A program made the position numbers and the translations under genes. Positions 1 through 64,000 of a stretch of 64,000 nt of DNA are shown in pieces. The DNA is taken from sequence record PP434429. The stretch is one strand, 5' to 3'. Within the stretch, counting starts at the first letter, position 1; each line of letters begins with the position of its first letter. Source of the stretch: Escherichia phage LH01. Under the pieces are notes generated by a model. The model saw nothing but the letters and a program-made list of their open reading frames with translations. It searched no databases and had not been told where the DNA came from.

Positions 1-2214
1 TTATTTGGCCGCTTCCACGGCCTTCATGAATTTAACGATTTGAGCGACCTGTTCTTTGGAAAGAGTACCACGTCGTCCCATGTATTCTGACACAATATGA
101 TAATTGGTTTCAAATTCAATAACCATTTTATCATCATTATCGTAAGCATTATCTTTAAGCTTATCGAAAATTTTAGCACACAATTCTAACTTCCTGTTAA
201 GGTCTCTGTTATCAGCACCTGCGAATCGATTCCATCCCCAGCGATTATTTACTGTTGAGAGTTTTGCAAAGTCTTTACTGATTTCTTTGTTCTTAGAGCT
301 AAAATACTTACTAAGGAAGTTAAGCTCTTCATTACGAGTAATATGATTCAAATAAGGCTGTGCTCTACGACTTGGTGATACATACTCATCATAATCTACT
401 TTATCGATTAGCATAATATAGTCATTAATTGATTTTTCAAACAAACATTCTACTTCACCAAGTTTACGAACTTTCTTAGCAATCTGTGGACGAACTACAG
501 TGAACTCTTTAATACCTGACAAATCAGCAATACGGGTCAAGAAATTGGAGTCATAGTTCAACCAACCTTTATCTGCGTCAAGACATTCAGCATTAGAACG
601 ATTACGAACTATAGCATAACCTTGGATTTCATCAGCTTCACTCGCTGGAATAAAGAGATCTTCCGATACCCAAACATCGTTTTCGTTCTTGAAGAAACGA
701 TGGGCACTCGGCGATTTAGGACGAGGCTCATTAGTCCGTTTCCTGACTTCAATCCATGGCTTAACGATTTGTAAAAGCTCTGAAGTCTTGTACATGTTAA
801 TGTTGTCGCCATCAAAGATAACTTTAAGGCGTTCCAGAAGTTTCATTGCATCTTCGTCTGTAGGGTCAACGAATAGTACGCTTTTACCAAAACCGCGTGG
901 AACTTTACCGGTTAATTTAACCTCGTCTTTAGACATTTCAATCGAATTAAGAGCTCGCATTAATGGAACGCGTCCCTTAACGTCGTCAATAACAATTTCA
1001 ACGTTTTTAATGTTAATGCCAATCAGGCTGTTAATTGAAATAGTTGATGATGAGCTACCACTTTCACGAATACGACGAAGACGAGGGGATTCAACGATAT
1101 CGTATACGACGCCAAGATTACACCATTCGGGCCCCATTTTAAAACGTTTGTACAACTCAGAATAAGTTAGTTGTTCTTTAGAGTATTTCAGTGATTCAAT
1201 ATTAGACCCAGCCTTTTCCATGTATTTACGAGCGGTATAGCCGAGAGAATCAATTTCACGGAATACATGACGCGGGTATTTACAATCAATCCATTTCTTA
1301 GAATCTTCAGCAAATAATTTTGCATCAATTTCTGCAACACGTTTATGGATATTTGCTACTGTACGTTTATCAAATGACAATGCTTCACGAGACGGGGCTA
1401 CATCTAGTTCACCCATAGGGAATTTAATATAAGCTGTAGTGCATCGCGTCATCATCCATGTCTGTTCTTTAATAACACTTCCGATTGGATATACAATACC
1501 ACCATAAACAGCCATGATATTACCACGTTCACCCCATGGAGCTTCCTTGGCTAAATATACATCGTCAAATTCAGGAAAGTATTTGATATCTTTAACACCA
1601 CGAACTTCTGCAATATCGCCGAGAGGACGCATAACATATGCAATTTCGGATGCGAACTTTTCAAAATCTTCCGGGTTAACCGGTACAACTACTTCTACAC
1701 CCGTACGGTCATCAGGACCCATCTTATCTACAAAGGTCGGCTTAATTTGTGGACCTGTGTCATCTTGGTAGATTACGTAACCACGAACTTCACCATTATG
1801 ATAAGACGTAAGGTTAAACGTATCAGTATATGCTAATGGAGCTTTAGAGCCGAGTCCGAATCCACCAATGAAATCGTTACTCGATGTTTTAGTTGAAGCA
1901 AAATATGAGTTATAAATTCCTGGCTCTTCGTCATTACCACGAATAGTGAAATCACTCATACCAGGTCCAAAATCACGAACTACAAAACGTGGGTCTAAAC
2001 GACCTGGAGCCTGAACAATAAACTTATCAGTGCAACCATTAAGAATTTGCCCATCAATACAGTTTGTGATTAATTCACGTACACAAGCCAATTCTTTGTT
2101 TGTATAAAGGTCATTAGACAAAATCTTATAAACTTTACTATTGCCTTGAATAGTAAATGCTGTGCTTTTACCACCAGAACCAATAATCGTTTCTTTAGCC
2201 GTTTCAATAATCAT
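1..2214 (-). CDS. rIIA: rIIA protein (lysis-inhibition/membrane-associated, GHKL-like ATPase N-terminus)
   Basis: 737-aa ORF, ATG at 2214, stop at window position 1-3; N-terminal Bergerat-fold-like motifs; sits directly upstream of the topoisomerase II gene as in T4-like genomes. Confidence 0.8.
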   Translation of the reverse strand: MIIETAKETIIGSGGKSTAFTIQGNSKVYKILSNDLYTNKELACVRELITNCIDGQILNGCTDKFIVQAPGRLDPRFVVRDFGPGMSDFTIRGNDEEPGIYNSYFASTKTSSNDFIGGFGLGSKAPLAYTDTFNLTSYHNGEVRGYVIYQDDTGPQIKPTFVDKMGPDDRTGVEVVVPVNPEDFEKFASEIAYVMRPLGDIAEVRGVKDIKYFPEFDDVYLAKEAPWGERGNIMAVYGGIVYPIGSVIKEQTWMMTRCTTAYIKFPMGELDVAPSREALSFDKRTVANIHKRVAEIDAKLFAEDSKKWIDCKYPRHVFREIDSLGYTARKYMEKAGSNIESLKYSKEQLTYSELYKRFKMGPEWCNLGVVYDIVESPRLRRIRESGSSSSTISINSLIGINIKNVEIVIDDVKGRVPLMRALNSIEMSKDEVKLTGKVPRGFGKSVLFVDPTDEDAMKLLERLKVIFDGDNINMYKTSELLQIVKPWIEVRKRTNEPRPKSPSAHRFFKNENDVWVSEDLFIPASEADEIQGYAIVRNRSNAECLDADKGWLNYDSNFLTRIADLSGIKEFTVVRPQIAKKVRKLGEVECLFEKSINDYIMLIDKVDYDEYVSPSRRAQPYLNHITRNEELNFLSKYFSSKNKEISKDFAKLSTVNNRWGWNRFAGADNRDLNRKLELCAKIFDKLKDNAYDNDDKMVIEFETNYHIVSEYMGRRGTLSKEQVAQIVKFMKAVEAAK

Positions 2215-2226
2215 ATTTTTCTCTCA

Positions 2227-2427
2227 TCACAAGTTACGTTTAAAAATTTCTGCCACTTCGAGAAGTTCTTCTTTAGTAGCTGTATCGGTTTGTATTTTAT
2301 ATCGAATTTCCTTAAAGCGTTCTTTAAAGGCTTCAGCTGATTCGATATCAAAAAATCTTTGGATAAGCCGGAATTCCCGGAGCACTGCTTTATCAAAAAG
2401 TTCCAAGTCCACGTTATATGTTCTCAT
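2227..2427 (-). CDS. small protein at the rIIA.1 position
   Basis: 66-aa ORF with ATG start immediately upstream of rIIA; assignment by synteny only. Confidence 0.45.
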   Translation of the reverse strand: MRTYNVDLELFDKAVLREFRLIQRFFDIESAEAFKERFKEIRYKIQTDTATKEELLEVAEIFKRNL

Positions 2428-2519
2428 AATATTCTCTTCAGTAGATTCCTAGGGCACTATTACTAAAGACTATATAATCTATCATCTTATGTGTAATAGT
2501 GCCTCAGGCGATTCAGGAT

Positions 2520-2840
2520 TTACGCTGTGAAGATTTTATCCCACATCGCAACAACTGCATCTCGGTTATACTTCTTCCATACCGCTTCAGCACGTTTAAC
2601 TCGAGCTTCGTATGTGTCAGTGAATTCTAATACAGCTTTTGTGTAAAGCGCAACTACTTCTTTCTTAGGAGTAGAGGAATCAATTTCTACACGCACAGTA
2701 TCTGGGTCGTATTCGAATGTCGCATGAGGATAATCCTTAAAAACTAACTGGATTACAGGGACACCTTTAGAGATGGCTTCAATAGAACTATTCTCTACCG
2801 TACCTGTGTCAGGACACGTATTGATAAGTGCTTTAGCTGT
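2520..2840 (-). pseudogene. C-terminal glycosyltransferase fragment in alternate frame (continuation of 2795..3619)
   Basis: 106 sense codons ending at TAA 2520-2522 with no ATG/GTG/TTG near the 5' end; encodes ...VENSSIEAISKGVPVIQLVF..., a GT-B C-terminal signature; overlaps the upstream ORF in a different frame over about 2798-2840. Confidence 0.5.
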
Positions 2841-3619
2841 TTAAGACGTTCCATGATTTCACTGTGTGGAGCATCAATAATAACAGGATACTTAGCCGGT
2901 GGTGCCCATTTACTAGGACAGTATCCTACACCATTTTCGCCTAGTGCTTTAATCGCTTCAAGAGCAACATCAGTACGACGCATTTTAGTGTCATAACGTT
3001 GTGCACTAATAATCAGATCAGTCGCCGGAAGAACTTCAGGTTTATCATTCAAACAAATAACCGGATAATCTTCGGCTTCAAACAACGGATTTGCTCGCCA
3101 ATAATCATAATCAATTTTGTCAGTCAGACCTGAAGTCATATAACAATATTTGCGTTCAAATTCACGGAAGGCTTTAGTAGGAGCATAACTCTTACCACCG
3201 TTCTTATGAATTTGAATAGTCTGGTCCCAAATTTGAACAATGCCACGAGACACCGGTTCAAATGGTGTTGCCATAAAATTCTTATGAACTTTAGAGAGAC
3301 CCGCGTCTTTAATTGCCTGAACGGTTAGTTTGGTCGGTTCCATTGTAACAACGAAATCGTACTCATTAATGCCGGCTAGTTCAACAATCTTACGAGCCAT
3401 AGTATAACTCATACCTAGACTGAATTTAGTCAGATGACCAACAGGATGATGATTAACCTTCCAGTCACCAAACGTGTCATTATCAAAGCCGATATAATCA
3501 ATATCAGCACCGATGGACACAAGATATTTCAATACATTTAAATGTACTGCTTCAAGACCACCTTGTACACGTTCTGGGTTAAATGGGACTGCGCGAGATG
3601 GGATAAACATAACTTTCAT
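2795..3619 (-). CDS. glycosyltransferase-like protein, N-terminal portion of a frame-interrupted gene
   Basis: 274-aa ORF, ATG at 3619; Rossmann-like half typical of GT-B enzymes; frame terminates at TAG 2795 while the C-terminal GT motif continues in another frame. Confidence 0.55.
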   Translation of the reverse strand: MKVMFIPSRAVPFNPERVQGGLEAVHLNVLKYLVSIGADIDYIGFDNDTFGDWKVNHHPVGHLTKFSLGMSYTMARKIVELAGINEYDFVVTMEPTKLTVQAIKDAGLSKVHKNFMATPFEPVSRGIVQIWDQTIQIHKNGGKSYAPTKAFREFERKYCYMTSGLTDKIDYDYWRANPLFEAEDYPVICLNDKPEVLPATDLIISAQRYDTKMRRTDVALEAIKALGENGVGYCPSKWAPPAKYPVIIDAPHSEIMERLKQLKHLSIRVLTQVR

Positions 3620-3645
3620 AATTAAGCCTTATTAAAATTAAAATG

Positions 3646-3663
3646 AAGCTCCCGAAGGAGCTT
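3646..3663 (-). terminator. C(UUCG)G tetraloop hairpin at 3' end of topoisomerase gene
   Basis: perfect 7-bp inverted repeat AAGCTCC/GGAGCTT around CGAA (UUCG on the transcript), overlapping the gene 39 stop codon. Confidence 0.4.
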
Positions 3664-5479
3664 AGGACATCCATTCTTTACGAAGTTCTGAATCATCACC
3701 CATCAGCATTTCAAAGAGTTCTTTCCAATTTTCAGGAAGTTTAACTACGTCGTACACAGGGTTCTGAATCATTTCACGATACTCTGACTTTTCAAGGGAG
3801 CCTAATCCCTTGATGTATCGAATACTATGCTTAGGCAGTGTATCTTTAACTTCTTCATACTCAGCTACAGTATAAAACCATTTTTGAGTTTTGCCAATTT
3901 GTGCAATAATTACAGGTGTTTTAACAAAGCGAATACGTCCTTGTTCAAACAATTCAGGCCAATTACTAAAGAAAGCAAGCAAAGCAGGATAAATACTTCC
4001 AAGACCGTCATGATCGGCATCAGTCATAATTGCAATATTACGATAGTTCGTATTCTCTGCCTTTTCACCAAGAATAAGACCCGTGATAGCACAGATATCA
4101 AAGAGCTCTTTGTTCTTCATCATATCAGCATATGACATACCCCAGCTATTCATCACCTTACCACGTAATGGGAATCCGCCGTGTAGTTCACGGTCACGAA
4201 CATCAATGAGATAACCAATTGCCGAATCACCTTCTGTTAAAAACAATGTCGTATCTGCATCTTTACCACATTGGTTAGCTTTAATATGCTTATGAACCTT
4301 AGCTTTAGTTGCCTTTTTAGCTGCTTTAGTTTCTGCAGCCTTTTCTGCCGCCAATTTACGAGCTAATGCTGCTTCAACAATAGGCATAATCAAGGCTTCA
4401 TTTTTAAGAAGTGCCTGAGCAATTTTCTTAGCATCTAATTGGATATGATTACGAATATCACCATACGTTGACGTTAAACGTTCTTTAGTCTGGGAATCAA
4501 AACGCATGTTGCTCATGTCTCTAATAAACATCAACATTGTGAGACATTCTTTAACACGAGCTTTAGTGACTTCAATACCCTTATATTTCTTTTTAATACC
4601 CGGCAAAAGATGTTCGCAGATATCGTCCATTACACATTCAACATGATGTCCACCATTTTTAGTATGGATGTTATTCACATAAGTTAAATGACGGAAGCCA
4701 TCTGGTGATGTTGTGAATGCTATAGAGACTTTATCATTTTCTTGAATGATGTTATCTTCACCAAATTGTTTAGCAAATCGTTTAAAATTACCATCGACCT
4801 TTTTACCATTAAATGTGAACTTGATATCAGGATAAACGACTGCCAATGTTTGAAGTCGGTCTAAAGTAATATCTAAATAAATTTGAGATAAATTATGATC
4901 TTCAAATGAAGTGAAATCAGGAGTGAAGATTACTTTAGTGCCTTTACCTTTAGATTTCTTAGAAGACCATGATTTGTTTTCCATTCCGTTTGAACAGTTA
5001 ACAGTGATTTCATTTTCGCCATCTGACGTGATGCCTGTAAACAACGTAGAGAAGATATTAGTCAAACTACTCCCGACGCCGTTCATACCACCAGTCTTGC
5101 GTTCAGAGTCATCGCCAAAGTTACCACCAGCTTTTGGAATAGTCCAGGCTGCTACAGGACCAGGAATTTGTTCACCTGTTTGGTCGGTAACTAAACCTTG
5201 AGGAATACCACGTCCGTTATCTTCCACCGAAACTTGATTATTTTTAATTTGCACATCAATTTTATTTGCAAACTTAAATGATGTACGAATAGCTTCATCA
5301 ACCGAGTTGTCAATAATCTCATCGATTAATTTAACCAGACCAGGAACATATTCAACTTGTTGATATTTACCAAACAAAAAACGCTCATGTGCTTCTTTAG
5401 CAGAAGAACCAATATACATGCCACTACGTTTCTTAATATGTTCTACATCTGACAGTACCTTAATTTCATTTTTAATCAT
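3662..5479 (-). CDS. 39: DNA topoisomerase II large subunit (GyrB-like ATPase), single continuous ORF
   Basis: 605-aa ORF; GHKL ATPase and GyrB-type motifs (DNGRGIP, GGMNGVGSS); AGGAG RBS before ATG 5479; the size equals T4 gp39 plus gp60. Confidence 0.9.
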   Translation of the reverse strand: MIKNEIKVLSDVEHIKKRSGMYIGSSAKEAHERFLFGKYQQVEYVPGLVKLIDEIIDNSVDEAIRTSFKFANKIDVQIKNNQVSVEDNGRGIPQGLVTDQTGEQIPGPVAAWTIPKAGGNFGDDSERKTGGMNGVGSSLTNIFSTLFTGITSDGENEITVNCSNGMENKSWSSKKSKGKGTKVIFTPDFTSFEDHNLSQIYLDITLDRLQTLAVVYPDIKFTFNGKKVDGNFKRFAKQFGEDNIIQENDKVSIAFTTSPDGFRHLTYVNNIHTKNGGHHVECVMDDICEHLLPGIKKKYKGIEVTKARVKECLTMLMFIRDMSNMRFDSQTKERLTSTYGDIRNHIQLDAKKIAQALLKNEALIMPIVEAALARKLAAEKAAETKAAKKATKAKVHKHIKANQCGKDADTTLFLTEGDSAIGYLIDVRDRELHGGFPLRGKVMNSWGMSYADMMKNKELFDICAITGLILGEKAENTNYRNIAIMTDADHDGLGSIYPALLAFFSNWPELFEQGRIRFVKTPVIIAQIGKTQKWFYTVAEYEEVKDTLPKHSIRYIKGLGSLEKSEYREMIQNPVYDVVKLPENWKELFEMLMGDDSELRKEWMS

Positions 5480-5501
5480 GTTGTCTCCTCGTTATGAAGG
5501 T

Positions 5502-5528
5502 ATTCTATCATCCGAAATCTAAAGCAAA
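5502..5528 (-). promoter_or_regulatory. MotA-box middle promoter candidate upstream of gene 39
   Basis: minus strand reads TTTGCTTTAG, 12 nt, TAGAAT, about 20 nt before the ATG; matches T4 middle promoter architecture. Confidence 0.4.
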
Positions 5529-5542
5529 AAGGGCCGAAGCCC
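5521..5542 (-). terminator. intrinsic terminator, GGGC(UUCG)GCCC hairpin plus U-tract
   Basis: stem-loop immediately after the stop of 5543..5965, followed on the transcript by UUUUUGCUUU. Confidence 0.6.
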
Positions 5543-5965
5543 TTATTTAAATTTAATTTTCTGAAGTGCATCAATTGCAGCCAAACGCCCTTGTTCACTT
5601 TTAACTGTAATGACCACATCGCCTGATACGATCACCGAACCATCAACAAATTCTATAGAGCCTTTTTTGAAATCGACAGCTGTATCTGGTTCCGGAACTT
5701 CTTCAAAGAATTTAAATTCTGCACCATAAAGCAGAATATCACCTTGCATACTAATGATTGTACGTCCAGGTCCATCGGTTTCAGCGGCAATCATTGAAAC
5801 ACCGTAGCCAATCATCTCTTCTACAATAAAATCTCTTGATAATAAAACCGTATGCAGAGTAGTGTTAAGACGTTTACCAGTCGTATTAAGAATTCTCAAG
5901 AAATTATCTTCCTGTCCTTTGATAATACGATATTTCTTACCAACTTCAAAACCTTTAAAAGCCAT
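5543..5965 (-). CDS. hypothetical protein (syntenic with T4 goF/comC-alpha position)
   Basis: 140-aa ORF with ATG start directly upstream of gene 39; no diagnostic motif recognised. Confidence 0.5.
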   Translation of the reverse strand: MAFKGFEVGKKYRIIKGQEDNFLRILNTTGKRLNTTLHTVLLSRDFIVEEMIGYGVSMIAAETDGPGRTIISMQGDILLYGAEFKFFEEVPEPDTAVDFKKGSIEFVDGSVIVSGDVVITVKSEQGRLAAIDALQKIKFK

Positions 5966-5967
5966 AA

Positions 5968-6147
5968 TTAACCCTTCTTAAGTAAGTCGTAAAAACCACC
6001 GTTCACATGTTTAGGAGCAGAAACCCGACGAGTAGACAGACGATGACATTCAGGGCAAACATCGTTTTCTCGTTCAGAAATCCTTTTAATTTTTTCATAT
6101 TCATGACCACAATCTTCAGATTGGCATTTATAGTCGTATAACGGCAT
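5968..6147 (-). CDS. FmdB-type zinc-ribbon small protein
   Basis: 59-aa ORF below the track threshold: MPLYDYKCQSEDCGHEYEKIK...CPECH; two CxxC pairs and the MP-x-Y-x-Y-x-C N-terminus typical of FmdB-family zinc ribbons. Confidence 0.5.
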   Translation of the reverse strand: MPLYDYKCQSEDCGHEYEKIKRISERENDVCPECHRLSTRRVSAPKHVNGGFYDLLKKG

Positions 6148-6149
6148 TA

Positions 6150-6560
6150 TTATTCCTTAAAATGTGCTTTCAACATTTGATACAAAGACCATGCCTGGTC
6201 GTTATTTTCGATAGTAATTGTCATCACCGGAAATTCAGACAATTCGCCAAGTTCACCAGAATCTTGCTCTTCGGACGCTTGATACGGATTTCCCACTTCA
6301 TCAAAAAACTCTGCTTCACTAGTAGAGAGCCAGATAAAGTTTTCATCAAGGATATCACCGCCTGTTGCGTATCCAACCATGCCAGTAGATGTCACAATTT
6401 TAGTAGGACGTCCAAGATGGTCAACATCTAATACTTTAAATGGTTCCATGCCAAGACGTCGTGCATAAATCCCATTATCAGTGTGGTCTTTAATAAACTC
6501 TTCTTGGGCACGTTTATCTTTAAATTGGTACCATGAATTAACGCGGAATTTATTAGCCAT
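6150..6560 (-). CDS. hypothetical protein
   Basis: ORF 6150..6578; ATG for MANKF at 6560 overlaps the stop of the upstream gene (TAATG). Confidence 0.5.
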
Positions 6561-6787
6561 TAGTAAGTTTCCTTCCAATAAGTTGTACCGTTTTCAGTGA
6601 TTTCACGGAAGATACCATAGATAGGCATTTCATCACCGAGTTTTTCGTAAACGTAAACCACTTCGGTGTAGCATAAAAATCCGGTCCAGTTTTTCTGTAC
6701 AACAACTAAATCAGGATTAAACAGAACATCTTCAAACTCATCGATGTTTGAATCAGTAGTTACGTTTTTAATGATTTGACGTTTCAT
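6560..6787 (-). CDS. hypothetical protein
   Basis: internal ATG (MKRQII) at 6787 preceded by AGGAG RBS and an early-type promoter; longer track ORF extends into the promoter. Confidence 0.45.
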
Positions 6788-6815
6788 AATATTCTCCTCT
6801 TGTTTTGATAGGTCT

Positions 6816-6844
6816 ATAGTATCATAGACCATAGTTGTTGTACA
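6816..6844 (-). promoter_or_regulatory. early-type promoter (-35 TGTACA, 17-nt spacer, -10 TACTAT)
   Basis: motif read on the minus strand between the 6845..7369 stop and the 6787 start. Confidence 0.45.
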
Positions 6845-7369
6845 TCATTTTAGCAAAATAAAATCAACTTGTTCTGCCAATGAACGTCTAAACATTAATT
6901 GACAACTTCCGAGGATGAAATCAGGTGCTTCATAGACCGCGATGTAGTATCCTTTAGCTTTCAAGAGTTCAACATCCACTTGGTCATCAAACCATGCATA
7001 AACCGCATCAACACTTTCAAATCCAAAATAGAACCCTTGAGCCCAATCTTCACTCAATTCAAATGTGTGCTCAATTCTATAGTATCTTAAGATATTTTGT
7101 TCAAGGAGTTTGTCTTCATTTACTGTAGGACGATTAGGGACATTATAGTTGTCGCCGTGATGGTAGAAGTTACCTGAGAGTATTCCATGTTTATCAAGGA
7201 ACTCCCATGTTTCTTCAGAGTTGTCGGTGCCTGACCAACCGTACGGCGAGCGAGGTTCTTTATTCCAAGAGGTTTCCCAAATTCTGACGGCTTTACCGTC
7301 TTCGATAGCAATTCCTGGTAATGATTCACGTTGAGTACAAAAACTACGTTCTACGCGGTAAACTAACAT
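6845..7369 (-). CDS. hypothetical protein
   Basis: 174-aa ORF, ATG at 7369 with AGGAG RBS 7 nt upstream. Confidence 0.55.
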   Translation of the reverse strand: MLVYRVERSFCTQRESLPGIAIEDGKAVRIWETSWNKEPRSPYGWSGTDNSEETWEFLDKHGILSGNFYHHGDNYNVPNRPTVNEDKLLEQNILRYYRIEHTFELSEDWAQGFYFGFESVDAVYAWFDDQVDVELLKAKGYYIAVYEAPDFILGSCQLMFRRSLAEQVDFILLK

Positions 7370-7395
7370 ATTATTCTCCTCTGGTTGATATGGTT

Positions 7396-7424
7396 ATAAT
7401 ATCAAAACCGGAGGAGAAGTAAAC
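7396..7424 (-). promoter_or_regulatory. early-type promoter (-35 GTTTAC, -10 TATTAT)
   Basis: GTTTAC, 17 nt, TATTAT on the minus strand about 25 nt upstream of the 7369 ATG. Confidence 0.45.
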
Positions 7425-7428
7425 AACT

Positions 7429-7848
7429 TTATGCGAAAGCAGCTGGGCTATATTTTTTAATTTGGAATTCAGGAACTACCATGAACTGACCAGCGAAAAC
7501 GATGTTATAAAGCTTAACACCATCTTCTACCCAACGGTCGCTAATAAATCCGGCGATTTGCTTAGTTTTCCATGGCGATCCATCAGTTGCCGCAGCAATA
7601 GTGAATTCATGGTCTTTTTCAACAGAAACTGATCTGCATAGTCCCCATTTGAACGCTTTTTCTTCTGGCTCAATGAACTGGCTTGAGACGTAGCCAATAT
7701 TACCATTAGCATCACGAACTTTAACTTGGTTACGACCAAAAACAGGATCACTCACAGAAAGAACTTCAACCAACTTCCCGGCAACTTTAGAGCGAGAAGC
7801 AACAGATACATATACGTAATCACCTGTAGAGAGATTTACAATATTCAT
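7429..7848 (-). CDS. hypothetical protein, member of a tandem paralog family (copy 1)
   Basis: 139-aa ORF; C-terminal motif GFISDRWVEDGVKLYNIVFAGQFMVVPE shared with the next two genes. Confidence 0.6.
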   Translation of the reverse strand: MNIVNLSTGDYVYVSVASRSKVAGKLVEVLSVSDPVFGRNQVKVRDANGNIGYVSSQFIEPEEKAFKWGLCRSVSVEKDHEFTIAAATDGSPWKTKQIAGFISDRWVEDGVKLYNIVFAGQFMVVPEFQIKKYSPAAFA

Positions 7849-7857
7849 AATAATTCC

Positions 7858-8313
7858 TTAAGCTTTACGAGGAGACACATAGCGAGTGATTTCAGATTCT
7901 TCAACAACTCGGAAGTCACCTAAGAATACAATATTGTATAGCTTTTTATCATCTTCAACCCATTGGTCGCTGATGAAGCCGCACATAGTATCAGTTTTGC
8001 TTGGATAACCGTATTCATCGATGAAGTCAAATTCTTTATCAGTCTGGAATTCAACACCTTTACACAAGGCCCATTTGAACTGTACATTAGGTTCAGTAGA
8101 AGCAAAATGAGCGCTCACATGAGTTTCCAAGAATTTAGGACTTACGTAAGCGTACTGAGTTTCAGTTTTTCCAGAACTAGGAATGATTCGAACTTTAACT
8201 TCTTTAACACGACCAGTACCATTAGTACGAAGTCCTACCACTTCAACTAGACGACCTGCAGCTTTAGAACGAGATGCAGACGATACACGCTTAATTTCAC
8301 CAATATTAATCAT
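7858..8313 (-). CDS. hypothetical protein, tandem paralog family (copy 2)
   Basis: start taken at internal ATG (MINIGEIKRV) with AGAG RBS; shares the SASRSKxAG..LVEV N-terminus and GFISDQWVEDDKKLYNIVFLGDF C-terminus with copy 1. Confidence 0.6.
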   Translation of the reverse strand: MINIGEIKRVSSASRSKAAGRLVEVVGLRTNGTGRVKEVKVRIIPSSGKTETQYAYVSPKFLETHVSAHFASTEPNVQFKWALCKGVEFQTDKEFDFIDEYGYPSKTDTMCGFISDQWVEDDKKLYNIVFLGDFRVVEESEITRYVSPRKA

Positions 8314-8343
8314 ATTTTTTCTCTCTTTGTTTAAGTTGAATTC

Positions 8344-8372
8344 ATTATACTCCAACCATCCTTGGTTGTACA
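8344..8372 (-). promoter_or_regulatory. promoter/stem-loop cassette, copy 1 (-35 TTGTACA, CAACCA/TGGTTG hairpin, -10 TATAAT)
   Basis: contains the 25-nt motif tatactccaaccatccttggttgta also present near 8903, 51088 and 52108. Confidence 0.5.
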
Positions 8373-8375
8373 ACA

Positions 8376-8870
8376 TTAATTAAGGATATTAACCACAGCA
8401 CTACGTGGAACTACACTAAAATCACCTGCATGAACAACGTTCAGAAGTTCAACACCGTCTTCAATCCATTGGTCAGTTACCCATCCATTTACTGGACCAG
8501 CGAATAGGCGTCGAATTGAAACATATTTACACAACAAATCAGTAGGCTCAATAGGCTTAATCAGAGTACCGTACATACAAGCGATATCCATATCAATACA
8601 GATATCTTTAACGGGTTCTACTTCTTCAATCAACAGTTCAAAGTCGGTGCTTGGAAGGGCGGTAGTAGAAATTGTACCATATGAATTTTTAATTTCTAAG
8701 AATAACCAAGGGCCTTCAACTTGTTTGATGAAGTTAACAATAGTGAAACTATTACCTTGAGTGGCACCTAAAATTTCACAAAACTTTTCATAAGCTCGCA
8801 CTGAAGCACCGTACCAGTTGATTTGTTTTTCATCTTTCAGGATGTAAGTAGCCGTGGTATTGATATTCAT
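8376..8870 (-). CDS. hypothetical protein, tandem paralog family (copy 3, divergent)
   Basis: start taken at internal ATG (MNINTTA) with RBS; C-terminal WVTDQWIEDGVELLNVVHAGDFSVVP resembles copies 1-2. Confidence 0.55.
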   Translation of the reverse strand: MNINTTATYILKDEKQINWYGASVRAYEKFCEILGATQGNSFTIVNFIKQVEGPWLFLEIKNSYGTISTTALPSTDFELLIEEVEPVKDICIDMDIACMYGTLIKPIEPTDLLCKYVSIRRLFAGPVNGWVTDQWIEDGVELLNVVHAGDFSVVPRSAVVNILN

Positions 8871-8900
8871 AATGTTTTCCTGTTTGGTTAAGATAGAAAG

Positions 8901-8930
8901 ATTATACTCCAACCATCCTTGGTTGTAAAC
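8901..8930 (-). promoter_or_regulatory. promoter/stem-loop cassette, copy 2 (-35 GTTTACA, hairpin, -10 TATAAT)
   Basis: same 25-nt core as 8346-8370, located between the dexA stop and the 8870 start. Confidence 0.5.
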
Positions 8931-8935
8931 TGGTT

Positions 8936-9613
8936 TTATCGCTGTTTTACACTTAACGGGTCAGGATTCTCAGGGACATCTTCAAGGCCAAGCGCATAAC
9001 GCTGAGCATATTTTAACATCAAAATATCTTTAGCACAATCATGAACACTATCATGGGCAATGAATCCTTTTAGCGTACCCATTGGTAACGGACACATACT
9101 TAATCCTCGTGTCAACGAGTAAGCTTCGATTGCCGTACGAATATCACGTTGAGCCCAGAATTTAACCGGTTCTAATTTATCAGTATCAATATCTGGTTCA
9201 AGAACACCTTCATCACGATAGAGGTCACGAATCAAATCGACCAAGATCGGGAAGTCAAAGCTCATACCACGGCACCACATCTGTGATTTCCATTGGTCAA
9301 CTTTATTAGCTCGACAATAATCTAAAAAGATTTTAATGCCTTCAAGCGTAGTGACATCGTCTTCAGACGGAGCCAGGTTTTTACGTGCTTCTGCAGATTG
9401 TTCTTTCCACCATTTCATAGTGGATTTAGCGAAAACTCGCTTCCCTTTCTGAGAAGCTAAATTAAATTTAATTCGCTTACCTCGTTGAACAAGTTCTTCG
9501 AATGATTCAACAATTTCAGGGTCCGAATTATATGCAATAACCGCAAGGTCAATAACAGCAGCTTTTGACGTATTGCCGAATGTTTCAAAATCTATAATAA
9601 CATCAGTGCTCAT
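8936..9613 (-). CDS. dexA: exonuclease A (DnaQ-like 3'-5' exonuclease)
   Basis: 225-aa ORF; N-terminal DFETFG exo I motif; size and position next to dda as in T4. Confidence 0.75.
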   Translation of the reverse strand: MSTDVIIDFETFGNTSKAAVIDLAVIAYNSDPEIVESFEELVQRGKRIKFNLASQKGKRVFAKSTMKWWKEQSAEARKNLAPSEDDVTTLEGIKIFLDYCRANKVDQWKSQMWCRGMSFDFPILVDLIRDLYRDEGVLEPDIDTDKLEPVKFWAQRDIRTAIEAYSLTRGLSMCPLPMGTLKGFIAHDSVHDCAKDILMLKYAQRYALGLEDVPENPDPLSVKQR

Positions 9614-9622
9614 AATTTTCTC

Positions 9623-10936
9623 TCAAATAAAATGGACGTCAAAACGACCACGAGTTGTGCCGACATATAATAACTGTTTAGCTAATTCTGAATCAGCATA
9701 ATGGATGCACGGTGTATAAACAAAGGCCGTGTCAACAGACATACCCTGAGCCTTATGGAAGGTTGATACTGGTAGTGCCTTCACCTTAGTGAACATACGT
9801 TTAGCATCCCAGAATTCACTCCATGGAGCTTTACCACCTTTATTCCAGAATTTGTATGTTTCTGCAGTCTTAGCCAAAAACAAATTGAATTTATAAAGCT
9901 CTTCTTCAGAAGAAATAACCTTTATATCTTCGCGGACGTATTCTTCATCATCGCCATATGTTTCTACTGTAAGATTCCAGTATCGTATCATATATTCGCC
10001 TGAAACACCACGTGCTTTAACAAATGTAGACGTTTCTACAGCATCTCGAATACGAACGAATTGCCCGTTATTGAAAAGCATTTCGGTCATATTTTTGCCA
10101 TCTAGCTTATATGTCTTAGTAAGTGGCTCTTGTAGAACAATGACTTCGTCTTTAATAAATGGCTTTTCTGTTTCAAAAAGTTTTCGGCGAATAATTGAAT
10201 TCAACTTGTCCACCGACTTATTTGTGAATGCCATCATTCGATTTTCGAAAAGGTCTTCAGGAGTTTTAACGATGTTAAAATAGTTCATCATATACGATTT
10301 AAGGTCTGTATATCCGTGAACACCGTGTCCATCAACTACTTTATCGTAAATCCATTTGCCATTACGAATATCAGTCGCAACATCAATAATTGGTGCATTG
10401 CTACGTTTAACTTCTGTAAGGTTGCATTGCACGAAGTCTTTGTGAGTGAAGAAAGGACTTAGATACGCAGTTGATTCGCCTGGGTCTACCGGTCGAATCT
10501 GGCATCGGTCGCCGATTCCAATTACTGTACACCATTTAGGGATACTAGCTAACATTATTTTAAACAGAGAACGGTCGCACATTGACGCTTCATCAAATAA
10601 CAGTACACGACACAAGGCTAAGTCGGGAACCTTTTTCTGTTCAAACAATACGTTTTCTTCGTATGTAGTTGGGTTGATTTTAAGAATGCTATGAATAGTC
10701 GATGCTTCTTGACCCGCAAGTTTGCTTAGAACCTTTTTAGCAGCATGTGTAGGGGCTGCTAAAATAATACCTGATTCTCCAGAAGAAATAAGGGCTTCAA
10801 CGATGAATCTAGTAAGGGTTGTTTTACCTGTACCAGCAGGCCCATTAATAGTTACGTGATGTTTCTTTTCTTTAATAGCTTTCATAACAACGTTGAAGGC
10901 GTTTTTCTGGCCTTCGGTCAAATCATCAAATGTCAT
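9623..10936 (-). CDS. dda: Dda DNA helicase (SF1B)
   Basis: 437-aa ORF; Walker A GPAGTGKTT, Walker B LLFDEASM; ATG overlaps the upstream stop (ATGA). Confidence 0.85.
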   Translation of the reverse strand: MTFDDLTEGQKNAFNVVMKAIKEKKHHVTINGPAGTGKTTLTRFIVEALISSGESGIILAAPTHAAKKVLSKLAGQEASTIHSILKINPTTYEENVLFEQKKVPDLALCRVLLFDEASMCDRSLFKIMLASIPKWCTVIGIGDRCQIRPVDPGESTAYLSPFFTHKDFVQCNLTEVKRSNAPIIDVATDIRNGKWIYDKVVDGHGVHGYTDLKSYMMNYFNIVKTPEDLFENRMMAFTNKSVDKLNSIIRRKLFETEKPFIKDEVIVLQEPLTKTYKLDGKNMTEMLFNNGQFVRIRDAVETSTFVKARGVSGEYMIRYWNLTVETYGDDEEYVREDIKVISSEEELYKFNLFLAKTAETYKFWNKGGKAPWSEFWDAKRMFTKVKALPVSTFHKAQGMSVDTAFVYTPCIHYADSELAKQLLYVGTTRGRFDVHFI

Positions 10937-11244
10937 CGTAAAGTCCCTGCAATTGGAATACTAACAATACGGCCTGTGTCCAGGATTCGTTGATACAATC
11001 TTTGCGTCTCCGCATCTAGTTTAACGTGTTTCATTTCAAGCTTATTAAACCAGAACTTACGCGGAGTTTCGACCATTCTTAGAACTCCCATTTTTAAATC
11101 TGTTTTATACTGTGTTTTCAAAGTATCGAAAACTTTATCTGCAATATCCTTTCTAAAAAATACTGCAGGACGATGCTCATCAAGTGGAACCGGGACAGTA
11201 AATCCTTCCATATCTCGATAAACTATTGCATATACATAAACCAT
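10933..11244 (-). CDS. hypothetical protein (dda.1 position)
   Basis: 103-aa ORF, ATG start; synteny only. Confidence 0.5.
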   Translation of the reverse strand: MVYVYAIVYRDMEGFTVPVPLDEHRPAVFFRKDIADKVFDTLKTQYKTDLKMGVLRMVETPRKFWFNKLEMKHVKLDAETQRLYQRILDTGRIVSIPIAGTLR

Positions 11245-11246
11245 AA

Positions 11247-11993
11247 TTAACCTTTAATCAGTTGGAATAATGATGCGCTAAGTGGTAAGCCACGTTTCAA
11301 TTTTAATTTACCAATGAAACCAATCTTTTCAAAACGTTGCAGACCTTGGATAACTTTATCATATGTATCGAAAAGCGATTCAGCGTCAGTTAATTTAGTT
11401 TTAGTTTTCCAGTCAGAGCCTTTAAGAAGAACGTTGAGTTTAGTAAGTTCATGGCCTTCTGCTTGATGTGAGCCATTAATGCGTGCTTTCAAAGCAACAA
11501 TTCTAAGTTTAGATTCGTTAGATAAAGGTTGATTTTTCATCATGTTCGCCATATGCTTAACACGATTTTCACGTTTTGCTCGGATTTTTAAAATAGTATC
11601 ATAAACCTTTTTGATTTGGGCCCATTTCTTCTCGTCGAGATTAAGTTTCTCTACTTTACGGACAGAAGGATTAGCGATACGTCTTGCAATGGCATCACGT
11701 TTCTCAATAAGTTCTTCTAATGTTAAATCAGAACGAGCCGTGTTATATTTTTTCTTAACTGGGATAACATTACCTTTAATGTAGCCTATATCGTTATTAA
11801 AACGTTCTAAGGATAATTTCTCACCTTCAACAGAGTTATTGAAAGATTCACCTGAGTAAGCGCAGACCTTTTGATCAAGAACGTTTTTAAGGTAATTAAA
11901 GTCTAAGTTAAAATCCTTAGAGCGTCTCTTCGCAGAAGCTCTAGTGTGGTCAAGACGACGATTGATTTTGTTAATTTTATTATTTGATAACAT
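11247..11993 (-). CDS. hypothetical basic protein (position of T4 srd)
   Basis: 248-aa ORF, ATG at 11993; Lys/Arg-rich; a CAYSGE...NDIGYIKGNV segment vaguely resembles HNH/AP2-type DNA-binding modules but lacks clear catalytic residues. Confidence 0.5.
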   Translation of the reverse strand: MLSNNKINKINRRLDHTRASAKRRSKDFNLDFNYLKNVLDQKVCAYSGESFNNSVEGEKLSLERFNNDIGYIKGNVIPVKKKYNTARSDLTLEELIEKRDAIARRIANPSVRKVEKLNLDEKKWAQIKKVYDTILKIRAKRENRVKHMANMMKNQPLSNESKLRIVALKARINGSHQAEGHELTKLNVLLKGSDWKTKTKLTDAESLFDTYDKVIQGLQRFEKIGFIGKLKLKRGLPLSASLFQLIKG

Positions 11994-12042
11994 AATATTT
12001 TCCTCTGTCTTACGGACGTTAGGTCATTTAGCTGATAGGCCT

Positions 12043-12070
12043 ATAATATCATGCCCTCAGGTAGTGTACA
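12043..12070 (-). promoter_or_regulatory. early-type promoter (-35 TGTACA, -10 TATTAT)
   Basis: minus-strand motif about 50 nt upstream of the 11993 ATG. Confidence 0.4.
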
Positions 12071-12145
12071 CTCTTTTTTCATAAAATGCTTTAATTTTTT
12101 ATGTGTTATAATGGTTCTGAGTTCCATCCGGTTATTCCAATCCAG

Positions 12146-12754
12146 TCAGTAACCGACAATAGACAGATTCCAGATTGTATAACGTCCATCTTGAATAATA
12201 GAATCTACACGCAGTGTAGTCCCTATAGGGAGCATAAATTCACATTCGTCAGATATAAGTCTAGCATTAGACCGTCTTGTCGCTTCAGGGAAAGCTCCAT
12301 TGAACTCACAAGATGGCGCAGCCAGAATCATGTTAAGCATATGTTCACGGAAGTTGAAAGCAAATGGTGCATCTTTGATGCAGAACATATTAAATGTTCC
12401 ATAAAAATTATATGAAGCGAAGTTACGTGCTACACCAAACACCGGACTAAAGCTCATTACTCTGTCAAATTTAATAATACTACCAATGCCTTTATCATCG
12501 AGTGTGGCCATAGTTTTCTTAGAGATTCCACGATACATTGTCTCAGGAACTGAAGACGTCCAATTTCTACGAACGATTGAACTTAACTCCTGTTGAATAC
12601 AGTCTGGCTTGTTTTCCATACACTGCCAAAGGATGCTTTGTTCATTATCGTTGAATTGACTATCAATTTCGTACTGCAATTCATCTTGATATTCGGGGCA
12701 TTGAGCACGGCGAACCATTTCCTCAATTTCACATTCATTATACGGCATAAACAT
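12146..12754 (-). CDS. ModA/ModB-family ADP-ribosyltransferase
   Basis: 202-aa ORF; R-S-E triad pattern: MYRG (Arg), SFSPVFG (S-x-S), DECEFMLP (E-x-E); AGGAG RBS. Confidence 0.7.
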   Translation of the reverse strand: MFMPYNECEIEEMVRRAQCPEYQDELQYEIDSQFNDNEQSILWQCMENKPDCIQQELSSIVRRNWTSSVPETMYRGISKKTMATLDDKGIGSIIKFDRVMSFSPVFGVARNFASYNFYGTFNMFCIKDAPFAFNFREHMLNMILAAPSCEFNGAFPEATRRSNARLISDECEFMLPIGTTLRVDSIIQDGRYTIWNLSIVGY

Positions 12755-12782
12755 TTAGGTTTCTCCTGTGGTTGATAAAGGT

Positions 12783-12811
12783 ATAGTATCATCGTCGGTA
12801 GAGTTTGTACA
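12783..12811 (-). promoter_or_regulatory. early-type promoter (-35 TGTACA, -10 TACTAT)
   Basis: TGTACA, 17 nt, TACTAT in the 57-nt gap between the two ART genes. Confidence 0.4.
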
Positions 12812-13393
12812 CTAAAAATTCAACATTTTTAAATGAATGATTTTGTATAATCGAGATAAAGGGTCATATTCTAAGTCTTCAATTTCCACAATCTCAAATC
12901 GAGAGATGCCTGAGACCATGTACTCTTGTTCAGATTCAATCATATCTAGGACGTCAACACGCGTTTCTTCCATAACATGCTTAGGATTCTTTCCGGCGAG
13001 TACAATGTTAACCATGTTTTGGTAGTAATCAAAAATGAATGGAGCATTCCTGAGACTAAGAATAGTGTACGTCTGATATTCCCATCTCCCAGAGAATTGA
13101 CGAGCTGTACTGAAATCAGTTGTGAACGATGTTACTCGTCCAGGAGACCAATGACATCCAACAGAAAGAAGGGAAAGACGTTCTACTTCTTCTGGAGTTA
13201 CACCACGGTAGAGTTCTACTGGTACTGCAGAAGTCATATGCTTACGAACAAGATGGTCTAATTCATAGTGGAAATCCGGGTCTTCCTTAGAATCAGTGCA
13301 AGCCCAGAGAATGTTTTGTTCTTGGCGGGTGAATTTGCTATCAATCAGATTTGTTAGGTATTCGCGTTCTTGAAGTTCAGATTGACATGTCAT
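12812..13393 (-). CDS. ModA/ModB-family ADP-ribosyltransferase (second copy)
   Basis: 193-aa ORF; LYRGV, SFTTDFSTA, ESEQEYMVSG (R-S-EXE); GGAGG RBS before ATG 13393. Confidence 0.7.
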   Translation of the reverse strand: MTCQSELQEREYLTNLIDSKFTRQEQNILWACTDSKEDPDFHYELDHLVRKHMTSAVPVELYRGVTPEEVERLSLLSVGCHWSPGRVTSFTTDFSTARQFSGRWEYQTYTILSLRNAPFIFDYYQNMVNIVLAGKNPKHVMEETRVDVLDMIESEQEYMVSGISRFEIVEIEDLEYDPLSRLYKIIHLKMLNF

Positions 13394-13420
13394 GATAGAC
13401 CTCCATTTAAAGATAAGCCT

Positions 13421-13449
13421 ATCATAACACGAGAGGAGGGAATGTAAAC
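13421..13449 (-). promoter_or_regulatory. early-type promoter (-35 GTTTAC, -10 TATGAT)
   Basis: GTTTAC, 17 nt, TATGAT about 28 nt upstream of ATG 13393. Confidence 0.4.
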
Positions 13450-13609
13450 TACTTTTTAAGCTTTCCTACTAAAGGACCATCAGGACCGGGTTGTTCTAAC
13501 ATGAATAAAGATGCTTTAAAAAGCAATGTCAACCCTTTCACCATTCGATACCATGTCTCAAAGTCTTTTTCCTTGATTTCTAGTAAGAATTTCTCTTTAA
13601 ATTTCTCTT

Positions 13610-13798
13610 TCATTTCCAAGGACTCCATGGTGGAGGGTCGTCATAATAAGAGGCTAGGTCTTTCAGGACTTCTAATGGTAAACTAAAACCGTGACGTTGT
13701 ATAATACTATCAATTTCATCAACAAGCTCGCCACGTTGTTCTTTAGGAGCCTTGACTTCAGGCTCATCAAACATACTCATCAAGTCCATATTATTCAC
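13610..13798 (-). CDS. hypothetical small acidic protein
   Basis: 62-aa ORF from the track; no motif. Confidence 0.3.
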   Translation of the reverse strand: MNNMDLMSMFDEPEVKAPKEQRGELVDEIDSIIQRHGFSLPLEVLKDLASYYDDPPPWSPWK

Positions 13799-14255
13799 CG
13801 AGATAAAAACTAGCCGGTTCAGAGAATGTTTCTAGCGCTACACCTTTTGTCTTAAAAAATTTCCAAATAGCTCGTTGCAAATGGACTAAATCTGCTAATG
13901 TTGTAATAAAGTATTTCTTGGCAAAATACTTATGGTCCCGCTTTTCAAACAGGTCTAAACGCTTTTCAGGATTCACATAAACAGCATTTTCTGTAGATTC
14001 GTACCCTAAATCCTTTATGCCTTCTTCAAGACTAAACGGAGAATTTTTAGAACGAGTAATAGCTCCAACTCGCTCTACACGAATTTTGTAACCTTTAGGA
14101 ATCTGCAATTTGCAGAATTCTTCTACGATATATTGTGGATTATTTAGACTTTTGTTAATGAGAATAGCTATTTCTAGTGGAGTCTTATCTTCTACTGGTA
14201 TATGTTTAAATGACTTGGCTTCAAGCAAATACATTTTAAATAGCATAGCATCCAT
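13791..14255 (-). CDS. hypothetical protein
   Basis: 154-aa ORF from the track; no motif recognised. Confidence 0.45.
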   Translation of the reverse strand: MDAMLFKMYLLEAKSFKHIPVEDKTPLEIAILINKSLNNPQYIVEEFCKLQIPKGYKIRVERVGAITRSKNSPFSLEEGIKDLGYESTENAVYVNPEKRLDLFEKRDHKYFAKKYFITTLADLVHLQRAIWKFFKTKGVALETFSEPASFYLGE

Positions 14256-14461
14256 TATAATTTCCTCGATGGTTCACCCATATAAAGTTTTACAATACGT
14301 TCGCCTTCATCTTCGACGAGCTTTTCTTCATGTTTCTGGAATTCTTTAGCCATATTCTCTTCAAGAACATCCAGCCAATCTTCTGGACCGACACCATCGT
14401 CCCAGCTTTTAAACCATTTAACTATCTTGTTCATTCGCAGCTCCCTGAGCTTGAACCACAA
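14255..14461 (-). CDS. hypothetical small protein
   Basis: 68-aa ORF; start overlaps the upstream gene. Confidence 0.35.
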   Translation of the reverse strand: MWFKLRELRMNKIVKWFKSWDDGVGPEDWLDVLEENMAKEFQKHEEKLVEDEGERIVKLYMGEPSRKL

Positions 14462-14619
14462 TCAGAATAACTTGACCCGGAATCACCAGGCCAAGACGAT
14501 ACGTATGAATGATTATAACTTGAAGAGCTTGAAGCAGACTTAGGACGAACAACTTCTTCCATCATGCCGTCACCAATGTATTCCCAACTTTTTTCGTGTG
14601 TATCAGGAATAGGCATCAT
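14431..14619 (-). CDS. hypothetical Ser-rich small protein
   Basis: internal ATG pair (MMPIPD) preceded by GAAGG; the longer track ORF overlaps its neighbour in another frame. Confidence 0.3.
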   Translation of the reverse strand: MMPIPDTHEKSWEYIGDGMMEEVVRPKSASSSSSYNHSYVSSWPGDSGSSYSDCGSSSGSCE

Positions 14620-14632
14620 ACCTTCGCCTGGT

Positions 14633-14860
14633 TTAACAGCAAATAACTTCTTCAGTATCGTAAGCATTAATTGTTCCTCGAACAAAACGAACACCACCAT
14701 CATCCCAACGGATTTCGGCATTAAATTTGACGTCTTCACCATCCATCATGAATGAGTGTACGACTACATCATCGTAATATCCAAGACCGTATTTCAACGA
14801 AACTTCTTGAGCAATCAAAGCACCTAATGTGTTATTAGGTTTAATCCAACGATTTAACAT
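14633..14860 (-). CDS. hypothetical small protein
   Basis: internal ATG (MLNRWIKP) with GAGGAG RBS; the upstream extension of the track ORF looks non-coding. Confidence 0.35.
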   Translation of the reverse strand: MLNRWIKPNNTLGALIAQEVSLKYGLGYYDDVVVHSFMMDGEDVKFNAEIRWDDGGVRFVRGTINAYDTEEVICC

Positions 14861-14922
14861 ATTGTTCTCCTCTTGAGTAAGTAAGAATATCTTAACACAG
14901 TTTTTAGTGGTTGTAAACTGTA

Positions 14923-14952
14923 GAAACAAAAAAAGGAATCCCGAAGGATTCC
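14923..14952 (-). terminator. intrinsic terminator, GGAAUCC(UUCG)GGAUUCC hairpin plus U-tract
   Basis: perfect 7-bp stem with UUCG loop about 10 nt after the soc stop, followed by a U7 run on the transcript. Confidence 0.6.
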
Positions 14953-14961
14953 TTAAATTAT

Positions 14962-15198
14962 TTAACCACTTACTGGTGTAGGGGTAAACATTGCAGCGTT
15001 CTTAGTTTTCCAGTCAGCTGCATCAGAAACTACAGTAGAATAAGCTGCCTTTTCTGATGGAAAGATTTGGTAATGAGAATCTGCAATCCGATGTTCGTTT
15101 GAATAAATCTCAAACGGCACAGAAACTTCCATACCTTTAACTTCTTTACCTTCACCAGCAGGATGCGTAAAGGTTTTGATGTTTACATAACCACCCAT
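14962..15198 (-). CDS. soc: small outer capsid protein Soc
   Basis: 78-aa ORF; GYVNIKTF...HYQIFPSEKAAYSTV matches the Soc family as I recall it; AGGAG RBS; late promoter upstream. Confidence 0.8.
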   Translation of the reverse strand: MGGYVNIKTFTHPAGEGKEVKGMEVSVPFEIYSNEHRIADSHYQIFPSEKAAYSTVVSDAADWKTKNAAMFTPTPVSG

Positions 15199-15200
15199 AA

Positions 15201-15425
15201 TTAACTCCTTTGTTGTTTAATTACAGGTGTATTTATAATGAATTTCTTCGGGACAATAAAATATCCGAATTTAGCTAATATAACAACACCACCGTTAATT
15301 ATTACCGGAGAATAATCATCTGGAGTATTAAATTTCCAGTGGAGTCTAGTATTATATCCATCAGAGCCGAATGCTTTATTAGCCGGTCTCCCGGCTTTTT
15401 GCCATGCATAAAAATCAAGTTTCAT
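15201..15425 (-). CDS. hypothetical small protein
   Basis: start at internal ATG (MKLDFYAWQ); the longer track ORF 15201..15539 overlaps a coupled small ORF in another frame. Confidence 0.35.
   Translation of the reverse strand: MKLDFYAWQKAGRPANKAFGSDGYNTRLHWKFNTPDDYSPVIINGGVVILAKFGYFIVPKKFIINTPVIKQQRS
15230..15237 (-). promoter_or_regulatory. late promoter TATAAATA upstream of soc
   Basis: exact TATAAATA on the minus strand about 30 nt upstream of the soc ATG. Confidence 0.55.
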
Positions 15426-15588
15426 TTGCAACCCAATCAACCATATGTAGATGGTCTGATAATTGACTAACATGCTGAAGCTGATTAGACAGGAGTTTAC
15501 AAATAAGCTCACTGTTATCATTTTTAAATAGTTGGTCAATACGTTTCTTATGAGCTTTCTTAAGCTGACGTTTATTTAAACGAGCCAT
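15415..15588 (-). CDS. hypothetical small basic protein
   Basis: 57-aa ORF (MARLNKRQLKKAHKK...) below the track threshold; its ATG overlaps the stop of gene 56 (TAATG). Confidence 0.35.
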   Translation of the reverse strand: MARLNKRQLKKAHKKRIDQLFKNDNSELICKLLSNQLQHVSQLSDHLHMVDWVANET

Positions 15589-16109
15589 TAATAACCTCGG
15601 TCTTGACGTGCGAAATTTTCAGCATTTTTCAGGTAATAAAGTTTAAAGATTTCTTCTGCTGTAAGACCAAGACCTTGGAACATGTTCAGAACGAAATGGA
15701 GAATATCAATCATTTCAAACTTAATTTCCAGTTGGTCTTCAGGAGACAGTTCATCGATACGACGATTTCGATATTCAGCATGTTGTGCTTTCCATGGCTT
15801 CCATACAGAGCTAGCGGCTTTTTCACCATTGCTCATACCACCAAGTGAAGTCAGCAGTTCACGGAATTCATCATCAATATAATCTTTCTGATTACGCAGC
15901 CAATCAACAACATCACCAGCAGTAGCCAATTCATCAGGATGTTTGTTATGTTCAGGCTTGTCATTTGCCAGACGAACTTGTAAAGATTTCTGCATATCAA
16001 GCATTACCTGCAGTGGGTCTTTATCTTCGTGAATCAGAGCATTAAAATAAGCTTCTTCTGCTTTATCAACACCAGAAATAAGTTGTGAACATTCGTTAAA
16101 GTGTGCCAT
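15588..16109 (-). CDS. 56: dCTP pyrophosphatase (MazG-like)
   Basis: start at ATG for MAHFNECSQL with AAAGGA RBS; MazG-like helical NTP-PPase pattern; position adjacent to gene 61. Confidence 0.75.
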   Translation of the reverse strand: MAHFNECSQLISGVDKAEEAYFNALIHEDKDPLQVMLDMQKSLQVRLANDKPEHNKHPDELATAGDVVDWLRNQKDYIDDEFRELLTSLGGMSNGEKAASSVWKPWKAQHAEYRNRRIDELSPEDQLEIKFEMIDILHFVLNMFQGLGLTAEEIFKLYYLKNAENFARQDRGY

Positions 16110-16197
16110 TATTTTTCCTTTCAATTCAGTATAAGAGAGTTAATTCTAACATTAATTTTATAAAGCGTAATAAATAATAGGTAACTAAGGAGATATT

Positions 16198-16395
16198 ATG
16201 TTTAAACTTCCATCGTTAATCAACGCTATTAAAGGCAATAAAAAGAAAACTGCTATCGCTGCAATAGTTGTAGGCGGCATTATTTCATGGAACTTCGGGA
16301 TTGCACCATTGTTAGTTGCCCATGGTATTATAGTTCCTTCTGTTCCATTGGATACTGTAGTTGATTTGGCCTTTGCTATTATAGGACTTGTTTAA
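16198..16395 (+). CDS. small hydrophobic membrane protein (plus strand)
   Basis: 65-aa ORF with strong AAGGAG RBS 5 nt before the ATG; two predicted TM segments; one of the very few plus-strand genes here, convergent with gene 61. Confidence 0.5.
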   Translation: MFKLPSLINAIKGNKKKTAIAAIVVGGIISWNFGIAPLLVAHGIIVPSVPLDTVVDLAFAIIGLV

Positions 16396-17414
16396 ATCTT
16401 CGAATAACGAGATAATCTCATTTTAGCATGCAACCCACTTGAAATATTCTGTTTCATATATTCTAAAATTTCTTGTGGTGTTGCATTTTCTTTCATTACC
16501 ATATCATTCACATCCTTTGATCTCCATGGAGCTCGGTCCCAGAACATGACACGTTCGCCTGCATCAACTAATCGCTTCATACGAGCTATAGTATCCGGAT
16601 GCCTAGGTTCATTATCCATTACCCATACCCGACGTTCTTTAAATGGTACCACATCTAAATCTATTGAGCCGCCTGTAATAGCGATTGCATTGGGTATGAA
16701 TAAACTATCAATAGGGCCTTCCATTACCCAGACGTCTCCTTCCTTAACACGTTCAACACCATAAATTTTTGTTGCAGACTCAAACGCTTTAATAGTGATA
16801 TATTTCTGAGGAGCATCTTTACGAAGTGCACGTCCTTGGAATGACTCGGCCTTCCCATCTTTATTAAAAATAGGAATCACTAAACGCGGTTCAGGAATCT
16901 CTTTCTTATACGTACCAGGTTGAATCTTGTTGACCAATTTGGGCCATTCTAATGTGAACCATAATCTGTTCCATGATTCTTTAGGAATACACCGAGACTT
17001 AACATATTTCACAATAGGATGCTCTTCAGGCAACTTGTCCAGACGAGAACAAGACGGCAAAGAATTTATAGTCTTTTTCTCTGGCTCCGGCTTAGCTTCA
17101 GGAACCTTTTCAATCTTTGGTTCCATTCTAGCTTTTTCTTTACGAACTTCCATTAGATACTCGCGATAAAGCTCTTCATCGTACTCTTTTAAGTATCCAG
17201 AAATTGTATTATGATATTGACAGTTATAGCAATGCACATTACCTGGAGTACCGCCATAATACCATCCGCGGGCTTTCATTGCATCTGTCTGAGAGTCGCC
17301 ACAAACTGGGCATCGAAATGTTAATTTAAATGTGCTTGAATTATTGATTTGTCTAAAACGAGGTAGGTGAGAAAACGCACGATAAGCAAATTCATTATCT
17401 ATCCATTCAGCCAT
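16392..17414 (-). CDS. 61: DNA primase
   Basis: 340-aa ORF; N-terminal zinc ribbon CPVCGDS...CYNC followed by a Toprim region (VWVMEGPID). Confidence 0.85.
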   Translation of the reverse strand: MAEWIDNEFAYRAFSHLPRFRQINNSSTFKLTFRCPVCGDSQTDAMKARGWYYGGTPGNVHCYNCQYHNTISGYLKEYDEELYREYLMEVRKEKARMEPKIEKVPEAKPEPEKKTINSLPSCSRLDKLPEEHPIVKYVKSRCIPKESWNRLWFTLEWPKLVNKIQPGTYKKEIPEPRLVIPIFNKDGKAESFQGRALRKDAPQKYITIKAFESATKIYGVERVKEGDVWVMEGPIDSLFIPNAIAITGGSIDLDVVPFKERRVWVMDNEPRHPDTIARMKRLVDAGERVMFWDRAPWRSKDVNDMVMKENATPQEILEYMKQNISSGLHAKMRLSRYSKI

Positions 17415-17453
17415 AGTATTCTCCAGAGGCCTTAAATTAATAAGGCCATCTTA

Positions 17454-17921
17454 TCACAACTTATTAATATTTACTTTAATTCGCTTTCTTTTCTTGGAAG
17501 GAATTTGTTCTGGACCTTTATTTACGACTGCACCTGTAGTTGTTCCTGATGCAATAGCTTGAGGACTGCCACCTGAATCACCAGCAACCATATCCTCAAA
17601 TAAAGGGAGTTCTTTAAATATTTCTTTCTGTTGTTCTTCAGTAATGTTATAGCGTGAAGCTACAGCACTCCAGGCAGACATCATTGAGGCCATTCCATTA
17701 AGACCTGGAACAGTACTCATCATTCGCTTCATTGAACGAACTGAAGCATGAAAAGGTGTATAAGCCGCTTTCTCTTCGGGAGTAGAAGGACGTTTAAGAA
17801 CACTTCCACGTTCGTCGATTATTTTGGCTTCGTACGCTTTCCATTCGGTAAAAGGTTTTTGCATTAGTCGAATAAACTTATATGCGTAAACAGAATCTAT
17901 TGCAGTGTTAATAATACCCAT
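17454..17921 (-). CDS. hypothetical protein (61.1 position)
   Basis: start at internal ATG (MGIINTA) with GGAGG RBS; the track ORF begins at an upstream TTG. Confidence 0.5.
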   Translation of the reverse strand: MGIINTAIDSVYAYKFIRLMQKPFTEWKAYEAKIIDERGSVLKRPSTPEEKAAYTPFHASVRSMKRMMSTVPGLNGMASMMSAWSAVASRYNITEEQQKEIFKELPLFEDMVAGDSGGSPQAIASGTTTGAVVNKGPEQIPSKKRKRIKVNINKL

Positions 17922-17940
17922 AGGTACCTCCTGAGTATAT

Positions 17941-18138
17941 TTAATCAATCACAAAGATCGCTTTATCACCGTTCGCATCTGTGACTTCATATGTAGTGTC
18001 TTCATAGTGTGGAATATTCCAAATTACACCATCATTAGCTTTTACGCTAATATTGTATTGGTGTTTTGAAACAACTTCATAATCTTCAAAACTTGTAAAA
18101 ACACTAATTTTAGAACCAGTGCAAATTGCAGTAGTCAT
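17941..18138 (-). CDS. hypothetical small protein
   Basis: 65-aa ORF from the track. Confidence 0.35.
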   Translation of the reverse strand: MTTAICTGSKISVFTSFEDYEVVSKHQYNISVKANDGVIWNIPHYEDTTYEVTDANGDKAIFVID

Positions 18139-18139
18139 T

Positions 18140-18790
18140 TTAACCTCGATTCATAAATGCATTAAATATTTGGTCATCAACAGAAATTTCTAATTCGACT
18201 TCAATTGCTTCAACCTTTTCTTCAGGTGGTAATTCGTATCCACACACTACAATTTTTTCATCGATATCAAAATATACAGAAGCAATACGATTAATGTTAC
18301 TTTCAGTTAAGTCTAAATCAACATCAACATCTTTTTGACCTACACTTAAAGGATAACTAATACGAGTTATTTTATTATCTTTAACAAAGAGTCCACCAAC
18401 ATACTCTGTACTACGTTTGAAGTTTACACGTTTCCGAATTGAAAGATATGATACATCTTTACCGTGAGCTCGGCTCATAGGACATAATGAATAACTAGAA
18501 TAAGAGATGTCAAATCCTACGCCTTCAACATGTGCTAGAGTATCATGAGTAAACCAATTATAGTCGTATGCTAAATCCATTAAATTATAATATGTGAAAG
18601 GCACTGGATTAACATCATATGTTGTACCTTTAAAATCTGCCCAGGCAACAATTTCGTTATCTTTAACAATTACAAAAATTACACCAATATGGTATCCGTT
18701 ATTATTTTCATTCGGCGTTATATTATAACATTGTGCATTAGGAAATTTACCATATTTAAATGGTGCGTTTTTGTGCATATAATAAATCAT
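18140..18790 (-). CDS. hypothetical protein
   Basis: about 216 aa; track ORF starts at GTG 18799, the first ATG is at 18790. Confidence 0.5.
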   Translation of the reverse strand: MIYYMHKNAPFKYGKFPNAQCYNITPNENNNGYHIGVIFVIVKDNEIVAWADFKGTTYDVNPVPFTYYNLMDLAYDYNWFTHDTLAHVEGVGFDISYSSYSLCPMSRAHGKDVSYLSIRKRVNFKRSTEYVGGLFVKDNKITRISYPLSVGQKDVDVDLDLTESNINRIASVYFDIDEKIVVCGYELPPEEKVEAIEVELEISVDDQIFNAFMNRG

Positions 18791-18791
18791 A

Positions 18792-19085
18792 TTATTCACC
18801 TGTGATTTCGGTTACGATATCTTTGTTATCGAAATTAGGGTCACAATACAAAACATAGTTGTACTGCATGATACCGCCAGACTTAAGTTGTTCAACAACT
18901 TTATTAACCATATTAGGACGGTCTCGTTTAGTGATGTTCATGATATCAGAGAAGATTTGTTGTTCAACCTCTTCTTGATTTGCAGTCATTGACCACTCAC
19001 AGAGGTCTTTATCATAACCTGCTGTAACTGGAGCCGGTGCACATGATACTGCAAGTAAGATTGCTGCCAATGATAACTTTTTCAT
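18792..19085 (-). CDS. secreted periplasmic protein, Sp (spackle)-like by size and position
   Basis: 97-aa ORF with an N-terminal signal peptide (MKKLSLAAILLAVSCAPAPVTAG); T4 Sp is a similar-size periplasmic preprotein in the 61-41 interval. Confidence 0.5.
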   Translation of the reverse strand: MKKLSLAAILLAVSCAPAPVTAGYDKDLCEWSMTANQEEVEQQIFSDIMNITKRDRPNMVNKVVEQLKSGGIMQYNYVLYCDPNFDNKDIVTEITGE

Positions 19086-19114
19086 TTTAACTCCTTAGTT
19101 GATTTGATAGGACT

Positions 19115-19144
19115 ACTATACTATAGACCATCTATAATGTAAAC
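19115..19144 (-). promoter_or_regulatory. early-type promoter (-35 GTTTAC, -10 TATAGT)
   Basis: minus-strand motif upstream of the 19085 ATG. Confidence 0.4.
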
Positions 19145-19148
19145 AAGT

Positions 19149-19397
19149 TTATTCTTTTTCGCGAATAATAATTACTTGTTGAGGCTGCTGAGCAGATTTC
19201 TTTTCGGCGACGATAGACCAAATTAAAGTTCCAATCCAACCAATCATCGTCCAGTTAAAGAGTAAAGATACAAAGAAGATTGCTGTTGTGCTTTTTGTGC
19301 CACGAATAAGTGCGATTACCCAAGGCAACATGTAAATGATGATTGAACCAATACCTGCGATTAAAACTGCTACTGAACTAGCTACGAATAATTCCAT
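19149..19397 (-). CDS. small inner-membrane protein
   Basis: 82-aa ORF; two hydrophobic helices with GWIGTLIW segment, polar C-terminus. Confidence 0.5.
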   Translation of the reverse strand: MELFVASSVAVLIAGIGSIIIYMLPWVIALIRGTKSTTAIFFVSLLFNWTMIGWIGTLIWSIVAEKKSAQQPQQVIIIREKE

Positions 19398-19458
19398 GTT
19401 AATTTCCTCTTGATTTGTTATGTTTATAGTATCTTGGTTTAACTTTGGTGTAAACCAA

Positions 19459-19827
19459 TTAATTAAATTTGTTTAAACGTTCAATACACTGGACGTAGTT
19501 ATTCGCGATTTGTTTCTGGGTAGGCTCTTTACCAGTTGTTTCAACATAGCGAATAAATGCGATTTCAGTAGCCTGTAGACAATGTTCTTTAACGCGTTGT
19601 TCTTTTGACATAGCTACAGTATCAGAGTCACGATAACGTTGAGCATGAGCATCAGCTTGAATCATTCGATTACCTACAGTAACCGGGTCTTCCACTTCAA
19701 CTTTAGGTTGGTTGTACTGTTTAACATTCGGATTGTAAATCAGTTGGCCAACGTTATTAGGGATAAAACCATGAGCACCACATCCGGTTAATCCAAATAC
19801 CATTGCTAAAGCGATTAATTTTTTCAT
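19459..19827 (-). CDS. lipoprotein
   Basis: start at ATG for MKKLIALAMVFGLTGC (lipobox LTGC) with GAGGAA RBS. Confidence 0.55.
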   Translation of the reverse strand: MKKLIALAMVFGLTGCGAHGFIPNNVGQLIYNPNVKQYNQPKVEVEDPVTVGNRMIQADAHAQRYRDSDTVAMSKEQRVKEHCLQATEIAFIRYVETTGKEPTQKQIANNYVQCIERLNKFN

Positions 19828-19855
19828 TTCAATTTCCTCTATAGTTGATAGGTCT

Positions 19856-19885
19856 ATAGTATCACTACCATAGACCCCTGTAAAC
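19856..19885 (-). promoter_or_regulatory. early-type promoter (-35 GTTTAC, -10 TACTAT)
   Basis: GTTTAC, about 18 nt, TACTAT upstream of the lipoprotein gene. Confidence 0.45.
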
Positions 19886-19897
19886 AATTATTTTATT

Positions 19898-20038
19898 TTA
19901 TTCCTCGTCTTCATGCTCGTAAGCATGTTCTTCAGATTCACGGTCGCAGTCTAAACAAGTCGCATTATCATATGCATCGAAAACAGCTTCGTCTTCATAG
20001 ACGCTACAACCACACACTACACATTCTACTTCTTCCAT
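19898..20038 (-). CDS. small acidic Cys-rich (zinc-ribbon-like) protein
   Basis: 46 aa from internal ATG (MEEVECVVCGC...CLDCD); RBS and spacer nearly identical to the next gene. Confidence 0.4.
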   Translation of the reverse strand: MEEVECVVCGCSVYEDEAVFDAYDNATCLDCDRESEEHAYEHEDEE

Positions 20039-20039
20039 T

Positions 20040-20243
20040 TTAGATTTCCTCTTTACGCCAATCGGATTCAAAAACTTTCTTATCATCAACAAATGCTTCA
20101 ACTAAAGCTTTATTTACTTCAGCAAATTGAGAAGTGGCCCGTAGGATTTGGTCTTTATCAGACACGTCCATGGTAACTTCTTTGGTAAACATATTCCCAT
20201 TTTCAAACCAACCAATAAACAACACTTTAGCCATATTTTCCAT
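20040..20243 (-). CDS. Dmd-like antitoxin candidate
   Basis: 67 aa from ATG for MENMAKVLFIGWF...EVNKALVEAFVDDKKV; size, composition and location between 61 and 41 fit T4 Dmd as I recall it. Confidence 0.45.
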   Translation of the reverse strand: MENMAKVLFIGWFENGNMFTKEVTMDVSDKDQILRATSQFAEVNKALVEAFVDDKKVFESDWRKEEI

Positions 20244-20244
20244 T

Positions 20245-20562
20245 TTAGATTTCCTCACAGAAGGCCCATTCAGCGTGATAAACTGTAGCACCTTTAGTAT
20301 CATTCATTTGAACTACGTCTACCGGAGAAATTACTCGATAGAGACGTGGTTCACCTCCATAAGAGCGTGCTGCTCGTCCTGCATAAATCTTTGCTAAACC
20401 GATATCTTCAGTAAAGAATACACGATCCAAGTTTTTCTTACGTCCAGTTTCAGACAGAACTCCTGTTTCTTCAGGAGGACAAAGCATGTTTTCGATGTTA
20501 GCTGAACTACTTGAACCGTGATAAAAAATCTTAAATTCTGCTTTACAATCGATGGTTTTCAT
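20245..20562 (-). CDS. hypothetical protein with HGS/FFT/E motifs
   Basis: 105-aa ORF; FYHGSSS, RVFFTED and YHAEW segments loosely reminiscent of minimal ART/2'-phosphotransferase-type NAD-binding folds. Confidence 0.5.
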   Translation of the reverse strand: MKTIDCKAEFKIFYHGSSSSANIENMLCPPEETGVLSETGRKKNLDRVFFTEDIGLAKIYAGRAARSYGGEPRLYRVISPVDVVQMNDTKGATVYHAEWAFCEEI

Positions 20563-20588
20563 TTTGTTCTCCAGTAGTTGATAGGTCT

Positions 20589-20617
20589 ATAATAACACAA
20601 CTACTGGAGAAGTAAAC
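20589..20617 (-). promoter_or_regulatory. early-type promoter (-35 GTTTAC, -10 TATTAT)
   Basis: minus-strand motif about 27 nt upstream of ATG 20562. Confidence 0.4.
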
Positions 20618-20992
20618 TTAAAAACGTAATTTAGATATATCTGCGTTGATTTCGTTTTGGTTTGCGTCGTATGCAATTAAACGAACCGCTTTAGATGGGT
20701 CATTCAATGCATAGAAATGATGGAACATTGCTCGAACGATATCACCATTTACGAGTTCTACCTGGATAGGAGAACCTTTTTCGAGTTGGAAATGTTCATA
20801 AGCTTTGATGGTTCGCAGATAATCAAGTTTTTGATTTCCGGCTCCGACAATTTGTACGATACGTTTGCCCATGTTTTCCATACGAGATACAATAGTTTTA
20901 GGGGCAAGAATAACGTAGGTTGCCAGTGGAGAAACTACTTCAACAGTTGTGTTTTCTGTGATTGCAGTAAAAATTGCTTGAGACATATTCAT
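20618..20992 (-). CDS. hypothetical protein
   Basis: 124-aa ORF with ATG start. Confidence 0.5.
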   Translation of the reverse strand: MNMSQAIFTAITENTTVEVVSPLATYVILAPKTIVSRMENMGKRIVQIVGAGNQKLDYLRTIKAYEHFQLEKGSPIQVELVNGDIVRAMFHHFYALNDPSKAVRLIAYDANQNEINADISKLRF

Positions 20993-21021
20993 AATGTTTT
21001 CCTCTTGGTTGGTGTAAGTTC

Positions 21022-21051
21022 ATCATATCATGCCTAGAGGAAGATGTAAAC
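21022..21051 (-). promoter_or_regulatory. early-type promoter (-35 GTTTAC, -10 TATGAT)
   Basis: motif between the gene 41 terminator hairpin and ATG 20992. Confidence 0.4.
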
Positions 21052-21058
21052 CCCGAAA

Positions 21059-21074
21059 GGAGACCGAAGTCTCC
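21059..21074 (-). terminator. GGAGAC(UUCG)GUCUCC hairpin after gene 41
   Basis: perfect 6-bp stem with UUCG loop 7 nt downstream of the gene 41 stop. Confidence 0.35.
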
Positions 21075-21080
21075 TTTTTA

Positions 21081-22523
21081 TTAAAATTTTAGCTCATTGG
21101 CTAAGCTATCTAGGTCAGCACGTGTTGCTTTGGCTTTACCTACGCGTTCCGTACGATTCACCTCTGCCTGACGCATCTGAGCACCTGCGTTTTCATTTAC
21201 GGTGTTAGGTGTGTTCATGCCTTCTTGCTCAATCTCAATCCATTTCTGGTTGCCTTTACGTACACCCATCAGGAATTTATTCCACTTATTCTTATCACCA
21301 TATCGTGATTTGATTTGTTTGATAAGTTGTTGTTCAGCTTGTGCAAGTTCTTCGGTTTCAATTACGGCCAACATGAAATCTGCCGTTGCTGGTAAACCTG
21401 CTGATTCTGCAATATCACTCATGTTCATATCCGAAGCATCCCATGCTGCACGTCCTACTTGAGCTGCAGTCCATAGAACTGTTTCAGATTCTACTGCTAA
21501 TGCACGAAGTTCTTCTGCGATAGCTTTAACTAATGTGTAGCTATTTTCAGTGTAAACTCTGATACGACAAGACCCACAAATACCTAAGTAATCAACCATG
21601 ATTACAGATGGCACAAAGTTCTTCTTGAGTTTCAATTCATTAAGCAATGCACGGAATGTATTAGCATTAGCTCCGCCGGTAGGATACTGTTTAACTACTA
21701 AACGTCCTAATGTGGATTTTGAACGCCATTTTTCCATCTTGGCTTTATATTCAGCATAAGATACGTTACCATCATCAATATCATCAAGTGATACATCAAG
21801 CATGTTTGCATCTATACGCTTAGCGCAAACTTCTTCGGCCATTTCCATGGAAATATAAAGAACATTATGACCTGTTTGAAGATAATCTGCAGCAAGTGAA
21901 CAAAGGCCTAAAGATTTACCAACGTTAACACCCGCCATTAAAACGTTTAGTGTACCGGTTTCGGCACCACCTTTGGTGATTTTATTCAAAATGTTTAATT
22001 TGAACGGGACCTTACGTGCTTTATTTAGATAAGAAAGCCAGCGTGCTTCGTAGTCTTCCATCCAGTCATGTCCAACATAACTATCGAACGAAATTGAAAG
22101 CGCTTGACGCATAATATCAGGAATAGCTCCTACGTCAGGCATTTTCTTGTTACGTTGTTCTGGAGGTAGTTCAGCATTAGACTGAATCTCAATGATTTTG
22201 GATGTAGCATTATACATCGCTTTTTGCTGGACATATTTCTCAGTTTCTTTAACCAGCCATTCATGGTCTTCAGGAGTATCAGCCAATTTTTCAATTAGGT
22301 CTGAAGTTCCTTTATATTCAGCTTCAGTTAAAGAACTGTTATCTAAAGCCACCTTTAATGCATTGATAGATGGCATTGCATTATATTCGTTAACGTGGCT
22401 CTTTATAATTTTAAAGACGTTTTTTGCCGGTCCACGCTCAAAGTAATCAGAATCCATATAAGGCCAGACCTTAGAAAAATAAGCCTGGTCGTATACTAGA
22501 TGAGACAAAATAATTTCTACCAC
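21081..22523 (-). CDS. 41: replicative DNA helicase (DnaB-like)
   Basis: 480-aa ORF; Walker A GVNVGKS, RecA-like core; GTG start preceded by TAAGGAG. Confidence 0.9.
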   Translation of the reverse strand: MVEIILSHLVYDQAYFSKVWPYMDSDYFERGPAKNVFKIIKSHVNEYNAMPSINALKVALDNSSLTEAEYKGTSDLIEKLADTPEDHEWLVKETEKYVQQKAMYNATSKIIEIQSNAELPPEQRNKKMPDVGAIPDIMRQALSISFDSYVGHDWMEDYEARWLSYLNKARKVPFKLNILNKITKGGAETGTLNVLMAGVNVGKSLGLCSLAADYLQTGHNVLYISMEMAEEVCAKRIDANMLDVSLDDIDDGNVSYAEYKAKMEKWRSKSTLGRLVVKQYPTGGANANTFRALLNELKLKKNFVPSVIMVDYLGICGSCRIRVYTENSYTLVKAIAEELRALAVESETVLWTAAQVGRAAWDASDMNMSDIAESAGLPATADFMLAVIETEELAQAEQQLIKQIKSRYGDKNKWNKFLMGVRKGNQKWIEIEQEGMNTPNTVNENAGAQMRQAEVNRTERVGKAKATRADLDSLANELKF

Positions 22524-22532
22524 GATAACTCC

Positions 22533-22895
22533 TTAAAAGAATTTAAATTTTTTCTTGGTTCGTTCATTAAAAGCTTGTTGTACTTGCATTGTAACACATT
22601 TTTCAACGTGTGGTGCAAGTTCTGCTTTTCTGTCCTGGTCAAGAACTGCAAAGTCCATTACGATTTTACCATCAACCCAGTCTAGTTTTGTAATATAGAC
22701 TATATGATGGGAACCGTCTTCAAGTGTAATCAGAATCTCTTGAATGACATTTTCCATTGCTGAACGGACAATTTTAAGAGATTCATTAAACACTCGTTCT
22801 TTGCGAATGTCCTCCCCTTCCAAAGAAGGGGATTCATCAACGATTTCTAGATTTAAATCATCGAGATTATTCATCGAAATCTTCCATTTCGTCAA
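22533..22895 (-). CDS. hypothetical protein at the T4 gene 40 position
   Basis: 120-aa ORF between 41 and uvsX; synteny only. Confidence 0.4.
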   Translation of the reverse strand: MTKWKISMNNLDDLNLEIVDESPSLEGEDIRKERVFNESLKIVRSAMENVIQEILITLEDGSHHIVYITKLDWVDGKIVMDFAVLDQDRKAELAPHVEKCVTMQVQQAFNERTKKKFKFF

Positions 22896-24039
22896 GGTCG
22901 TTTTCTATATCTGCTGCAGACGGAGCATCAGAAGTTTTAACCGGAACTTTAGTTGTTGCTTTGCAATTAATAAGGTCGTTAACAGCGTCATCAACTTCTT
23001 TAATAGACGAGATGGCGCCTAGCTTATATTTCATTTCAATCGCATCACGGAAAGGTTTGTGTTTAAACAAAGGTCCCCAGAATTCTACACAATCAGTAGC
23101 TTTAGCACGCCACGATTTCTCTTCACGAATCATTTCACCTGTTTCTTCGTCAAGGAATTCGCGAGCATACCAACCGGCTTTAGGCTTAACAACAAATCCA
23201 ATTTCAGTTGCCATTTCTAACAAGCCACTGAATGGATCAATACCGCCATCAAAATTAACCGTGATTGGGAAAGTAGATTTCTCTTTAACTGTACGAGATT
23301 TTTCTGCTTTCAACGTGAAGTCATAACCGGTCAATTCTGTACCTTCTTTAACCTGACGTTTAGAGATAAAGAATACAGTGTTAGCAGAGTAAAGAATACC
23401 TGTACCACCACCCATAATCTCTTTAGGATATAGTCCGCCGATTTCCATTGCTGTATGGTTGATTGCAACACATGGAATATCTTTAATAGTCAGATAAGGA
23501 GTCACAATACGGAACAGAGATTTAAGTGCCTTAGCACGAGACATATCACCTACGACTTTCTCGTTCAATGCATCTTCGGTTTCTTTCTTAGATGCAGTAT
23601 TACCGATTGAATCGATAAAGATAATAACTTTATCACCGCGTTCAATAGCGTCAAGCTGATTAGTCATATCAACTTTAAGTTGTTCGACAGATTGAATCGG
23701 AGTATGAACTACACGGTCTAAATCAACACCCATTGAACGAAAATAAGATTCTGAAGCACCGAATTCTGAGTCATAAAACAAACAGATTGCATCTTTATAT
23801 TTCTTCATATACGCTGCAACCATAGTTAGCCCAAACAATGTTTTAAAATGTTTAGAAGGTGCAGCAAAAATAGTCAAGCCTGATTGCAATCCTGCATTCA
23901 GAGCACCACCTAGTGCGATATTCAACATCGGAATACGAGTAGGGACTTCATCACGATTATTAAACAGCTTAGACTTAGTCAAGTCTGCAGTCATTTTAGA
24001 AGTAGAAGCTTTAATCAGACGAGATTTTAAATCAGACAT
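22867..24039 (-). CDS. uvsX: UvsX recombinase (RecA-like)
   Basis: 390-aa ORF; RecA-fold P-loop region and acidic C-terminal tail. Confidence 0.9.
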   Translation of the reverse strand: MSDLKSRLIKASTSKMTADLTKSKLFNNRDEVPTRIPMLNIALGGALNAGLQSGLTIFAAPSKHFKTLFGLTMVAAYMKKYKDAICLFYDSEFGASESYFRSMGVDLDRVVHTPIQSVEQLKVDMTNQLDAIERGDKVIIFIDSIGNTASKKETEDALNEKVVGDMSRAKALKSLFRIVTPYLTIKDIPCVAINHTAMEIGGLYPKEIMGGGTGILYSANTVFFISKRQVKEGTELTGYDFTLKAEKSRTVKEKSTFPITVNFDGGIDPFSGLLEMATEIGFVVKPKAGWYAREFLDEETGEMIREEKSWRAKATDCVEFWGPLFKHKPFRDAIEMKYKLGAISSIKEVDDAVNDLINCKATTKVPVKTSDAPSAADIENDLDEMEDFDE

Positions 24040-24137
24040 TGTATTTTTCCATAGGCATCATTATATTTTACTCATGTTTAAAAGATAAGACGATTATATA
24101 TTAAGGGTTATACAGCATTTAAAACTTTAAATGGCTC

Positions 24138-24686
24138 TTAACGAGCCCATTTGATGATTTCTGTAATCAAACCATTACGTTCGCTTGCATTAAATCCTAT
24201 AACTTTGTTAGCACCATCATGATTAAGTAATTGATATGTTTGGATTTTGTTATGAATTGCAAACTCTTCAAAATGTGAAATGACTGTATTAAAACCGAAT
24301 GAAGACAAAGTAATAAGGTCGTCTTCAAAACTTTCAGTCATTTCGTTACGTGTTAAAATAATTGTGAACACATCATGGTTTTGGCAAAGACGAACATAGT
24401 CCTGTTCATAAACGTCAAGAACCGAGTCCGCATCTTGTCGAATACGCCCATAAACCCAGTTACTAATATATCCACGGTCTAACAGATAAATCTTAGTAGG
24501 GTCTAAATAATTCAACATCGTTTCGAAACAGCCAACTTCATTTCGAGACTTAACATCGAAACGCCCATCAACTGTTCGTTTAGGGAAATCAATCTTTACA
24601 TATCTTTCACTAATTTCCATTATGTCATTAATGAAAGTTGTTTTACCAGCATTATCTGGGCCGTCTACTAAAATAATTTTAGCCAT
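24138..24686 (-). CDS. P-loop nucleoside-monophosphate kinase, thymidylate-kinase-like
   Basis: 182-aa ORF; Walker A GPDNAGKTT and a DRGYIS segment resembling the TMPK DRY motif; ATG lies 1 nt after the upstream stop. Confidence 0.6.
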   Translation of the reverse strand: MAKIILVDGPDNAGKTTFINDIMEISERYVKIDFPKRTVDGRFDVKSRNEVGCFETMLNYLDPTKIYLLDRGYISNWVYGRIRQDADSVLDVYEQDYVRLCQNHDVFTIILTRNEMTESFEDDLITLSSFGFNTVISHFEEFAIHNKIQTYQLLNHDGANKVIGFNASERNGLITEIIKWAR

Positions 24687-24687
24687 T

Positions 24688-25587
24688 TTATTCCTCGATT
24701 ACGACATCTTCGTATTTAGGTATATTATACGGTGAAGAAATTAAAGCATTAAAGTAGATGAACTCACCAAGACCTGGATGGAATACTTCTTCAGGATTTT
24801 CGAAATATTGAATTTTCGGACGTCCTTTAAGAATTTGATAGTACTCAGTTTTAGTTGGTTTAAAAATTCGAATCAGCGCTTCTTCAGGATACTTATTTCT
24901 GTCGAAGCTATTATTTGGATCGGTTATATAAAGCGGTTGACCTAATTGAATTGCACATTCAACCACTTGTTCAAAACGATAACATGGGTCACTAATTCGA
25001 AATGGATGAAAAATACCATCTAGATGAATAGGAGCCAAATCACCTACAAGACGCTGCATGATGGAAGGACGTATAACTTTCTGAGTTACGATAATCTTAT
25101 TACCATCTGCACCGGCGTTAACCAGCACTTCTTTTTGACGTTCATTCAACACAGTAGTTTGAAGTGAACGATTAACCGACAACATATCGGTTTTTAAGAA
25201 TTCGTCAATATAAAAACGTGGTTTATTAGGGTCTGCCGTGATATTGAAATTGAATTCTACATCAAAAGCGCCGTCATATCCAGTGATATCTGTTATTAGA
25301 AAATCACAATCATAATAAGCAATTAATGAATCAACCACAAATTCATTTTCAGACCAGAAATATTTACGAGTGTTATACGCGTTATCTTTATACCATAATG
25401 GAACAAACTTAAATTCTGGGAAAAGACGTTCACATTCTTTAATATCAGATGCATTACGTGGATATGTAATCACATCACCCGGATTAGCACGGTGCAAATG
25501 AAGTTGGAAGTTGCCATCCTTAAGGATAGCATACTGTCCAGTTTCATAAGACCGCATACTCAAGATAGGTACGCGGAAAATAGCCAT
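24688..25587 (-). CDS. hypothetical protein translationally coupled to gene 42 (candidate DNA-modification enzyme)
   Basis: 299-aa ORF whose ATG overlaps the gene 42 stop (TAATG); occupies the locus where T4 has beta-gt; no recognisable motif. Confidence 0.55.
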   Translation of the reverse strand: MAIFRVPILSMRSYETGQYAILKDGNFQLHLHRANPGDVITYPRNASDIKECERLFPEFKFVPLWYKDNAYNTRKYFWSENEFVVDSLIAYYDCDFLITDITGYDGAFDVEFNFNITADPNKPRFYIDEFLKTDMLSVNRSLQTTVLNERQKEVLVNAGADGNKIIVTQKVIRPSIMQRLVGDLAPIHLDGIFHPFRISDPCYRFEQVVECAIQLGQPLYITDPNNSFDRNKYPEEALIRIFKPTKTEYYQILKGRPKIQYFENPEEVFHPGLGEFIYFNALISSPYNIPKYEDVVIEE

Positions 25588-26303
25588 TAGTCAAGGAATC
25601 CTTTAACATAATCAAAATCACGTTCAAACACATGGGCACTTACCATGGTATGAGTATAATCACCAACTTCTACACCACATTCGTTAGCGATATAATGAAG
25701 TAATTTTCCTTGGAGATAAAAATCCAACTGCATAACAACAGCACAGTTCTGAGAACGCATATGACAGTGGGTATAAAGCTTACCATCACGAATATAATAA
25801 GTTACTGAGTCAGTACATGGATATTCAAGTGTTTCGTCCGAATCAAGCAAAGCCTGATCAGAACTTTCTAGAATTTGGAACACAACTCTTCGGGAGTTAG
25901 GCTTCTCTTTAAGTTCTTTTAGAAGAGCTGGTAATTGGGCCGCAATGCGAGGACCATAGAAAGTGTTGAAGTTCGCCGGCAAAACATCTGATTTTGGTTT
26001 AGAAATAAATTTAGCGACATTAGGATATGCCTTAAACGCTTCTTCTGCGTTGGTACCACCAGAAATCATAAACTTCCAGAAGTCTTCGGCATATTCATAA
26101 GAGATGCGGTTAATACGTGGGTCGGTCATTTTGAATGATGATGGAGTGTCAACAACTACTGTCATAGACCCAATTTCATTACAACGTCCAATACGAGAAT
26201 CAGTTACGAATTCGGGGTTTTCTAAAATTTCACGATTGACTGCTTTAAATGCGGTTTGAAAATCTGCGGCTTTGATATATTTCATTGTGTTATGTTTTCC
26301 CAT
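25587..26303 (-). CDS. 42: dCMP hydroxymethylase (thymidylate-synthase fold)
   Basis: 238-aa ORF; TS-like catalytic region EYPCTDS...HMRSQN with Asp where TS has Asn (QLDFY) by my alignment; position between uvsX and 43. Confidence 0.65.
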   Translation of the reverse strand: MGKHNTMKYIKAADFQTAFKAVNREILENPEFVTDSRIGRCNEIGSMTVVVDTPSSFKMTDPRINRISYEYAEDFWKFMISGGTNAEEAFKAYPNVAKFISKPKSDVLPANFNTFYGPRIAAQLPALLKELKEKPNSRRVVFQILESSDQALLDSDETLEYPCTDSVTYYIRDGKLYTHCHMRSQNCAVVMQLDFYLQGKLLHYIANECGVEVGDYTHTMVSAHVFERDFDYVKGFLD

Positions 26304-26345
26304 GTTTACCTCAATACAATTTATTATATACTCAATTCATAAAGC

Positions 26346-26585
26346 TTATTTGAATTTCTTGGCAATGTTGATATAACGTAAAGCTTCAGAATCTATACTT
26401 CCAAGAACACTATGAAGGAATGCATCAGTGTAGTATTCCAATTGAACAGGTTCTTTAATCACTTTAGCCGCTTTGGTTTCAAACAGGCCCATAAGGGCCT
26501 TTTTAAGAATTTGTTCGTTAGTGTTCAGTTTCATAGTCAAAATCTCTTTGTTAAGTTTATAATTAAAACTTTTTCTAGAAATCAT
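26346..26585 (-). CDS. hypothetical small protein
   Basis: 79-aa ORF from the track. Confidence 0.35.
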   Translation of the reverse strand: MISRKSFNYKLNKEILTMKLNTNEQILKKALMGLFETKAAKVIKEPVQLEYYTDAFLHSVLGSIDSEALRYINIAKKFK

Positions 26586-27751
26586 TCCGGGTACCTCAAA
26601 GCGTCATCAGAGTTAGTTATATCAATAATAGATATGGAGTTTTCTGCTAACCCGTTTTTAGATAATTGACGTTTATAATACCTTTCACAATATGTACACG
26701 TTGACCCACAGATTTCATTAGCACAATCAAAATCTGGATGTCTGAACCACCTTTTTTCTAAAAAGCCATCTAACAAAGAGGTTTCAATATTTACTGTATG
26801 TGAAAACTCAGTCTCATTTTCAAGAGTGAAAATAGTCTCTAAAGGCTTCCACAGTTCTAACAAATTACCTTCAAACTTTTCAGAAGCGTATGCTTCAAGA
26901 ACTTTCAAAATGTAGTCTGTGCTACCTGTACGTCCTGAAACTTTGAATTGAGTGATACCAATATCATTATAAAGTTTCAAATCTTGAGGACGAACAAAAC
27001 GAGTTCTCAACCAGTTAAATGGGTCTGTATCACGAGCTTTAATGCAGTGTTGCATTGGATATCCATTTAAGGATTTAGCATCATCAGCTGTAACATCAGT
27101 ACTATGGAAAATATAGCAAGAGTCACGATAACTGCAATGTGTTGTATACCCTTTACCAGCATTAGAACAGAACTCATTTACAAGAACTTCAAATATTATA
27201 TTGTTCTTATTGCAAAACTCTGCTGCACGCTTCAGGAAAGAAACTGAACGGTTCTTATGAATTCCACAGCAGACCTTTTTGATATTGTATTGGTCATGTA
27301 AGTATTTTATTTGAGTTACAGCATCGACATGTAGAATTGTTGAAACTTCAATCTCAATGTCTTTATTGACTTCACGAACAATTTCCATAACAACAGGGTT
27401 AGCGATAGTAATACGCCATACGCCTATTGACCAAAGATACTGAACATAATCCTGAATAGCTTTCTTCTTCCACTCGACTAGTTCTCTTTTTGAACCAGGA
27501 TTTATCGTGTTGAGTGTATAGTTAAAGCAAATACCTAATTCGTTACAACGTTTAACGTAATCTTCTAACATCTTTTTGTCAACGTCAGGAAGCCTAAAAT
27601 CAGGTCTGGCTGCTACAAAAGCCATTTCTCTTGTAGAGCCGTATACTTCGTTTATCAAGCTGTTAGGATAAGTTTTATTGAGCTCTACGATTTTATCAAG
27701 AAGAGCTAAATCAAAATTCGTTCCGATTTTAAAAGTATTCATTTTTTGCAT
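26582..27751 (-). CDS. Cys-rich protein of unknown function (candidate modification enzyme)
   Basis: 389-aa ORF; C-terminal CGSTCTYC (CxxxCxxC) plus further conserved-looking Cys; no confident family call. Confidence 0.55.
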   Translation of the reverse strand: MQKMNTFKIGTNFDLALLDKIVELNKTYPNSLINEVYGSTREMAFVAARPDFRLPDVDKKMLEDYVKRCNELGICFNYTLNTINPGSKRELVEWKKKAIQDYVQYLWSIGVWRITIANPVVMEIVREVNKDIEIEVSTILHVDAVTQIKYLHDQYNIKKVCCGIHKNRSVSFLKRAAEFCNKNNIIFEVLVNEFCSNAGKGYTTHCSYRDSCYIFHSTDVTADDAKSLNGYPMQHCIKARDTDPFNWLRTRFVRPQDLKLYNDIGITQFKVSGRTGSTDYILKVLEAYASEKFEGNLLELWKPLETIFTLENETEFSHTVNIETSLLDGFLEKRWFRHPDFDCANEICGSTCTYCERYYKRQLSKNGLAENSISIIDITNSDDALRYPE

Positions 27752-27797
27752 CTCGCGTTAATTGATGCGATGGTTTTTGCAGGTCTTACTTAAATTA

Positions 27798-28184
27798 TTA
27801 TAGATTCGGTTTATATGATTTAAATGTTTCGAATTCGCCTTTATTCATAAGAGCTTTGAATTCGTCAGGACGCATAGCTTTGTCGTCGATAATCCAATCA
27901 TATACTGGTTTATGTGTTAGCAAATTATGGTACTTCAAGCCAATGTTTGCCAAGTTCTGAATCAGACTTGGGAGAATGTCAATTGCTATACGACCAGGAC
28001 CTACTGACTTCATACCACGAGCAGTGTAAAGCGTTATGGTATGCCCTGCATCATACAGGGCATTAATGGCAGACACCATTTCGACGTCTGGTTTGAAGTT
28101 CACGTAATCACGATTGTTATTCCACTCTGTTATACAATCATCGACATCAAAACAAAGATTAAGCATGTTTTCTACACGGTGCAT
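27798..28184 (-). CDS. HAD-superfamily phosphatase (small, KdsC-like size)
   Basis: start at ATG for MHRVENMLNLCFDVDDCIT (HAD motif I DxDx[T/C]); later LYTARG and DWIIDDKA motifs; ATG overlaps the upstream stop. Confidence 0.6.
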   Translation of the reverse strand: MHRVENMLNLCFDVDDCITEWNNNRDYVNFKPDVEMVSAINALYDAGHTITLYTARGMKSVGPGRIAIDILPSLIQNLANIGLKYHNLLTHKPVYDWIIDDKAMRPDEFKALMNKGEFETFKSYKPNL

Positions 28185-29869
28185 TAGATTCGTTCCCATT
28201 GATGAGTGATATCGCCACCGATTGGACGATAGGAAACACCAGTTTCTTTATCAGTTAGTACCCATTTACCAGGATTTTTTGTAATCAGAGTAGCCGTTAC
28301 AGGTTCTGCTACGTCATAACTAATAGAGCCGTCTTGAAGTACACGGCCCATGTTGCGTAATTGCTTAGTCAGAAGTTCCATACCTTTATAATATGCGGCT
28401 ACCGCTTTAAGTGGATTATTCTTGAAATAACCACCTAATGCAATCCAGATAATTGCCACCGCCAAATGATGATACTCGTTAAACGAACTCATCTTTCCAT
28501 ATTTGTAAATTAATGGATTGATGTTAATAGTCACATTACAAGTTGTTTCATCAATAGTAAACTGTCCCCAGGTCGGATTAGCATTGAATTCATCATAACC
28601 TGAAACGGCATAAAGCACTTTAGCTTCATCATACAATTTTGGCCCGTAAATCTTGGTTTCGCCAAAATATCCACGAGGGTCGATAAACTTGACTTCGCCG
28701 TTATCAGTAATCATAGTATTACTGAAGTTCGGGTCACCATGAATAACAGAGTACTGTCCCTGAGAACGATTATGATAACGAATAAGGTGTTCTAAAGCTT
28801 GTTTCAGCATTGGCTTCAGACGTCCAATCTTAGTGTAGTTCACATGTGTGATTTTACCAAATGAATCAATCAATGGTTGAATACTTTCACAACGATCAAT
28901 AACTTTCGTATAGAATTCTTTAGTGAAATCACGACGAACAGTTTCAGGACTTACAAAATACGTGTCTGTGCTGAATTTCAGTGCATCTAAAATTGCATCA
29001 ACAATTTGTGGACGAGCAAGACTTGATTTGGATTTAATATATTCAAATGCCGGCTTACCTTTAATGCGTTCCATTTCAAAGTTATTTTCATTAACAGAAA
29101 CTAACTGAGGAACTGAATCTGATTTCACTTTCAAATACCACGAAATCTCATCTTTCTGAAGAGCTCGTCCCTGTTCGGTTAATGCGAATTTAGTTACAGT
29201 TTCTTCACCAATTTCAACTGCATTAAAACTACGATTAAGTTCACGAACTTCATGAGCTTTTTCAAGTTTAGGCATATCACCTAAATCAATTAGATTCATA
29301 AGCTCTGATTTATTGAATGCGCCGCTGTAAAGGAATTCTACGAAATCACGTCCTTTGCAGTATTCATGAATTTCCTCATCGGTAGAACCCATATAGAATT
29401 CCCAGTCTTTGAACTGATAAATTCCTACAACATTACCACCTGTTGAACCTACGTTAGTGATATTTTCACCGTCGAAATTATACCGACATTCGTCACCCTT
29501 AACATAGATTGCGTTAACATTCCAAGACCATGAACCAAAATCAGGAATAATATCACACCAGTTAACAATTACATTATGGCCATCTAAATCTTTGTGTAAT
29601 TTAGCAAGAGCATAAGCAGAACCATACGCTTCATCAACTGTACGAATAGTCACATTGAACCCTTCTTGCTCACAATAAGCTCGAACAGTTTCAGCAAATT
29701 TTGAATGAACTACTACAATAATTTCATCTGCGCCAAGGTCAGAATAAATTGTATACAAATTGCTCAGAATAGTGTCTTGTTTATAGTTAACAAGCACCTT
29801 AGGAATATGATGCGTTATTGGATACAAACGAGTTGCCAGTCCAGCACCAAGAATAACAGCTTTTTTCAT
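28184..29869 (-). CDS. bifunctional sugar-1-phosphate nucleotidyltransferase / sugar kinase (APH-ChoK-like)
   Basis: 561-aa ORF; N-terminus ILGAGLATRLYPIT...PKVLV (NTP-transferase signature); C-terminus VIHGDPNFSNTMI...FIDPRGYFG (Brenner HGD-N and DFG-like motifs of APH/choline-kinase fold). Confidence 0.75.
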   Translation of the reverse strand: MKKAVILGAGLATRLYPITHHIPKVLVNYKQDTILSNLYTIYSDLGADEIIVVVHSKFAETVRAYCEQEGFNVTIRTVDEAYGSAYALAKLHKDLDGHNVIVNWCDIIPDFGSWSWNVNAIYVKGDECRYNFDGENITNVGSTGGNVVGIYQFKDWEFYMGSTDEEIHEYCKGRDFVEFLYSGAFNKSELMNLIDLGDMPKLEKAHEVRELNRSFNAVEIGEETVTKFALTEQGRALQKDEISWYLKVKSDSVPQLVSVNENNFEMERIKGKPAFEYIKSKSSLARPQIVDAILDALKFSTDTYFVSPETVRRDFTKEFYTKVIDRCESIQPLIDSFGKITHVNYTKIGRLKPMLKQALEHLIRYHNRSQGQYSVIHGDPNFSNTMITDNGEVKFIDPRGYFGETKIYGPKLYDEAKVLYAVSGYDEFNANPTWGQFTIDETTCNVTININPLIYKYGKMSSFNEYHHLAVAIIWIALGGYFKNNPLKAVAAYYKGMELLTKQLRNMGRVLQDGSISYDVAEPVTATLITKNPGKWVLTDKETGVSYRPIGGDITHQWERI

Positions 29870-29910
29870 GTTGTGGTCCTCATTGGTAAGTAGGAGTATT
29901 GTACACTATT

Positions 29911-30054
29911 CTAGTTAAAGCATTCATACTTTGCTTGTAGTCCAATCATAGTCCATCCGATTATAAGAGTCGGAATCATTACTGGAGCCGTTAAGCTCCA
30001 GTAGATAGTCATGACAAGCATCAATAGTAAAAGTCCTATTGTTATTGCTTTCAT
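29911..30054 (-). CDS. small membrane protein
   Basis: 47-aa ORF below the track threshold (MKAITIGLLLLMLVMTIYW...); ATG overlaps the SIS gene stop (ATGA). Confidence 0.35.
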   Translation of the reverse strand: MKAITIGLLLLMLVMTIYWSLTAPVMIPTLIIGWTMIGLQAKYECFN

Positions 30055-30686
30055 TGCTCGCCTCGTAACATGGCACCTAGTGCACCGCCTGGATGGAACT
30101 TAAGGAAATCATTAGAGGTAAATCCACGTTCAGACGAAAGGTTGATAGCAAAAGTATCGATAAGCGCTAACAATAATGTAGTGGACATAGTCGGAGCCAG
30201 AGAATTCTCATCAACCTCTACTGCGATGCCTGTACAGAACGTATAATCAAAAAGAGCTTCGTATTCTTGTGGAATGTCTGGGTTACAATGCAACAGAATC
30301 TGTTTGACGTTCGGACGAATCATTTTAAGATGCTTAGCCACGCCTATCATTTCTTCAGTTTTACCAGAACGACTAATATGAATCAACACATCATTAGGCG
30401 CAATGAATCCTGCATCACCGTGAGAATAATGCCCAGTGTTCAAGTACATACTCGGGATACCGAGTGAAGCAAATGTCTCAGAAGCTTTAGTTGCAATATT
30501 AGCATTCTTACCAACACCTGTAATAATTACTCGGCTTTCATAATTACTAAGTCCAGGGCGTCGAAGAGTTTCTAGAATAGCATTATAACGAGCAGGGTTT
30601 TGACTAATTACTTTGGCCATAGCGGCCAAAGAAGAAGCTTGTTTTATGATTGCGTCAATAGCGATATTAATAGGAGTAGTTTTCAT
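30051..30686 (-). CDS. SIS-domain sugar-phosphate isomerase, KdsD/GutQ-type (single domain)
   Basis: 211-aa ORF; ITGVGKNANIATKA...HGDAG...ISRSGKTEE...APTMSTT...HPGGALG matches the arabinose-5-phosphate isomerase SIS pattern; no CBS domains. Confidence 0.75.
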   Translation of the reverse strand: MKTTPINIAIDAIIKQASSLAAMAKVISQNPARYNAILETLRRPGLSNYESRVIITGVGKNANIATKASETFASLGIPSMYLNTGHYSHGDAGFIAPNDVLIHISRSGKTEEMIGVAKHLKMIRPNVKQILLHCNPDIPQEYEALFDYTFCTGIAVEVDENSLAPTMSTTLLLALIDTFAINLSSERGFTSNDFLKFHPGGALGAMLRGEQ

Positions 30687-30726
30687 ATTTCTCTCATTTA
30701 ATTAGTTTACCGTCCATGGCATTATA

Positions 30727-33438
30727 TCAAAAATCGAACATATCGAAGAGAGATGCTTTCTTCTCGTAATCGAGTTTCGCTGCTGATGTGAATCCTTCAA
30801 GTGGTTTAATAAATGTCTTCTCAAGGAGAACAGTGTAGTCCATCCAATGAAGTACGTCGTCTTTAATTAAATCTGTGATTTCAGTACCAGAAGGCCATGC
30901 GATACATTTATCACCGAATGGGTTTCCTTCACGTAAAGGCAGAACATATACTTTTTCACCTTCTACAACTTGTGGAGCATCAATATTACCTTTGATAGCT
31001 CGGTTATATGTCAGAATTCCACGAATATGGAACGGACATTTAGGACCAGGGAATCCACCAACGTCATATTTAGCAATGTTATTCGCAGAAGATACCGACG
31101 CGATGCTAATATAATTCAATTGACGGAATTCTTTTTCAAACTCTTTAAAATATTCTTGTAATGATTCTTCACCTTCTTGAAGCATACGGCGAATACATTC
31201 TTTAAGAGCTTTCTGTACTGCTTTAGGGGTCGAAGATTTCTGTGTTTCGAGACCCATGATTTTGAGTTTAGGCTCAGCGTATCTGGTTCCTTCCATATCC
31301 CACACGTTTAATGCATAACGTTTCTTACCAGTCCAGAATCCGCCAATACCTTTAGAACCGAGTGGAGGACCAGCGATAGCTTCTCGGTCCATGAACATTA
31401 AGTGTTGTTTATTGTTCATGTATTCACACATTTCACGGAAACCTCTATCAATAGCCGGTTCCATACGTTCACGAGCGAACTTATCTAAGAAGTCTACCCA
31501 ATGGTTGGTATCACGGAATTTAGATTCACCAACCTTATCAATAATTTTATCTGCAGATACGTAAATAGAGTCTGTATCACCATAAAGAACGAAAGCTTCA
31601 CCTTCTGTACCACAAACTTCGTTCAGATATTCATTAACTTTACGTTCAATCCACTGTAAAGCCATTTGCCCGAATGTTGTGATTGCAGTAGCATTACGCA
31701 AATCATAATAACGGAACCAAACGTTGCCAAGTGCACCATAAAGTGAGTTGATAAGCAATTTACGGTTAATTTGTGCAGTCATACCTGCAACTTCAGTACG
31801 TTGAGCTCTAAACAACATTTCATTAAGAGATTTAGCAGACAACTTTTTAATCTTTTCTTTAATCTCATCGCTGAAGTCGAAACGATAATCAACATCTAAT
31901 GGTTCGTCAACAGAAAGATTAGGATTATGCAATGCCTCTTTAATTATTTCACCATTACGTTGAGCAGCAAGCATATAACCTTTATGTTCTTTACGTTGAT
32001 TAAAGACTTTAGTGATTTCGGTTGGAACTACACCATCACGGTCTTTATAATACATCATGCCGTTAGGAGAACAACTGTACACATCTGAAGGACGTTCAGC
32101 GATTGCGTTAATATAATCATGCAGTGGAGCTACTTTAAACGTTCCTGCTATTGTTTCCGGGCTAATATTCACTTGGCGAATAATACTTGGATACAGGGAT
32201 GTAAGGTCGAAACTCATTACATATTTGTATCGATTTGGAATAGGTTCCTTAACAAAAGCACCGGGATAAGGTTGAACCGGGTGAGAACGACCTTGTGGAA
32301 TCACCTTGCTCTGCTCTTTAAGGCTATTAAAAATAATAGCATCCCATGTTTTAATTGGGCTAAACACAGATTGAATCTGTATCTTAGCATAATAACCCAT
32401 GTCCAAACTCAAGTTGATGAACTGACGCTTAGCATCAATTTGCAATACACGATACACGTCGATAATGTTATAAGAAATATACCGTTGGTGATTGCTTTCA
32501 CGAAGCTTAGAAATAGGGCCGTCATATTTCAGTTTACCAACGTTCAATTCAAATTCTGAAATGTAATCCAGAGAATACGACGGTTGATTGGTAAAAGAGA
32601 ATTTTTTGTAAAGGTCGATATAATCAAGAACAGAGATACCGAACAATGTAATGATTTCACGAGAACCATACATGTTTTCGATAACTTTAACACGAGTTTT
32701 ACGATGTGGTGATAAACGTTTCGCAGTAGATTCGCCAAAAATATTCTTGATTCGGTTATACACATATGGAATATCAAATGACTCAACGTTCCATCCAGTC
32801 AAAATGACAGGAGTTTTCTGTTGCCAGAAGTTGAGATATTCCATCAACAATTCTTTTTCGTTATCGAACGGCATATAAATGATTTTATCGATAATTTCGG
32901 ATGGAACTTCATCACCACCTTGTTCTTGAAGCTTAGCCGCAATTTCGATAGACCATTCTTCTACATTACCGTATGGAGAATTCAAAAGGTCAAATACATA
33001 AAACCTGTCATCAATTGAGTCATAATGGGTGATAGCATCAATCGGATGTTTTGCTTGTGACGGCTCAGGGAACCCGTCCGGAGATGTTACTTCGATGTCG
33101 AAGTTAGCCACACGAATTTTTGTATGGTCGTATTTGATTTCATAGTTATAAGTGTCAGACAAATACGCCAATTTGAAATCGTCCATGCCAAGTGCTTCAA
33201 GTCCGATATCTTCCATGCGTTTAATCCATTGGGAGGCATCACGCATATTAGCGAACAACTTACGAGTGCACGGCTTACCGTAGATATCGAAATATTTCGT
33301 AGCCTGACTTTCTGGACAATGAGCAAACAGTGATGGTTTATATTCTACTTCACGAGTACGTTCACGGCCATTAGAATCGATGTAACGTTCAAAAATTGAA
33401 TCACCAATCTGTTCAACCGTTAGGTAAAATTCTTTCAT
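30727..33438 (-). CDS. 43: DNA polymerase (family B) with 3'-5' exonuclease
   Basis: 903-aa ORF; exo motifs (FDIEV, YNIIDV), pol motifs DLTSLYPSII, KxxxNSLYG, YGDTDS; sequence reads like RB69 gp43 from memory. Confidence 0.95.
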   Translation of the reverse strand: MKEFYLTVEQIGDSIFERYIDSNGRERTREVEYKPSLFAHCPESQATKYFDIYGKPCTRKLFANMRDASQWIKRMEDIGLEALGMDDFKLAYLSDTYNYEIKYDHTKIRVANFDIEVTSPDGFPEPSQAKHPIDAITHYDSIDDRFYVFDLLNSPYGNVEEWSIEIAAKLQEQGGDEVPSEIIDKIIYMPFDNEKELLMEYLNFWQQKTPVILTGWNVESFDIPYVYNRIKNIFGESTAKRLSPHRKTRVKVIENMYGSREIITLFGISVLDYIDLYKKFSFTNQPSYSLDYISEFELNVGKLKYDGPISKLRESNHQRYISYNIIDVYRVLQIDAKRQFINLSLDMGYYAKIQIQSVFSPIKTWDAIIFNSLKEQSKVIPQGRSHPVQPYPGAFVKEPIPNRYKYVMSFDLTSLYPSIIRQVNISPETIAGTFKVAPLHDYINAIAERPSDVYSCSPNGMMYYKDRDGVVPTEITKVFNQRKEHKGYMLAAQRNGEIIKEALHNPNLSVDEPLDVDYRFDFSDEIKEKIKKLSAKSLNEMLFRAQRTEVAGMTAQINRKLLINSLYGALGNVWFRYYDLRNATAITTFGQMALQWIERKVNEYLNEVCGTEGEAFVLYGDTDSIYVSADKIIDKVGESKFRDTNHWVDFLDKFARERMEPAIDRGFREMCEYMNNKQHLMFMDREAIAGPPLGSKGIGGFWTGKKRYALNVWDMEGTRYAEPKLKIMGLETQKSSTPKAVQKALKECIRRMLQEGEESLQEYFKEFEKEFRQLNYISIASVSSANNIAKYDVGGFPGPKCPFHIRGILTYNRAIKGNIDAPQVVEGEKVYVLPLREGNPFGDKCIAWPSGTEITDLIKDDVLHWMDYTVLLEKTFIKPLEGFTSAAKLDYEKKASLFDMFDF

Positions 33439-33485
33439 TTAATTTCCTTTAGACGAGTTATTGTCTTTTGTTTGTTTATGAACTT

Positions 33486-33515
33486 ATTATACTCCAAATG
33501 GGACCGAAGTCCCAT
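33486..33515 (-). promoter_or_regulatory. -10 TATAAT element preceded by C(UUCG)G hairpin upstream of gene 43
   Basis: ATGGGAC(UUCG)GUCCCAT hairpin immediately upstream of TATAAT, about 48 nt before ATG 33438. Confidence 0.35.
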
Positions 33516-33519
33516 TGCT

Positions 33520-33888
33520 TTAATTACCAATTGTATATTTTGCTTTCAAAGTCCAGTCATCTTTCTGTTTAAAAGAGATAACACGGAAGTTATTAGTCAG
33601 GCTAAATAGATCTTCACGAGCAGAGTCTTCAATAATAATTAACCCCCAGTCTTCAAGCAACTGAGCAATCGAATCACGTCGCTGATAGTCTTCACCGTCG
33701 ATATCAACCTGACGTCCGTCCATACGCAGCATTTCTTTAAAGTGGACGATGTAATATTTACCTTGCTTTTGGAGGATATGACAAGACTGGTAAAGGACTT
33801 TATCCTTGTTATTAGCGATGCCCATACGGGTCAAAGTCTCTTTGACTTTCAGAAAATCTTCAGGGTTCTTCAATTTAATTTCAATCAT
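33520..33888 (-). CDS. regA: RegA translational repressor
   Basis: start at ATG for MIEIKLKNPEDFLKVKETLTRMGIANNKDKVLYQSCHILQK...; strongly conserved RegA sequence and position after 62. Confidence 0.85.
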   Translation of the reverse strand: MIEIKLKNPEDFLKVKETLTRMGIANNKDKVLYQSCHILQKQGKYYIVHFKEMLRMDGRQVDIDGEDYQRRDSIAQLLEDWGLIIIEDSAREDLFSLTNNFRVISFKQKDDWTLKAKYTIGN

Positions 33889-33890
33889 TT

Positions 33891-34454
33891 TTACCATTCC
33901 AATGCTAATTTTTTAAATTGTTTTTGTTCTTTTACGTTTTTAGTAACTTCTTTGAGAAACTCATCAGTGACCATGGCCTTCAGTTCTTTAAGGACTATTG
34001 GCAACTTGTTATTTTTTTCAAGGAGCCGCTTATACTCGGTAGCATCATTCATGTTGATTGTGTAATGTTTCATCAACAGTTTGATAACTAGTAACTCTGA
34101 AGTGTCTTCGACTAGTTTAGCCCATTTAGAGAATCGACGACCACGCGGAATTGCCGCCATCATATAGTTGAAGTGCGCTTCATCACTTAATTCAGAACCG
34201 ACTAAGTTCATCATGTAAACAGCTGGCATACATTCTGGGAACTGGGATAATGAGTTCTCAACCATAAATTTTGAGTAGTCGACCTGAGCAATTGACATAG
34301 GTTTCTTTTCATTAATAGCATTAATGATTTTAAAGAATTCGTTCTCAGGTTTTTCTTTAAACATATCAGCACATTTTTGAATCGCATCAGCGTCATTAGA
34401 CTTCCATGCAATTTGGTGCTCGTTAAGCTGGACGTCATCATCGAATAAGTTCAT
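33891..34454 (-). CDS. 62: clamp-loader small subunit
   Basis: 187-aa ORF; conserved ...[11 protein letters not shown]...LKKLALEW as recalled for T4 gp62; upstream of regA. Confidence 0.85.
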
Positions 34455-34455
34455 A

Positions 34456-35418
34456 TTATTTCCAAGTCAGTTCGCAGGTCAGTTGAAGAAGCATATACAT
34501 AACATGTAATTCAATATTACTTGCTAGTCCATGAAACTTATTGTTTTCGCCTGCAATTTCGTAAAGCGAAATAATACTTTTACCAGGTGCAACTTGGTCA
34601 TAACATTCTGAAACTAATTTATCGATGAACCATGAATAATCTGCAGCATATTTTGGAGCTAATGCACGAAGCTGTTTAATATCTTTGTTCTTCATTGCTT
34701 CGATAACATCAGAGACTGTGCCACGGTCATTAGTTACGATAGACAAAATACCTGCATCAAGAACACCTTTAGACGAGTATTGGTCTAATTGTCCAATTGT
34801 ACGACGAAAGTCCGGGAAGTTCTTTTTAACCAGAGCTGCAACAACTTTCATATCAGCGATTTCGATATTTTCGTTCTTACAGATTTCAACCATACGATGA
34901 ATCATTTTCTTCATCATCGAGATTTTATCTTCTTCGGTTGGACGTCCGAATTCGATAACTCGACAACGGCTACGTAATGGTTCAATAATTCCATCAATAT
35001 TGTTAGCAGTGATAATAATAGAGCAGTTACTAGAGAATTCTTCCATGAATGTACGAAGGTGACGTTGTGATTCGGCGAGGCCACTACGGTCAAATTCATC
35101 AATAACAATAACTTTAGGCTTGCCTTCCATTGAGACTGAACGAGCGAATGCAGTTAACGGACCACGCACAAAATCAATCTTACAATCAGAACCGTTGACG
35201 AACATCATTTCGGCATTGATATCATTACATAATGCTTTTGCCACGGTTGTTTTACCTGTACCAGGAGAAGGAGAGTGCAAAATAATATGAGGAAGTTTTC
35301 CTTTAGATACTAAAGACTTGAACGTTTCATGGTCATACGCAGGCAGAATACATTCGTCAATGGAAGAAGGACGATATTTCTGTTCTAGAATGTGTTCTTT
35401 GGAATTGATAGTAATCAT
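34456..35418 (-). CDS. 44: clamp-loader large subunit (AAA+ ATPase)
   Basis: 320-aa ORF; Walker A SPGTGKTT, Walker [12 protein letters not shown]-like LRSRC. Confidence 0.9.
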
Positions 35419-35493
35419 GTAATTTTCCTCATTATCATTAATCTGGAGGATTTCTCCTCCATAATCATACTACATTAAACGTAAAGCTTTGTC

Positions 35494-36180
35494 TTAGAAG
35501 TCGTGAGTAGAATCGGCTTCCATTGCAATAACATAACTTACTTGAGAGCTTTCAAACTTGGCTGCAACTTTATCACCAGCTCCCCACAACATTACTTTAT
35601 AGTTACCTGGCTGGATTTTCATATTAGCCATATTGATTACGAAGTTAAAGTTGTTAGAACCGTCATAATCGGTAAGAGTCAAAGAATACTTAGGACGAGT
35701 TAGTCCAGAATCTTCAACTTTATTGTAACCATTGATAACAATTTTACCATCTTTATTTGTAATAGCAATTGTATCAATCTGGAGACCACGTGAAACTCGA
35801 AGCAATTGTTGAAGGTCTTCAGCTTTAATTTCAGTAATCACAGAAGCCACTGGGAATTGAATTGGCTTATTAGGAAAAACAATGGTGCTCTTGTCGGCAG
35901 CAGGCCAATAAACTGTGGAACGTGTATCTGCAATTTTAATATTGCCATCAGTGTGCATTGAAATTTCAGCATCATCAGACACTAGACTCAAAATGCTTAA
36001 GAAGCTATTCAAATCATAAAGTGCTACGTCAAAATCAATTTCATCAGAGATATTTGCTTCCGCATAAGTGGTGCCATTAACTGCACGGGTCATAATAAAT
36101 TTACCTTGACTCAGCAGAATACCGGAGTTAATAGAGGCAAAGTTTTTCAGAATAGCGATAGTATCTTTAGACAGTTTCAT
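35494..36180 (-). CDS. 45: sliding clamp
   Basis: start at ATG for MKLSKDTIAILKNFASINSGILL; about 228 aa; position upstream of 44. Confidence 0.9.
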   Translation of the reverse strand: MKLSKDTIAILKNFASINSGILLSQGKFIMTRAVNGTTYAEANISDEIDFDVALYDLNSFLSILSLVSDDAEISMHTDGNIKIADTRSTVYWPAADKSTIVFPNKPIQFPVASVITEIKAEDLQQLLRVSRGLQIDTIAITNKDGKIVINGYNKVEDSGLTRPKYSLTLTDYDGSNNFNFVINMANMKIQPGNYKVMLWGAGDKVAAKFESSQVSYVIAMEADSTHDF

Positions 36181-36222
36181 TTTATTTCCTTTCAAGACAA
36201 TTCAAAGTTTATAACAAATTTA

Positions 36223-36639
36223 TTACGCAGCAACCATCTGCTTTTTAATAGCTTCAGGTAGTGATTCAATATATTCTGGAATTTTAGAAGCAACAATTTC
36301 GCCGGCTGCAATTAATTGTTCGTCGGCATCAACACAGTAGAAATCTTCCAGACGCTCAGAACCATCTTTATCAAGAACGATTTTTCCACCGGCTTCAATA
36401 GAATCTTTATAGTGCTTACGCATCAGATGAATCCACATATCAGATACATCGTTGTCGATAAAACCATAAATCATAAAACGAGTTTCTTGTGGCAAAGATT
36501 GAAGCTTTTTAGCACTCGCGTCATCACAATGCAGGACCCATGCTTTACGAACACGATTATGGTTATGCGGGTTAGCGTCAGTACGGATAGAAGTAACTTT
36601 CAGATCAGCAGCAGTGAAACCTTTAGCAGTAGTAAACAT
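36223..36639 (-). CDS. hypothetical protein at the rpbA position
   Basis: 138-aa ORF between 45 and 46; synteny only. Confidence 0.45.
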   Translation of the reverse strand: MFTTAKGFTAADLKVTSIRTDANPHNHNRVRKAWVLHCDDASAKKLQSLPQETRFMIYGFIDNDVSDMWIHLMRKHYKDSIEAGGKIVLDKDGSERLEDFYCVDADEQLIAAGEIVASKIPEYIESLPEAIKKQMVAA

Positions 36640-36651
36640 ATTATTTCTCTC

Positions 36652-36852
36652 TTATTCGTAGAAGTCAGTAACTGTCCATGCGGAATTGCGATTAGACATT
36701 ATTTTATTATACTCATCTTTAAAAGCAGATTTGAGCATTTGTTCAGTAACAATATGTTCTTCACCTGAAAACGTATTGGTCAAAACATATTTTTTAATTT
36801 CAGGGACAACGAGAAGATGTTGTCCGGTTGAATACTCCATGTTGTTCTCCAT
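36652..36852 (-). CDS. hypothetical small protein (45.2 position)
   Basis: 66-aa ORF from the track. Confidence 0.4.
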   Translation of the reverse strand: MENNMEYSTGQHLLVVPEIKKYVLTNTFSGEEHIVTEQMLKSAFKDEYNKIMSNRNSAWTVTDFYE

Positions 36853-36894
36853 TTAATTTGATGTGGTCATTATAACCACATCGTGTTAAAGCGT

Positions 36895-38583
36895 TTATGA
36901 AACAGTCATCACAGTAAATCGTCCAACTTTGCTCATTTGAAGATGTTGTCCATAAGCTTGTGGGTCATGGTCTCTGTGACTAATTATAAACACGTTTGCA
37001 TCGGTTAGAGAGTTAAGAATTGTTGAAATAGCTTTAATACCTTCAGAATCAGTCGCGGAATCCATGACTTCGTCCATAATTAATGTATTGATTCTAACAC
37101 CAGAGACCTTTTCAGCAATATCTCGCCATGTAAACAACAATGCGATATCGATACGTGCCTTTTCACCTTGACTAAATGAAGCATAACTGAACTCTTCACG
37201 GCCACGTGATTTTATAGATTCATTGAATTCTTCATCAATAGAAAACACGTAATCAGCTTCCATGATTTTAAGGTAATGGTTAATCTGCTTGTTGAACAGA
37301 GGCACATATTTTTTAATGATAGCACCTTTAATACCAGAATCTTTTAACATATCTGTTATAATACCACGATGGTATTTTTCAAGAACGATATCCGATTTTG
37401 TTTTAATGATTTTATCAAGTTCTTTTTGAAGCAAAGCTATCTCATCGGCATGGTCGATAAATTCCGCCGAGGCTTGTTCTATTGCAGCTTTAACTTTCTT
37501 AGCTTTATCAATAGTGGCAATCATTGCTTGTTTCTTGGTACGAATATCAGATGCAAGGTCCTGTTTAGTCTTAACATTAGCTCTATATTCGTCCACTAGG
37601 ACACTCAGATTATCTCTGTGACAGGTAAGTTGCTCGAATGAGTGATTACATTCATGAAGCTTATCGGTAATCTTAGAGACAATAGGGTCACCCTGGTGCA
37701 ACTGTGATGCGCAAGTAGGACATGTACCGCCATCATGATACATCTTAATAACTTTGTTATATGAGTCGATTTTAGATTTAATCAAGAATGCTTCTTGTCC
37801 GATCTTGTTGAATGCCTCAGTAGGGTCTTCGTCAAGAACGATATTAAGTAGACGCTCATTAGCTTCTTCAATTTCTGCTTTTAATGAACGAGCTTCTTTG
37901 GCTAGGTCGTCATACATATTCTGTAGACGTGCTACATTATCGCCAGATAATTTCTTTTGGCGTTCGATATTCTCGTTATAAATCTTAATTTGTTGGATAA
38001 TACCATCTTTCTTGGCATCGAGAACTTGCCCCTGGGAATTAAGTTCTCGAACTTGAGACTTATTGATTTTATCCATTTCAGCGAGTGTGCCGACTTCTAA
38101 AAGGTCTTCGACAAGTTTTCTACGAGCAGGGGTGCTAAGAGCCATGAAAGGGGTATACCCTGCCGTCCCAAGCACAACGATCTGTTTAAAAGACGCGTAT
38201 GACATTCCGATGCTACGTTCAAATTCTTCTTGGAAGTCACGACTGCTGGCAGATTCATCAAGACGAACACCGTCAACGGAGATTTCGAAAATATTGGGCT
38301 TTTGGCCACGTTTAATGAAGTATTTTTTATCATCGAATTCCATCCAAAGCTCAACTAAGAGCTCTTTCTTGTTCGTGCTATTAATGATTTGTCCTTTCTT
38401 AACATCACGAAATGGTTTACCGAAAAGTCCGAAAGTAATGGCTTCTAACATCGTAGATTTACCACCACCATTTTTACCAGTGATTAATGTCTTTTGGACT
38501 TTATCTAATTGGATATCAATAGGATTCCCACCTACCGACATGATGTTTTGATAACGAACACGATTTAATTTAAATGATTTCAT
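36895..38583 (-). CDS. 46: recombination endonuclease subunit (Rad50/SbcC-like ATPase)
   Basis: 562-aa ORF; Walker A GKNGGGKST, central coiled coil with CPTC zinc hook, C-terminal ABC signature/D-loop region. Confidence 0.85.
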   Translation of the reverse strand: MKSFKLNRVRYQNIMSVGGNPIDIQLDKVQKTLITGKNGGGKSTMLEAITFGLFGKPFRDVKKGQIINSTNKKELLVELWMEFDDKKYFIKRGQKPNIFEISVDGVRLDESASSRDFQEEFERSIGMSYASFKQIVVLGTAGYTPFMALSTPARRKLVEDLLEVGTLAEMDKINKSQVRELNSQGQVLDAKKDGIIQQIKIYNENIERQKKLSGDNVARLQNMYDDLAKEARSLKAEIEEANERLLNIVLDEDPTEAFNKIGQEAFLIKSKIDSYNKVIKMYHDGGTCPTCASQLHQGDPIVSKITDKLHECNHSFEQLTCHRDNLSVLVDEYRANVKTKQDLASDIRTKKQAMIATIDKAKKVKAAIEQASAEFIDHADEIALLQKELDKIIKTKSDIVLEKYHRGIITDMLKDSGIKGAIIKKYVPLFNKQINHYLKIMEADYVFSIDEEFNESIKSRGREEFSYASFSQGEKARIDIALLFTWRDIAEKVSGVRINTLIMDEVMDSATDSEGIKAISTILNSLTDANVFIISHRDHDPQAYGQHLQMSKVGRFTVMTVS

Positions 38584-38828
38584 ATGTATTCTCTTCGAAT
38601 GAAGTCCTCTACATATTTTAACATGTCATCCCTATCAGCAAAATATTCATCTAGTTCTGCATACATAACAACACCCGGTGCGTACTCACAGGTAACATAC
38701 ATTGTTCCAAAGAAACGAGGAGTTGTCTCCTCGTAATTCTCAGTCCATTCAACGATACCAATATAACCGTCACCAATACTAAATTCATGACGATGGATTT
38801 CATAATCAGTCTTCGTCATTATACGCAT
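38580..38828 (-). CDS. hypothetical small protein (46.1 position)
   Basis: 82-aa ORF; start overlaps the upstream gene. Confidence 0.4.
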   Translation of the reverse strand: MRIMTKTDYEIHRHEFSIGDGYIGIVEWTENYEETTPRFFGTMYVTCEYAPGVVMYAELDEYFADRDDMLKYVEDFIRREYI

Positions 38829-39063
38829 CCTTGATACATGCTTCAGCCATTTTAAGAATAGAGCCAGGAGTATCGTTGTCCATTATATTAAAGCTAAATT
38901 CAATAGCCCAGTCGGTGTAGACATGAACTGCTTTAACTTCATTGCCTTCAACGCGTAATGGCTCAATCCAATACTTGATAGTGTTCTCGAATCCATCATC
39001 ATCTTTAACGTCCATTTCAACTTCAAGCCCGAGCCCAGCATTATTAAATTCATCTAAAGTCAT
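38806..39063 (-). CDS. hypothetical small protein (46.2 position)
   Basis: 85-aa ORF from the track. Confidence 0.4.
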   Translation of the reverse strand: MTLDEFNNAGLGLEVEMDVKDDDGFENTIKYWIEPLRVEGNEVKAVHVYTDWAIEFSFNIMDNDTPGSILKMAEACIKDAYNDED

Positions 39064-40079
39064 TGTGTTGCCTCAATATAAAGTTCGTTGGAATATTTGA
39101 CCAGCGCTTCTCTGTCTTCGTCTGAGATATCTGGAATCGCGTCAATATATTCTTTAATGATATCTTGAAGTGATTTAATCTCGATTTCCTGGTCGTCATC
39201 AGATTCAACACTGTTATCAACTTTAGAAACCATACGAAGAGAGTGAACTACTTTTTCAAGTTCAGATTCAAACTTAGTCAACTCTGAATCAATTTCTGAT
39301 ACTATAACACGTACGGCTAGATTGGTATAATCAGAATAATTGATTTTGCCTTTAAACGGATAAGTGATTCGTCGATGCCATGTTGTTTCATTAGGAATAA
39401 ATTCCATACGTTCAACATCAGTGTCAAATACCCAGAACCCGCGCGGGTCGTTCTCATCACCTGCAGTAAGGGTCCATGGTGTCCCAATATATTTGACGTT
39501 AGCAGCTTCAGAGATTGTGTGGAAGTGGCCAGACCAGACTTGTTTATAAGTCTTTAAGAAATCAGGTTCAAGCCCATGAGACTTCATCCCTTTATAGAAA
39601 TAAAAGCCGTTCAGTTCCCAGTGCCCAACACAATACGCAGCAGAAGAAGTCTTGATGTGCTCTAAGATTTCACCTGTATTTTCTTCACACATCCATGGAA
39701 CGATATCAATCAGACATCCGTCAAAATCTACAGTAGTTGGATGTTCGTAAATAGTAAAGTTTTCAAATTGAGTTAACAATTCAGAAACAGTGTTAGGTGT
39801 TATTGTATTCTTAAACGCCATGTCATGGTTTCCTATCGTGACATGAACGTGAATGCCTGCTTTAGAAATCATATCAACTATTTCACGATTGAATTCCATT
39901 GTACGATGTGTTATTGCTTTACGGACGTCGAACCAATCACCGTACTGAATCCAAGTTTTAATCCCGTGTTTCTTAGAGTATTCAATTGCTTGACGAATAC
40001 CATCGCGTTGAATATCTTGAACCCATGGGTCGTCTTGTTTGACTCCGATATGGAAGTCGCCTAAGTGCAAAATTTTCAT
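39060..40079 (-). CDS. 47: recombination nuclease subunit (Mre11/SbcD-like phosphoesterase)
   Basis: 339-aa ORF; N-terminal MKILHLGDFHIG, later GNHD and GHWE/GHFH metallophosphatase motifs. Confidence 0.85.
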   Translation of the reverse strand: MKILHLGDFHIGVKQDDPWVQDIQRDGIRQAIEYSKKHGIKTWIQYGDWFDVRKAITHRTMEFNREIVDMISKAGIHVHVTIGNHDMAFKNTITPNTVSELLTQFENFTIYEHPTTVDFDGCLIDIVPWMCEENTGEILEHIKTSSAAYCVGHWELNGFYFYKGMKSHGLEPDFLKTYKQVWSGHFHTISEAANVKYIGTPWTLTAGDENDPRGFWVFDTDVERMEFIPNETTWHRRITYPFKGKINYSDYTNLAVRVIVSEIDSELTKFESELEKVVHSLRMVSKVDNSVESDDDQEIEIKSLQDIIKEYIDAIPDISDEDREALVKYSNELYIEATQ

Positions 40080-40102
40080 ATTATTTCCTCATTAGTTAAT
40101 TC

Positions 40103-40126
40103 ATTCTATCATCCGTTTATAAAGCA
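40103..40126 (-). promoter_or_regulatory. MotA-box middle promoter candidate upstream of gene 47
   Basis: TTTTGCTTTAT, 11 nt, TAGAAT about 25 nt upstream of ATG 40079; shares GGATGATAGAAT with the gene 39 promoter. Confidence 0.45.
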
Positions 40127-40149
40127 AAAAAGGAACTCCGAAGAGTTCC
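40121..40149 (-). terminator. intrinsic terminator, GGAACUC(UUCG)GAGUUCC hairpin plus U-tract
   Basis: perfect 7-bp stem, UUCG loop, followed on the transcript by UUUUUUGCUUU. Confidence 0.55.
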
Positions 40150-40322
40150 TATCCACATAGTACACCGTACAGAGGCTCATTTGAACTTTTAAATCGAATG
40201 GGCTTGTACGTAATAGTTCCTTCGGCTTTAGCTTTATCATAAGACTCTTTAAAACGTCTCATTCTTTCTGCTTTGCCTTTACGGATTTTATCGAAATTTT
40301 CAGAAGTCGGGATGTTCGTCAT
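40149..40322 (-). CDS. hypothetical small protein
   Basis: 57-aa ORF below the track threshold (MTNIPTSENFDKIRKGKAERMRRFK...), ATG start. Confidence 0.35.
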   Translation of the reverse strand: MTNIPTSENFDKIRKGKAERMRRFKESYDKAKAEGTITYKPIRFKSSNEPLYGVLCG

Positions 40323-40361
40323 GCATAAGCACCTCTCAGAAAATGCCTAAATCGATTTCTC

Positions 40362-40568
40362 TCATCGTTTCCACCATTTCTTAACTTGAAATGAATCAAC
40401 CCACACGAGTTGTTTTGGGTCTGCCTTTACAATAGGCGGACAAATTTCTGTAATAGAACCGTCGTGATATTCCTTTTCAGAAATTTTAACACAAAGAGGA
40501 CCACCCAATTTAATGGTGAACCCTGCGTTCAGCTTCAGACGTTTAAACTTTGTTTGAACTAGCGCCAT
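40362..40568 (-). CDS. hypothetical small protein
   Basis: track ORF 40362..40583 trimmed to internal ATG; weak. Confidence 0.25.
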   Translation of the reverse strand: MALVQTKFKRLKLNAGFTIKLGGPLCVKISEKEYHDGSITEICPPIVKADPKQLVWVDSFQVKKWWKR

Positions 40569-40866
40569 TAATGATGTCCTCAATAGCCTGACGAGTAGTA
40601 ATCCACTGGATTTTAATTAACTTGTCATTATATGGTTGTCGTAGAATATCCCGAGATTTCTTAATAGCATATTCGTAAGCTTCGAAGTTGTTTTGAATTG
40701 CTGCTTCTTGAGCATGAGCATAAAGTCGATTTAGTTCGAAACGATTCTTTTTAAGAATCTTTTCAGATTTTTTACGTGCTTCTGCTTCATTTTTCTTTTG
40801 TATTTCTTGTAGCATTTTAGCTACTGCATCTTCTGCTTCTTTATTTTCAATAATCTCGGTAGTCAT
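40543..40866 (-). CDS. hypothetical protein (Lys/Glu-rich helical)
   Basis: 107-aa ORF from the track. Confidence 0.45.
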   Translation of the reverse strand: MTTEIIENKEAEDAVAKMLQEIQKKNEAEARKKSEKILKKNRFELNRLYAHAQEAAIQNNFEAYEYAIKKSRDILRQPYNDKLIKIQWITTRQAIEDIINGASSNKV

Positions 40867-40867
40867 A

Positions 40868-41083
40868 TTATCTCATTAAATTAAAATAAAAACGTCCGTC
40901 CTCTTCAATGCAGAACTCGTACTCAACTGGAGTCCCATTTATCGAAAATGACACGTCATGTGGGTTCAAAGGGTCGATGTCAAAATTAATTTTAAATTCT
41001 CGACCCAACAGTTTTACCAAATAAGGGATTGCTTCGTCAAAAGGTTCTTCTAAGTAGTTAGAGATATCAATTGTCATCCTCAT
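40868..41083 (-). CDS. hypothetical small protein
   Basis: track ORF trimmed to an internal ATG just downstream of the gene 55 stop. Confidence 0.3.
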
Positions 41084-41624
41084 ATAAAAAATCCAAACTA
41101 GGCGAATCGCTAACAACTTCCTTCTTTTCAGCCCCAGGAGCTTTATAAGCGGATTCTTCATAATGCGTCATTTTATCGTAGATGTCTTGAATAAACGTTT
41201 CATCTACCAACGCTACCATATCATCGTCATGACTGTCGTAGACATTATGAACGAAGTAACTATATTTCTTTGCAACTTCCTTACGTTCTTTTTTGATACG
41301 TTGGACAAAAGCATTAAAACAAGCTCGAGTTATGTATGCATGTGGGTTATTGTACTTAGTTTCGTCGAAATTATGAAGTCCCTTAATAGAGGCTTCAATC
41401 CCATCTGCAATCATCTCCTGCTTCCAAGACTGGGTATATCCTGAAAAGTTGAAACGTTTGGACAGGCCTTCGGCGATAAGCATAATTGCTAAACCGATGG
41501 TATCATTCTGACGAATAATTTTGTTTGGGTCTTTATTATTTAAGAGCTCCTTTTTCCACTCGATTATAGCGGCGAGAAGCTCTTTATTATTCACATAGTT
41601 ATTTTTAGGTTTTTGTTCAGTCAT
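41067..41624 (-). CDS. 55: late sigma factor gp55
   Basis: start at ATG for [17 protein letters not shown] with AAGAGG RBS; sequence closely follows T4 gp55 as I recall it. Confidence 0.85.
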
Positions 41625-41696
41625 AAGTACCTCTTGGCTCAATTCATAGGTCTATTATATCATAATATTTAGAGACCTATCTTAAAGCACGAGATA

Positions 41697-41966
41697 CTAT
41701 CGGAGCAAACAATAAGCCTGAAACACTTTTTCCATTAAACGTTTGAACTCATGGATATCGATATAAAGCTCAGTAAGACCGGCGTTATAAAGAAAATCTA
41801 AAAAGTTCTCATGTGTTTCGTTATAGTCGCCTTCGTTTAATTGAGATACATGAGTTTCCCAAAAACCGACACCTTTAACAAATGGAAAATACGTAACTTT
41901 CATAAAGTTGTCGACGTAAAATTCGCCCAGCTTTTCTTCAGTTATACTGATTCGAGTTAATTTCAT
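41697..41966 (-). CDS. hypothetical small protein
   Basis: 89-aa ORF from the track. Confidence 0.4.
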   Translation of the reverse strand: MKLTRISITEEKLGEFYVDNFMKVTYFPFVKGVGFWETHVSQLNEGDYNETHENFLDFLYNAGLTELYIDIHEFKRLMEKVFQAYCLLR

Positions 41967-42190
41967 TCTAGTTCCTTTGCTGCAAATAAGGCAGCATCCA
42001 ATGAATCAAATTGGTCAACGAAATCAATATTCAACGCATCGTCAACCGTAGCATATAACCACCATTGTTTGAATTCGTATTCTAGAATAAATCCAGGACC
42101 TTCAATCTGAGGAAGACCTAGGCTATTTGTACCAACTTCGTAACCAGCTAGACGCAGGTCATTAATCAAAGTTTCTGTTAATACGCTCAT
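41963..42190 (-). CDS. hypothetical small protein
   Basis: 75-aa ORF from the track. Confidence 0.4.
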   Translation of the reverse strand: MSVLTETLINDLRLAGYEVGTNSLGLPQIEGPGFILEYEFKQWWLYATVDDALNIDFVDQFDSLDAALFAAKELE

Positions 42191-42519
42191 TTTACCGCCT
42201 TAACAATTTTCAGGTCAACGAATTTTTTCTTACGTTGGTTTTTCATACGACGGATAGTCTTTTCAGAGATTTCATGTTTCTGATAAGCTTTAGATTCAAC
42301 ACCAAATGCAGCAACGTCAAATTCAGAAAGAATATATTGCACTAGAATTTCACGAATAGAATTACGTCCAATTTTCTGGTTGTGTTTTTGCATGATTTCA
42401 TAAAGACGGAATTCCCACGCGTCAAGAACTTGAGGAGTAACAATATTGCCGGATTCCAGAAGAGCAACAACTTTATCGAAAGCGAAAGAATTAACTACGT
42501 TTTTGATTTTAGTAGACAT
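42187..42519 (-). CDS. hypothetical protein
   Basis: start at internal ATG (MSTKIKNV) with GAGGAA RBS. Confidence 0.45.
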   Translation of the reverse strand: MSTKIKNVVNSFAFDKVVALLESGNIVTPQVLDAWEFRLYEIMQKHNQKIGRNSIREILVQYILSEFDVAAFGVESKAYQKHEISEKTIRRMKNQRKKKFVDLKIVKAVK

Positions 42520-42585
42520 ATTATTTTCCTCGGTTATTTTATTATCCAACGAGAGAATTATACTCATCTCTCAAGAGTTTGTATA

Positions 42586-42825
42586 TTATTTTTTAAGCAT
42601 GAAAAGTAAGTAATTTGTATCACGTGGAGTAATATCAACACCCATATCAAAGATGCCTTTATAGATTGGGTATTTGTTTTCGGTTGTATCGAAGCTGAAA
42701 CTATTTCCATCACAACTAACAGTAATAGCATCTGTTAAAATGTCATACTCAATCCTAACAATTGAATTCCCAATTTTAACGTCGAGGTGTTTTTTGAATT
42801 TGATAAAATCTAATTCTTGGGCCAT
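42586..42825 (-). CDS. hypothetical small protein
   Basis: 79-aa ORF; early-type promoter (TGTACA ... TATTAT) about 35 nt upstream. Confidence 0.4.
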   Translation of the reverse strand: MAQELDFIKFKKHLDVKIGNSIVRIEYDILTDAITVSCDGNSFSFDTTENKYPIYKGIFDMGVDITPRDTNYLLFMLKK

Positions 42826-42888
42826 GATATTTTCCTCATTTTAAGACGATAGGAAGATAATAACATGTCTTCCTATCGTTGTACATTA

Positions 42889-43101
42889 TTAACCGAACTT
42901 TTTAGCGCCTTTCCAGCCTTCGTACATAGCTGCACAAGTCAATAGTACAGCGTGCTGGCATTCTTTGTATTTGTAAATCCAGAACCAGCGTAAAAAGTCT
43001 TCATCCTCAACACCATTGAGTTTCATGTTGGCAAAGAATTCGGCACGTTCTTCACGAAGTTGCCATGACACAATATTTTCAGGATTCATTTTGTGTTCCA
43101 C
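42889..43101 (-). CDS. hypothetical small protein
   Basis: 70-aa ORF from the track. Confidence 0.4.
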   Translation of the reverse strand: MEHKMNPENIVSWQLREERAEFFANMKLNGVEDEDFLRWFWIYKYKECQHAVLLTCAAMYEGWKGAKKFG

Positions 43102-43313
43102 GCCCCATTTTCATCGATGAACTTAATCCAGTCATTTACAGACCATTTAGTTGTATCACCCTTTGGATTAACATTTAAAGTATATAATCCCTGCTTAAAA
43201 AGCATTCGTTTGATATTCATAATTTCCTCAACTGTAACGATAACATTCGTTAGCTTTACGTTTGGCTTCAGTATGAGAAGTATTATAATCATACTCTTCT
43301 TTACTGTAAACAT
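43086..43313 (-). CDS. hypothetical small protein
   Basis: 75-aa ORF from the track; N-terminal hydrophobic segment. Confidence 0.35.
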   Translation of the reverse strand: MFTVKKSMIIILLILKPNVKLTNVIVTVEEIMNIKRMLFKQGLYTLNVNPKGDTTKWSVNDWIKFIDENGAWNTK

Positions 43314-43548
43314 CTTTTTTCAACTTACGAACTTCTTTGCGGAGTTGTCGATTCATTTCATTCTTGACTTCAGAATCAACTCCTTTCATACGTTTCCATT
43401 TATCTGAGCGGAAAATGTTTTCAACCATGTCTTTGTGGCTAACACCGTCAGGAGCTTTACGCTTACCAAAATAGTCATAATCGCGAACTTTCAAATCTTT
43501 ACGACGATATGTTTTACCCATAAGTACCTCAGAGGTTGATTGATACAA
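43228..43548 (-). CDS. hypothetical basic protein
   Basis: 106-aa Lys/Arg-rich ORF; overlaps its neighbour, start uncertain. Confidence 0.4.
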   Translation of the reverse strand: MYQSTSEVLMGKTYRRKDLKVRDYDYFGKRKAPDGVSHKDMVENIFRSDKWKRMKGVDSEVKNEMNRQLRKEVRKLKKDVYSKEEYDYNTSHTEAKRKANECYRYS

Positions 43549-43777
43549 TGCGTTTGATAAAATTCACTTCACTTACTGAAAGGTCTTTAAGACCGATTGA
43601 TTCTAAACGCTGAGTAAGCGTCAACATCGGGATATAATCCCAATGAGTTTTATTTGCTTGATAAGTACGAACGCCATTAGCAATTTCAACATGCAAATCT
43701 GAAATGGTAACGAATACCAGACGCTCATCATTAACTTTAAGGGTTAGAACAACTTTCTTTGAATCTAAACTAATCAT
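43529..43777 (-). CDS. hypothetical small protein
   Basis: 82-aa ORF from the track. Confidence 0.35.
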   Translation of the reverse strand: MISLDSKKVVLTLKVNDERLVFVTISDLHVEIANGVRTYQANKTHWDYIPMLTLTQRLESIGLKDLSVSEVNFIKRIVSINL

Positions 43778-44049
43778 AGTTTAATTTCCTTCGCGATTGA
43801 ACAGAAGATACCACGGTCACAAAGCATTTCACCAATTTCTGGATATTTGATTGAACGATACCAAACATCCAGGCTTGAAATTCTGGTTATCCGTACTGCA
43901 TTACCATTGACAGAATAATACTGGTCAACCTTAATTTCTTTATCTTCAATTTTCATTTTGTTTTCCTCTATAGCAGATGGTTTAATCTTAACACATCTAT
44001 TGAGGATGTAAACTGTTTTATGAAAATATTTTCGATTTGAGAGGGGCAC
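43774..44049 (-). CDS. hypothetical small protein
   Basis: 91-aa ORF from the track. Confidence 0.4.
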   Translation of the reverse strand: MPLSNRKYFHKTVYILNRCVKIKPSAIEENKMKIEDKEIKVDQYYSVNGNAVRITRISSLDVWYRSIKYPEIGEMLCDRGIFCSIAKEIKL

Positions 44050-44118
44050 AAGGAGATAGTGAAGTGAAGATTCTAATGGATTATATTAGAAATAGGATAA
44101 AGAAGACCAGGCACCTGG

Positions 44119-44442
44119 TCAATCTTCTATGATATCAGAGTCGTATCCTAATGAAATCAAGGACTTTTTAAACTCTGCAATATTCTTTTGTTTCTTATCA
44201 TTTAAAAATATGACAGGATAACGAATATTAAGTGAAGTGAATCCTGCACGTTTAGCAAGAGATACGATTAAAGGACGATCATATTCAATCTTACCATTAT
44301 TAGTGAGGACTTTATAAAATGTATAAGGAGCATTGAGCTCCTTTAAAAGTTTTGTAACAGTATAACATCCTGGACAACGTCCAACTTCTTCAGGGATGCC
44401 ATAAATTTCAATCTTGTTCTTTAAGTTCGAGTTTTGTTCCAC
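44119..44442 (-). CDS. thioredoxin-fold redoxin (NrdH/glutaredoxin-like), probable GTG start
   Basis: IEIYGIPEEVGRCPGC active-site region; no in-frame ATG upstream; GTG at 44442 preceded by AAGGA is the most plausible start. Confidence 0.5.
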   Translation of the reverse strand: MEQNSNLKNKIEIYGIPEEVGRCPGCYTVTKLLKELNAPYTFYKVLTNNGKIEYDRPLIVSLAKRAGFTSLNIRYPVIFLNDKKQKNIAEFKKSLISLGYDSDIIED

Positions 44443-44725
44443 GAGAAATAATTCCTTGATAAGCCCAATAAGGAGGATTAACAGAATCCTCACCAGAGTT
44501 TTCTTCAGGAAAATAAACCTGGATAACAAATCCGGATGCATCAAATGTAAAATAAACTGTAGGCAGTTCACCTAACAATTCGGCACGAGCATTAATTTCT
44601 TCGAGATCTCGTTCACGTCCAGCCCAAAAACTAGGATTTAGATTACATTCGTAAAAATAATAGTCATTACCGAACATATCAAACCCCTTCCAACTCTCTA
44701 CCACATACCGCTCAAAACTAATCAT
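44408..44725 (-). CDS. hypothetical protein
   Basis: 105-aa ORF; its 3' end overlaps the redoxin start region. Confidence 0.45.
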   Translation of the reverse strand: MISFERYVVESWKGFDMFGNDYYFYECNLNPSFWAGRERDLEEINARAELLGELPTVYFTFDASGFVIQVYFPEENSGEDSVNPPYWAYQGIISRGTKLELKEQD

Positions 44726-44727
44726 AA

Positions 44728-44943
44728 TTAAGCCTTTTTATCAAGAACAGAATTCAGTTTGTTAGTAATTTTATCCAGACGCTCATTGAACTCATTAGAA
44801 GATAAGCCCTTTTCTGGAGAAATTAAACTAATCACGAAAAATACACCAGTAAAAGGAATAAGAAAAATAGCTCCAACTGCCATAAACAGAAAGAATGTTA
44901 CAGTTGTAAGAAAATCAGCTAAACCTTTACGAAATTTATACAT
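44728..44943 (-). CDS. small membrane protein
   Basis: 71-aa ORF with two hydrophobic helices. Confidence 0.4.
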   Translation of the reverse strand: MYKFRKGLADFLTTVTFFLFMAVGAIFLIPFTGVFFVISLISPEKGLSSNEFNERLDKITNKLNSVLDKKA

Positions 44944-45050
44944 ATTTACCCTTAATTAACCAAGCGTTGATAAGCAAACCATATTGCGAATAAAATTCTG
45001 GACCAAAATGAAAAATCATATCATTTATAGTATCCATAATGTAATTCAAT

Positions 45051-45521
45051 TTAATCATGTTTCCACACCCCATCGGTATTTGACCAAAGTCGCTGATTAT
45101 CTGATCCTCGCCACAACTTTTTGGTCGGAAGATTTTTCTCATACTTCCCATCAATAATAACATCAACATATTTAAGCATTTCTAGCTGTTTAATATCTTC
45201 AAACTTATATCCTGTCCACAACCAAATGCTTTTATTGGGATAAAGATTTTTAATAGTTTGAACTACAGAGCGAATAACATCTCGGTTATCAGGATAGAGA
45301 GGGTCTCCTCCGGTTATAGTTAATCCTTCTATATAATCATTATTCAAGCATTCAATTAATTGTTCTAGTGTCTCTCCAGTGAATGGAATACCATTTCTAG
45401 CGTTCCATGTTGATTTATTATAACACCCTTCACATTTATGCAAACAACCTGTAACGAAAAGAACGACCCTGCAACCAGGGCCATTCACAAAATCGCAAGG
45501 ATAAAATCTATCATAATTCAT
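45051..45521 (-). CDS. nrdG: anaerobic ribonucleotide reductase activating protein (radical SAM)
   Basis: 156-aa ORF; CDFVNGPGCR and CxxxCxxC (CLHKCEGC); ATG overlaps the nrdD stop (ATGA). Confidence 0.85.
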   Translation of the reverse strand: MNYDRFYPCDFVNGPGCRVVLFVTGCLHKCEGCYNKSTWNARNGIPFTGETLEQLIECLNNDYIEGLTITGGDPLYPDNRDVIRSVVQTIKNLYPNKSIWLWTGYKFEDIKQLEMLKYVDVIIDGKYEKNLPTKKLWRGSDNQRLWSNTDGVWKHD

Positions 45522-47335
45522 TGGTGTTTAACTCTATGCATGATTTCTTTATTTTTACCGAGATTAAATCCGCGTTCGTTCGGATTTCCCAAATAACCGC
45601 ATGTTCTTCTTATGGTGTTCATCTTTTTAGGATCAGTTTCTCCGCAAACTGAACAAACAAATCCGTTTTCAGTAGGAGTCATTTCATGAGTACTTCCACA
45701 TGTAAAACATTTATCTACTGGCATATTAACACCAAAATAATCTAAATGTTGTGCAGCATAATCCCAGACAGCCTCAAGTCCCTTTAAATTGTTTTTCATA
45801 TCTGGAAGTTCAACATAAGAAATGTGACCACCTGTCGCAATGAAATGATATGGCGCTTCACGAGAAATCTTTTCAAACGGAGTAATATTTTCTTCTACTG
45901 AAACGTGGAAACTATTAGTGTACCAGCCTTTATCGGTAACATCTTTTACGCTTCCATATTTTTCTGTATCAAGTTTACAGAAACGATAACACAAGTTTTC
46001 AGCAGGAGTAGAATATAAACTAAAAGCAAATCCAGTTCTTTCGGTCCACTGTTTAAGATGAGCATTCATTTTAGTTAAAATTTCTTGCCCAATATCACGA
46101 CCGACAAGAATATTCAATTCGTGAATACCAATGTATCCCAAAGACACTGAACTTCTACCGTTTTTAAATAACTCAATTATGTCGTCATCAGGTTTAAGAC
46201 GGGCCCCGAATGCACCTTCTTGGTAAAGAATAGGAGCAACAGTCGCTTTAACTCCTTTTAAGGAACTAATTCTACACATCAAAGCTTCAAAACACAGGTC
46301 CATTCGTTCGTTAAATAGCTCAACAAATTTCTGTTCATTGAACTGTGTTCCAATATAAGAATCTAACGCAATACGAGGAAGATTCAGTGTTACAACACCA
46401 AGATTATTACGTCCATCAAGAATTTCATTACCAGTCGAATCTTTCCATACGCTCAAGAAACTACGGCAACCCATCGGAGAAACAGGAACTGAAGAACCGG
46501 TAATAGCTTTATTATTCTTAACCGAAATAATGTCAGGATACATTCTTTTGCTTGCACATTCTAACGCAAGTTGTTTAATATCATAGTTTGGATCATCTTT
46601 ATAAAGATTAACACCTTCTTCAACAAACATAACAAGTTTAGGAAAAATAGGAGTTATCCCATCACGTCCAAGACCTTTAATACGATTTTTCAGAATTGCT
46701 TTCTGAATCATTCGTTCAGTCCAGTCAGTTCCCGTACCAAATGTAATTGTTACAAAAGGCGTTTGCCCGTTTGAACTAAAGAGAGTATTTACTTCATATT
46801 CGTAAGCTTGGAATGCGTCATAGACATCTTTTTCTGTTTTAGATTGAGCATAATTCAACGCATCAGTGATTTGCCATTTTTCTGCATCCTCAATATGTTT
46901 TGCATAGGTGCGTTTAACATAAGGAGAAAGTACTTTATCTACATTAGCAAAAGTCGTTCCGCCGTATTGATGGGAAGCAACTTGTGCAGTAATTTGTGCC
47001 ATAATTGCAGTAGCAACACCAATCGATTTAGGCGTTTCAATTTGAGCATTGCCTAATTTAAATCCGTTCTCAAGCATCCCCTTTAAATCGACTAAACAGC
47101 AATTAGTAAATGGAAGAGCAGGGGAATAATCAATATCGTGGAAATGGATAATTCCGCTTTCATGTGCTTTCATAATAAAAGACGGGACCATATTTTTGGC
47201 AATGTGTTTAGACACAATACCGGCCATAAGGTCCCGTTGAGTTGGAAAAACACGAGAATCTTTATTAGCATTCTCGTTTAAAAGGTCTTTATTAGTTTTA
47301 TGAATCAATCCTTCAATTTCTTTTTCAATTGTCAT
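45518..47335 (-). CDS. nrdD: anaerobic ribonucleoside-triphosphate reductase (class III), uninterrupted
   Basis: 605-aa ORF; C-terminal zinc ribbon CFTCGS...CSVCGE and glycyl-radical segment RRTCGYLG. Confidence 0.9.
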   Translation of the reverse strand: MTIEKEIEGLIHKTNKDLLNENANKDSRVFPTQRDLMAGIVSKHIAKNMVPSFIMKAHESGIIHFHDIDYSPALPFTNCCLVDLKGMLENGFKLGNAQIETPKSIGVATAIMAQITAQVASHQYGGTTFANVDKVLSPYVKRTYAKHIEDAEKWQITDALNYAQSKTEKDVYDAFQAYEYEVNTLFSSNGQTPFVTITFGTGTDWTERMIQKAILKNRIKGLGRDGITPIFPKLVMFVEEGVNLYKDDPNYDIKQLALECASKRMYPDIISVKNNKAITGSSVPVSPMGCRSFLSVWKDSTGNEILDGRNNLGVVTLNLPRIALDSYIGTQFNEQKFVELFNERMDLCFEALMCRISSLKGVKATVAPILYQEGAFGARLKPDDDIIELFKNGRSSVSLGYIGIHELNILVGRDIGQEILTKMNAHLKQWTERTGFAFSLYSTPAENLCYRFCKLDTEKYGSVKDVTDKGWYTNSFHVSVEENITPFEKISREAPYHFIATGGHISYVELPDMKNNLKGLEAVWDYAAQHLDYFGVNMPVDKCFTCGSTHEMTPTENGFVCSVCGETDPKKMNTIRRTCGYLGNPNERGFNLGKNKEIMHRVKHQ

Positions 47336-47805
47336 TTTAAACTCTTTTTAAGCTGCTTTTTGAATGAAGCTATTAATTGTGTTTTAGTATCAGATTTATT
47401 ATATTCAAATCCTCTTTGAAGCATCTCAGCCATCATTTCCTCTTTACCTAGTCTTGAGAACTCTTTAGTTTTGTCTGGAACAAAATTAGGATGGATATTA
47501 TTATCAGAATAATCTTGTTTCAAATAAGCAAGAAGAGCTTCAAGCCATTCGAGGTAATCAACGTTTTGACCTTTAAGACCAGAACGGTTGAACTTATGCT
47601 TCATTTGACCTTCTGCTGCATTGCACAGATTACAGAGTAATCCACGAACTCTACCGGCTTTTGGCCCGTTTAATTCATGGTCGTGGTCAAGATGGTTACC
47701 TTGAACATCAGGGTCTAATTCACGGTGGCAAATAGGACACTTACCGTTCTGTGCATCATAAAATTTTTGTTTTTCTTCTTTGTATTTTGCGCCTGATAAT
47801 AACAT
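47332..47805 (-). CDS. 49: endonuclease VII (Holliday junction resolvase)
   Basis: 157-aa ORF; zinc/His-Me finger region CPICHREL...HLDHDH...CNLCN; late promoter upstream. Confidence 0.85.
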   Translation of the reverse strand: MLLSGAKYKEEKQKFYDAQNGKCPICHRELDPDVQGNHLDHDHELNGPKAGRVRGLLCNLCNAAEGQMKHKFNRSGLKGQNVDYLEWLEALLAYLKQDYSDNNIHPNFVPDKTKEFSRLGKEEMMAEMLQRGFEYNKSDTKTQLIASFKKQLKKSLK

Positions 47806-47834
47806 GATAAACCCTTACCTTAAATAGATAAGGG

Positions 47835-47842
47835 TATTTATA
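47835..47842 (-). promoter_or_regulatory. late promoter TATAAATA upstream of gene 49
   Basis: exact TATAAATA about 30 nt upstream of ATG 47805. Confidence 0.5.
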
Positions 47843-47844
47843 AT

Positions 47845-48024
47845 TTAGTAAACGTTATAAAAGTCTCGATGGAAACGCTTATACTGACGAATCATTCTTT
47901 TAGTAGGACGAGTTTCTGAAATAATTGAAGTCCTCATATTTGGATTGTTTGGGGCCCCAATCATAATAAATTTCCAAGATTTTTGACCGTTTGTTCTTTC
48001 GCCAAAAAATAATGCAGTTTTCAT
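47845..48024 (-). CDS. small basic protein, RPTKR paralog family (copy 1)
   Basis: 59-aa ORF below the track threshold; ...TRPTKRMIRQYKRFHRDFYNVY C-terminus resembles 48449..48619. Confidence 0.35.
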   Translation of the reverse strand: MKTALFFGERTNGQKSWKFIMIGAPNNPNMRTSIISETRPTKRMIRQYKRFHRDFYNVY

Positions 48025-48033
48025 AATAAGCCC

Positions 48034-48447
48034 TTAACTTAAACGTCTTTCTAAATATTCAATGTATTCCGCTGCGGCTTGCATCAGATTACCTTCATAA
48101 CCGTCATTATTTTCTTGACCGGCTAATTTAGCTAAAGCATAAGAAATACGTTCACCTTCGAATTCGCCAAGTCCACCATCACAAACTACCTGGTCAATTT
48201 CTTCGAGTTCATCTATTGAATGGGATTCCCAGAAGCACCAAAGAGAAGTATCACGGTCATAGATGCAAAGTTTCTCACCTGTGTTCAACATCACTTCGAT
48301 AATGCCATGGTCGCCATAACCATCTTCGGTAGTAGTACCAATTACCTTGATGATTGTTCCTTTCTTTAATTCAGGAAACTTGACTTGTAGTTCTTCATCT
48401 TCTTTAACAATCTTGAACCATTTACCGCGAGTTTCAGAAATATTCAT
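48034..48447 (-). CDS. hypothetical acidic protein
   Basis: start at internal ATG (MNISETRG); the upstream part of the track ORF is a hydrophobic read-through of the intergenic region. Confidence 0.45.
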   Translation of the reverse strand: MNISETRGKWFKIVKEDEELQVKFPELKKGTIIKVIGTTTEDGYGDHGIIEVMLNTGEKLCIYDRDTSLWCFWESHSIDELEEIDQVVCDGGLGEFEGERISYALAKLAGQENNDGYEGNLMQAAAEYIEYLERRLS

Positions 48448-48448
48448 A

Positions 48449-48619
48449 TCAATATTCTCTATAAAAGTTACGATGAGAACGTTTAGCTTTGCGAAGCTGA
48501 CGTTTAGTAGGACGAACTGTAAATGGTTGTCCAGAGAAAAAATTAGGATCGGTTTTAATAAGCAAATACCAATCATGCTTGTCATTTTTTAATAAACGGT
48601 ACAATAATTTAACTTGCAT
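48449..48619 (-). CDS. small basic protein, RPTKR paralog family (copy 2)
   Basis: start at internal ATG (MQVKLLY) with GGAAGAG RBS; ...TVRPTKRQLRKAKRSHRNFYREY C-terminus. Confidence 0.35.
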   Translation of the reverse strand: MQVKLLYRLLKNDKHDWYLLIKTDPNFFSGQPFTVRPTKRQLRKAKRSHRNFYREY

Positions 48620-48920
48620 AATAATCTCTTCCCATTTCCATATCAATTAATTCATTTATTGAAGGTTCATCATAACACGTTTCTTCGTCGTTGTAAACTG
48701 TTTCAACGTCTGGCTCGACAGTCTCCCATCGAGCGACATACCATGGCTTAACCGCGGAGCTTATTGAGCTCTTCATAATCAACCCAGGATTCTAGCCCAG
48801 ATGGCAAATCAGATTCAATTTCCCAAAGAAGCTCTTCAATTTTCTGAAGACGATCTAATTCTTCAACAGGAATAGTAACCATTGATGGAGCTCTTGCTGC
48901 ACTAATATCGTAAATCATAT

Positions 48921-49136
48921 TTACCCCAGTTTAACCATGCAATCGCCGTATTTCCATTTAGAAATAGACTTTTCGCCATTAGAATAATAAACTTCGAGTT
49001 TAGCACGATTATTTTTAATTTGAATAACCTTGGATGTCATCAAAGTTCCATACCCATAGTAAACTGCAACTTCATCACCTACATATACCGCGTTTCCACG
49101 GTAGTCGTGGATATAATCAGTTCCTTCAAGCATCAT
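48921..49136 (-). CDS. hypothetical small protein
   Basis: 71-aa ORF from the track. Confidence 0.4.
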   Translation of the reverse strand: MMLEGTDYIHDYRGNAVYVGDEVAVYYGYGTLMTSKVIQIKNNRAKLEVYYSNGEKSISKWKYGDCMVKLG

Positions 49137-49396
49137 TTAAAATATTCTCGCAGTTGATCAAATCCACCAATGTGACTTCCGTCAGGAGCAAACACTTGAG
49201 GCATAGTCAATCCAACTTGTGATTCGCGTCCAAGCTTAACAAGAAGCTCAGTAATTTTCTCATCGTCGAACACACCTTTTTCTGGCATAACATTAATGAA
49301 TTCGAATGGCTGTTTCTTAACAGTCAGCAATCGTTTCGCATTATCACAATAAATGCATTTATGAATAGTAGAGTCATACCCGTACACTTTAAACAT
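49133..49396 (-). CDS. nrdC: thioredoxin/glutaredoxin-like protein
   Basis: start at ATG for MFKVYGYDSTIHKCIYCDNAKRL (CxxC active site); about 87 aa. Confidence 0.75.
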   Translation of the reverse strand: MFKVYGYDSTIHKCIYCDNAKRLLTVKKQPFEFINVMPEKGVFDDEKITELLVKLGRESQVGLTMPQVFAPDGSHIGGFDQLREYFK

Positions 49397-49802
49397 TATT
49401 TTTCCTTTCATCGATTAAATATGCAACGCCAAATACAATACATGTAATAAAACCTGTGATACAGATAGAAACCAACAACACTGTACCAAAGAACCAAATC
49501 AGGTTATCTTTAGTAGTTTGTTTTATATCCATCTCACGAATTTCTATAGCTATAGTATCACCTTTATTCAGAAGCGTATAAAACGACGGTGATACATGCC
49601 TGTCAAAAACTCGTCCTTGCTCATCTTTATAGATGGCAATAAATTCTAATTTAGAATATTTTCCTGTAGATTGACCTGAGATTAATTCCACTACCTCCAC
49701 AGGAATTACTTTAGTTTCCATGTAAGTATTTTGACTGTTCCAAATGAATGGAATAATAGCAAAAACTAAAGCTGCGATAAAACAACGAAGGCTATATCTC
49801 AT
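49389..49802 (-). CDS. membrane protein
   Basis: 137-aa ORF with N- and C-terminal hydrophobic helices. Confidence 0.45.
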   Translation of the reverse strand: MRYSLRCFIAALVFAIIPFIWNSQNTYMETKVIPVEVVELISGQSTGKYSKLEFIAIYKDEQGRVFDRHVSPSFYTLLNKGDTIAIEIREMDIKQTTKDNLIWFFGTVLLVSICITGFITCIVFGVAYLIDERKNNV

Positions 49803-50107
49803 TATAATGTTCTCTCAAATTTGTGGAAGCATTTACGGCATTTCAATTTCAAGTTATCACTGGTCCAGTTAACCAGTTGGACTTGGATAGTTCCACATTC
49901 CGGACATGGATGTTTTGCTGCCGATTTGGCAGCATTTTCACGTCGTTCAACCATTTTCATTATTTCGTTCCATGCTGGAGGAACGAACTCTTCTTCACCA
50001 TGAATTTTATCTCGCTGAACAAATTCAATCTTTGAACTATCATCAATAAACTTAACCAAGCCATGATTAGTGCTCATATCAATATCCTCTAGAAGACGTA
50101 GGTTCAT
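49802..50107 (-). CDS. zinc-ribbon protein
   Basis: 101-aa ORF; CPECG...CRKC pairs near the C-terminus. Confidence 0.45.
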   Translation of the reverse strand: MNLRLLEDIDMSTNHGLVKFIDDSSKIEFVQRDKIHGEEEFVPPAWNEIMKMVERRENAAKSAAKHPCPECGTIQVQLVNWTSDNLKLKCRKCFHKFERTL

Positions 50108-51057
50108 TATAACACCTCAATGGCATTTCGTAAACCGTCCGCTTTCGCATTCAGAGCTTTTAACGATTTAGTTTGTTCTGCAATCTGGGCTTCGACTTCT
50201 TTCAGACGAGATTTGAGGTACTCACGTTCTTCAGCCATGATATCAACCTTTTCTGCTTTAGGTTCTTTAATAAGCTTAGGTTTATACGTATTAGGGTTCT
50301 TCAGCTTAATTCGGGTACGAGAACTGTATAACATTGAACCGTTATCTTCGGATTCGTCGAACGTTTCAACAACATCCATAGTCTCTAACAATGTAATAAG
50401 TTTATAAGACAATGAACGAACGGTTTTGTTGTGCTTATTAATTTCTTCGGCTTTCATAGTACCGAGATTACGTGAGTAGTAATAAGGAACCTGGATATCA
50501 ATTGATAATGATGCGTTACCATTACCTGTTGGTTTGAATACTGCAGTAACCCAATCTTTAACATGAACTTTATTTGTACGACCATCACCGCCAGTGAATA
50601 ATTTACGAGAATGTTTAAAAAGCATATTCACTTGGTTATTGAATTCACAAGCAAATTTATCAGCAAATTTAGTTTCAGGAATGGTAGATAACCAATCAGC
50701 CAAATGAGCCTTTTTAACATCATTAACAATAGTGAATTCAACCAAATCGGTTTTAGATGTCACAGATTTAATAAAGCTCGGCTTCATAAAGTTTTTAATA
50801 TTATCGCGAGCTACAGTAGAAGATAATAAACGAGAACGTTTGAACCATTGAAGCAGTGTCCCTAATGAATGAGAATACGCATTCTGAGTATCTTTACAGA
50901 TATGATTTTCTTGGCCTGTGTATGTACCAAAATCGCGAAGAATACCACTTACTACATCTCGGTGTGGAACATCAAATCCTAGTGCACCAGAAGCACGTTG
51001 GGCATGAACGTTAGCGATAAGACCTGCAAAGTATTCAATGTAATGTGAACGTGTCAT
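50107..51057 (-). CDS. hypothetical protein with C-terminal coiled coil
   Basis: 316-aa ORF; heptad-rich C-terminus; preceded by promoter/stem-loop cassette copy 3. Confidence 0.55.
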   Translation of the reverse strand: MTRSHYIEYFAGLIANVHAQRASGALGFDVPHRDVVSGILRDFGTYTGQENHICKDTQNAYSHSLGTLLQWFKRSRLLSSTVARDNIKNFMKPSFIKSVTSKTDLVEFTIVNDVKKAHLADWLSTIPETKFADKFACEFNNQVNMLFKHSRKLFTGGDGRTNKVHVKDWVTAVFKPTGNGNASLSIDIQVPYYYSRNLGTMKAEEINKHNKTVRSLSYKLITLLETMDVVETFDESEDNGSMLYSSRTRIKLKNPNTYKPKLIKEPKAEKVDIMAEEREYLKSRLKEVEAQIAEQTKSLKALNAKADGLRNAIEVL

Positions 51058-51085
51058 AATATTTTCCTCTCGTTAAGATAGATTC

Positions 51086-51115
51086 ATTATACTCCAACCA
51101 TCCTTGGTTGTAAAC
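51086..51115 (-). promoter_or_regulatory. promoter/stem-loop cassette, copy 3
   Basis: identical 25-nt core tatactccaaccatccttggttgta; -35 TTTACA, -10 TATAAT. Confidence 0.5.
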
Positions 51116-51119
51116 TATT

Positions 51120-52079
51120 TTATGATTTTAATGCATTCATTGCGTTAAAAAGTTTAGAATACTGCAACTGGAGATTCGTTACAACACTTTGAGCATCACG
51201 AAGCTTAGCTTGTGCTTTGTCAAGTTCAACAGACAGTTGGTCCATAGTGGCCTTGATTTGATTGTAATGGTAATCTTCGGCAGGAAGAAGGTCATTAGAA
51301 ACATTTAGTTTTACTGCCGACAGTTTGCACACATTTGGCAAACCTTTAAACATTGATTTACCCGAAGTAGAATATGCACCTAGAACTTCAGCATTGCCAA
51401 TTGGGGTTGCAGTAATTGACGCTTCGAACGTTGCATTTTCCTTTTTAAGATTTTGATAGTATTCAGAGTCTTTGTGCCACCATGGCGCAGGAACCTTTTT
51501 ACCAATAGATACACGAGCCTGGATAGCGATATGGCCCTTATTCTTGATAGGGTCGATAATATTAAGCTCACGAGAATAAATTGCTTTAATCTGGTGGATA
51601 TTATCACCTAAAACTTCCAACGCTTGGTGGAATACACGAGCAACGTTATCATTCTTAGGTTTATACGTAAGAGTGAACTCGTTCTCACTGATAACCATGA
51701 TTTCTAACTTATCGTAAGTATATTTCAAATGTTTCATGTTAATTGCTTGAGGACGAATACGAGAAGCAATGGCCATCAGATTGTTAAGGTTATTCCGGAA
51801 CTGCTTAGCGAAATATTGACCTTCACCGCCAATACAAAAATTACGAAGTTTCTGTTTGGCCAATAAACGGCTGAACTCACCATTTTTAATGAACTCTTTA
51901 ACGGGTGTGTTAGTAACGCATTCAAATTGGGTAAACATACGAGAAGTAATCCCATAATACGAACAGACTTCCTCAATCTCTTCAGGAGTCTTTACAGGCA
52001 TACGGATAGGATTAGGTCCTGGAGTATATGCGTTCGAGGTAAATTCTTTGATAAGTTCTCTACGTGTAATAAAAGCCAT
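51120..52079 (-). CDS. hypothetical protein with C-terminal coiled coil
   Basis: 319-aa ORF; preceded by cassette copy 4. Confidence 0.55.
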   Translation of the reverse strand: MAFITRRELIKEFTSNAYTPGPNPIRMPVKTPEEIEEVCSYYGITSRMFTQFECVTNTPVKEFIKNGEFSRLLAKQKLRNFCIGGEGQYFAKQFRNNLNNLMAIASRIRPQAINMKHLKYTYDKLEIMVISENEFTLTYKPKNDNVARVFHQALEVLGDNIHQIKAIYSRELNIIDPIKNKGHIAIQARVSIGKKVPAPWWHKDSEYYQNLKKENATFEASITATPIGNAEVLGAYSTSGKSMFKGLPNVCKLSAVKLNVSNDLLPAEDYHYNQIKATMDQLSVELDKAQAKLRDAQSVVTNLQLQYSKLFNAMNALKS

Positions 52080-52105
52080 TTTATATTCCTCATGTTGAAA
52101 AATTT

Positions 52106-52134
52106 ATTATACTCCAACCATCCTTGGTTGTACA
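52106..52134 (-). promoter_or_regulatory. promoter/stem-loop cassette, copy 4
   Basis: identical 25-nt core; -35 TGTACA, -10 TATAAT. Confidence 0.5.
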
Positions 52135-53130
52135 TCATTCCTTAAGAAGTTTTACTACTTGAATAAGATTAGCTCGTTCTGTTTTATTTTTACCGTTTAA
52201 GCCTGCTAATCGTGAGATTTCATCGTCAGTCTGTTGAATAGTTACATTAAGTTCGTTAATCAAAGCTTCAAAGTATTTAATTTGCTCAGCATGTTTTGAT
52301 TCAAATTTCTGAACCGGAATAACGTCTTGGTTCAGTTCATCAATAAGGTCTTTAAGAGCATCTTCTTGGTTGATATCATATTCAACTTCTTTTATTTCTT
52401 CAACGAGCTCGTCTTTATATCTAACGTCTTTTAGTCCTGGTGCTGGTCCTGAAATCTCTTCTTTAAGAGTACAAACATACCCAATACGGTATCCAATGCC
52501 GTCTCGCTTGATATCAACTTCGTCGATAAATCCGCAATGTTTAAGACCAGAGCCAATTAGGTCAAAATATCCTTGACGTCGTCCTTCAAACGTTACACGA
52601 ACTACTAAGAAAGTTTTGCCTGCAACCTTTTGAAGCTCACATTTATAAAAGTCTGTTGAACCTGAATAACGTGGATGAGTTTTAAAGTTCATCTGACGAT
52701 CTAGGCCCATTTGTAAACGTGCTGTTACGGCCATAAAACGTGTTTGGTTCTCGTTAAGATGAGCAACAATCCATTTCAAAGGCATTTTACACTGTTCACG
52801 ACCGAACAAATCAGTACGTCCTAGATTACGCAGGATGTTGTTAGAGTTAATCATCGACAGAACGTTAAGTTTATTCAGCGCGCTGAAGATTCCGTCAGCC
52901 ATTGATTTTCCATAACCTTTACACGCTTTAATAAGTGCTCGCGGCAGATTAGTATAGATTTCAGACGGCATATGAAAATCAAATTTACTAGTCAGTAATT
53001 GATGAACTTGGATAGCAATTTGCTCATAATTAAGTGCTCTGCGATCGTTATGGTCTTTAAACCACACTTTAATCTGTGAAGCACATAAACCGTTAATTTC
53101 ATGTTTTACCGCATCAGATGTAATGCTCAT
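52135..53130 (-). CDS. hypothetical protein with C-terminal coiled coil
   Basis: 331-aa ORF from the track. Confidence 0.55.
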   Translation of the reverse strand: MSITSDAVKHEINGLCASQIKVWFKDHNDRRALNYEQIAIQVHQLLTSKFDFHMPSEIYTNLPRALIKACKGYGKSMADGIFSALNKLNVLSMINSNNILRNLGRTDLFGREQCKMPLKWIVAHLNENQTRFMAVTARLQMGLDRQMNFKTHPRYSGSTDFYKCELQKVAGKTFLVVRVTFEGRRQGYFDLIGSGLKHCGFIDEVDIKRDGIGYRIGYVCTLKEEISGPAPGLKDVRYKDELVEEIKEVEYDINQEDALKDLIDELNQDVIPVQKFESKHAEQIKYFEALINELNVTIQQTDDEISRLAGLNGKNKTERANLIQVVKLLKE

Positions 53131-53192
53131 AACTATTTCCTCAGATTGAATTGGAACTCAAAACCATTATAACCCGTCCTTGGGTAAAGCGT

Positions 53193-53720
53193 TTATGCGT
53201 GAACCGTCTTTAAACGTTCTTCAAATTTCCGAAGAGTACTAATACGTTCTGCTTTCTGTTTTGTATAGTTTGCAATACGTTCTGAAGTGAGAGCGTATCG
53301 TTCGTTTACTGTTTCTTTCATGAAGTCAGGGATTTCACGAGAAGCTTTAATTTCATCAAACTTATCGAGTACTGCCTGGTCTTCAGCGATTAAATTTTCG
53401 TACATCTCGATATCTTTCTTAATGAAGTCGATATCTTCCTGGGTTACTTTGGATAAACGAGATGCTTTATCCTTTTTGTACTGCTCGTTAGTTTCACGAG
53501 ACCAGAATAATGTACGTTTTTTGTTAGTGTTTTTGTAGACTTCCACAATTCCAACTGAATCGATGATAACAATCCAATTCCAGCGAGATTTGAAAATCTG
53601 ACCTCCATCTACGGTAATCTCGTTACCATAAGCAACGTCATTAAAGAACTTGCTCTGTGCTTCAGATTTAAATTTACCGTCGTTATAATTTACCAGGTTG
53701 AAAATATCTTTAGCGTTCAT
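53193..53720 (-). CDS. hypothetical protein
   Basis: 175-aa ORF with ATG start; helical Lys/Glu-rich C-terminus. Confidence 0.5.
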   Translation of the reverse strand: MNAKDIFNLVNYNDGKFKSEAQSKFFNDVAYGNEITVDGGQIFKSRWNWIVIIDSVGIVEVYKNTNKKRTLFWSRETNEQYKKDKASRLSKVTQEDIDFIKKDIEMYENLIAEDQAVLDKFDEIKASREIPDFMKETVNERYALTSERIANYTKQKAERISTLRKFEERLKTVHA

Positions 53721-53747
53721 GTTTTACCTCCAGTAGTTGATAGGTCT

Positions 53748-53776
53748 ATAATAACATAACCATAGACCTTGTAAAC
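53748..53776 (-). promoter_or_regulatory. early-type promoter (-35 GTTTAC, -10 TATTAT)
   Basis: motif about 28 nt upstream of ATG 53720. Confidence 0.45.
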
Positions 53777-53778
53777 AA

Positions 53779-54066
53779 CTAAAAGAAACTTTTTTCGGTA
53801 TTTTTTCCACTGAACCAAACAGACTTCGGGATTTTTTGTAATTTTTCAGATTTAAGTTTCTCTTCCTGTTCTTTCTTATATACACTCTTGTCGTACTGGA
53901 GCATCTCTATGGCATTCTTTTGCAAATGATCTAAGGTAATTAAGGCTTTAGTTTTTCCTTTCAAGGAAGAGTCCTGGCGAACTTCCTCGCTATATTGCAT
54001 CGTAGAACTAACCATACGATGTGCATAGAGTTCGACTGCGGCTTTAATTTTTTGCATAAAATCCAT
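53779..54066 (-). CDS. hypothetical small protein
   Basis: 95-aa ORF from the track. Confidence 0.4.
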   Translation of the reverse strand: MDFMQKIKAAVELYAHRMVSSTMQYSEEVRQDSSLKGKTKALITLDHLQKNAIEMLQYDKSVYKKEQEEKLKSEKLQKIPKSVWFSGKNTEKSFF

Positions 54067-54204
54067 AACATATCCTCTTTGATTTGTACATCATTATTTT
54101 TAAATATTTCTATGCCCTCAGTAGGTTCCTGGTGTCCTTCTTTGAGGTAAGCCATATGATTATTCATCTTTATGGCTTTTGTTACCTCAGAACTTCCTAT
54201 AAGC

Positions 54205-55206
54205 TTATTTCAGTAAAGTAACTTCCGAGATTTCTTCCCAACCATCTTTATCAGTTGAAATAAAATCTGCTACATAAAGAGCCGTACGTAATGATACATT
54301 GCGAAGACGAGATACGTTAGCCTTCATCCAGGACAATGCTTTATACGTTTCTGCATCCGTCAAGCCACGTTTCTGCATCATGTCAGTAGATAATATTACA
54401 TCTTCAACTCGAACCATAATCTCTTCATTAGAGTGTACTCCAAGGTCGAGATACACTGAACGAGATACTAAAGCTTGAAGGTGTGGAGCAAGTTTCGAAC
54501 CCCGTTCTAACTCTTTATCGATATCAACGTTTGTAATGAAAACGATAGTACCTTCAAACTCAAATTCTTTATCAATACCCTTATCCTCGAGATAAGATGA
54601 CGCAGTGCTCCAACAAACTTTGCGTTTATCTCCGGTATCTAATGCTGCTTTAAGAAGGTTCAGGATGTCCATATCTGAGAATACGTCAACGTCATCGATT
54701 AAGAGAACGCTGTCTGCATCACGGTTGAGCCAAAGTTGTTCGTAAAGGCCAATACCAGAGATTTTACCATTAATGCTTTTGTATTTGATGAAACCATTAT
54801 CATTAGCATTACTAAGTGCTTTATCCAGAGAATACGTCTTACCAATACCAGCTGCACCTGAAATAATGAGTGAACGAATTTTGCCATCGATAATGCCATT
54901 CGTCATCATGTTCATTACTTTAAAGCGTTTGTTGATACGAGTTTTCATATCTTCAGTGCTTTCAACAACTGCAACTGGTGACGTCTCAACTCCTTCCATT
55001 ACGATGTCTGATTTGAAGACCCATACTCCACGTTCAGAACCATCAATCATAACGAAAATTTTACCATCACCTAAGTGGGAACATTCAGGATTAAGCTTTG
55101 CCGGGAACCATGTCTTTGTGGCAACATAAGAACCAGAGATTTCGTTATTACGATAGATACCTTTTTTGATTTGAACGTTGAACATTTTATTCTCCAATTT
55201 ACTCAT
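54205..55206 (-). CDS. P-loop NTPase (AAA-like ATPase)
   Basis: 333-aa ORF; Walker A SGAAGIGKTYS and Walker B VLLIDDVD after an N-terminal domain of about 110 aa. Confidence 0.6.
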   Translation of the reverse strand: MSKLENKMFNVQIKKGIYRNNEISGSYVATKTWFPAKLNPECSHLGDGKIFVMIDGSERGVWVFKSDIVMEGVETSPVAVVESTEDMKTRINKRFKVMNMMTNGIIDGKIRSLIISGAAGIGKTYSLDKALSNANDNGFIKYKSINGKISGIGLYEQLWLNRDADSVLLIDDVDVFSDMDILNLLKAALDTGDKRKVCWSTASSYLEDKGIDKEFEFEGTIVFITNVDIDKELERGSKLAPHLQALVSRSVYLDLGVHSNEEIMVRVEDVILSTDMMQKRGLTDAETYKALSWMKANVSRLRNVSLRTALYVADFISTDKDGWEEISEVTLLK

Positions 55207-55223
55207 TTCGTTTCGATAGGTCT

Positions 55224-55251
55224 ATAGTATCATATCCTAAAAGCATGTACA
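55224..55251 (-). promoter_or_regulatory. early-type promoter (-35 TGTACA, -10 TACTAT)
   Basis: motif upstream of ATG 55206. Confidence 0.4.
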
Positions 55252-55282
55252 CTACTTTTTAAAAATATTTTGACCCCCTAAA

Positions 55283-55298
55283 GGGACCCGAAGGTCCC
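55283..55298 (-). terminator. GGGACC(UUCG)GGUCCC hairpin
   Basis: perfect 6-bp stem with UUCG loop just downstream of the 55304..55564 stop. Confidence 0.4.
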
Positions 55299-55303
55299 CA
55301 CAT

Positions 55304-55564
55304 TTACTTATCGCACTTAGCAACATAATTAGGCATATCACAGAATACGGAGCGTGTAACTACTCGACCCTTTGACCATGCTTCAGTTGCTTGTCCGGCA
55401 GTGCTATTAATATAGCTCGATTTGATATTCTCAATACCCTGAGAATGTGATGCATTTACCGAACCGTTGGAAGGCCCAGAAGACTGGTTACCACCAGCTC
55501 CTGTGGTAGCACCAACAGAGAATGCCATCATTACTGCGAATAAACCAATTGCTAATTTTTTCAT
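55304..55564 (-). CDS. small secreted protein
   Basis: 86-aa ORF; signal peptide MKKLAIGLFAVMMAFSVGA; two C-terminal Cys; late promoter upstream. Confidence 0.45.
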   Translation of the reverse strand: MKKLAIGLFAVMMAFSVGATTGAGGNQSSGPSNGSVNASHSQGIENIKSSYINSTAGQATEAWSKGRVVTRSVFCDMPNYVAKCDK

Positions 55565-55595
55565 ATTTACCTCAAGTTAAGGGTTATTTATCTAC

Positions 55596-56585
55596 TTATT
55601 TATAGTAAGAATTATGATTTTCGAGATAGACTTGCTCAAGGAAATCATCCCAGAAACTCATATCTACTTTTTGTTGCATACCATTCTTGGCAGCTTGTTC
55701 TGACGCATGTTCAACTTGGTCAACGATATCTTCTAGGAATTCTTGTACAGTTTTAAACGTATGTTTACCAAGCTTAACATCGAGAATAAATGGAGCATCC
55801 TGAAGTGGGTAAACCAGGTCGCCGGTTTTGTAAATTTCCAATAATTGAAGTCCACCACGACATGCATGACTCAATGCTTTCCAGTCAATACCTTCGTTAG
55901 CTTCTGCTTTACGAGCACGTTCACCATAGTTCTCTTCCAGTTTAACCAGGATAGCATTGAACTCTTTATTGGTTAACGTGTCTTGGAATTTACGGTCTAA
56001 CAGACTATAGAATGTTTGCTTACCTGTTTTCTCGTTTTCGGTTTCAACCCACGAAGCAAATTCACCTACAGGCAGAACATTCTTCATATGTGATAAACGA
56101 ATTACTGCACCATTATCAAAGTATTGTCCCCATTCATTAGAACGTTTAAGGGCTTGACGAAGAACAGCCAGTCGAGAACCCTTGACACCGTATTTAGAAG
56201 CTTGCTTACGGACATACCCTAAATAAGATTTCATGTTAGTGGTATAGAAACGAGACCTGTTATCTTGAATATACTTCCATACATCAGGCAAATCAGATTT
56301 AACTATTAGACTTGGTGGAGTGTGAAGCATATCTAATGCGACAGTTTCACCATCTGCAGCTAGTTTAAAGAAATATTTGAGACTATATAACTCATGGTCC
56401 ACATCGTCTTTTGTGTTCTTAGAAGATGTGTTATTCGTGTTCTTGCTCATATGTTCTTTAACGTTACCGGTCAAAATATCACGAGCATGAGGGACATAAA
56501 TTTCTTTAAAATCGACGTCAGATTCAGGAGTAGACGTTCCATAAAGGTGGCTACCAAAGTAGCTTTTCATAATTGTTTTCATCAT
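55596..56585 (-). CDS. Pol-beta-superfamily nucleotidyltransferase
   Basis: 329-aa ORF; N-terminal FGSHLYGTSTPESDVDF (GS ... D-x-D nucleotidyltransferase signature) followed by a helical domain. Confidence 0.6.
   Translation of the reverse strand: MMKTIMKSYFGSHLYGTSTPESDVDFKEIYVPHARDILTGNVKEHMSKNTNNTSSKNTKDDVDHELYSLKYFFKLAADGETVALDMLHTPPSLIVKSDLPDVWKYIQDNRSRFYTTNMKSYLGYVRKQASKYGVKGSRLAVLRQALKRSNEWGQYFDNGAVIRLSHMKNVLPVGEFASWVETENEKTGKQTFYSLLDRKFQDTLTNKEFNAILVKLEENYGERARKAEANEGIDWKALSHACRGGLQLLEIYKTGDLVYPLQDAPFILDVKLGKHTFKTVQEFLEDIVDQVEHASEQAAKNGMQQKVDMSFWDDFLEQVYLENHNSYYK
55597..55604 (-). promoter_or_regulatory. late promoter TATAAATA
   Basis: exact TATAAATA about 33 nt upstream of ATG 55564, within the 3' end of the nucleotidyltransferase gene. 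Confidence 0.4.
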
Positions 56586-57055
56586 TTAGCCTTATATTCA
56601 AGAGTAGGACAGACTTTTTCTTTACGAGCTTTAAGGTATTCACCTATTAATGATTTCTTACGTTCAATAGGCTCAAGTCCATTTTTAATTCGTTCTTGGT
56701 TTTGCGCAATGAGCTCAATTTCTTTATAATATTTTCTGTCGTTATATTTGTCTAACAACCAAGACGGACCAATTACTAACCCGGTAGCAATAAAAGCCAT
56801 GACTGCTACAATTAAAATGCCTACACCAATTGAGGCTGGAACTAATGTCCATAGACTGCTAAAAACAAAGAATTTAGTTAAAATTTCGTGGCCAAAGATT
56901 GTGACTGCTGCTAAAATCGCAAATCCAATAATTGAAACAGCCAATACCGGGATTAACGTTTTCCAAAAATAAGCACACAACGTTTTCGGACGATTCCATG
57001 TACTATTGAACGCGGCATAAATTTTAAAGTGCCAAGAGTTTTCATTGATAATCAT
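56582..57055 (-). CDS. membrane protein
   Basis: 157-aa ORF with several hydrophobic helices. Confidence 0.5.
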   Translation of the reverse strand: MIINENSWHFKIYAAFNSTWNRPKTLCAYFWKTLIPVLAVSIIGFAILAAVTIFGHEILTKFFVFSSLWTLVPASIGVGILIVAVMAFIATGLVIGPSWLLDKYNDRKYYKEIELIAQNQERIKNGLEPIERKKSLIGEYLKARKEKVCPTLEYKAK

Positions 57056-57064
57056 AATAATTCC

Positions 57065-57595
57065 TTATTTCAAAGTTGGGATAATAGAATCGAGATAAGC
57101 TTTAAGAGCAACTGCTTCATCTTTGTCTAATGTAACGATATGTTGACGAAGGTCATCAATTTGACGAATAACTACAACATCGCCATCTTCATAAGAAGGA
57201 TTAACGCCTAGGACTGTTGTATAGTCAGGGCGGTCCTGATTTGTAATAAAAGCATTACGGCATTTAGCCCATTGAAGTTTGGCCTTTTTGGCTATTTCAG
57301 ATTCCATTAATTCTTTCACCTTAGTGACGAATGTTTTCCAATTATTGATAGAAAGGCATTCATCTTCTGTTTCGATATTAACCCCACTATAAAGACCGTG
57401 ATAAAAACGAACTTGAAGGTCTTCATCGATGTTAATTACAGATGCATGGCCTGGCGGATTGAGTTTCAAAATCTTGTCCAGTTCCATAGGAAGAATAGTA
57501 ACAGAATCATCTTCTTGTGTCAGAACGTAAGCATAACCACGTTTTTCGATACATAAATCACCAAACAACTCGGTTGTTTCAATTACAATTTTCAT
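57065..57595 (-). CDS. hypothetical protein
   Basis: start at first ATG (MKIVIETTE); the track ORF begins at an upstream TTG. Confidence 0.5.
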   Translation of the reverse strand: MKIVIETTELFGDLCIEKRGYAYVLTQEDDSVTILPMELDKILKLNPPGHASVINIDEDLQVRFYHGLYSGVNIETEDECLSINNWKTFVTKVKELMESEIAKKAKLQWAKCRNAFITNQDRPDYTTVLGVNPSYEDGDVVVIRQIDDLRQHIVTLDKDEAVALKAYLDSIIPTLK

Positions 57596-57596
57596 A

Positions 57597-57776
57597 TTAT
57601 TCACCAATTAAAGTTTCAACAAAATTCACCAAAGCATTCTGGCACGCATCAACCTGATTTTCATAAAAGTCTCCGTTATCATTTACCGCGTGATAAGCTA
57701 CATCATTCAAATCTGAATCGGCTTCACGTAGGTCACGGATAAGGTCCATCAATTTATTAGCTTGTTCACGGGTCAT
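57597..57776 (-). CDS. hypothetical small protein (MTR paralog, copy 1)
   Basis: about 59 aa, below the track threshold (MTREQANKLMDLIRDL...); ATG overlaps the stop of an upstream mini-ORF. Confidence 0.3.
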   Translation of the reverse strand: MTREQANKLMDLIRDLREADSDLNDVAYHAVNDNGDFYENQVDACQNALVNFVETLIGE

Positions 57777-57911
57777 TTTACCATACTCGTTTCAATAAGA
57801 TTCACTATGCCGTTTACCATGTTATAAGTAAACATCGGATAATTGTATTGTACTACAACATAAGCGATAAGCAAAAGTTTCATTTTGTTCTCCGTTTGTT
57901 TTGGTAGGACT

Positions 57912-57941
57912 ACTATAACATAGTCCTACCAAGATGTAAAC
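57912..57941 (-). promoter_or_regulatory. early-type promoter (-35 GTTTAC, -10 TATAGT)
   Basis: motif upstream of the small ORFs at 57600-57885. Confidence 0.35.
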
Positions 57942-58147
57942 TACCGATTGTGTTTTAAATGTTGATAAAGTTCTTCAACTTGTTTTGGGTCTAAAACAAT
58001 TAGGTCATTTTCTTGACGAAGATAAATCCATCCCTTATCCCCAGGACCATTTTTACAAAACATTGCCACCATATCATCATCTTCAGCGCTTTCAGGTAAA
58101 AGTTCAACCACACCGTCTTCAGATTTTCCGGTATAATCGTAAAGCAT
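57941..58147 (-). CDS. hypothetical small protein
   Basis: track ORF trimmed to internal ATG (MLYDYTGK). Confidence 0.35.
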   Translation of the reverse strand: MLYDYTGKSEDGVVELLPESAEDDDMVAMFCKNGPGDKGWIYLRQENDLIVLDPKQVEELYQHLKHNR

Positions 58148-58154
58148 AATATCC

Positions 58155-58334
58155 TCACATAATCTCGTTAACATACATTTGCAATTCAGTGTGGGCGTCG
58201 GCCATCTTTTTCATAGCTCTGTTAATGTCGATGTCTCCATCTTCGCACCCGTGAGCATTTTCCCAATCAGATACCGCATTAGCATACTCTTCAATCAAAA
58301 ACATCAACTTAGAAATCTTTTCTTTACGTGTCAT
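58155..58334 (-). CDS. hypothetical small protein (MTR paralog, copy 2)
   Basis: about 59 aa, below the track threshold (MTRKEKISKLMFLIEEY...); N-terminus similar to 57597..57776. Confidence 0.3.
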   Translation of the reverse strand: MTRKEKISKLMFLIEEYANAVSDWENAHGCEDGDIDINRAMKKMADAHTELQMYVNEIM

Positions 58335-58361
58335 AGCGTTCTCCTATAGTAAGTAAGGACT

Positions 58362-58390
58362 ACTATAACACAACCTGAGGAGAAGTAAAC
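58362..58390 (-). promoter_or_regulatory. early-type promoter (-35 GTTTAC, -10 TATAGT)
   Basis: GTTTAC, 17 nt, TATAGT about 28 nt upstream of ATG 58334. Confidence 0.4.
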
Positions 58391-58401
58391 TGATAGATGC
58401 C

Positions 58402-58428
58402 AAAAAGCCCCAACCATAAGGAAGGGGC
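58402..58428 (-). terminator. intrinsic terminator (GCCCC stem, 12-nt loop, U-tract)
   Basis: GCCCC/GGGGC inverted repeat followed on the transcript by UUUUUGG, just downstream of the 58436..58738 stop. Confidence 0.5.
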
Positions 58429-58435
58429 TAGTAAA

Positions 58436-58738
58436 TTAGATAGATGTAGGCTCTAATTTTATTTTCATGAACTCAGCAAATTGTCTGGCAGTTTTTATGC
58501 CTTGTTCATGACATTCAAATGCATCATCACAGGGGCTATTTTTGTAATGCTTTGCCATATACTTATAGAATTTTTCAGAATTCTCGACATTTTGAATTTC
58601 AAACAAAGTATATACGTTTTTAATCCCTGATTCCATAAAGTTATCAAAATATGGGTCAATATGTGCAGTACCAACGATAGGAGTTGTTGCTGCAAAAAAC
58701 CCCAGCATCGCCATGACAGCTATCGCTCTTAAGGCCAT
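58436..58738 (-). CDS. periplasmic protein with signal-anchor, rI-like by size and position
   Basis: 100-aa ORF; N-terminal hydrophobic segment MALRAIAVMAMLGFFAATTPIVG; lies next to tk, as T4 rI does. Confidence 0.45.
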   Translation of the reverse strand: MALRAIAVMAMLGFFAATTPIVGTAHIDPYFDNFMESGIKNVYTLFEIQNVENSEKFYKYMAKHYKNSPCDDAFECHEQGIKTARQFAEFMKIKLEPTSI

Positions 58739-58750
58739 ATAGGCCTCCTG

Positions 58751-58963
58751 TTAATTTTGGCCAGTATTTATTTTTCGCCTTTGGACGGCCTTAACATCTG
58801 CGAGGTATTTTTCCAGCTTGCGCTTGCGTGTATAATCAGCTTTAGAACCAGTTTGACGGATATCCTCGTTTAAATGAGAAATAGAATGTCCTAATTCTCT
58901 TCGGATTTCATCCAATTGGGTTACAGTAAGATTACGAAGTTGTCTTTCGTTTAATTGCTGCAT
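58751..58963 (-). CDS. hypothetical small basic protein
   Basis: 70-aa ORF from the track. Confidence 0.4.
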
Positions 58964-58990
58964 ATATACCTCTTGGTTAGATATTAGTAT

Positions 58991-59572
58991 TTATAACAAC
59001 CCTGTCAAATCATTCCAATGCTTCCGGCATAATGACACATATCTATCGGTATCACCAATTTCAATTTGACTGCCATCTGTAATTGGAAGTCCGTCTTCCG
59101 TGACTCTAGCTACCATTGTGGCCTTTTTACCGCAATGACAGACACCTTTAAGTTCAACAAGCTTATCGGCAATAGCCATTAATGCTTGAGAACCTTCAAA
59201 TAGATTACCTTTAAAATCTGTTCGTAGTCCATATGCCATTACCGGCACATTGTATACGTCAACAATACGACTAAGTTGATACACCTTTTCAGTAGTTAAG
59301 AACTGAGCTTCGTCAACAAATACACAGTGAATATCCTTTTGTGCTGCAGCCCATTTATAGAATTCAAAGATATCCATGTCTTTTGTAATTATATTGGCAT
59401 CCTGACGAATACCAATACGAGAGACTATTTCACCTTTTGAATCACGAGTATCAATAGCCGGTTTAAGAACTAATACACCCATGCCACGTTCTTTATAGTT
59501 ATGTGCGGCAGTAAGTAATGAAGCAGACTTACCAGCGTTCATAGCGGCATATGTAAAAATTAAACTAGCCAT
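58991..59572 (-). CDS. tk: thymidine kinase
   Basis: 193-aa ORF; P-loop AMNAGKS, VDEAQF, C-terminal zinc site CHCGKKA. Confidence 0.9.
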   Translation of the reverse strand: MASLIFTYAAMNAGKSASLLTAAHNYKERGMGVLVLKPAIDTRDSKGEIVSRIGIRQDANIITKDMDIFEFYKWAAAQKDIHCVFVDEAQFLTTEKVYQLSRIVDVYNVPVMAYGLRTDFKGNLFEGSQALMAIADKLVELKGVCHCGKKATMVARVTEDGLPITDGSQIEIGDTDRYVSLCRKHWNDLTGLL

Positions 59573-59581
59573 AAGAGTCCC

Positions 59582-59764
59582 TTATAGTGAATTCACGTAG
59601 TCAATGAGTTCTTGTTCTTTCCTGTCAAATGATTCCAACAATGCTTGATATTCTTCATCTGTTAAAGGAGCATATTCATCGTACGCATTGGTGGCTGCTT
59701 GCTCATCCAATAGGTCATGGATAAGTTCGAACAGTTTAGTTTTCTCTTCTTTAGTCAATTTCAT
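59582..59764 (-). CDS. hypothetical small acidic protein
   Basis: 60-aa ORF from the track. Confidence 0.4.
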   Translation of the reverse strand: MKLTKEEKTKLFELIHDLLDEQAATNAYDEYAPLTDEEYQALLESFDRKEQELIDYVNSL

Positions 59765-59988
59765 TTAGGTTCACCTTCTTTAACGAAATCTGGGTAAGGG
59801 TAAAATCCTGAGTAAAACCCTTCACCTTTATGATTGCTACAACCTTTGTTCGAACAGTAACACCAATAATCAAAATCACAGGCCATTTCGTCATTGCATA
59901 GAGCAAAAACTACAGGCCATTCGCATTTTTCGCATTTAGCACCTGTAAGAATTTTTGTTTGACTCATAACCACGTCACCTGCATGCAA
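59761..59988 (-). CDS. Cys-rich small protein
   Basis: 75-aa ORF with multiple Cys pairs (CEKCEW...CYCSNKGC). Confidence 0.4.
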   Translation of the reverse strand: MHAGDVVMSQTKILTGAKCEKCEWPVVFALCNDEMACDFDYWCYCSNKGCSNHKGEGFYSGFYPYPDFVKEGEPK

Positions 59989-60191
59989 TATTCTTCGACA
60001 TGCTTTTTACGACCTTTCTTATCGATAAAGGTGTATTCCATAAAGCGTCCATGATAACGACGTTCAACATCGTGAGGGGTGTTAATAGGACACTTAGTCT
60101 GACGAATTTCTTCCCATTCACGAATAATAACTGCTTTATTCTTTGGGTCATATGGGTGCGGATAGTGTACATTCATAACAATGGTTCCCAA
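59964..60191 (-). CDS. hypothetical small protein
   Basis: 75-aa ORF from the track; start uncertain. Confidence 0.35.
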   Translation of the reverse strand: MGTIVMNVHYPHPYDPKNKAVIIREWEEIRQTKCPINTPHDVERRYHGRFMEYTFIDKKGRKKHVEEYCMQVTWL

Positions 60192-60640
60192 TCAACAATC
60201 ACAATTTCTAGTTTAGTGGAATACGTATCCAGAATCTCTTCGATAATATCCCAGTTTCCACCGCCTATACCTGCACCAATTCTTGGCATGTAAATCACAG
60301 GCTTTGTTATCTTATTCTTTCCGAATTCATTTAATTCTATTATACAATTCATTAAAGCAGAGTACTCAAAATTAGGTCCCGGCTCAAACTGCGTATAAAG
60401 ATTAAAGCAATAAGCTTTATGGGTCTTAAAATATTTTTCATAAACCGAATAAGTCCCGAGTTTAGACTCGTCTCCGAATTCGGTTTGAAGTTTATCGGCT
60501 TCCAGAATTTTTGGATAAGCCTTTGCTAATTGTCCTGCCACACCGGCGCCCATTGTATGAAAACAATTACACCCATGAGCAATATTATTACCTTTAGAAA
60601 ACAGGGCGACAATATCGCCCTTGATATAGTTTTTAATCAC
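60173..60640 (-). CDS. macro-domain protein (ADP-ribose binding/processing)
   Basis: N-terminal NNIAHGCNCFHTMGAGVAGQL and C-terminal PRIGAGIGGG match the two macro-domain glycine-rich motifs; no ATG start, so GTG at 60640 or TTG at 60670. Confidence 0.6.
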   Translation of the reverse strand: MIKNYIKGDIVALFSKGNNIAHGCNCFHTMGAGVAGQLAKAYPKILEADKLQTEFGDESKLGTYSVYEKYFKTHKAYCFNLYTQFEPGPNFEYSALMNCIIELNEFGKNKITKPVIYMPRIGAGIGGGNWDIIEEILDTYSTKLEIVIVDWEPLL

Positions 60641-60980
60641 TTGCTGCAAGTCCTCTAGTATAAGAGTCAACTAGGCGGTCCACCATAGAATTGCATGCTG
60701 CCTTATCTTTAGGTTCCGCCACCGAGCATTCTAATATTTGCCATTTTTTATAGTATCTTTTAATTAAGGTAGACGCCTTGAACCTACTAGACGCCCCATC
60801 TTTTTCTCCGTCTTTATACGCATATAACAATTTTTGTGAAAAATCTACTTTACACTCTTGACTTTTACCACAATAATCAGACGCCGTTCTGTTTGTATAC
60901 TCCGTTACATCAGTATATGTAGTATTAGCAAGAGCGTTAAATGAAACCAAGCCAACTATTAAAGCTAACATTTTGGTCAT
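60633..60980 (-). CDS. secreted protein
   Basis: 115-aa ORF; signal peptide MTKMLALIVGLVSFNALA; four Cys; ATG overlaps the upstream stop. Confidence 0.45.
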   Translation of the reverse strand: MTKMLALIVGLVSFNALANTTYTDVTEYTNRTASDYCGKSQECKVDFSQKLLYAYKDGEKDGASSRFKASTLIKRYYKKWQILECSVAEPKDKAACNSMVDRLVDSYTRGLAASD

Positions 60981-61519
60981 TCTTTTATTTCCAGTAGTTT
61001 ATTTGATTTAAGGTAATTAGCCTTTTCTAGGACTTCAGAAGCATATTTACTTCCAGCACCTGTCTTCCATCCCGCATTATATGAGGATACAGCTTTTCTT
61101 ATATCCCCGTTATGTATATTTAACCAATAAGAAAATTCGATATAAGCCCATCTGGCTGAATTAGACCGCTTAGATAGCATTTTCTTAATTTGGGCATCAG
61201 TCATATTATAACCAAGCTGGTTAATTCTTGCCCTCATTGTCGGTAGATAATTTTGGAACATTCCATACGCATGGTGACCTTTCTTATCTTTAAGATTAAT
61301 ACCGGCAGATGATTCCTGCCATAGTATTGCGGCCATTATGTATCCAAGTCCTTTCTTATGCATATTTTCATGCGTTTTAAATTTTCCATCCTTAGAAAAC
61401 TGTTCCCCAAACTGATAAGCATAATTCAAGTTATCGAGTTGGACATTACTAAAAGTATGCTCGGAGCTATGTGCTGATAACGAAAGAGCAAATAGACCAG
61501 CGAGTAGTGCTTTTCTCAT
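60977..61519 (-). CDS. secreted lytic-transglycosylase-like protein (SLT/lysozyme fold)
   Basis: 180-aa ORF; signal peptide MRKALLAGLFALSLSAHS; ILWQESS...YGMFQ resembles the SLT catalytic Glu-Ser and GLMQ motifs. Confidence 0.5.
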   Translation of the reverse strand: MRKALLAGLFALSLSAHSSEHTFSNVQLDNLNYAYQFGEQFSKDGKFKTHENMHKKGLGYIMAAILWQESSAGINLKDKKGHHAYGMFQNYLPTMRARINQLGYNMTDAQIKKMLSKRSNSARWAYIEFSYWLNIHNGDIRKAVSSYNAGWKTGAGSKYASEVLEKANYLKSNKLLEIKE

Positions 61520-61527
61520 GTTTACCT

Positions 61528-61986
61528 CTAGATTTTAATCACTGCTTTAGAAGCTTTTCCTGGTAGCCGTTTACTGTTAATAATAGCCATTCTGCATTGA
61601 AGAGTCTTCATTTTGAATGCTGGATTTTCGCGACAAACTGTAAGTCCTAACCAAAGATTTCCATCAGTTATTTCTAAACGGCCTGGGCGATATTCGACAC
61701 CTTCGACAAAATCTTCATCAACATCTGGACGTGCCGGCATTGATAAAAATTCTGCAACTTCTTTAACATGATTTTTTACTTTATGAAATAATTCAAAAAC
61801 GTAATTCTCATCTATTTCTCTCTGGATGGCACGATCTAAGAGATGTTGAGAATACTTGATATGAAAGCCTGGTAGTCCAAGAGACTTTGCAGCATCTTTT
61901 ATACCGGCATTTATTTTGCGGAACTCCGTTTCAAAGATTCGACGGAGTTTATTACGGCGGATAAAAACTTCCGAATTGATAGTCAT
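61528..61986 (-). CDS. hypothetical protein at the regB (endoribonuclease) position
   Basis: 152 aa from ATG for MTINSEVFIRRNKLRR; size and location fit T4 RegB; GAGGAG RBS and early promoter upstream. Confidence 0.5.
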   Translation of the reverse strand: MTINSEVFIRRNKLRRIFETEFRKINAGIKDAAKSLGLPGFHIKYSQHLLDRAIQREIDENYVFELFHKVKNHVKEVAEFLSMPARPDVDEDFVEGVEYRPGRLEITDGNLWLGLTVCRENPAFKMKTLQCRMAIINSKRLPGKASKAVIKI

Positions 61987-62014
61987 TTTGATTTCTCCTC
62001 TAGTTGACAAGTCT

Positions 62015-62043
62015 ATAGTAACACAACTAGAGGAGAAGTAAAC
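62015..62043 (-). promoter_or_regulatory. early-type promoter (-35 GTTTAC, -10 TACTAT)
   Basis: GTTTAC, 17 nt, TACTAT about 29 nt upstream of ATG 61986. Confidence 0.45.
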
Positions 62044-62342
62044 TACTCTTTGAAAGGAATTAACTTTTTAACTGCTTTAGATACTTCGTCACGAACCTGA
62101 TGGAAGTTCTTGAGCTGTTCAAGGCGTTGTTCGTAATACGCAATCTCATCTTCTTCAAGACAATCGTCAGCGTCTTCTTTCAGATATGCCTTGTACTCAT
62201 TAAAGAGGACCCATAGGCGGTTCTCAAAGTCATCAAGGCTTTGAATTTTCTTGTGCTTCGGAACAAGGCCAAAAGGATTGCTTTCAGTTATGCGTCTAGA
62301 CGCTTCATAATGAGTTCCAAAGCCTGATAGGATTTGAGCCAT
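62043..62342 (-). CDS. hypothetical protein
   Basis: 99 aa from ATG for MAQILSG; ATG overlaps the upstream stop (TAATG). Confidence 0.45.
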
Positions 62343-62587
62343 TAGTATTTTTCCTCTGGTTGAAATACCGCACGACAAGCCCACATACTAGCTTCCTTTA
62401 GGCGTTCTTTAGCACAGTTCAATTGGGACAAAGCTGTCAAAGCTTCAGGAGTATTCGCAGACAACGCTTCTTCCGCCAAGGCATCGAAAATAAGCCCTAA
62501 TCGAACTTCTGCATCTTTAATAGCGTTCACTTTACCGATTTTATCATCGGTATGCGGCTTGTAGCCTTTGATGTCTTCAATCGACAT
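62342..62587 (-). CDS. hypothetical small protein
   Basis: track ORF trimmed to internal ATG (MSIEDIKG); overlaps a neighbour, weak. Confidence 0.3.
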
Positions 62588-62801
62588 AAGGAATTTCCTC
62601 ATCGGTGGCAAGGTCATATTCGACCAATTGGATAGGCTCATTAATACCATATCCACGTACAGTGATATCAGTTGCCGGATAGTTTCCAGTAATATCACCC
62701 ATTCTAAATGCTTCAATGAATGATTGCTCGCCTGAGCAACTAAACCAGGCGGCAAAACATTTTAAAACATCTTCAGACCCTTCTATAATCAATTTAGCCA
62801 T
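62577..62801 (-). CDS. hypothetical small acidic protein
   Basis: 74-aa ORF; ATG overlaps the stop of the GrcA-like gene (TAATG). Confidence 0.35.
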   Translation of the reverse strand: MAKLIIEGSEDVLKCFAAWFSCSGEQSFIEAFRMGDITGNYPATDITVRGYGINEPIQLVEYDLATDEEIPYVD

Positions 62802-63163
62802 TATAGACTCTCAGTAAAGGTACGAGCGATAACGTCACGCTGCTGTTCCGGAGTCAGAGAGTTAAAGCGAACTGCATAACCGGATACACGGATGGTCAAC
62901 TGCGGATATTTTTCTGGATGCTTAACTGCATCTTCCAGAGTTTCACGACGCAGAACATTAACGTTCAGGTGTTGACCACCTTCAATTTTAACTTTAGGTT
63001 GATGTTCAATTTCAATTTCACGGGCATTCAAACCGTAGAAAATTTCCGGGTCTACAATAGCGTCTTCTTTAAAAGTCTTAGAGACAATAATCCGGGCTTG
63101 AGTACCGTCTTCAAAATAAATAGTGCCTTTATGTGCACCTTCAAGAATTTGATATGCTTTCAT
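62801..63163 (-). CDS. grcA: autonomous glycyl-radical cofactor (GrcA/YfiD-like)
   Basis: 120-aa ORF; C-terminal ...[59 protein letters not shown] carries the RVSGY glycyl-radical motif and reads like enterobacterial GrcA. Confidence 0.85.
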
Positions 63164-63169
63164 ATAACC

Positions 63170-63526
63170 TCAATTAGAAAATAAATTTATCCAAGTTTTT
63201 TCTTTAATCAAAAATGGGTCGGAATTAAACGCCATTAAACTTTGAGTGATTAATCCCTTAAATGGTCCATCAATAAATTCCATTTTGAAATGCGGAATAC
63301 TAGTCATCAACCGTGCATTAGGAGCAGTACAAAGAACCTGCTGCCCCGCGAACGGACCTTTAGTCAAACGGTATCGTTTAGGTTTAAAATGGTAAATCTC
63401 GTAATTTTCTACAAGAGCCCTTTTATTGCATACTGGGCTGTTATAACAATATTCAAAAACTTCAATAGTGGTCATCATTGCATTCCAATCACAAAAAATT
63501 GAGGACGAGCATTGCCGCCGATGCAA
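63170..63526 (-). CDS. hypothetical protein
   Basis: 118-aa ORF from the track; start uncertain. Confidence 0.4.
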   Translation of the reverse strand: MHRRQCSSSIFCDWNAMMTTIEVFEYCYNSPVCNKRALVENYEIYHFKPKRYRLTKGPFAGQQVLCTAPNARLMTSIPHFKMEFIDGPFKGLITQSLMAFNSDPFLIKEKTWINLFSN

Positions 63527-63978
63527 TATTTGCTTTTGCAGCAGTACTGTACTGTTTTAATATGGACATTGTAAATCTTATCCATATCAGGAGCTTTAAT
63601 AGGCTCGTCAATTATATACAGAATACGAGAAAGCGTTAATCCACGGAATTTAGAACCTTCATTGCCAATAAAACTACGAACAGAATCAGTAAATAAACGG
63701 AATCGAATATCGTCGCTAGAATAACGAGAAAATTCTTTTTCAATATTGTCAGCAGAAATTTTAGCATAAGCTGAAGTATTGGAAAGAACAATAATTGTTC
63801 CACCATCATACAGCCAATTAGCAGCAAAGTTAGTCACAGCAATTGATTTACCTGATTGTCGGCCGCCGTCTAAACGAAGTGTACAGTACTGCTTGAGTAC
63901 GTCTTCAAACGGTGGGATATAACCGTTCTTACAAATTTCTTCTACTCTAGCATCAGAATGGTGTGTAAAAGCATTCAT
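63475..63978 (-). CDS. P-loop NTPase of unknown function
   Basis: 167-aa ORF; Walker A DGGRQSGKS and Walker B-like ILYIIDEP. Confidence 0.45.
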   Translation of the reverse strand: MNAFTHHSDARVEEICKNGYIPPFEDVLKQYCTLRLDGGRQSGKSIAVTNFAANWLYDGGTIIVLSNTSAYAKISADNIEKEFSRYSSDDIRFRLFTDSVRSFIGNEGSKFRGLTLSRILYIIDEPIKAPDMDKIYNVHIKTVQYCCKSKYCIGGNARPQFFVIGMQ

Positions 63979-64000
63979 CAGGGATAGATAAGGTCCAGTT

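Follow-up and report, generated by a model that had tools for sequence, protein, structure and literature searches.

Four identical promoter cassettes with a spacer stem-loop at two loci of an RB69-like phage: probable PeSL-type early promoters

Why is a short sequence repeated without a single change at two loci lying 42 kb apart in a phage genome? The question is raised by Escherichia phage LH01 (sequence record PP434429), a Mosigvirus, i.e. an RB69-like (T4-type) coliphage, of which a stretch of 64,000 nucleotides, referred to below as the window, was analyzed. An initial annotation had reported the 25-nt string TATACTCCAACCATCCTTGGTTGTA at positions 8346, 8903, 51088 and 52108. All four are exact matches on the plus strand, the window contains no further match at up to three mismatches, and 100 shuffled sequences yielded none. 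The identity is longer than claimed: the four copies share 27 nt, which on the minus strand, the coding strand for every copy, read TACAACCAAGGATGGTTGGAGTATAAT (8344-8370, 8901-8927, 51086-51112 and 52106-52132), and pairs of copies are identical over 27-31 nt. Between -20 and +70, 48-59 of 90 positions are identical, a similarity shorter than the ~100 bp quoted for RB49. Since the closest relatives show four BLAST places per genome, the genome-wide count can be put at four, all inside the window. Searched for in the literature, the core string CCAAGGATGG turned up only in unrelated primer sequences.

All four copies are intergenic, in gaps of 55-65 nt, and they lie, as had been claimed, just upstream of gene starts, with a Shine-Dalgarno (SD) sequence and an ATG whose distance downstream of the cassette is 31-36 nt. 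At the first locus, copy A (8901-8929, minus strand) is composed of a -35 TTTACA (8929-8924), a hairpin CAACCA-AGGA-TGGTTG (8925-8910) and a -10 TATAAT (8906-8901), and separates the dexA stop (8936) from the start (8870) of a motB.1 homologue (8376-8870, minus strand, 164 aa; Pfam motB, C-terminal part). Copy B (8344-8372, minus strand; -35 TGTACA 8372-8367, hairpin 8368-8353, -10 TATAAT 8349-8344) is placed between the motB.1 stop (8376) and the start (8313) of a motB homologue (7858-8313, minus strand, 151 aa). The third gene of this motB-type array (7429-7848) has no cassette copy. The array (7429-8870) is therefore not flanked by two copies, as the initial annotation had it: A precedes the first gene and B sits between the first and the second. 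At the other locus, the -35 (TGTACA) of copy C (52106-52134, minus strand; hairpin 52130-52115, -10 52111-52106) abuts the stop codon of nrdC.6, and the gene downstream (51120-52079, minus strand) encodes a 319-aa DUF7235 protein in the slot annotated nrdC.5 in RB69. Copy D (51086-51114, minus strand; -35 TTTACA, hairpin 51110-51095, -10 51091-51086) precedes an nrdC.3 homologue (50107-51057, minus strand, 316 aa). The cassette has no connection with the "possible StbAB binding site" of phage ATK47; that annotation covers 11 nt within nrdC.6.

Every copy combines TTTACA or TGTACA, a 17-nt spacer and TATAAT, agreeing with the sigma-70 consensus at 11/12 or 10/12 positions, and these are the top-scoring matches of their regions. 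The 20 nt upstream of the copies contain 65-85% A+T, compared with 63% for the whole window, the enrichment at copy A being marginal. In RB69 the four orthologous sites are among the early promoters predicted with an HMM in 2006 (Nolan et al., PMC1524935, Additional file 3), where Pe:8947 corresponds to copy A, Pe:8387 to B, Pe:52042 to C and Pe:51019 to D. In the searched text of that promoter list (PMC1524935) there is no mention of a hairpin, of the repeated nature of the sites or of a link to indels. We infer that the four copies are strong sigma-70-type early promoters with a small built-in hairpin. MotA-dependent middle promoters were sought with the motif (a/t)(a/t)(a/t)TGCTTtA placed 12±1 bp upstream of the -10 (consensus and spacing from PMC2988021); this assignment was rejected for the four copies, which carry (C/T)AGTTTA or TGTTGTA/GATGTA at the box and agree with the core at no more than about four of seven positions.

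The spacer hairpin CAACCA/TGGTTG and the -10 TATAAT described in the initial annotation are present in all four copies. The hairpin (6-bp stem, 4-nt loop AGGA) lies between the -35 and -10. Its folding energy is -6.9 kcal/mol, with z values of -0.3 to -1.8 relative to shuffles, and no U-tract follows. Across 15 distinct variants, a small and related set partly collected with patterns that fix the loop and the -10, 91% of the cells pair, and both sides have changed in four of the six pairs; covariation scores 0.483, while shuffles give 0.096 (0/500 reach 0.483) and sliding the partner gives no more than 0.105. AU, UA, GC, CG and GU pairs all occur at one stem position, so that the conserved property is pairing and not base identity. 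In a scan that disregarded the stem, 22 matches lie by motB/nrdC-region genes of T4-type phages, and in these 5-6 of the six positions pair; of 40 matches elsewhere, 38 pair at three or fewer, and the other two reach four and five. In three genera the loop and the inner CCA/TGG are nearly invariant and the outer stem covaries. Covariation thus shows that selection for base-pairing maintains the hairpin. A search against Rfam gave no family match overlapping any cassette copy at E≤1; a sub-threshold Y_RNA match at 8631-8721 falls within the motB.1 coding sequence and was taken as chance.

The cassette had also been proposed to be mobile and to mediate shuffling of gene modules. Neither the four copies of the window nor any inspected copy of a relative lies in a coding sequence, and flanking gene content does vary, one gene plus cassette unit being absent at either locus in some relatives. 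At the nrdC locus the missing unit is 1020 bp long (the 319-aa gene and a cassette); it is absent, with a single chimeric cassette left, from 21 of 153 Mosigvirus records, the 319-aa gene being found in 132 records and the Mosigvirus-type nrdC.3 in 152. In p000v and L048, which lack this gene, the one cassette left has the flank of copy C upstream and that of copy D downstream. The corresponding unit at the motB locus (557 bp, motB.1 and a cassette) is absent from at least six isolates and one metagenome contig; in L042 and at least six isolates without motB.1, the cassette is bordered by the copy A flank upstream and by the copy B flank downstream. All four combinations of presence and absence of motB.1 and the 319-aa gene occur. 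In Dhakavirus IME08, which lacks nrdC.3, the cassette precedes the nrdC.4 orthologue. RB69 has the identical core at three of the four orthologous sites. In this phage the leader that follows copy D agrees with that of copy A, at a distance of 42 kb, and copy B, like its counterpart in p000v, contains the compensated stem CATCCA/TGGATG. The gene-absent states are compatible with deletion or insertion, and with recurrent events or one event spread by phage crosses. Mobility is thus borne out in so far as units are deleted or replaced through recombination between repeats; it was seen in this form only, and not as transposition.

Could these be ordinary conserved promoters, multiplied by tandem duplication of a gene with its promoter and held by purifying selection, so that indels end there by chance? 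At least in the C-terminal part, motB.1, motB and the motB-like gene are paralogues of one another, and copies A and B may have arisen by duplication along with them; a shared N-terminal MTRxxYI motif of nrdC.3 and nrdC.4 can be read in the same direction. However, divergence has left the paralogues with at most 43% identity in their coding sequences, while the cassette core is 100% identical. BLASTP detected no similarity between the products encoded behind copies C and D or between those behind A/B and C/D, and the loci are 42 kb apart. Nor did BLASTP find mutual similarity among the three ~320-aa proteins at 50-53 kb, so the term "tandem paralog" is inapplicable to that locus. Moreover, exact cassette chimeras stand at the junctions of two independent loci, and strain substitutions cluster in the copy B core (4 of the 13 differences between the window and p000v in 290 nt fall inside the 27 nt), consistent with patch conversion. 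We therefore consider duplication alone quite improbable.

With good confidence, the four copies can instead be regarded as one subclass of T4-type early promoters with a spacer stem-loop, of the promoter-early stem-loop (PeSL) type, which shuffle genes by recombination. The likeness to PeSLs noted in the initial annotation holds, as the architecture fits the published definition (PMC2839356, PMC4122927). PeSLs were defined in RB49/phi1 (Arbiol et al. 2010, PMC2839356) and in T4/PST and KVP40/nt-1 (Comeau et al. 2014, PMC4122927). Like them, the cassette takes up the intergenic space between the stop codon upstream and the ATG downstream, has an A+T-rich upstream region and a -35/N17/-10 close to the T4/PST form TTTACW-N17-TAYWAT, carries its stem-loop between -35 and -10 (the commonest of five described placements), and precedes small non-essential genes in plastic regions; close relatives likewise differ by loss of the gene between two cassettes, with a chimeric cassette remaining. 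In contrast to them, its stem is short and A/T-rich (GGGG...CCCC in RB49, AGNA...TCNT in PST), terminator-like features are lacking, four copies with an identical core occupy two loci 42 kb apart, and the AGGA loop and inner CCA/TGG are conserved in three genera with a covarying outer stem.

The following course of events is suggested by the sequences. Host sigma-70 RNA polymerase would start ~7 nt downstream of TATAAT, and each cassette would drive one small dispensable early gene (motB.1, motB, the DUF7235 gene or nrdC.3). A T4 delta-motB.1 mutant has the burst size and latent period of the wild type (PMC12152347). Because direct repeats of 27-31 nt lie 557 bp and 1020 bp apart, a crossover within the core is possible; made by the phage recombination system, it would remove one gene plus cassette unit and leave a single functional chimeric cassette, and over longer time the same cassette could come to precede different genes. 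For homologous recombination to be efficient, an exact repeat of 27-31 nt is short, and this counts against the recombination reading.

Resemblance to integron attC/attI cassettes, an analogy drawn by the PeSL authors, lies in small excisable gene units bounded by structured repeats. Here, however, an integrase is lacking, the repeats are directly oriented promoters, and the exchange is in keeping with plain homologous recombination. Whether the cassette is itself a site-specific recombination site, its hairpin read in attC-like fashion by a dedicated recombinase or a structure-specific nuclease, was raised in PMC2839356, and it would agree with the covarying stem, the invariant loop and the deletion end-points within the cassette. 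Yet no recombinase is associated with the loci, homologous exchange in 27-31 nt of identity explains the junctions equally, and the crossover points are not localisable to the hairpin; we judge such a site very unlikely.

If the copies are PeSL-type promoters, what is the hairpin for? An intrinsic terminator was rejected: three of the six stem pairs are G-C, the stem is followed by GAGUAUAAU, and a terminator scan gave no match at the four sites. The terminator role of the GC-rich RB49 PeSLs cannot be assumed here, because the hairpin is weak, lacks a U-tract and was missed by the scan. Our best guess is that its target is read-through RNA originating in the upstream gene, on which it would serve as a weak attenuator, 3′-end protector or processing signal. 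An RNA signal of this kind (attenuator, 3′-end protecting stem and/or RegB site), which is compatible with the PeSL reading, is tentatively considered a possibility. It agrees with the conserved pairing seen in the five pair types, with two variants (L033 and a VR7-like one) that pair only through G-U on the sense strand, and with the location of the hairpin 4-12 nt past the upstream stop codon. RegB, which is encoded by RB69, cuts GG*AG/U in early intergenic regions (consensus GGAGRAYARAA) and favours GGA that is unpaired and whose fourth base is constrained (PMC3014915). Candidate RegB sites are the loop GGA, whose fourth base is paired, and a GGAG preceding UAUAAU immediately 3′ of the stem. 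Against this, the stem is weak and without a U-tract, GGAGUAUAAU fits only 4/7 positions after GGAG in the extended RegB consensus, and relatives of the element upstream of nrdC.4 and nrdC.6 have no downstream GGAG. In addition, an AGGAC loop in 5/15 variants destroys GGAU and introduces an A-C mismatch (a G-T wobble on the opposite strand); as these recurrent mismatches oppose the sense-strand G-U cases, the wobbles do not assign the hairpin to a strand.

The relative upstream of nrdC.6 is a divergent fifth element (53166-53194, minus strand), with a MotA-box-like AAACGCTTTA (53194-53185), a 13-nt spacer and TATAAT (53171-53166). Its spacer contains a hairpin of the same kind, A-CCC-AAGGAC-GGG-T (53185-53172). 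Only this element, and none of the four copies, fits the MotA box and spacing, and it resembles a middle promoter that carries a stem-loop, similar to the "PmSL" concept (PMC4122927).

The occurrence of the same element in early-type and MotA-box-type promoters would suit an inverted repeat serving as a double-stranded DNA operator, at which a dimeric phage or host regulator shuts the promoters off; a place between -35 and -10 is typical of repressor operators, and the CCA...TGG and AGGA centre are nearly invariant. The half-site bases nevertheless vary freely as long as they remain complementary (five pair types, including G-T), which is more in keeping with a folded single strand than with half-sites recognised by their sequence. 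No regulator emerged as a candidate, and the cytosine modification of T4-type phages would crowd the major groove. An operator is thus unlikely. With its invariant loop and inner stem, and an outer stem that covaries across Mosigvirus, Dhakavirus and Tequatrovirus, in early-type and MotA-type promoters alike, the hairpin might also be more than a passive promoter element, namely a specific structured RNA or single-stranded DNA signal read by a phage factor that couples RNA processing or actively targeted recombination to the cassettes. This seems rather unlikely; as factors, RegB/S1 or, from the GoF/MotB.1 family, an LSm-like protein would be candidates.

The gene-shuffling role of such cassettes is already known from other T4-type phages. 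The present analysis adds clean, naturally occurring deletion junctions and, for the stem, evidence from covariation, and the PeSL model of modular gene shuffling is extended to RB69-like coliphages, many of which were isolated as phage-therapy candidates. The natural evidence is unusually clean, with two loci, exact chimeric junctions and four presence/absence combinations among ~150 sequenced isolates. As the stem-loop itself is selected, by the evidence of covariation, though it is no classical terminator, its purpose could be addressed with a few compensatory mutants. For annotation and engineering, the cassettes may mark safe cut-and-paste points for dispensable early genes; inserts engineered there could be lost through repeat-mediated deletion.

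T4 genes such as e, soc and 49 have hairpins that sequester the ribosome-binding site (RBS), with a promoter in the loop. The cassette hairpin differs from these in being closed within the spacer, without pairing to the downstream SD, and RBS sequestration was rejected for the four-copy cassette, which contains no anti-SD stretch. Other early promoters in the window have spacers complementary to the downstream SD, which fits RBS sequestration.

The initial annotation described an identical 25-nt string occurring four times in the window, and a search confirmed exact matches at positions 8346, 8903, 51088 and 52108 (plus strand, n = 4), with no additional site at up to three mismatches within the window and none in 100 shuffled sequences. 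On the minus strand, the four copies, designated A (8901..8929), B (8344..8372), C (52106..52134) and D (51086..51114), have a common 27-nt core, TACAACCAAGGATGGTTGGAGTATAAT, with pairwise exact identity of 27–31 nt. Each is placed just upstream of a gene start, as had been stated, within a 55–65-nt gap between stop and start codons. The predicted −35 hexamer is TTTACA in copies A and D and TGTACA in copies B and C, followed in all four by a 17-nt spacer and TATAAT. The proposed promoter agrees with sequence matching, in which the copies were the best σ70 matches of both regions (11/12 and 10/12). The 20 nt upstream of the copies are 65–85% A+T, a Shine-Dalgarno sequence and ATG lie 31–36 nt downstream of each copy, and the expected hairpin, CAACCA-AGGA-TGGTTG, is present in the spacer.

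Genes behind the four copies, all on the minus strand, were named from the RB69 annotation: a motB.1 homologue (8376-8870), motB (7858-8313), a gene for a 319-aa DUF7235 protein (51120-52079; its RB69 slot is annotated nrdC.5) and nrdC.3 (50107-51057). Pfam supports the motB assignment of the first two and the DUF7235 assignment of the third. Two points of the earlier description had to be corrected. The copies at 8.3-8.9 kb do not flank the paralogue array, since one precedes its first gene and the other separates genes 1 and 2, and the proteins encoded at 50-53 kb, grouped as coiled-coil proteins, have no detectable relationship to each other. The proteins encoded by nrdC.3 and nrdC.4 have an MTRxxYIxxF motif in common at the N terminus, without overall BLAST similarity (window 50107-51057; L095 441-1442; L024 3554-4567), which would reflect either very distant paralogy or cassette exchanges reaching the first codons. 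A sub-threshold Rfam Y_RNA match within the motB.1 coding sequence (8631-8721, minus strand; 26.6 bits, gathering score 38, E 0.005) is probably due to chance.

Both cassette regions are 97–98% identical to those of Mosigvirus (RB69-like, T4-type) coliphages. BLAST searches of 50,697 phage records with a 34-nt cassette query gave matches only in T-even-type coliphages: one diverged copy in each Dhakavirus genome and two to four places in each Mosigvirus genome. The closest relatives show four, so every copy of the LH01 genome lies inside the window.

Comparison with these relatives revealed the absence of entire units composed of a gene and one cassette. In phage p000v, nrdC.3 directly follows nrdC.6, and the junction is a single cassette combining the upstream flank of copy C with the downstream flank of copy D; thus, one 1020-bp unit (the 319-aa protein gene plus a cassette) is missing. 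A metagenome contig (L048) has the same arrangement. A BLAST search with the junction matched it as one contiguous stretch in 21 of 153 Mosigvirus records, in agreement with the presence of the 319-aa protein gene in 132 records versus Mosigvirus-type nrdC.3 in 152. At the motB locus, the end of dexA and the copy A upstream flank are connected in contig L042 to the copy B downstream flank and motB, and the 557-bp motB.1 unit is absent; this junction was found in one piece in at least six isolates (PTK, VIPECOMC06, ST2, S143_2, AV115 and AV118). All four combinations of the two units occur: both (the window), the motB.1 unit only (p000v), the 319-aa protein unit only (PTK, ST2) and neither (AV115, AV118). 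Loss of motB.1 is biologically plausible, because a T4 ΔmotB.1 mutant has wild-type burst size and latent period (PMC12152347). The flanking genes are therefore not invariant across relatives, nor is the motif equally frequent within coding regions. That the cassette is a site-specific recombination site seems to us very improbable.

Promoter-early stem-loop cassettes (PeSLs) were first defined in phages RB49 and phi1 as intergenic cassettes comprising an A+T-rich tract, a strong σ70 promoter, a stem-loop, and the Shine-Dalgarno sequence and start of the next gene; the stem-loop has five placements, most commonly between −35 and −10 or over −10 (PMC2839356). PeSLs cluster in hyperplastic regions, where they are crossover points for gain or loss of flanked ORFs, and mini-circles have been demonstrated for those of RB49/phi1 (PMC2839356). 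The concept was later widened to T4/PST (TTTACW-N17-TAYWAT) and KVP40/nt-1, and to middle-promoter forms, PmSLs (PMC4122927). The LH01 cassette agrees with the definition feature by feature, except for terminator activity, which finds no support here: the hairpin, with GAGUAUAAU on its 3′ side, is not terminator-like. This match, together with the cassette-bounded gene absences, supports the PeSL-like interpretation made initially and the assignment of the LH01 cassette to a class already published for other T4-type phages. Matching of RB69 promoter positions to the orthologous sites of the window showed that the four RB69 counterparts are HMM-predicted early promoters, Pe:8947, Pe:8387, Pe:51019 and Pe:52042 (Nolan et al. 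2006; PMC1524935). Neither cassette-bounded deletion junctions at two loci nor stem covariation was found in the literature searched.

Differences are also seen over longer evolutionary times. In the Dhakavirus IME08, which lacks nrdC.3, the cassette precedes an nrdC.4 orthologue, and T4 carries a diverged version before nrdC.3. The motB.2 gene, which has a different promoter of its own, occupies different places in T4 and Mosigvirus: the order is dexA, motB.2, motB.1, motB in the T4 locus and dexA, motB.1, motB, an extra motB paralogue (7429-7848), motB.2 in the window (6845-8870). Its promoter, GTTTACTTC...CCTC, is kept in both T4 and LH01, so that gene and promoter appear to have travelled together. 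Two observations point to sequence exchange between copies. The RB69 leader following copy D (45950-46005 of the RB69 locus) starts ctttctatctta, like the leader of copy A 42 kb away, and that of the window (51058-51114) starts gaatctatctta, a pattern suggestive of patch exchange between the loci. Around copy B, the window and p000v differ at 13 positions in 290 nt, four of them inside the 27-nt core.

The hairpin has low predicted stability (−6.9 kcal/mol), not different from shuffled sequences (z −0.3 to −1.8), and no Rfam family matched at the cassette. Variants were gathered by scans with free stem positions and from fetched relatives. Stem arms are CAA/TTG in the window copies, CAT/ATG in copy B of RB69 and p000v and in the Dhakavirus copy, CTT/AGG in VR7-like phages and CAG/TTG in contig L033 (one G-U pair each), AAG/CTC at T4 nrdC.3, TATACCA/TGGTATA at IME08 nrdC.6, CCACA/TGTGG at Tequatrovirus nrdC.4 and ACCCA/CGGGT at Mosigvirus nrdC.6, including the window (53172-53185). 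Among 15 distinct variants, a small and related set partly collected by patterns fixing the loop and −10, pairing is kept in 91% of cells, both sides changed in four of six pairs, and the covariation score is 0.483 versus 0.096 in shuffles (0/500 reach 0.483) and at most 0.105 with the partner slid. A stem-free pattern scanned against IMG/VR served as an internal control: the 22 matches adjoining motB/nrdC-region genes of T4-type phages have 5–6 of 6 positions paired, and of the 40 matches elsewhere, 38 have three or fewer (the remaining two have 4 and 5). Judged from these variants, the hairpin is conserved as a structure despite its low stability. The AGGA loop and inner CCA/TGG are nearly invariant, with a recurrent T-to-C change of the loop-closing pair (AGGAC) in several backgrounds. 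The inverted repeat could instead be a double-stranded DNA operator, but this is unlikely, as five pair types at one stem position favour a folded single strand over dimeric half-site recognition. The wobble pairs are compatible with folding of either strand.

The hairpin lies 4–12 nt past the upstream stop codon and is therefore expected on read-through transcripts, not on those from its own promoter. An RNA-level role is possible, and we propose it tentatively: the hairpin might act as a weak attenuator of read-through or shield the upstream message at its 3′ end. RegB, whose gene is present in RB69, acts at GG*AG/U sites with consensus GGAGRAYARAA, an unpaired GGA and a constrained fourth base (PMC3014915). 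The loop presents GGA with the fourth base paired, and GGAG followed by UAUAAU lies just 3′ of the stem, both resembling such sites; however, the loop reads GGAC in one third of the variants, the downstream GGAG is missing from the nrdC.4 and nrdC.6 relatives, and agreement with the consensus after GGAG is limited to 4/7 positions.

Other promoters of the window also carry stem-loops. Upstream of nrdC.6 (53166-53194, minus strand), a MotA-box-like AAACGCTTTA, a 13-nt spacer and TATAAT are found, and the spacer contains an AAGGA-loop hairpin of the cassette's kind (ACCC-AAGGAC-GGGT). This element, kept in RB69, p000v, ATK47 and G53 (in IME08 with the stem noted for its nrdC.6), looks like a putative middle-promoter counterpart (PmSL) of the cassette. 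Further early promoters of the GTTTAC type (minus strand, −35 at 7423, 13448, 20616, 42885, 53775, 57940 and 58389) have much stronger predicted stem-loops spanning −10 (−18 to −23 kcal/mol, z −2.3 to −4.4). In several, the spacer base-pairs with the Shine-Dalgarno sequence that follows, e.g. through CTCCTC/GAGGAG at 7423 or in a stem of 14 bp at 20616, so that the ribosome binding site would be masked on read-through but not on promoter-started transcripts. A second repeated cassette, TGTTATTATAGACCTATCAACTACTGGAG, identical over 29 nt (20569-20597 and 53728-53756, minus strand), covers the −10 and leader of two early promoters that lie 33 kb from each other and otherwise differ. In the T4 motB promoter region (approximately 660-760 of the T4 locus, minus strand), a different, G+C-rich hairpin, GGGACC...GGTCCC, lies over the first TATAAT and is followed by a second box, GGAGTATAAA, similar to that preceding T4 nrdC.3, an arrangement that looks like a fusion of two promoter cassettes.

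Follow-up and report, generated by a model that had tools for sequence, protein, structure and literature searches.

Counter-defense genes and mobile cassettes of T-even phages

In T-even phages, the interval from gene 41 to gene 61 has proved to be a source of counter-defense genes, i.e., dmd, tifA, and adfA. In T4, it holds dmd (gene 61.5), located 3′ of gene 41 and encoding an inhibitor of the HEPN RNase toxins RnlA and LsoA, together with tifA (61.4, anti-ToxN), spackle, and adfA (61.2, anti-DarT). T4 amplifies its dmd–tifA locus by recombination at microhomologies of 6–10 bp (Srikant et al. 2022; PMC9391042), and T4-type phages carry promoter-early stem-loop (PeSL) cassettes (Arbiol et al. 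2010; PMC2839356). In both cases, short conserved sequences beside accessory genes act as recombination sites for insertion, deletion, or amplification, and the locus described here appears to follow the same pattern. A further precedent is computational: Iyer, Burroughs, Anantharaman, and Aravind (2022, Viruses 14:1977; PMC9503650) proposed that a ‘p0068-family ART’, an ADP-ribosyltransferase (ART) encoded beside Dmd in Escherichia, Shigella, and Salmonella phages, forms a phage toxin–antitoxin system with it, and placed this ART in the H-Y-[EDQ] clade.

The window, i.e., the whole 64,000-nt stretch of DNA analyzed here, comes from an RB69-like T-even Mosigvirus, and Shigella phage Shf125875 (Mosigvirus) is 99.8% identical to it. 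The gene order at the locus is 41, ORF041c-like, ORF040c-like, dmd, a 46-aa gene, imm.1, imm, and spackle. The three genes of interest lie on the minus strand, 3′ of the helicase gene 41, and their recomputed coordinates are as described earlier. The first, a homolog of RB69 ORF040c (20245..20562; phrog_2110), encodes a 105-aa protein; dmd (20040..20243), recognized by the Pfam Dmd profile, identity to T4 Dmd, the solved chain 5hy3_B, and allele alignments, encodes 67 residues from an ATG internal to a listed 87-aa ORF; and the 46-aa gene (19898..20038; phrog_13952), recognized by a PHROG match and an alignment of ten orthologs, starts at an ATG internal to a listed 67-aa TTG ORF. At both junctions, the adjoining stop and start codons are one base apart.

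A consensus scan places an early sigma-70-type promoter-like site (TTTACT, 16-nt spacer, TATTAT, TG upstream) 5′ of the 105-aa gene, at 20589..20616 on the minus strand. The scan found no other such site on that strand from there to position 19884; a single early promoter-like site is followed by three tightly coupled genes. At 19856..19884 (minus strand), another early promoter-like site, TTTACA and TACTAT with a 17-nt spacer, opens the following unit, that of the imm.1 lipoprotein. It marks where both the three-gene operon and the variable segment end on the downstream side, and similarity with other Mosigviruses picks up again nearby. Two terminator-like hairpins within coding sequence (20460–20477 and 19990–20003) were set aside, their number being within shuffle expectation. 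The best explanation of the operon is an immediate-early accessory unit within the variable stretch that separates the helicase gene (41) from the primase gene (61).

Taken as a whole, the locus is likely to be an early three-gene operon for a miniature ART, Dmd, and a 46-residue protein, in which a reiterated junction serves as coupling and recombination linker. The ART would most likely bind NAD+ and, early in infection, modify a conserved target, either of the host or a nucleic acid, by transfer of ADP-ribose; Dmd would, by homology, block the RnlA/LsoA RNase toxins of the host; and the acidic 46-residue protein, with putative zinc binding, is a candidate for a further anti-defense factor. 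The genes would be translationally coupled through a Shine–Dalgarno sequence in Glu-Glu-Ile codons, a stop codon, one base, and ATG. The second junction would have arisen when the ART–dmd junction was copied onto the end of dmd, and the repeats would act as linkers through which a dmd cassette can be lost, duplicated, or exchanged for other alleles. The feature is real and mostly known already, as the genes had largely been predicted before and the ART–Dmd pairing is in the literature; neither the ART nor the junction overturns current understanding.

The 105-residue protein and the ADP-ribosyltransferase fold

The translation of the 105-aa gene contains FYHGSSS, FFTED, and a C-terminal CEEI, in which the preliminary description had seen a loose resemblance to H-Y-E-type NAD-utilizing folds. 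At the level of fold, this view stands: the predicted structure (pLDDT 86) contains the split β-sheet core of ARTs, the histidine of FYHGS lies in strand 1, and Phe49 corresponds to Tyr49 of Arr, the rifampin ADP-ribosyltransferase (PF12120; PDB 2hw2, 9iaf). Two points were refined: the family, which by sequence is nearest to Arr and not to PARP or DUF3990 (both outscored by Arr and Tpt1), and the late glutamate, E103, which is invariant in the T4-like clade only. The model thus supports, at fold level, an ART of Arr-like lineage.

Two residues of the NAD+-binding strand-1 motif His-Gly-[Ser/Thr], His15 and Gly16, never vary across 30 T4-like and 30 wider-family sequences; His15 pairs with Arr His19 in the alignment, and the two proteins have the motifs E-x-G-R and V-[FY]-x-T in common. 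Strand 2 of ARTs bears Tyr in the H-Y-E clade and His in the H-H-h clade, with a second aromatic residue some 10 positions further on. Where Arr has Tyr49, the Phe of FFT is invariant, i.e., the aromatic ring is kept and the hydroxyl/imidazole lost. Tyr60, 11 residues past Phe49, is invariant in the wider-family alignment, and the loop residue E38 is invariant family-wide. The classical catalytic residue of ARTs is a Glu, Asp, or Gln on strand 5. E103 gives way to Val, Ile, Lys, or Ser in roughly half of the wider family, whose alignment contains no acidic residue kept in every member at a canonical catalytic position. From this pattern, a catalytic role of E103 is uncertain, and because no such residue is kept family-wide and Phe stands in place of the strand-2 Tyr, catalysis is not assured.

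The 105-aa protein had no match in Pfam (E up to 1) or NCBIfam, Arr-ms included, and neither the single protein nor the T4-like profile matched PDB sequences. When the profile was widened with distant relatives, Arr was the sole PDB family reached, by a sequence link that is transitive or weak (E 0.028). Among 30 wider relatives, 14 match or come near Arr-ms (PF12120), at best with E 3.1e-8; three full-length relatives score above its 25-bit cut-off. These comparisons point to a divergent lineage related to Arr and lying outside Arr proper. The 105-aa protein is ~40 residues shorter than Arr; members of its family measure 96–105 aa, against 143 aa for solved Arr chains and 137 aa for the chain of AcrF11, an anti-CRISPR ADP-ribosyltransferase (PDB 6kyf) with which no sequence relationship was detected and no CRISPR link was found. 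Since lytic phages of Gram-negative hosts carry it as an early gene, a role in rifamycin resistance is unlikely. Membership of Tpt1/KptA was rejected as well: the catalytic tetrad of those enzymes is Arg-His-Arg-Arg, with Arg directly before the strand-1 His, whereas the residue before His15 is a nearly invariant Tyr, and no Tpt1 sequence match was obtained; the likeness is at fold level only. Most likely, the 105-aa ART belongs to the p0068 family described by Iyer et al., whose system likewise has the ART directly 5′ of dmd in T-even phages and is almost certainly an identical gene pair; the strongest sequence and fold links found here lead to Arr and Tpt1.

As judged from phages JS98 and WG01, which differ by 12 synonymous and no non-synonymous changes, the ART gene is under strong purifying selection. 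It occurs in 609 phage records, covering phages of Escherichia, Klebsiella, Acinetobacter, Aeromonas, and Vibrio. Some GenBank records label it ADP-ribosyl transferase already; in the literature, ORF040c returned comparative-genomics mentions and otherwise unrelated matches. The same domain is found inside giant multidomain phage proteins, is also fused with a portal protein and a 2H phosphoesterase, and elsewhere adjoins ART-PolyVal and Nudix; such multidomain, portal, and Nudix settings are contexts of injected effectors. The neighborhoods of two distant stand-alone relatives gave no further clue. Heading the dmd operon and strongly conserved in ~600 sequenced phages, the ART is a good candidate for an early effector.

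It is rather doubtful that the protein has the ART fold without being a transferase, i.e., that it acts as a sponge, binding or sequestering NAD+ or an immune signal derived from ADP-ribose, or merely hydrolyzes NAD+. In favor of this, the catalytic Glu/Asp is not universally conserved, as the replacements of E103 in the wider family illustrate, the conserved residues are mostly of the nucleotide-binding type (H15-G16, F49, Y60, and several Arg/Lys), and the protein is very small. On the other side, Arr and Tpt1, whose folds are nearest, are active transferases that are not known to have the classical Glu either; the GRKKN loop and E38, itself invariant, point to a second, specific substrate; and the occurrence of the domain as a fused part of multidomain effectors suits an enzyme. 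Transfer of ADP-ribose to a target is the reading that we prefer.

Dmd, the 46-residue protein, and the toxin–antitoxin question

The likeness of the 67-aa product to T4 Dmd, noted before any search, was borne out. It matches Pfam Dmd (PF17587; E 6.4e-23, 81.3 bits where the cut-off is 27, profile positions 3–59 of 60) and PHROG Dmd (E 3e-32). T4 Dmd, whose structure is solved, also in complex with LsoA, aligns with it at 62% identity (E 2e-24), and two solved Dmd chains, 5hy3_B (E 1.7e-18) and 5i8j_A, match as well. The gene occupies the same site as T4 dmd, 3′ of gene 41, but the product has 67 residues in place of 60, and its C-terminal Lys-Glu-Glu-Ile extension, which T4 Dmd lacks, bears the ribosome site of the next gene. 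Unlike T4 dmd, it is preceded by the ART gene rather than by its own promoter. The body of the protein is nearest to a Tequatrovirus allele (HY01), here extended by Lys-Glu-Glu-Ile, and the allele is rare: products at least 95% identical were found in 9 of the 795 records with Dmd (tblastn).

The 46-aa protein combines a CxxCxC...CxxC pattern with a very acidic tail (18 Asp/Glu versus one Arg) and matches phrog_13952 (E 2.5e-29). C6-x2-C9-x-C11 and C28-x2-C31 are invariant in all ten orthologs, as two CxxC-type knuckles with conserved spacing, and a dN/dS of 0.05–0.09 indicates that the gene is under purifying selection. Its AF2 model, built from a four-sequence alignment, has a pLDDT of 78.5. 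The best Foldseek match is not significant (E 0.23), and the top matches (PHD-like, RING, ClpX ZBD, and ZZ) are all small Zn domains; the NCBIfam ECs_2282 CxxC zinc-binding family gave a weak, sub-threshold match (E 0.004, 17 bits versus a cut-off of 37). It is probably a small zinc-binding protein.

If the ART and Dmd were a phage type II toxin–antitoxin pair, the ART would be the toxin, perhaps acting on RNA, and Dmd would both block RnlA/LsoA and serve as the cognate antitoxin. This pairing has been proposed in print (PMC9503650), toxins are frequent among ART-fold proteins, and here the ART gene and dmd are direct neighbors in translational coupling, with one base from stop to start and no promoter-like site in between; in phage phiC120, the ART stop and dmd start even overlap as ATGA. 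Adjacency and co-transcription are thus seen, but consistent co-occurrence and co-evolution are not. The ART is found without Dmd in Yersinia phage TG1 (41-ART-spackle) and in contig L018, where the 46-aa gene directly follows the ART, and no Dmd stands beside the ART in the Klebsiella, Acinetobacter, Aeromonas, and Proteus phage loci examined. Among the 795 tblastn records with Dmd, a count that distant homologs of this short, fast-evolving protein may escape, Klebsiella, Acinetobacter, and Aeromonas phages fall outside the ten most frequent organism names, yet 246 records of those groups carry the ART. In turn, T4 and HY01 have Dmd without the ART. Along the same lines, ARTs that are 98–100% identical stand beside Dmd alleles only 47–69% identical, and one phage has two different Dmd alleles. 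These comparisons argue against an obligate ART–Dmd pair; we regard a toxin–antitoxin system as unlikely and prefer to see both genes as members of an accessory operon.

The repeated junction and the flanks of the operon

A local duplication of the translation initiation region, upstream codons included, had been suggested in the preliminary description, and the repeat proved to extend further. GAGGAAATCTAAAATGGA occurs exactly twice in the window (20034–20051 and 20239–20256), and repeat searches extend it to 19 exact nucleotides, GAGGAAATCTAAAATGGAA, at the ART–dmd junction (20238..20256) and the dmd–46aa junction (20033..20051), both on the minus strand and 205 nt apart. Allowing up to three mismatches, three matches to GAGGAAATCTAAAATGGA were observed against 0.12 expected, and none of 100 shuffles reached three. 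The repeat comprises the last three codons of the upstream gene, GAG GAA ATC (Glu-Glu-Ile), its TAA stop, a single base, and the ATG GAA that begins the next gene; the Shine–Dalgarno GAGG lies within the Glu-Glu-Ile codons. GAGGAAAT...ATG is a common translation start context in this phage (nine occurrences in 64 kb, every one on the minus strand); the CTAAAATGGAA that follows it here is confined to the two junctions. The junction is kept at both positions in Dhakavirus phages, another genus, and this conservation across genera argues for homology, not convergence. Dmd ends in Glu-Glu-Ile where the 46-aa gene follows and does not in T4, HY01, phiC120, and moskry, which have no 46-aa gene downstream; thus, the last ART codons appear to have been duplicated at the end of dmd along with the ribosome site and start.

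That both initiation regions reached an optimal ribosome site, stop, and start independently, with no duplication, is highly improbable: GAGGAAAT with ATG is frequent in this phage, and stop and start codons often overlap or abut in T4-type phages, yet the 11 further identical bases occur nowhere else in the window, the repeat forces onto Dmd an extension seen only when the 46-aa gene comes next, an extra A is present in both copies of this lineage (TAAAATG) as against TAAATG in both copies of every Dhakavirus locus and in the single moskry junction, and the ART–dmd junction of moskry (junction 1) and the dmd–46aa junction of JS98 (junction 2) have 25 identical nucleotides in common.

In seven loci, from Dhakavirus phages or metagenomes, the junction (J) stands after the ART and after every dmd. 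Salmonella phage ABTNLsp5 has ART-J-dmdA-J-dmdB-J-46aa, with both of the allele types that are single in WG01 and JS98; contig L018 has ART-J-46aa and no dmd; and, after dmd, phiC120 has nothing at this place and moskry an unrelated 70-aa gene instead. As comparative snapshots of genomes, the arrangements with dmd absent or in tandem fit those expected of recombination between junction copies. T4-type phages recombine at very short homologies, and so the junction repeats may also serve as linkers of dmd cassettes. This apparent role in dmd swapping is a modest new detail. The comparison offers a natural example of very short repeats that may let a phage lose, swap, and stack antitoxin alleles, and it complements the laboratory evolution of the T4 dmd–tifA locus. 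A bolder combination is less likely: the junction would be a promoter-less cassette linker for plugging anti-defense genes (dmd alleles, the 46-aa gene) in and out of one coupled early operon, and the ~100-aa Arr-like protein would be the smallest active ADP-ribosyltransferase, with a new counter-defense or take-over activity on a conserved host RNA or protein. If the linker part is true, two Dmd specificities stacked in one phage would be one outcome.

[quoted passage not shown] A cassette swapped at the junction would inherit translational coupling, whereas a PeSL cassette has its own transcription signals. Selection for an efficient coupling signal also helps to keep the repeats alike. Elements resembling PeSLs instead border the whole operon (20562–20616 and ~19842–19884). 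At the upstream border, a repeat search found a stem-loop that resembles PeSL cassettes and spans the promoter (20562..20616, minus strand; 19-nt arms, 89% complementary, 17-nt loop), the promoter-like site lying within the inverted repeat 20562–20580/20598–20616. A 27-nt promoter/leader repeat links this stem-loop region with 19842–19868, at 89% identity.

Gene order and early promoters around dmd

The 1.7-kb stretch around the genes for a 105-aa protein of predicted ADP-ribosyltransferase fold (ART), Dmd, and a 46-aa protein matches Shigella phage Shf125875 and a number of Escherichia phages at 99.8% identity; these belong to the genus Mosigvirus, the RB69-like T-even phages. Every gene of the dmd neighbourhood in the window lies on the minus strand, and in transcription order these are the gp41 helicase (21081-22523), a 124-aa ORF041c-like protein (20618-20992), the ORF040c-like ART (20245-20562), dmd (20040-20243), and the 46-aa gene (19898-20038), followed by an imm.1 lipoprotein (DUF5481), imm, and spackle. 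The three small ORFs of 105, 67, and 46 aa are present just as the preliminary description had them. Relative to other Mosigviruses, variation spans the segment from the dmd start to the downstream promoter (19884-19856). The equivalent T4 interval reads 41, dmd, 61.4, sp, 61.2, 61.1, 61; three of its genes are proven to act in counter-defence, namely dmd (against RnlA/LsoA), tifA (61.4, against ToxN), and adfA (61.2, against DarT) (PMC9391042).

A promoter-like site of the T4 early pattern is found at 20616-20589 on the minus strand, within a 19-nt inverted repeat. Because the next promoter-like sites on this strand occur only at 19884-19856 and 19454-19426, ART, dmd, and the 46-aa gene are read as one early unit. 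Upstream, between gene 41 and the ART gene, the 124-aa protein (RB69 ORF041c-like, phrog_10668) has its own early promoter-like site (21050-21022). It matched no Pfam or NCBIfam family; its gene is found in Mosigviruses, is absent from Dhakavirus and T4, and has a 125-aa counterpart at the same place upstream of ART in a metagenomic contig (L018), making it another candidate accessory gene. A GC-rich hairpin in the minus-strand transcript (GGAGAC-UUCG-GUCUCC, about 21050-21085), spotted by eye and not flagged by the terminator scan, lies just 3' of the gene 41 stop, directly against the -35 of the early promoter that follows, an arrangement resembling a promoter-early stem-loop (PeSL) element. 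On the other side, the true product of a listed 142-aa TTG ORF is the 122-aa imm.1 lipoprotein (19459-19827, minus strand), with its start at MKKLIALAMVFGLTGC and a lipobox Cys; it sits between the variable segment and the superinfection-exclusion genes imm and spackle.

Products of the early unit

The feature is real and mostly known: Dmd is a textbook gene, and an ART beside it was predicted in 2022. The 67-aa product had been likened to T4 Dmd, and alignment gave 62% identity, with matches to the Dmd families of Pfam (E 6.4e-23) and PHROG (E 3e-32) and to two Dmd chains of known structure (5hy3_B and 5i8j_A). The allele is uncommon, occurring at ≥95% identity in 9 of 795 Dmd-carrying records and sharing 56-69% identity with Dmd of other Mosigviruses. 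Its body is most like that of Tequatrovirus HY01, with both ends replaced by junction sequence.

As a single query, the 105-aa protein matched no named family in sequence searches (Pfam, NCBIfam, PDB sequences). Homologues are plentiful and markedly conserved in T4-like phages: typically 60-100% identical, they occur in 609 phage records, including Escherichia, Klebsiella, Acinetobacter, Aeromonas, and Vibrio phages, and in the T4-like clade the invariant residues include H15, G16, E38, G40, R41, K43, N44, F49, T51, D53, Y60, R63, G69, G70, and E103. Selection is strongly purifying (12 synonymous and 0 non-synonymous changes between JS98 and WG01; dN/dS ≤0.14 in all pairs). The NAD-utilising fold loosely proposed earlier gains support from a confident AlphaFold2 model (30 homologues; pLDDT 86, pTM 0.77), whose third match among viral models is annotated rifampin ADP-ribosyl transferase, and from a wider-family link to Arr. 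An exhaustive profile search gave 221 representatives, some stand-alone (~100-140 aa), others with the domain inside chains as long as 3,924 aa. Arr-ms was matched by 14 of 30 wider-family members, and Arr was the sole family found by the wider-family profile in the PDB (E 0.028), with H15 aligned on Arr H19, F49 on Arr Y49, and the E-x-G-R loop matched. From these matches and the alignment, the protein is read as a divergent, minimal Arr relative, a predicted link for which structural and profile evidence is added here. The ‘late Glu’ of the preliminary description (E103) is invariant in the T4-like clade but not in the wider family, where E38 is the invariant acidic residue.

In three cases the embedded segment scores above the Pfam Arr-ms threshold, and the same domain is also found flanked by a lambda-type portal domain and a 2H phosphoesterase, or by ART-PolyVal and Nudix domains. 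Such giant or fused proteins (wider-family members P0168, P0165, P0139, and P0143) suggest virion-delivered effector versions of the mini-ART. The Shf125875 records (L001, NC_025437.1; 3215-3664) annotate ART as an ORF of 149 aa that overlaps dmd. Because nearly all homologues have 96-112 aa, this extension is judged not to be real; a frameshift of one base, from sequencing or annotation, is the probable cause. The match covers 1,702 bases, one more than the 1,701 of the query.

The 46-aa ORF (phrog_13952) is a real gene, established here by sequence comparison as a conserved Cys-rich one. It is found in 33 phage records, from the window's Mosigvirus sub-lineage and Dhakavirus, and in only three clusters among 5.8 billion proteins; C6, C9, C11, C28, C31, and a DNATCLDC motif are invariant, and dN/dS is 0.05-0.09. 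The model (pLDDT 78.5) has short hairpins and one helix, its fold matches are all small zinc domains, none significant, and a CxxC zinc-binding family (NCBIfam) is matched weakly, below threshold. With 18 acidic residues against one Arg, the protein is extremely acidic, and one might plausibly speculate that it serves counter-defence as a small binder or mimic stabilised by zinc.

Relationship between ART and Dmd

Iyer et al. described a p0068-family ART beside Dmd as a predicted toxin-antitoxin system, and speculated that the ART acts on RNA (PMC9503650). Since no other ART adjoins dmd in these phages, this is almost certainly the ART of the window. Several GenBank records name the gene ‘ADP-ribosyl transferase’ or ‘rifampin ADP-ribosyl transferase’; a literature search found no experimental work on it.

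A toxin neutralised by Dmd would agree with two genes that are adjacent and translationally coupled, but the pairing is broken in both directions: Yersinia phage TG1 has 41, ART, and spackle without Dmd, the 46-aa gene directly follows ART in L018, and T4 and HY01 have Dmd without ART. The neighbours of ART differ in Klebsiella, Acinetobacter, Aeromonas, and Proteus phage loci. Klebsiella, Acinetobacter, and Aeromonas phages are outside the ten commonest organism names among Dmd matches, yet 246 of their records carry ART. Moreover, ARTs with 98-100% identity occur beside Dmd alleles that share only 47-69%. Such comparisons speak against an obligate toxin-antitoxin relationship, evidence that this analysis adds; rather, Dmd looks to track diverse host toxins and ART a conserved target. 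Therefore, from distribution and allele divergence, we rank an independent early effector above a toxin neutralised by Dmd, with the caution that Dmd is short and divergent homologues could escape Dmd searches. The feature would gain interest only if the mini-ART has a new substrate or a counter-defence role.

The repeated junction as a putative recombination linker

The ART-dmd and dmd-46-aa boundaries share an exact 19-nt repeat (20033-20051 and 20238-20256, spaced 205 nt). GAGGAAATCTAAAATGGA occurs exactly twice in the window; allowing ≤3 mismatches, 3 matches were observed against 0.12 expected, and 0 of 100 shuffles reached 3. On the coding strand each copy reads GAG GAA ATC TAA A ATG GAA, i.e., the last three codons of the upstream gene (Glu-Glu-Ile), its stop, one base, and Met-Glu of the next gene, so that the duplicated initiation region noticed earlier does include upstream codons. 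The Shine-Dalgarno GAGG is part of the upstream gene's coding sequence. Starts with GAGGAAAT ahead of ATG are common in the phage (nine sites); the remaining 11 bases are common to just the two junctions.

The order 41, ART, dmd, 46-aa gene recurs in Dhakavirus JS98, WG01, NC-G, IME281, and IME08 and in two metagenomic contigs, all with GAGGAAATCTAAATG downstream of both ART and dmd, comparative evidence that the duplicated junction is a conserved cassette boundary. Because Dmd ends in Glu-Glu-Ile solely where the 46-aa gene follows (the ending is missing in T4, HY01, phiC120, and moskry), we conclude that dmd received a copy of the end of the ART gene along with the start signal. The ART-dmd junction of moskry and the dmd-46-aa junction of JS98 are identical over 25 bases, a stretch that takes in the first four codons (Met-Glu-Glu-Phe). 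Both copies in the window's lineage carry an extra A (TAAAATG), against TAAATG in both copies of every Dhakavirus locus and in moskry's single junction, suggesting that one site was copied or converted from the other. In some relatives (L016, 2627-2650; L018, 1349-1362), Glu-Glu-Ile also terminates the 46-aa protein (GAAGAAATT). Its codons nearly repeat those of the junction, and what comes next is an early promoter, not a coupled gene.

The repeats are demonstrably homologous; that they are actual crossover sites we infer from gene arrangements in relatives. L018 (Logan SRR5149961, a T-even relative; 905-1360) has ART, junction, and 46-aa gene, lacking dmd, the product expected of deletion between junction copies. 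Salmonella phage vB_SalM_ABTNLsp5 has two dmd genes in tandem (469-663 and 664-867), WG01-type and JS98-type alleles 55% identical to each other, with a junction after ART and after each dmd; this natural case of stacked Dmd variants is the product expected of tandem insertion via junction copies. Its first dmd is annotated ‘translational repressor protein’. The window, with a Tequatrovirus-like dmd body between two junctions, is the product expected of allele replacement.

Very short homologies suffice for efficient recombination in T4-type phages: under selection, the T4 dmd-tifA locus is amplified via 6-10 bp microhomologies (PMC9391042), and in RB49 and phi1 genes are shuffled through promoter-stem-loop cassettes (PMC2839356). 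The junction would work as a linker in the same way, whereas it carries translation signals and the promoter-stem-loop cassettes carry transcription signals. Early promoter/leader sequences of successive units are also repeated in the window (19842-19868 and 20575-20601, 27 nt, 89% identity; 19380-19433 and 19810-19863, 54 nt, 74% identity), adding short homologies through which genes of the region could be shuffled.

Follow-up and report, generated by a model that had tools for sequence, protein, structure and literature searches.

The region at positions 24138–30686 of the window (the whole analyzed stretch of Escherichia phage LH01 DNA, 64,000 nt) very probably represents the Mosigvirus (RB69/HY126-type) gene cluster for replacing cytosine with mono- and di-arabinofuranosyl-5-hydroxycytosine, in which a U32-family protein may act as an added, O2-independent hydroxylase. 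The cluster itself has been described before (Thomas 2018; Mahler 2025; Lee 2026, PMC13326640; He 2026), and the first-pass annotation, which had proposed an NDP-arabinose pathway and a DNA sugar-hypermodification module replacing the T4 glucosyltransferase, was correct in outline. New relative to Lee et al. are the substitution of U32 for the thymidylate synthase (TS)-type hydroxylase beside the same glycosyltransferase (GT) in 17 phage loci and the association of U32 with chorismate mutase.

The window is of Mosigvirus type and begins at RB69 coordinate 1. Its proteins share about 98.6–100% identity with RB69 gp45–55 (save ORF79) and 96–100% with those of phage HY126 (Afh), with the same genes, gene order, position and TS signature; the RB69 GenBank record splits the 299-aa and 561-aa genes by sequencing errors, while the window copies are intact. 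All seven genes described previously were recovered as tightly coupled ORFs on the minus strand (Table 1), together with two extra small ones, ORF79 and a 47-aa hydrophobic ORF. The cluster is flanked by uvsX and the DNA polymerase gene, i.e. it occupies the slot of segA/b-gt and imm/imm.1 in T4 (gene order uvsX-segA-b-gt-42-imm-imm.1-43), in agreement with the earlier placement, and imm is retained in the window, relocated to about 19149–19397. TAATG junctions were found at TS/GT and AfhE/HAD, the former (the start of the 299-aa gene overlapping the TS stop) bearing out the proposed translational coupling to the gene 42 homologue, and ATGA junctions at U32/ORF79 and SIS/47-aa ORF; GT and kinase genes are separated by 1 nt. 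The block is kept in 298 phage records (151 of these cover 80% or more of it) and is therefore no chance feature. No pathway involvement is evident for the 47-aa ORF, which overlaps the SIS stop. ORF79, interrupted in HY126, has no Pfam match (CM_2 is absent even at E<=1), and in related genera its slot holds a mini chorismate mutase.

Table 1. Genes of the arabinosyl-5-hydroxycytosine cluster and associated genes in the window.
Feature	Coordinates	Strand	Remarks
TMPK-like P-loop nucleotide kinase (RB69 gp45)	24138..24686	-	182 aa
Arabinosyltransferase 1 (proposed), GT-B (RB69 gp46:47)	24688..25587	-	299 aa
Predicted 5-hydroxy-dCMP synthase, TS homologue (RB69 gp48)	25587..26303	-	238 aa
ORF79 (RB69 gp49)	26346..26585	-	88.6% identity to RB69p049
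U32-family TIM-barrel protein (RB69 gp50)	26582..27751	-	389 aa; Peptidase_U32
HAD phosphatase (RB69 gp51, HY126 AfhF)	27798..28199	-	133 aa; 128 aa from 28184
Bifunctional AfhE (RB69 gp52:53)	28184..29869	-	561 aa
47-aa hydrophobic ORF (RB69 gp54 region)	29911..30054	-	annotated in LF82-4 and HY126
SIS-domain arabinose-5-phosphate isomerase, probable (RB69 gp55)	30051..30686	-	211 aa
Putative second arabinosyltransferase (RB69 ORF003c/gp3 homologue), frameshifted	2520..3619	-	99% DNA identity to RB69 2520-3620
gp56 dCTPase	15588..16109	-	100% identity to RB69p028

The modified base has been defined in relatives of this phage. Re-analysis by NMR and MS revealed that RB69 DNA carries ara-5hoC, i.e. 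arabinose ether-linked to 5-hydroxycytosine, and that RB69 gp48, which binds FMN, makes 5hodCMP in vivo with oxygen taken from 18O2 (5hodC of 243 Da, or 245 Da with 18O2), whereas T4 gp42 yields 5hmdC (PMC13326640). Arabinosyl-5-hydroxy-dC is recorded in the literature for virion DNA of RB69, HY126, NP, Bas46 and Bas47 (all of them phages other than this isolate), the DNA of Mosigvirus NP containing 5-ara-dC and 5-ara-ara-dC (PMC13390438). The window TS homologue (Pfam Thymidylat_synt, 2.3e-15) is 99.2% identical to RB69p048, and in the alignment it shows E143/C146/N169/D177, as against D/C/D/D in T4 gp42 and L/C/D/N in ThyA, the position of ThyA D169 thus being occupied by N in the window protein and by D in T4 gp42. 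The E/C/N/D signature was found in 48 of the 50 TS homologues adjoining the GT. Judged by its sequence, the gene 42 homologue is a flavin- and O2-dependent dCMP 5-hydroxylase; its former designation as a dCMP hydroxymethylase is contradicted both by this signature and by the 5hodC product of RB69 gp48.

In the proposed pathway, gp56 dCTPase, whose role is dCMP supply and dCTP exclusion (PMC13326640 Table 1), would yield dCMP, the TS homologue would hydroxylate its C5 with flavin and O2 (as shown for RB69 gp48 and HY126), kinases would carry the product to 5hodCTP, and the polymerase would insert it into DNA. A gp1-type dNMP kinase is known to act on 5hodCMP (PMC13326640); a contribution of the TMPK-like kinase is presumed. 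The scheme resembles the glucosyl-hmC system of T4 in its dCTPase, its TS-family enzyme giving a dCMP with a C5-borne OH, its kinase, incorporation and GT-B transferase, and in the slot between uvsX and gene 43. It differs in using flavin/O2 hydroxylation (N169) rather than folate hydroxymethylation (D), and its sugar is an arabinofuranose that the phage's own enzymes produce, whereas T4 draws on UDP-glucose from the host; no b-gt lies between uvsX and the TS gene, and no T4-type glucosyl-hmC is thus indicated.

Profile and motif searches matched the domain calls made earlier (P-loop kinase, TS, HAD, NTP_transferase with an APH-like domain, and SIS). The SIS protein, 98.6% identical to RB69p055 (Pfam SIS, 1.5e-10), matched NCBIfam KpsF/GutQ (2.3e-32) and KdsD (1.2e-30) over residues 48–207 with 107–113 bits, which is below both curated full-length cutoffs (204–505). 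It consists of the SIS domain alone (211 aa versus ~320 aa), without the CBS pair of KdsD, and probably works like KdsD in truncated form; homology thus supports the suggested conversion of Ru5P to Ara5P. The AfhE homologue (96.4% identical to HY126 AfhE, covering RB69p053 and RB69p052 at 98.6–99.4%) contains Pfam NTP_transferase at residues 3–99 (8.5e-10), weak APH/fructosamine-kinase matches at 350–405 and the motif HGDPNFSN at 377, and its description as a kinase-nucleotidyltransferase fusion therefore stands. By homology, its N-terminal domain is assigned as a UDP-arabinose pyrophosphorylase and its C-terminal APH-like domain as an Ara5P 1-kinase. The HAD protein (100% identical to the HY126 protein and 99.2% to RB69p051; motif DVDDC; NCBIfam EcbF-BcbF capsule phosphatase, 4.3e-13) is likewise assigned as an Ara-1,5-bisphosphate 5-phosphatase, its gene likely starting at 28184, as in RB69.

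As He et al. 2026 are cited in PMC13326640, the HY126 AfhE kinase converts Ara5P to Ara-1,5-bisphosphate, AfhF then removes the 5-phosphate, and the AfhE N-terminal step was also shown for the HY126 proteins, which are 96–100% identical to those of the window. The window enzymes would accordingly proceed in the order Ara5P, Ara-1,5-P2, Ara1P and UDP-Araf, and not by way of arabinose to Ara1P as first proposed, free arabinose being ruled out by the bisphosphate route in that account. PMC13326640 itself adopts this route in its text, its Table 1 still stating that the HAD protein "dephosphorylates Araf5p to Ara".

The transferase had been sought among the uncharacterised proteins of the cluster. 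The 299-aa protein, which spans RB69p047 and RB69p046 as one ORF (99–100% identity), has no Pfam match, but its AF2 model (pLDDT 93.9) gave exclusively GT-B matches in the PDB with Foldseek (MshA 3c4q, sucrose-P synthase 6kih and UDP-GlcNAc 2-epimerases), identifying it, on the predicted structure, as a GT-B glycosyltransferase. The 389-aa Cys-rich protein, the other possible candidate, is a U32-family TIM-barrel enzyme instead. We propose that the GT-B protein puts the first arabinose on 5-hydroxycytosine and that the gp3 homologue would add the second. A caveat to the cluster assignment is that this second gene is frameshifted: relative to RB69 it has a 1-nt deletion in an A-run (the region measures 1151 nt in the window versus 1152 nt in all 8 closest relatives), leaving a 274-aa ORF (2795–3619; 274 of 366 aa) and a fragment (2520–2696). 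The deletion reflects either an error in the sequencing or a genuine loss.

The TMPK-like kinase (98.9% identical to RB69p045; P-loop GPDNAGKT) matched PHROG 761 thymidylate kinase (5.7e-45) and, weakly, Pfam and NCBIfam models, and we infer that it phosphorylates modified dCMP. In almost every related locus its gene lies beside that of the GT, and in 3 metagenomic loci the two are fused. These fusions, and the retention of the hydroxylase-GT-kinase triad of overlapping genes in both TS-type and U32-type clusters, lend some plausibility to another course of events, in which 5hodCMP already receives its first arabinose as a mononucleotide, ahead of replication, the bulky product is phosphorylated by the TMPK-like kinase and only later sugars are added on DNA. 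Under post-replicative glycosylation, moreover, the TMPK-like kinase would be left without a task, since the gp1-type kinase already handles 5hodCMP. Single GTs gave no transfer onto 5hoC-DNA in the assays of Lee et al., in which mononucleotide and DNA acceptors were not distinguished (PMC13326640), but this negative result may be technical, and the T4 precedent has glycosylation taking place after replication. We regard transfer to the mononucleotide as possible, though the less probable course.

The family of the 389-aa protein, left unnamed in the first-pass annotation, is Peptidase_U32 (PF01136; 7.4e-11, 42.2 bits versus a cutoff of 22.4). Its AF2 model (pLDDT 88.8) has 5d88 as the top PDB match, and hhalign related it to E. 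coli RlhA, TrhP, UbiU and UbiV (96%). With these cellular hydroxylases it shares the U32 TIM barrel and the CX5-6C part of the Fe-S motif, C206 and C212 aligning on their canonical CX6C pair. It is only 14–24% identical to the E. coli paralogues, and only 2 of the 4 canonical 4Fe-4S cluster cysteines align, the invariant C195 and C236 lying near but off the third and fourth positions, which are spaced otherwise. There are 10 family-invariant cysteines, including an extra C-terminal CX4CX3CX2C motif. Of all proteins of the region, U32 is conserved most strongly in the comparison with Shewanella phage Thanatos-2 (82% identity, versus 65% for the polymerase and 68% for UvsX).

Among 68 unique loci of the GT299 family, 34 contained TS only, 16 both TS and U32, 16 U32 only and 2 neither (both of the latter end right at the GT edge). 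In one of the 16 loci with both (L037) the TS is a canonical ThyA and not of the hydroxylase type, and therefore 17 loci rely on U32 alone, in the sense that no hydroxylase-type TS lies within 10 kb of the cluster. Their gene order is kinase-GT-U32, interrupted in some of them by SIS and AfhE, and at least 7 of the 17 are without any sugar-nucleotide genes. Chorismate mutase, encoded at most 622 nt from U32 either as an ORF scoring above the Pfam cutoff or as a fusion with DAHP synthase, accompanied U32 in 16 of 41 U32-positive loci and occurred in 0 of 36 U32-negative ones (p=8e-6). In 14 loci, none of which has U32, the gene for the TS-type hydroxylase is preceded by a Flavodoxin_2-like one.

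The characterised U32 enzymes RlhA (ho5C), TrhP (ho5U) and UbiU/V need prephenate and an Fe-S cluster and function without O2 (PMC5727448, PMC6599085, PMC10990095). Because U32 replaces the TS-type hydroxylase and tracks chorismate mutase, and because these enzymes are prephenate-dependent, an anaerobic route to 5-hydroxycytosine can be envisaged: there is, in our estimate, an even chance that the U32 gene encodes a prephenate-dependent, O2-independent cytosine C5-hydroxylase of DNA precursors or DNA. By analogy with its cellular relatives, such an enzyme would be a second C5-hydroxylase, Fe-S-dependent, sustaining 5-hydroxycytosine synthesis in an anaerobic host; its presumed substrate, a deoxynucleotide or DNA, would set it apart from them. 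Against this reading stand the 2 of 4 aligned cysteines, TS homologues that may be encoded beyond the 10-kb limit around the U32-only clusters, and the absence of a chorismate mutase partner from RB69-type phages (none was found in the window, and ORF79 is not chorismate mutase-like). Furthermore, the E. coli Dhakaviruses manage without a U32 gene. Their clusters and that of Acinetobacter phage DLP3 share with the window AfhE, HAD, the N169-type TS, GT1 and the TMPK-like kinase (SIS in DLP3 only), and both lack U32; DLP3-type phages have two extra GTs and tri-arabinosyl 5hoC (PMC13326640).

Lee et al. label RB69 gp50 only as a "sugar or heterocycle reductase" (PMC13326640), and U32 might indeed be such a reductase, or a redox helper, for example one reducing the flavin on which the TS-type hydroxylase depends, rather than a DNA-base hydroxylase. 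Its abundance of invariant cysteines, weak Foldseek matches to flavin TIM barrels (e.g. MTHFR), the reduced flavin required by the TS-type enzyme and the Flavodoxin_2-like gene beside the latter in other phages would suit this role. We consider it unlikely, since in the 17 loci with U32 beside the same GT and kinase there is no hydroxylase-type TS within 10 kb for U32 to serve; at least 7 of them also offer no sugar-nucleotide genes, and the chorismate mutase association suits a prephenate user, not a reductase. Less likely still is that U32 hydroxylates phage or host RNA (tRNA U34 or 23S rRNA C2501) and tunes translation in the infected cell, unconnected to DNA modification. Such a role would suit the tRNA genes that T4-like phages carry. 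RlhA and TrhP do act on RNA (PMC5727448, PMC6599085), but the U32 gene lies translationally coupled inside a DNA-modification operon, abuts the DNA GT in at least 8 independent loci and is complementary to the dCMP hydroxylase across loci, and its product (389 aa versus 653) is without two parts of RlhA, the DUF3656 region and the RNA-binding region at the C-terminus.

Finally, arabinosyl-hmC DNA produced by a dCMP hydroxymethylase, with the sugar passing through free arabinose, as the first-pass annotation assumed, can practically be dismissed: ara-hmC was reported by Thomas et al. 2018 (PMC6024577), T4 gp42 can be aligned with the TS homologue and Table 1 of PMC13326640 keeps the matching HAD label, but the 2018 assignment has been called erroneous (PMC13390438), and the ether bond, the gp48 product, N169 and the bisphosphate route ascribed to He et al. 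all speak against it.

Should the hydroxylase reading of U32 be true, no U32 enzyme and no hydroxylation with prephenate as donor would have been assigned to DNA modification before it. RB69-type phages would in that case possess a dual aerobic/anaerobic route to 5-hydroxycytosine, in which, as in TrhO/TrhP and UbiIHF/UbiUV, an O2-dependent enzyme is paired with an O2-independent one. Many uncultured phages would use a module of U32, glycosyltransferase and kinase without a TS-type enzyme, and such modules would often include a chorismate mutase gene, alone or fused to that of DAHP synthase.

Between uvsX and the DNA polymerase gene, nine ORFs were found on the minus strand: the seven reported in the first-pass annotation, and two short ones of 79 aa (ORF79) and 47 aa. 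The coding sequences overlap by TAATG at the junctions of the thymidylate synthase (TS) homologue with the 299-aa transferase and of AfhE (a 561-aa fusion protein) with the HAD phosphatase AfhF, and by ATGA at the U32/ORF79 junction and where the SIS isomerase stop meets the 47-aa ORF, while a single nucleotide separates the transferase from the kinase. In T4, the order in this slot is uvsX-segA-b-gt-42-imm-imm.1-43, and the positional comparison made earlier was therefore correct; imm is retained in the window genome, near 19.2 kb. Base composition gave no sign of a foreign island (a uniform GC of 0.33-0.39 throughout the region), and promoter and terminator scans scored no better than shuffled sequence. 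The 6.8-kb block matched 298 phage records, of which Escherichia phage LF82-4 was the best (99.0%) and the top hits were all Mosigvirus. The first position of the window corresponds to RB69 coordinate 1 (rIIA), and per-protein identities were 98.6-99.4% to RB69 gp45-gp55 (88.6% for ORF79) and 96.4-100% to phage HY126. Both the 299-aa and the 561-aa ORF are intact in the window; in the GenBank record of RB69, documented sequencing errors break each of them into two (PMC6024577; PMC13326640). At the spot of the 47-aa ORF, the same record notes similarity to the T4 42-imm intercistronic region.

Coordinates of features in the window and in the phage loci collected for comparison (L numbers)
Feature	Genome or locus	Position	Strand	Remark
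uvsX	window	22867-24039		
TMPK-like kinase	window	24138-24686	-	RB69 gp45
299-aa transferase	window	24688-25587	-	
TS homologue	window	25587-26303	-	RB69 gp48
ORF79	window	26346-26585	-	RB69 gp49
U32 protein	window	26582-27751	-	RB69 gp50
HAD phosphatase (AfhF)	window	27798-28199	-	
AfhE	window	28184-29869	-	
47-aa ORF	window	29911-30054	-	strongly hydrophobic; between AfhE and SIS; annotated in LF82-4 and HY126
SIS isomerase	window	30051-30686	-	RB69 gp55
DNA polymerase	window	30727-33438		
Second arabinosyltransferase	window	2520-3619	-	RB69 ORF003c homologue
~167-aa ORF	L008 (IME08)	8440-8940		unannotated; upstream of AfhE
~167-aa ORF	L010 (Thanatos-2)	4988-5491		unannotated; upstream of AfhE
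Chorismate mutase type II	L024	11170-11406		CM_2
Chorismate mutase type II	L010 (Thanatos-2)	11134-11391		CM_2; TH2_069
Chorismate mutase type II	L023	11325-11564		CM_2
Chorismate mutase type II	L030	11357-11668		CM_2
Chorismate mutase type II	L033	11384-11782		CM_2
DAHP synthase-chorismate mutase fusion or DAHP synthase alone	L051; L046; L049; L012; L035	8323-9384; 8399-9430; 7290-8354; 9145-9891; 9384-10127		
Flavodoxin_2-family gene	L020	5739-6293		
Flavodoxin_2-family gene	L088, L091-L095, L097-L099, L101, L103, L106, L112			13 loci
Transferase-kinase fusion	L052; L044; L055	5237-7054; 2591-4408; 5318-7003		

DNA arabinosylation by this cluster is settled science and, being already published, is not novel as first stated. 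Thomas et al. (2018) reported arabinose in RB69 DNA and proposed arabinosyl-hmC (PMC6024577); by MS and NMR, Lee et al. (2026) assigned mono- and poly-arabinosyl groups ether-linked to 5-hydroxycytosine (5hoC) in RB69 and Acinetobacter phage DLP3 (PMC13326640), and the hmC assignment was termed erroneous where 5-ara-dC and 5-ara-ara-dC were reported in another Mosigvirus (PMC13390438). RB69 gp48, the TS homologue, binds FMN and converts dCMP to 5hodCMP with oxygen derived from 18O2, the diagnostic residue being Asn at the ThyA-D169 position (PMC13326640). In the sugar route that PMC13326640 adopts from the work of He et al. (2026) on HY126, SIS converts Ru5P to Ara5P, the C-terminal kinase of AfhE yields Ara-1,5-P2, AfhF yields Ara1P and the N-terminal domain of AfhE yields UDP-Araf. 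The general idea of the first-pass annotation, i.e. a phage-made nucleotide-arabinose pathway and DNA glycosylation in place of T4 glucosylation, is borne out by this literature on homologues 96-100% identical. It erred in the base, given as hmC, and in the activity of "gene 42", taken as dCMP-hydroxymethylase-like and in fact a 5hodCMP maker by the gp48 data and the N169 signature; going by the cited account of He et al., its order of phosphatase before kinase has to be reversed. The cluster explains the resistance of RB69-type phages to many restriction enzymes and CRISPR nucleases, their detection by BrxU/GmrSD and other type IV systems, and the inability of RB69 to recombine with T4.

The window proteins were checked against these assignments. 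In the alignment, the TS homologue carries E143/C146/N169/D177, compared with D/C/D/D in T4 gp42 and L/C/D/N in E. coli ThyA. The 299-aa protein had no Pfam match, and its model (pLDDT 93.9) matched GT-B structures only (MshA, sucrose-phosphate synthase, UDP-GlcNAc 2-epimerases). AfhE comprises an NTP_transferase domain (residues 3-99) and an APH-type HGDPNFSN motif at 377 with weak kinase-family matches, and the HAD protein shows a DVDDC motif and a match to a family of capsule-biosynthesis phosphatases. KpsF/GutQ and KdsD models matched the SIS protein (211 aa, without the CBS pair) over its SIS part only. The kinase has a P-loop, a strong match to the PHROG "thymidylate kinase" and weak matches to curated TMPK models. 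The SIS isomerase is absent from the clusters of Dhakavirus and Thanatos phages, which may obtain Ara5P from host KdsD/GutQ or from a different isomerase. An unannotated ORF of ~167 aa precedes AfhE in IME08 and Thanatos-2.

The 389-aa U32 protein is labelled "sugar or heterocycle reductase" by Lee et al., with nothing further; their text does not mention U32, prephenate or chorismate, and where it cites the work on RlhA and TrhP it treats those hydroxylation routes as unrelated (PMC13326640). Among the papers searched, which do not include Mahler et al. (2025) or He et al. (2026), none ties phage 5-hydroxycytosine to U32 or to chorismate mutase. The protein scored 42.2 bits in Pfam (cutoff 22.4), its AF2 model (pLDDT 88.8) is a TIM barrel with the U32 protein Mk0906 as the best PDB match, and hhalign gave 96% probability against E. 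coli RlhA/TrhP/UbiU/UbiV. Direct comparison yielded nothing (0 matches at E<=1 among PDB chains; an unsupportive BLASTP E of 0.049 to RlhA), and profile-profile comparison was required. Ten Cys residues are invariant among 30 homologues, including a C-terminal CX4CX3CX2C. To our knowledge, all U32 enzymes with an assigned function are Fe-S, prephenate-dependent, O2-independent hydroxylases. [quoted passage not shown]

In our assessment, the balance tips slightly towards the phage U32 protein being a second hydroxylase for 5-hydroxycytosine, prephenate-dependent and oxygen-independent, which without O2 would supply base hydroxylation in place of the TS-type enzyme. The latter needs O2, but the hosts of these phages are gut bacteria and dCTP is destroyed by gp56; a prephenate-dependent hydroxylase would close this gap. 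That only half of the canonical Cys motif can be aligned (C206 and C212 on the CX6C pair) is a weak point of this reading.

The two genes were compared across 68 unique loci encoding a relative of the 299-aa transferase: 34 had the TS homologue only, 16 had both, 16 had U32 only and two, whose contigs end at the transferase, had neither. The E/C/N/D hydroxylase signature was present in 48 of 50 distinct TS homologues adjoining the transferase; in one exception (L037) the TS is a canonical ThyA and U32 is present, which raises the U32-only class to 17, a class that refers to TS genes within 10 kb and, as a point against the hydroxylase role, could hide a TS gene further away. Gene order in U32-only loci is kinase-transferase-U32, with overlapping genes, or transferase-SIS-AfhE-...-U32.

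U32 occurs in 221 phage genomes, always at an identity of at least 80% (hosts listed: Enterobacterales and Shewanella), and AfhE in 373, including 57 Acinetobacter phages and E. coli Dhakaviruses. In the inspected loci of the latter two groups U32 was absent; its lack in Dhakaviruses counts against the hydroxylase reading, and U32 presence, seen only in phages of facultative anaerobes, correlates just partly with aerobic versus anaerobic hosts. In Shewanella phage Thanatos-2, where it occupies a different slot, U32 is 82% identical (polymerase 65%, UvsX 68%, TS 71%) and is thus better conserved than core replication proteins. Large contigs of uncultured phages also encode homologues with 45-58% identity. 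In some large phages with a DnaE-type polymerase, represented by metagenomic contigs of up to 466 kb (L011, L013, L016 and L017), U32 lies beside genes for dCMP deaminase, UDG-family proteins, thymidylate kinase and a radical-SAM/SPASM protein; L011 and L013 have no relative of the 299-aa transferase. These neighbourhoods hint at other 5-hydroxypyrimidine-based DNA modifications.

Judging by gene content, each hydroxylase type is accompanied by a putative supplier of its own co-substrate. Directly downstream of U32, many T4-like phages (of Enterobacter, Edwardsiella, Pectobacterium, Yersinia, Serratia, Proteus, Klebsiella and Shewanella) carry an ORF of ~80-90 aa matching chorismate mutase type II (Pfam CM_2 33-48 bits, cutoff 27). 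Of 41 unique U32-positive loci, 16 have chorismate mutase no more than 622 nt from U32, compared with none of 36 U32-negative ones (p=8e-6). In uncultured large phages, DAHP synthase-chorismate mutase fusions, or DAHP synthase alone, adjoin U32; together, these genes would form a phage-borne entry to and exit from the shikimate pathway and raise prephenate. Immediately upstream of the N169-type TS, a Flavodoxin_2-like gene was found in 14 loci, none with U32; its product resembles NAD(P)H:flavin reductases and probably supplies reduced flavin. No such gene is present in RB69-type phages. In annotated records inspected (e.g. Thanatos-2), the chorismate mutase ORF is labelled hypothetical.

The RB69-type clade, including the window, lacks a chorismate mutase gene, which argues against the U32 protein being a hydroxylase; prephenate would have to come from host PheA/TyrA. 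ORF79, which occupies the slot, was considered as a diverged chorismate mutase and rejected (no CM_2 match at E<=1, none with a custom CM HMM). It has no detectable family, shares a 4-nt overlap with the U32 stop, shows the lowest conservation in the block and is interrupted in HY126. A chorismate mutase gene, missing in Mosigviruses, comes after an ORF79 homologue in phages of Pectobacterium, Yersinia and Enterobacter.

The TMPK-like kinase at first seemed a partner of the TS-type hydroxylase alone (40/50 vs 0/16, p=6e-9), an artefact of single-sequence phmmer sensitivity that was dropped: a two-round profile search detected it in 13 of 17 U32-only loci. The idea that U32 necessarily acts on DNA for want of a kinase was abandoned with it. 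The hydroxylase-transferase-kinase triad is kept in both cluster types, and in three loci single ORFs combine a domain of the 299-aa transferase type, at about residues 20-390, with a TMPK-like P-loop kinase at the C-terminus (EGFDRIGKDS motif), a Rosetta-stone link of transferase with kinase. According to Lee et al., no single transferase was active on 5hoC-DNA, whether the first sugar is added to the mononucleotide cannot be told, and a gp1-type kinase phosphorylates 5hodCMP (PMC13326640). From these points, we tentatively suggest that the first arabinose may go onto 5hodCMP, the kinase then phosphorylating the glycosylated nucleotide; this is rather doubtful, and weaker than the proposal for U32.

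In the second arabinosyltransferase gene, a 1-nt deletion near 2842 (AAAA to AAA in an A-run) cuts the product to 274 of 366 aa, and the extra base is present in 8/8 closest relatives. The deletion could be a homopolymer sequencing error; if real, the window phage should carry mainly mono-arabinosyl 5hoC.

The puzzle is how a gut phage whose dCTPase destroys dCTP, and whose sole known base hydroxylase depends on O2, can replicate in the anoxic intestine; an anaerobic U32 hydroxylase would answer it. If true, DNA would also join RNA and quinones as a target of prephenate-donor hydroxylation, and the chorismate mutase genes in phages would have a reason. Moreover, U32 together with a transferase of the 299-aa type and a TMPK-like kinase would be a sequence signature by which uncultured phages of anaerobes with glycosylated 5-hydroxypyrimidine DNA could be found, of relevance to phage therapy and to the sequencing or cloning of such genomes.
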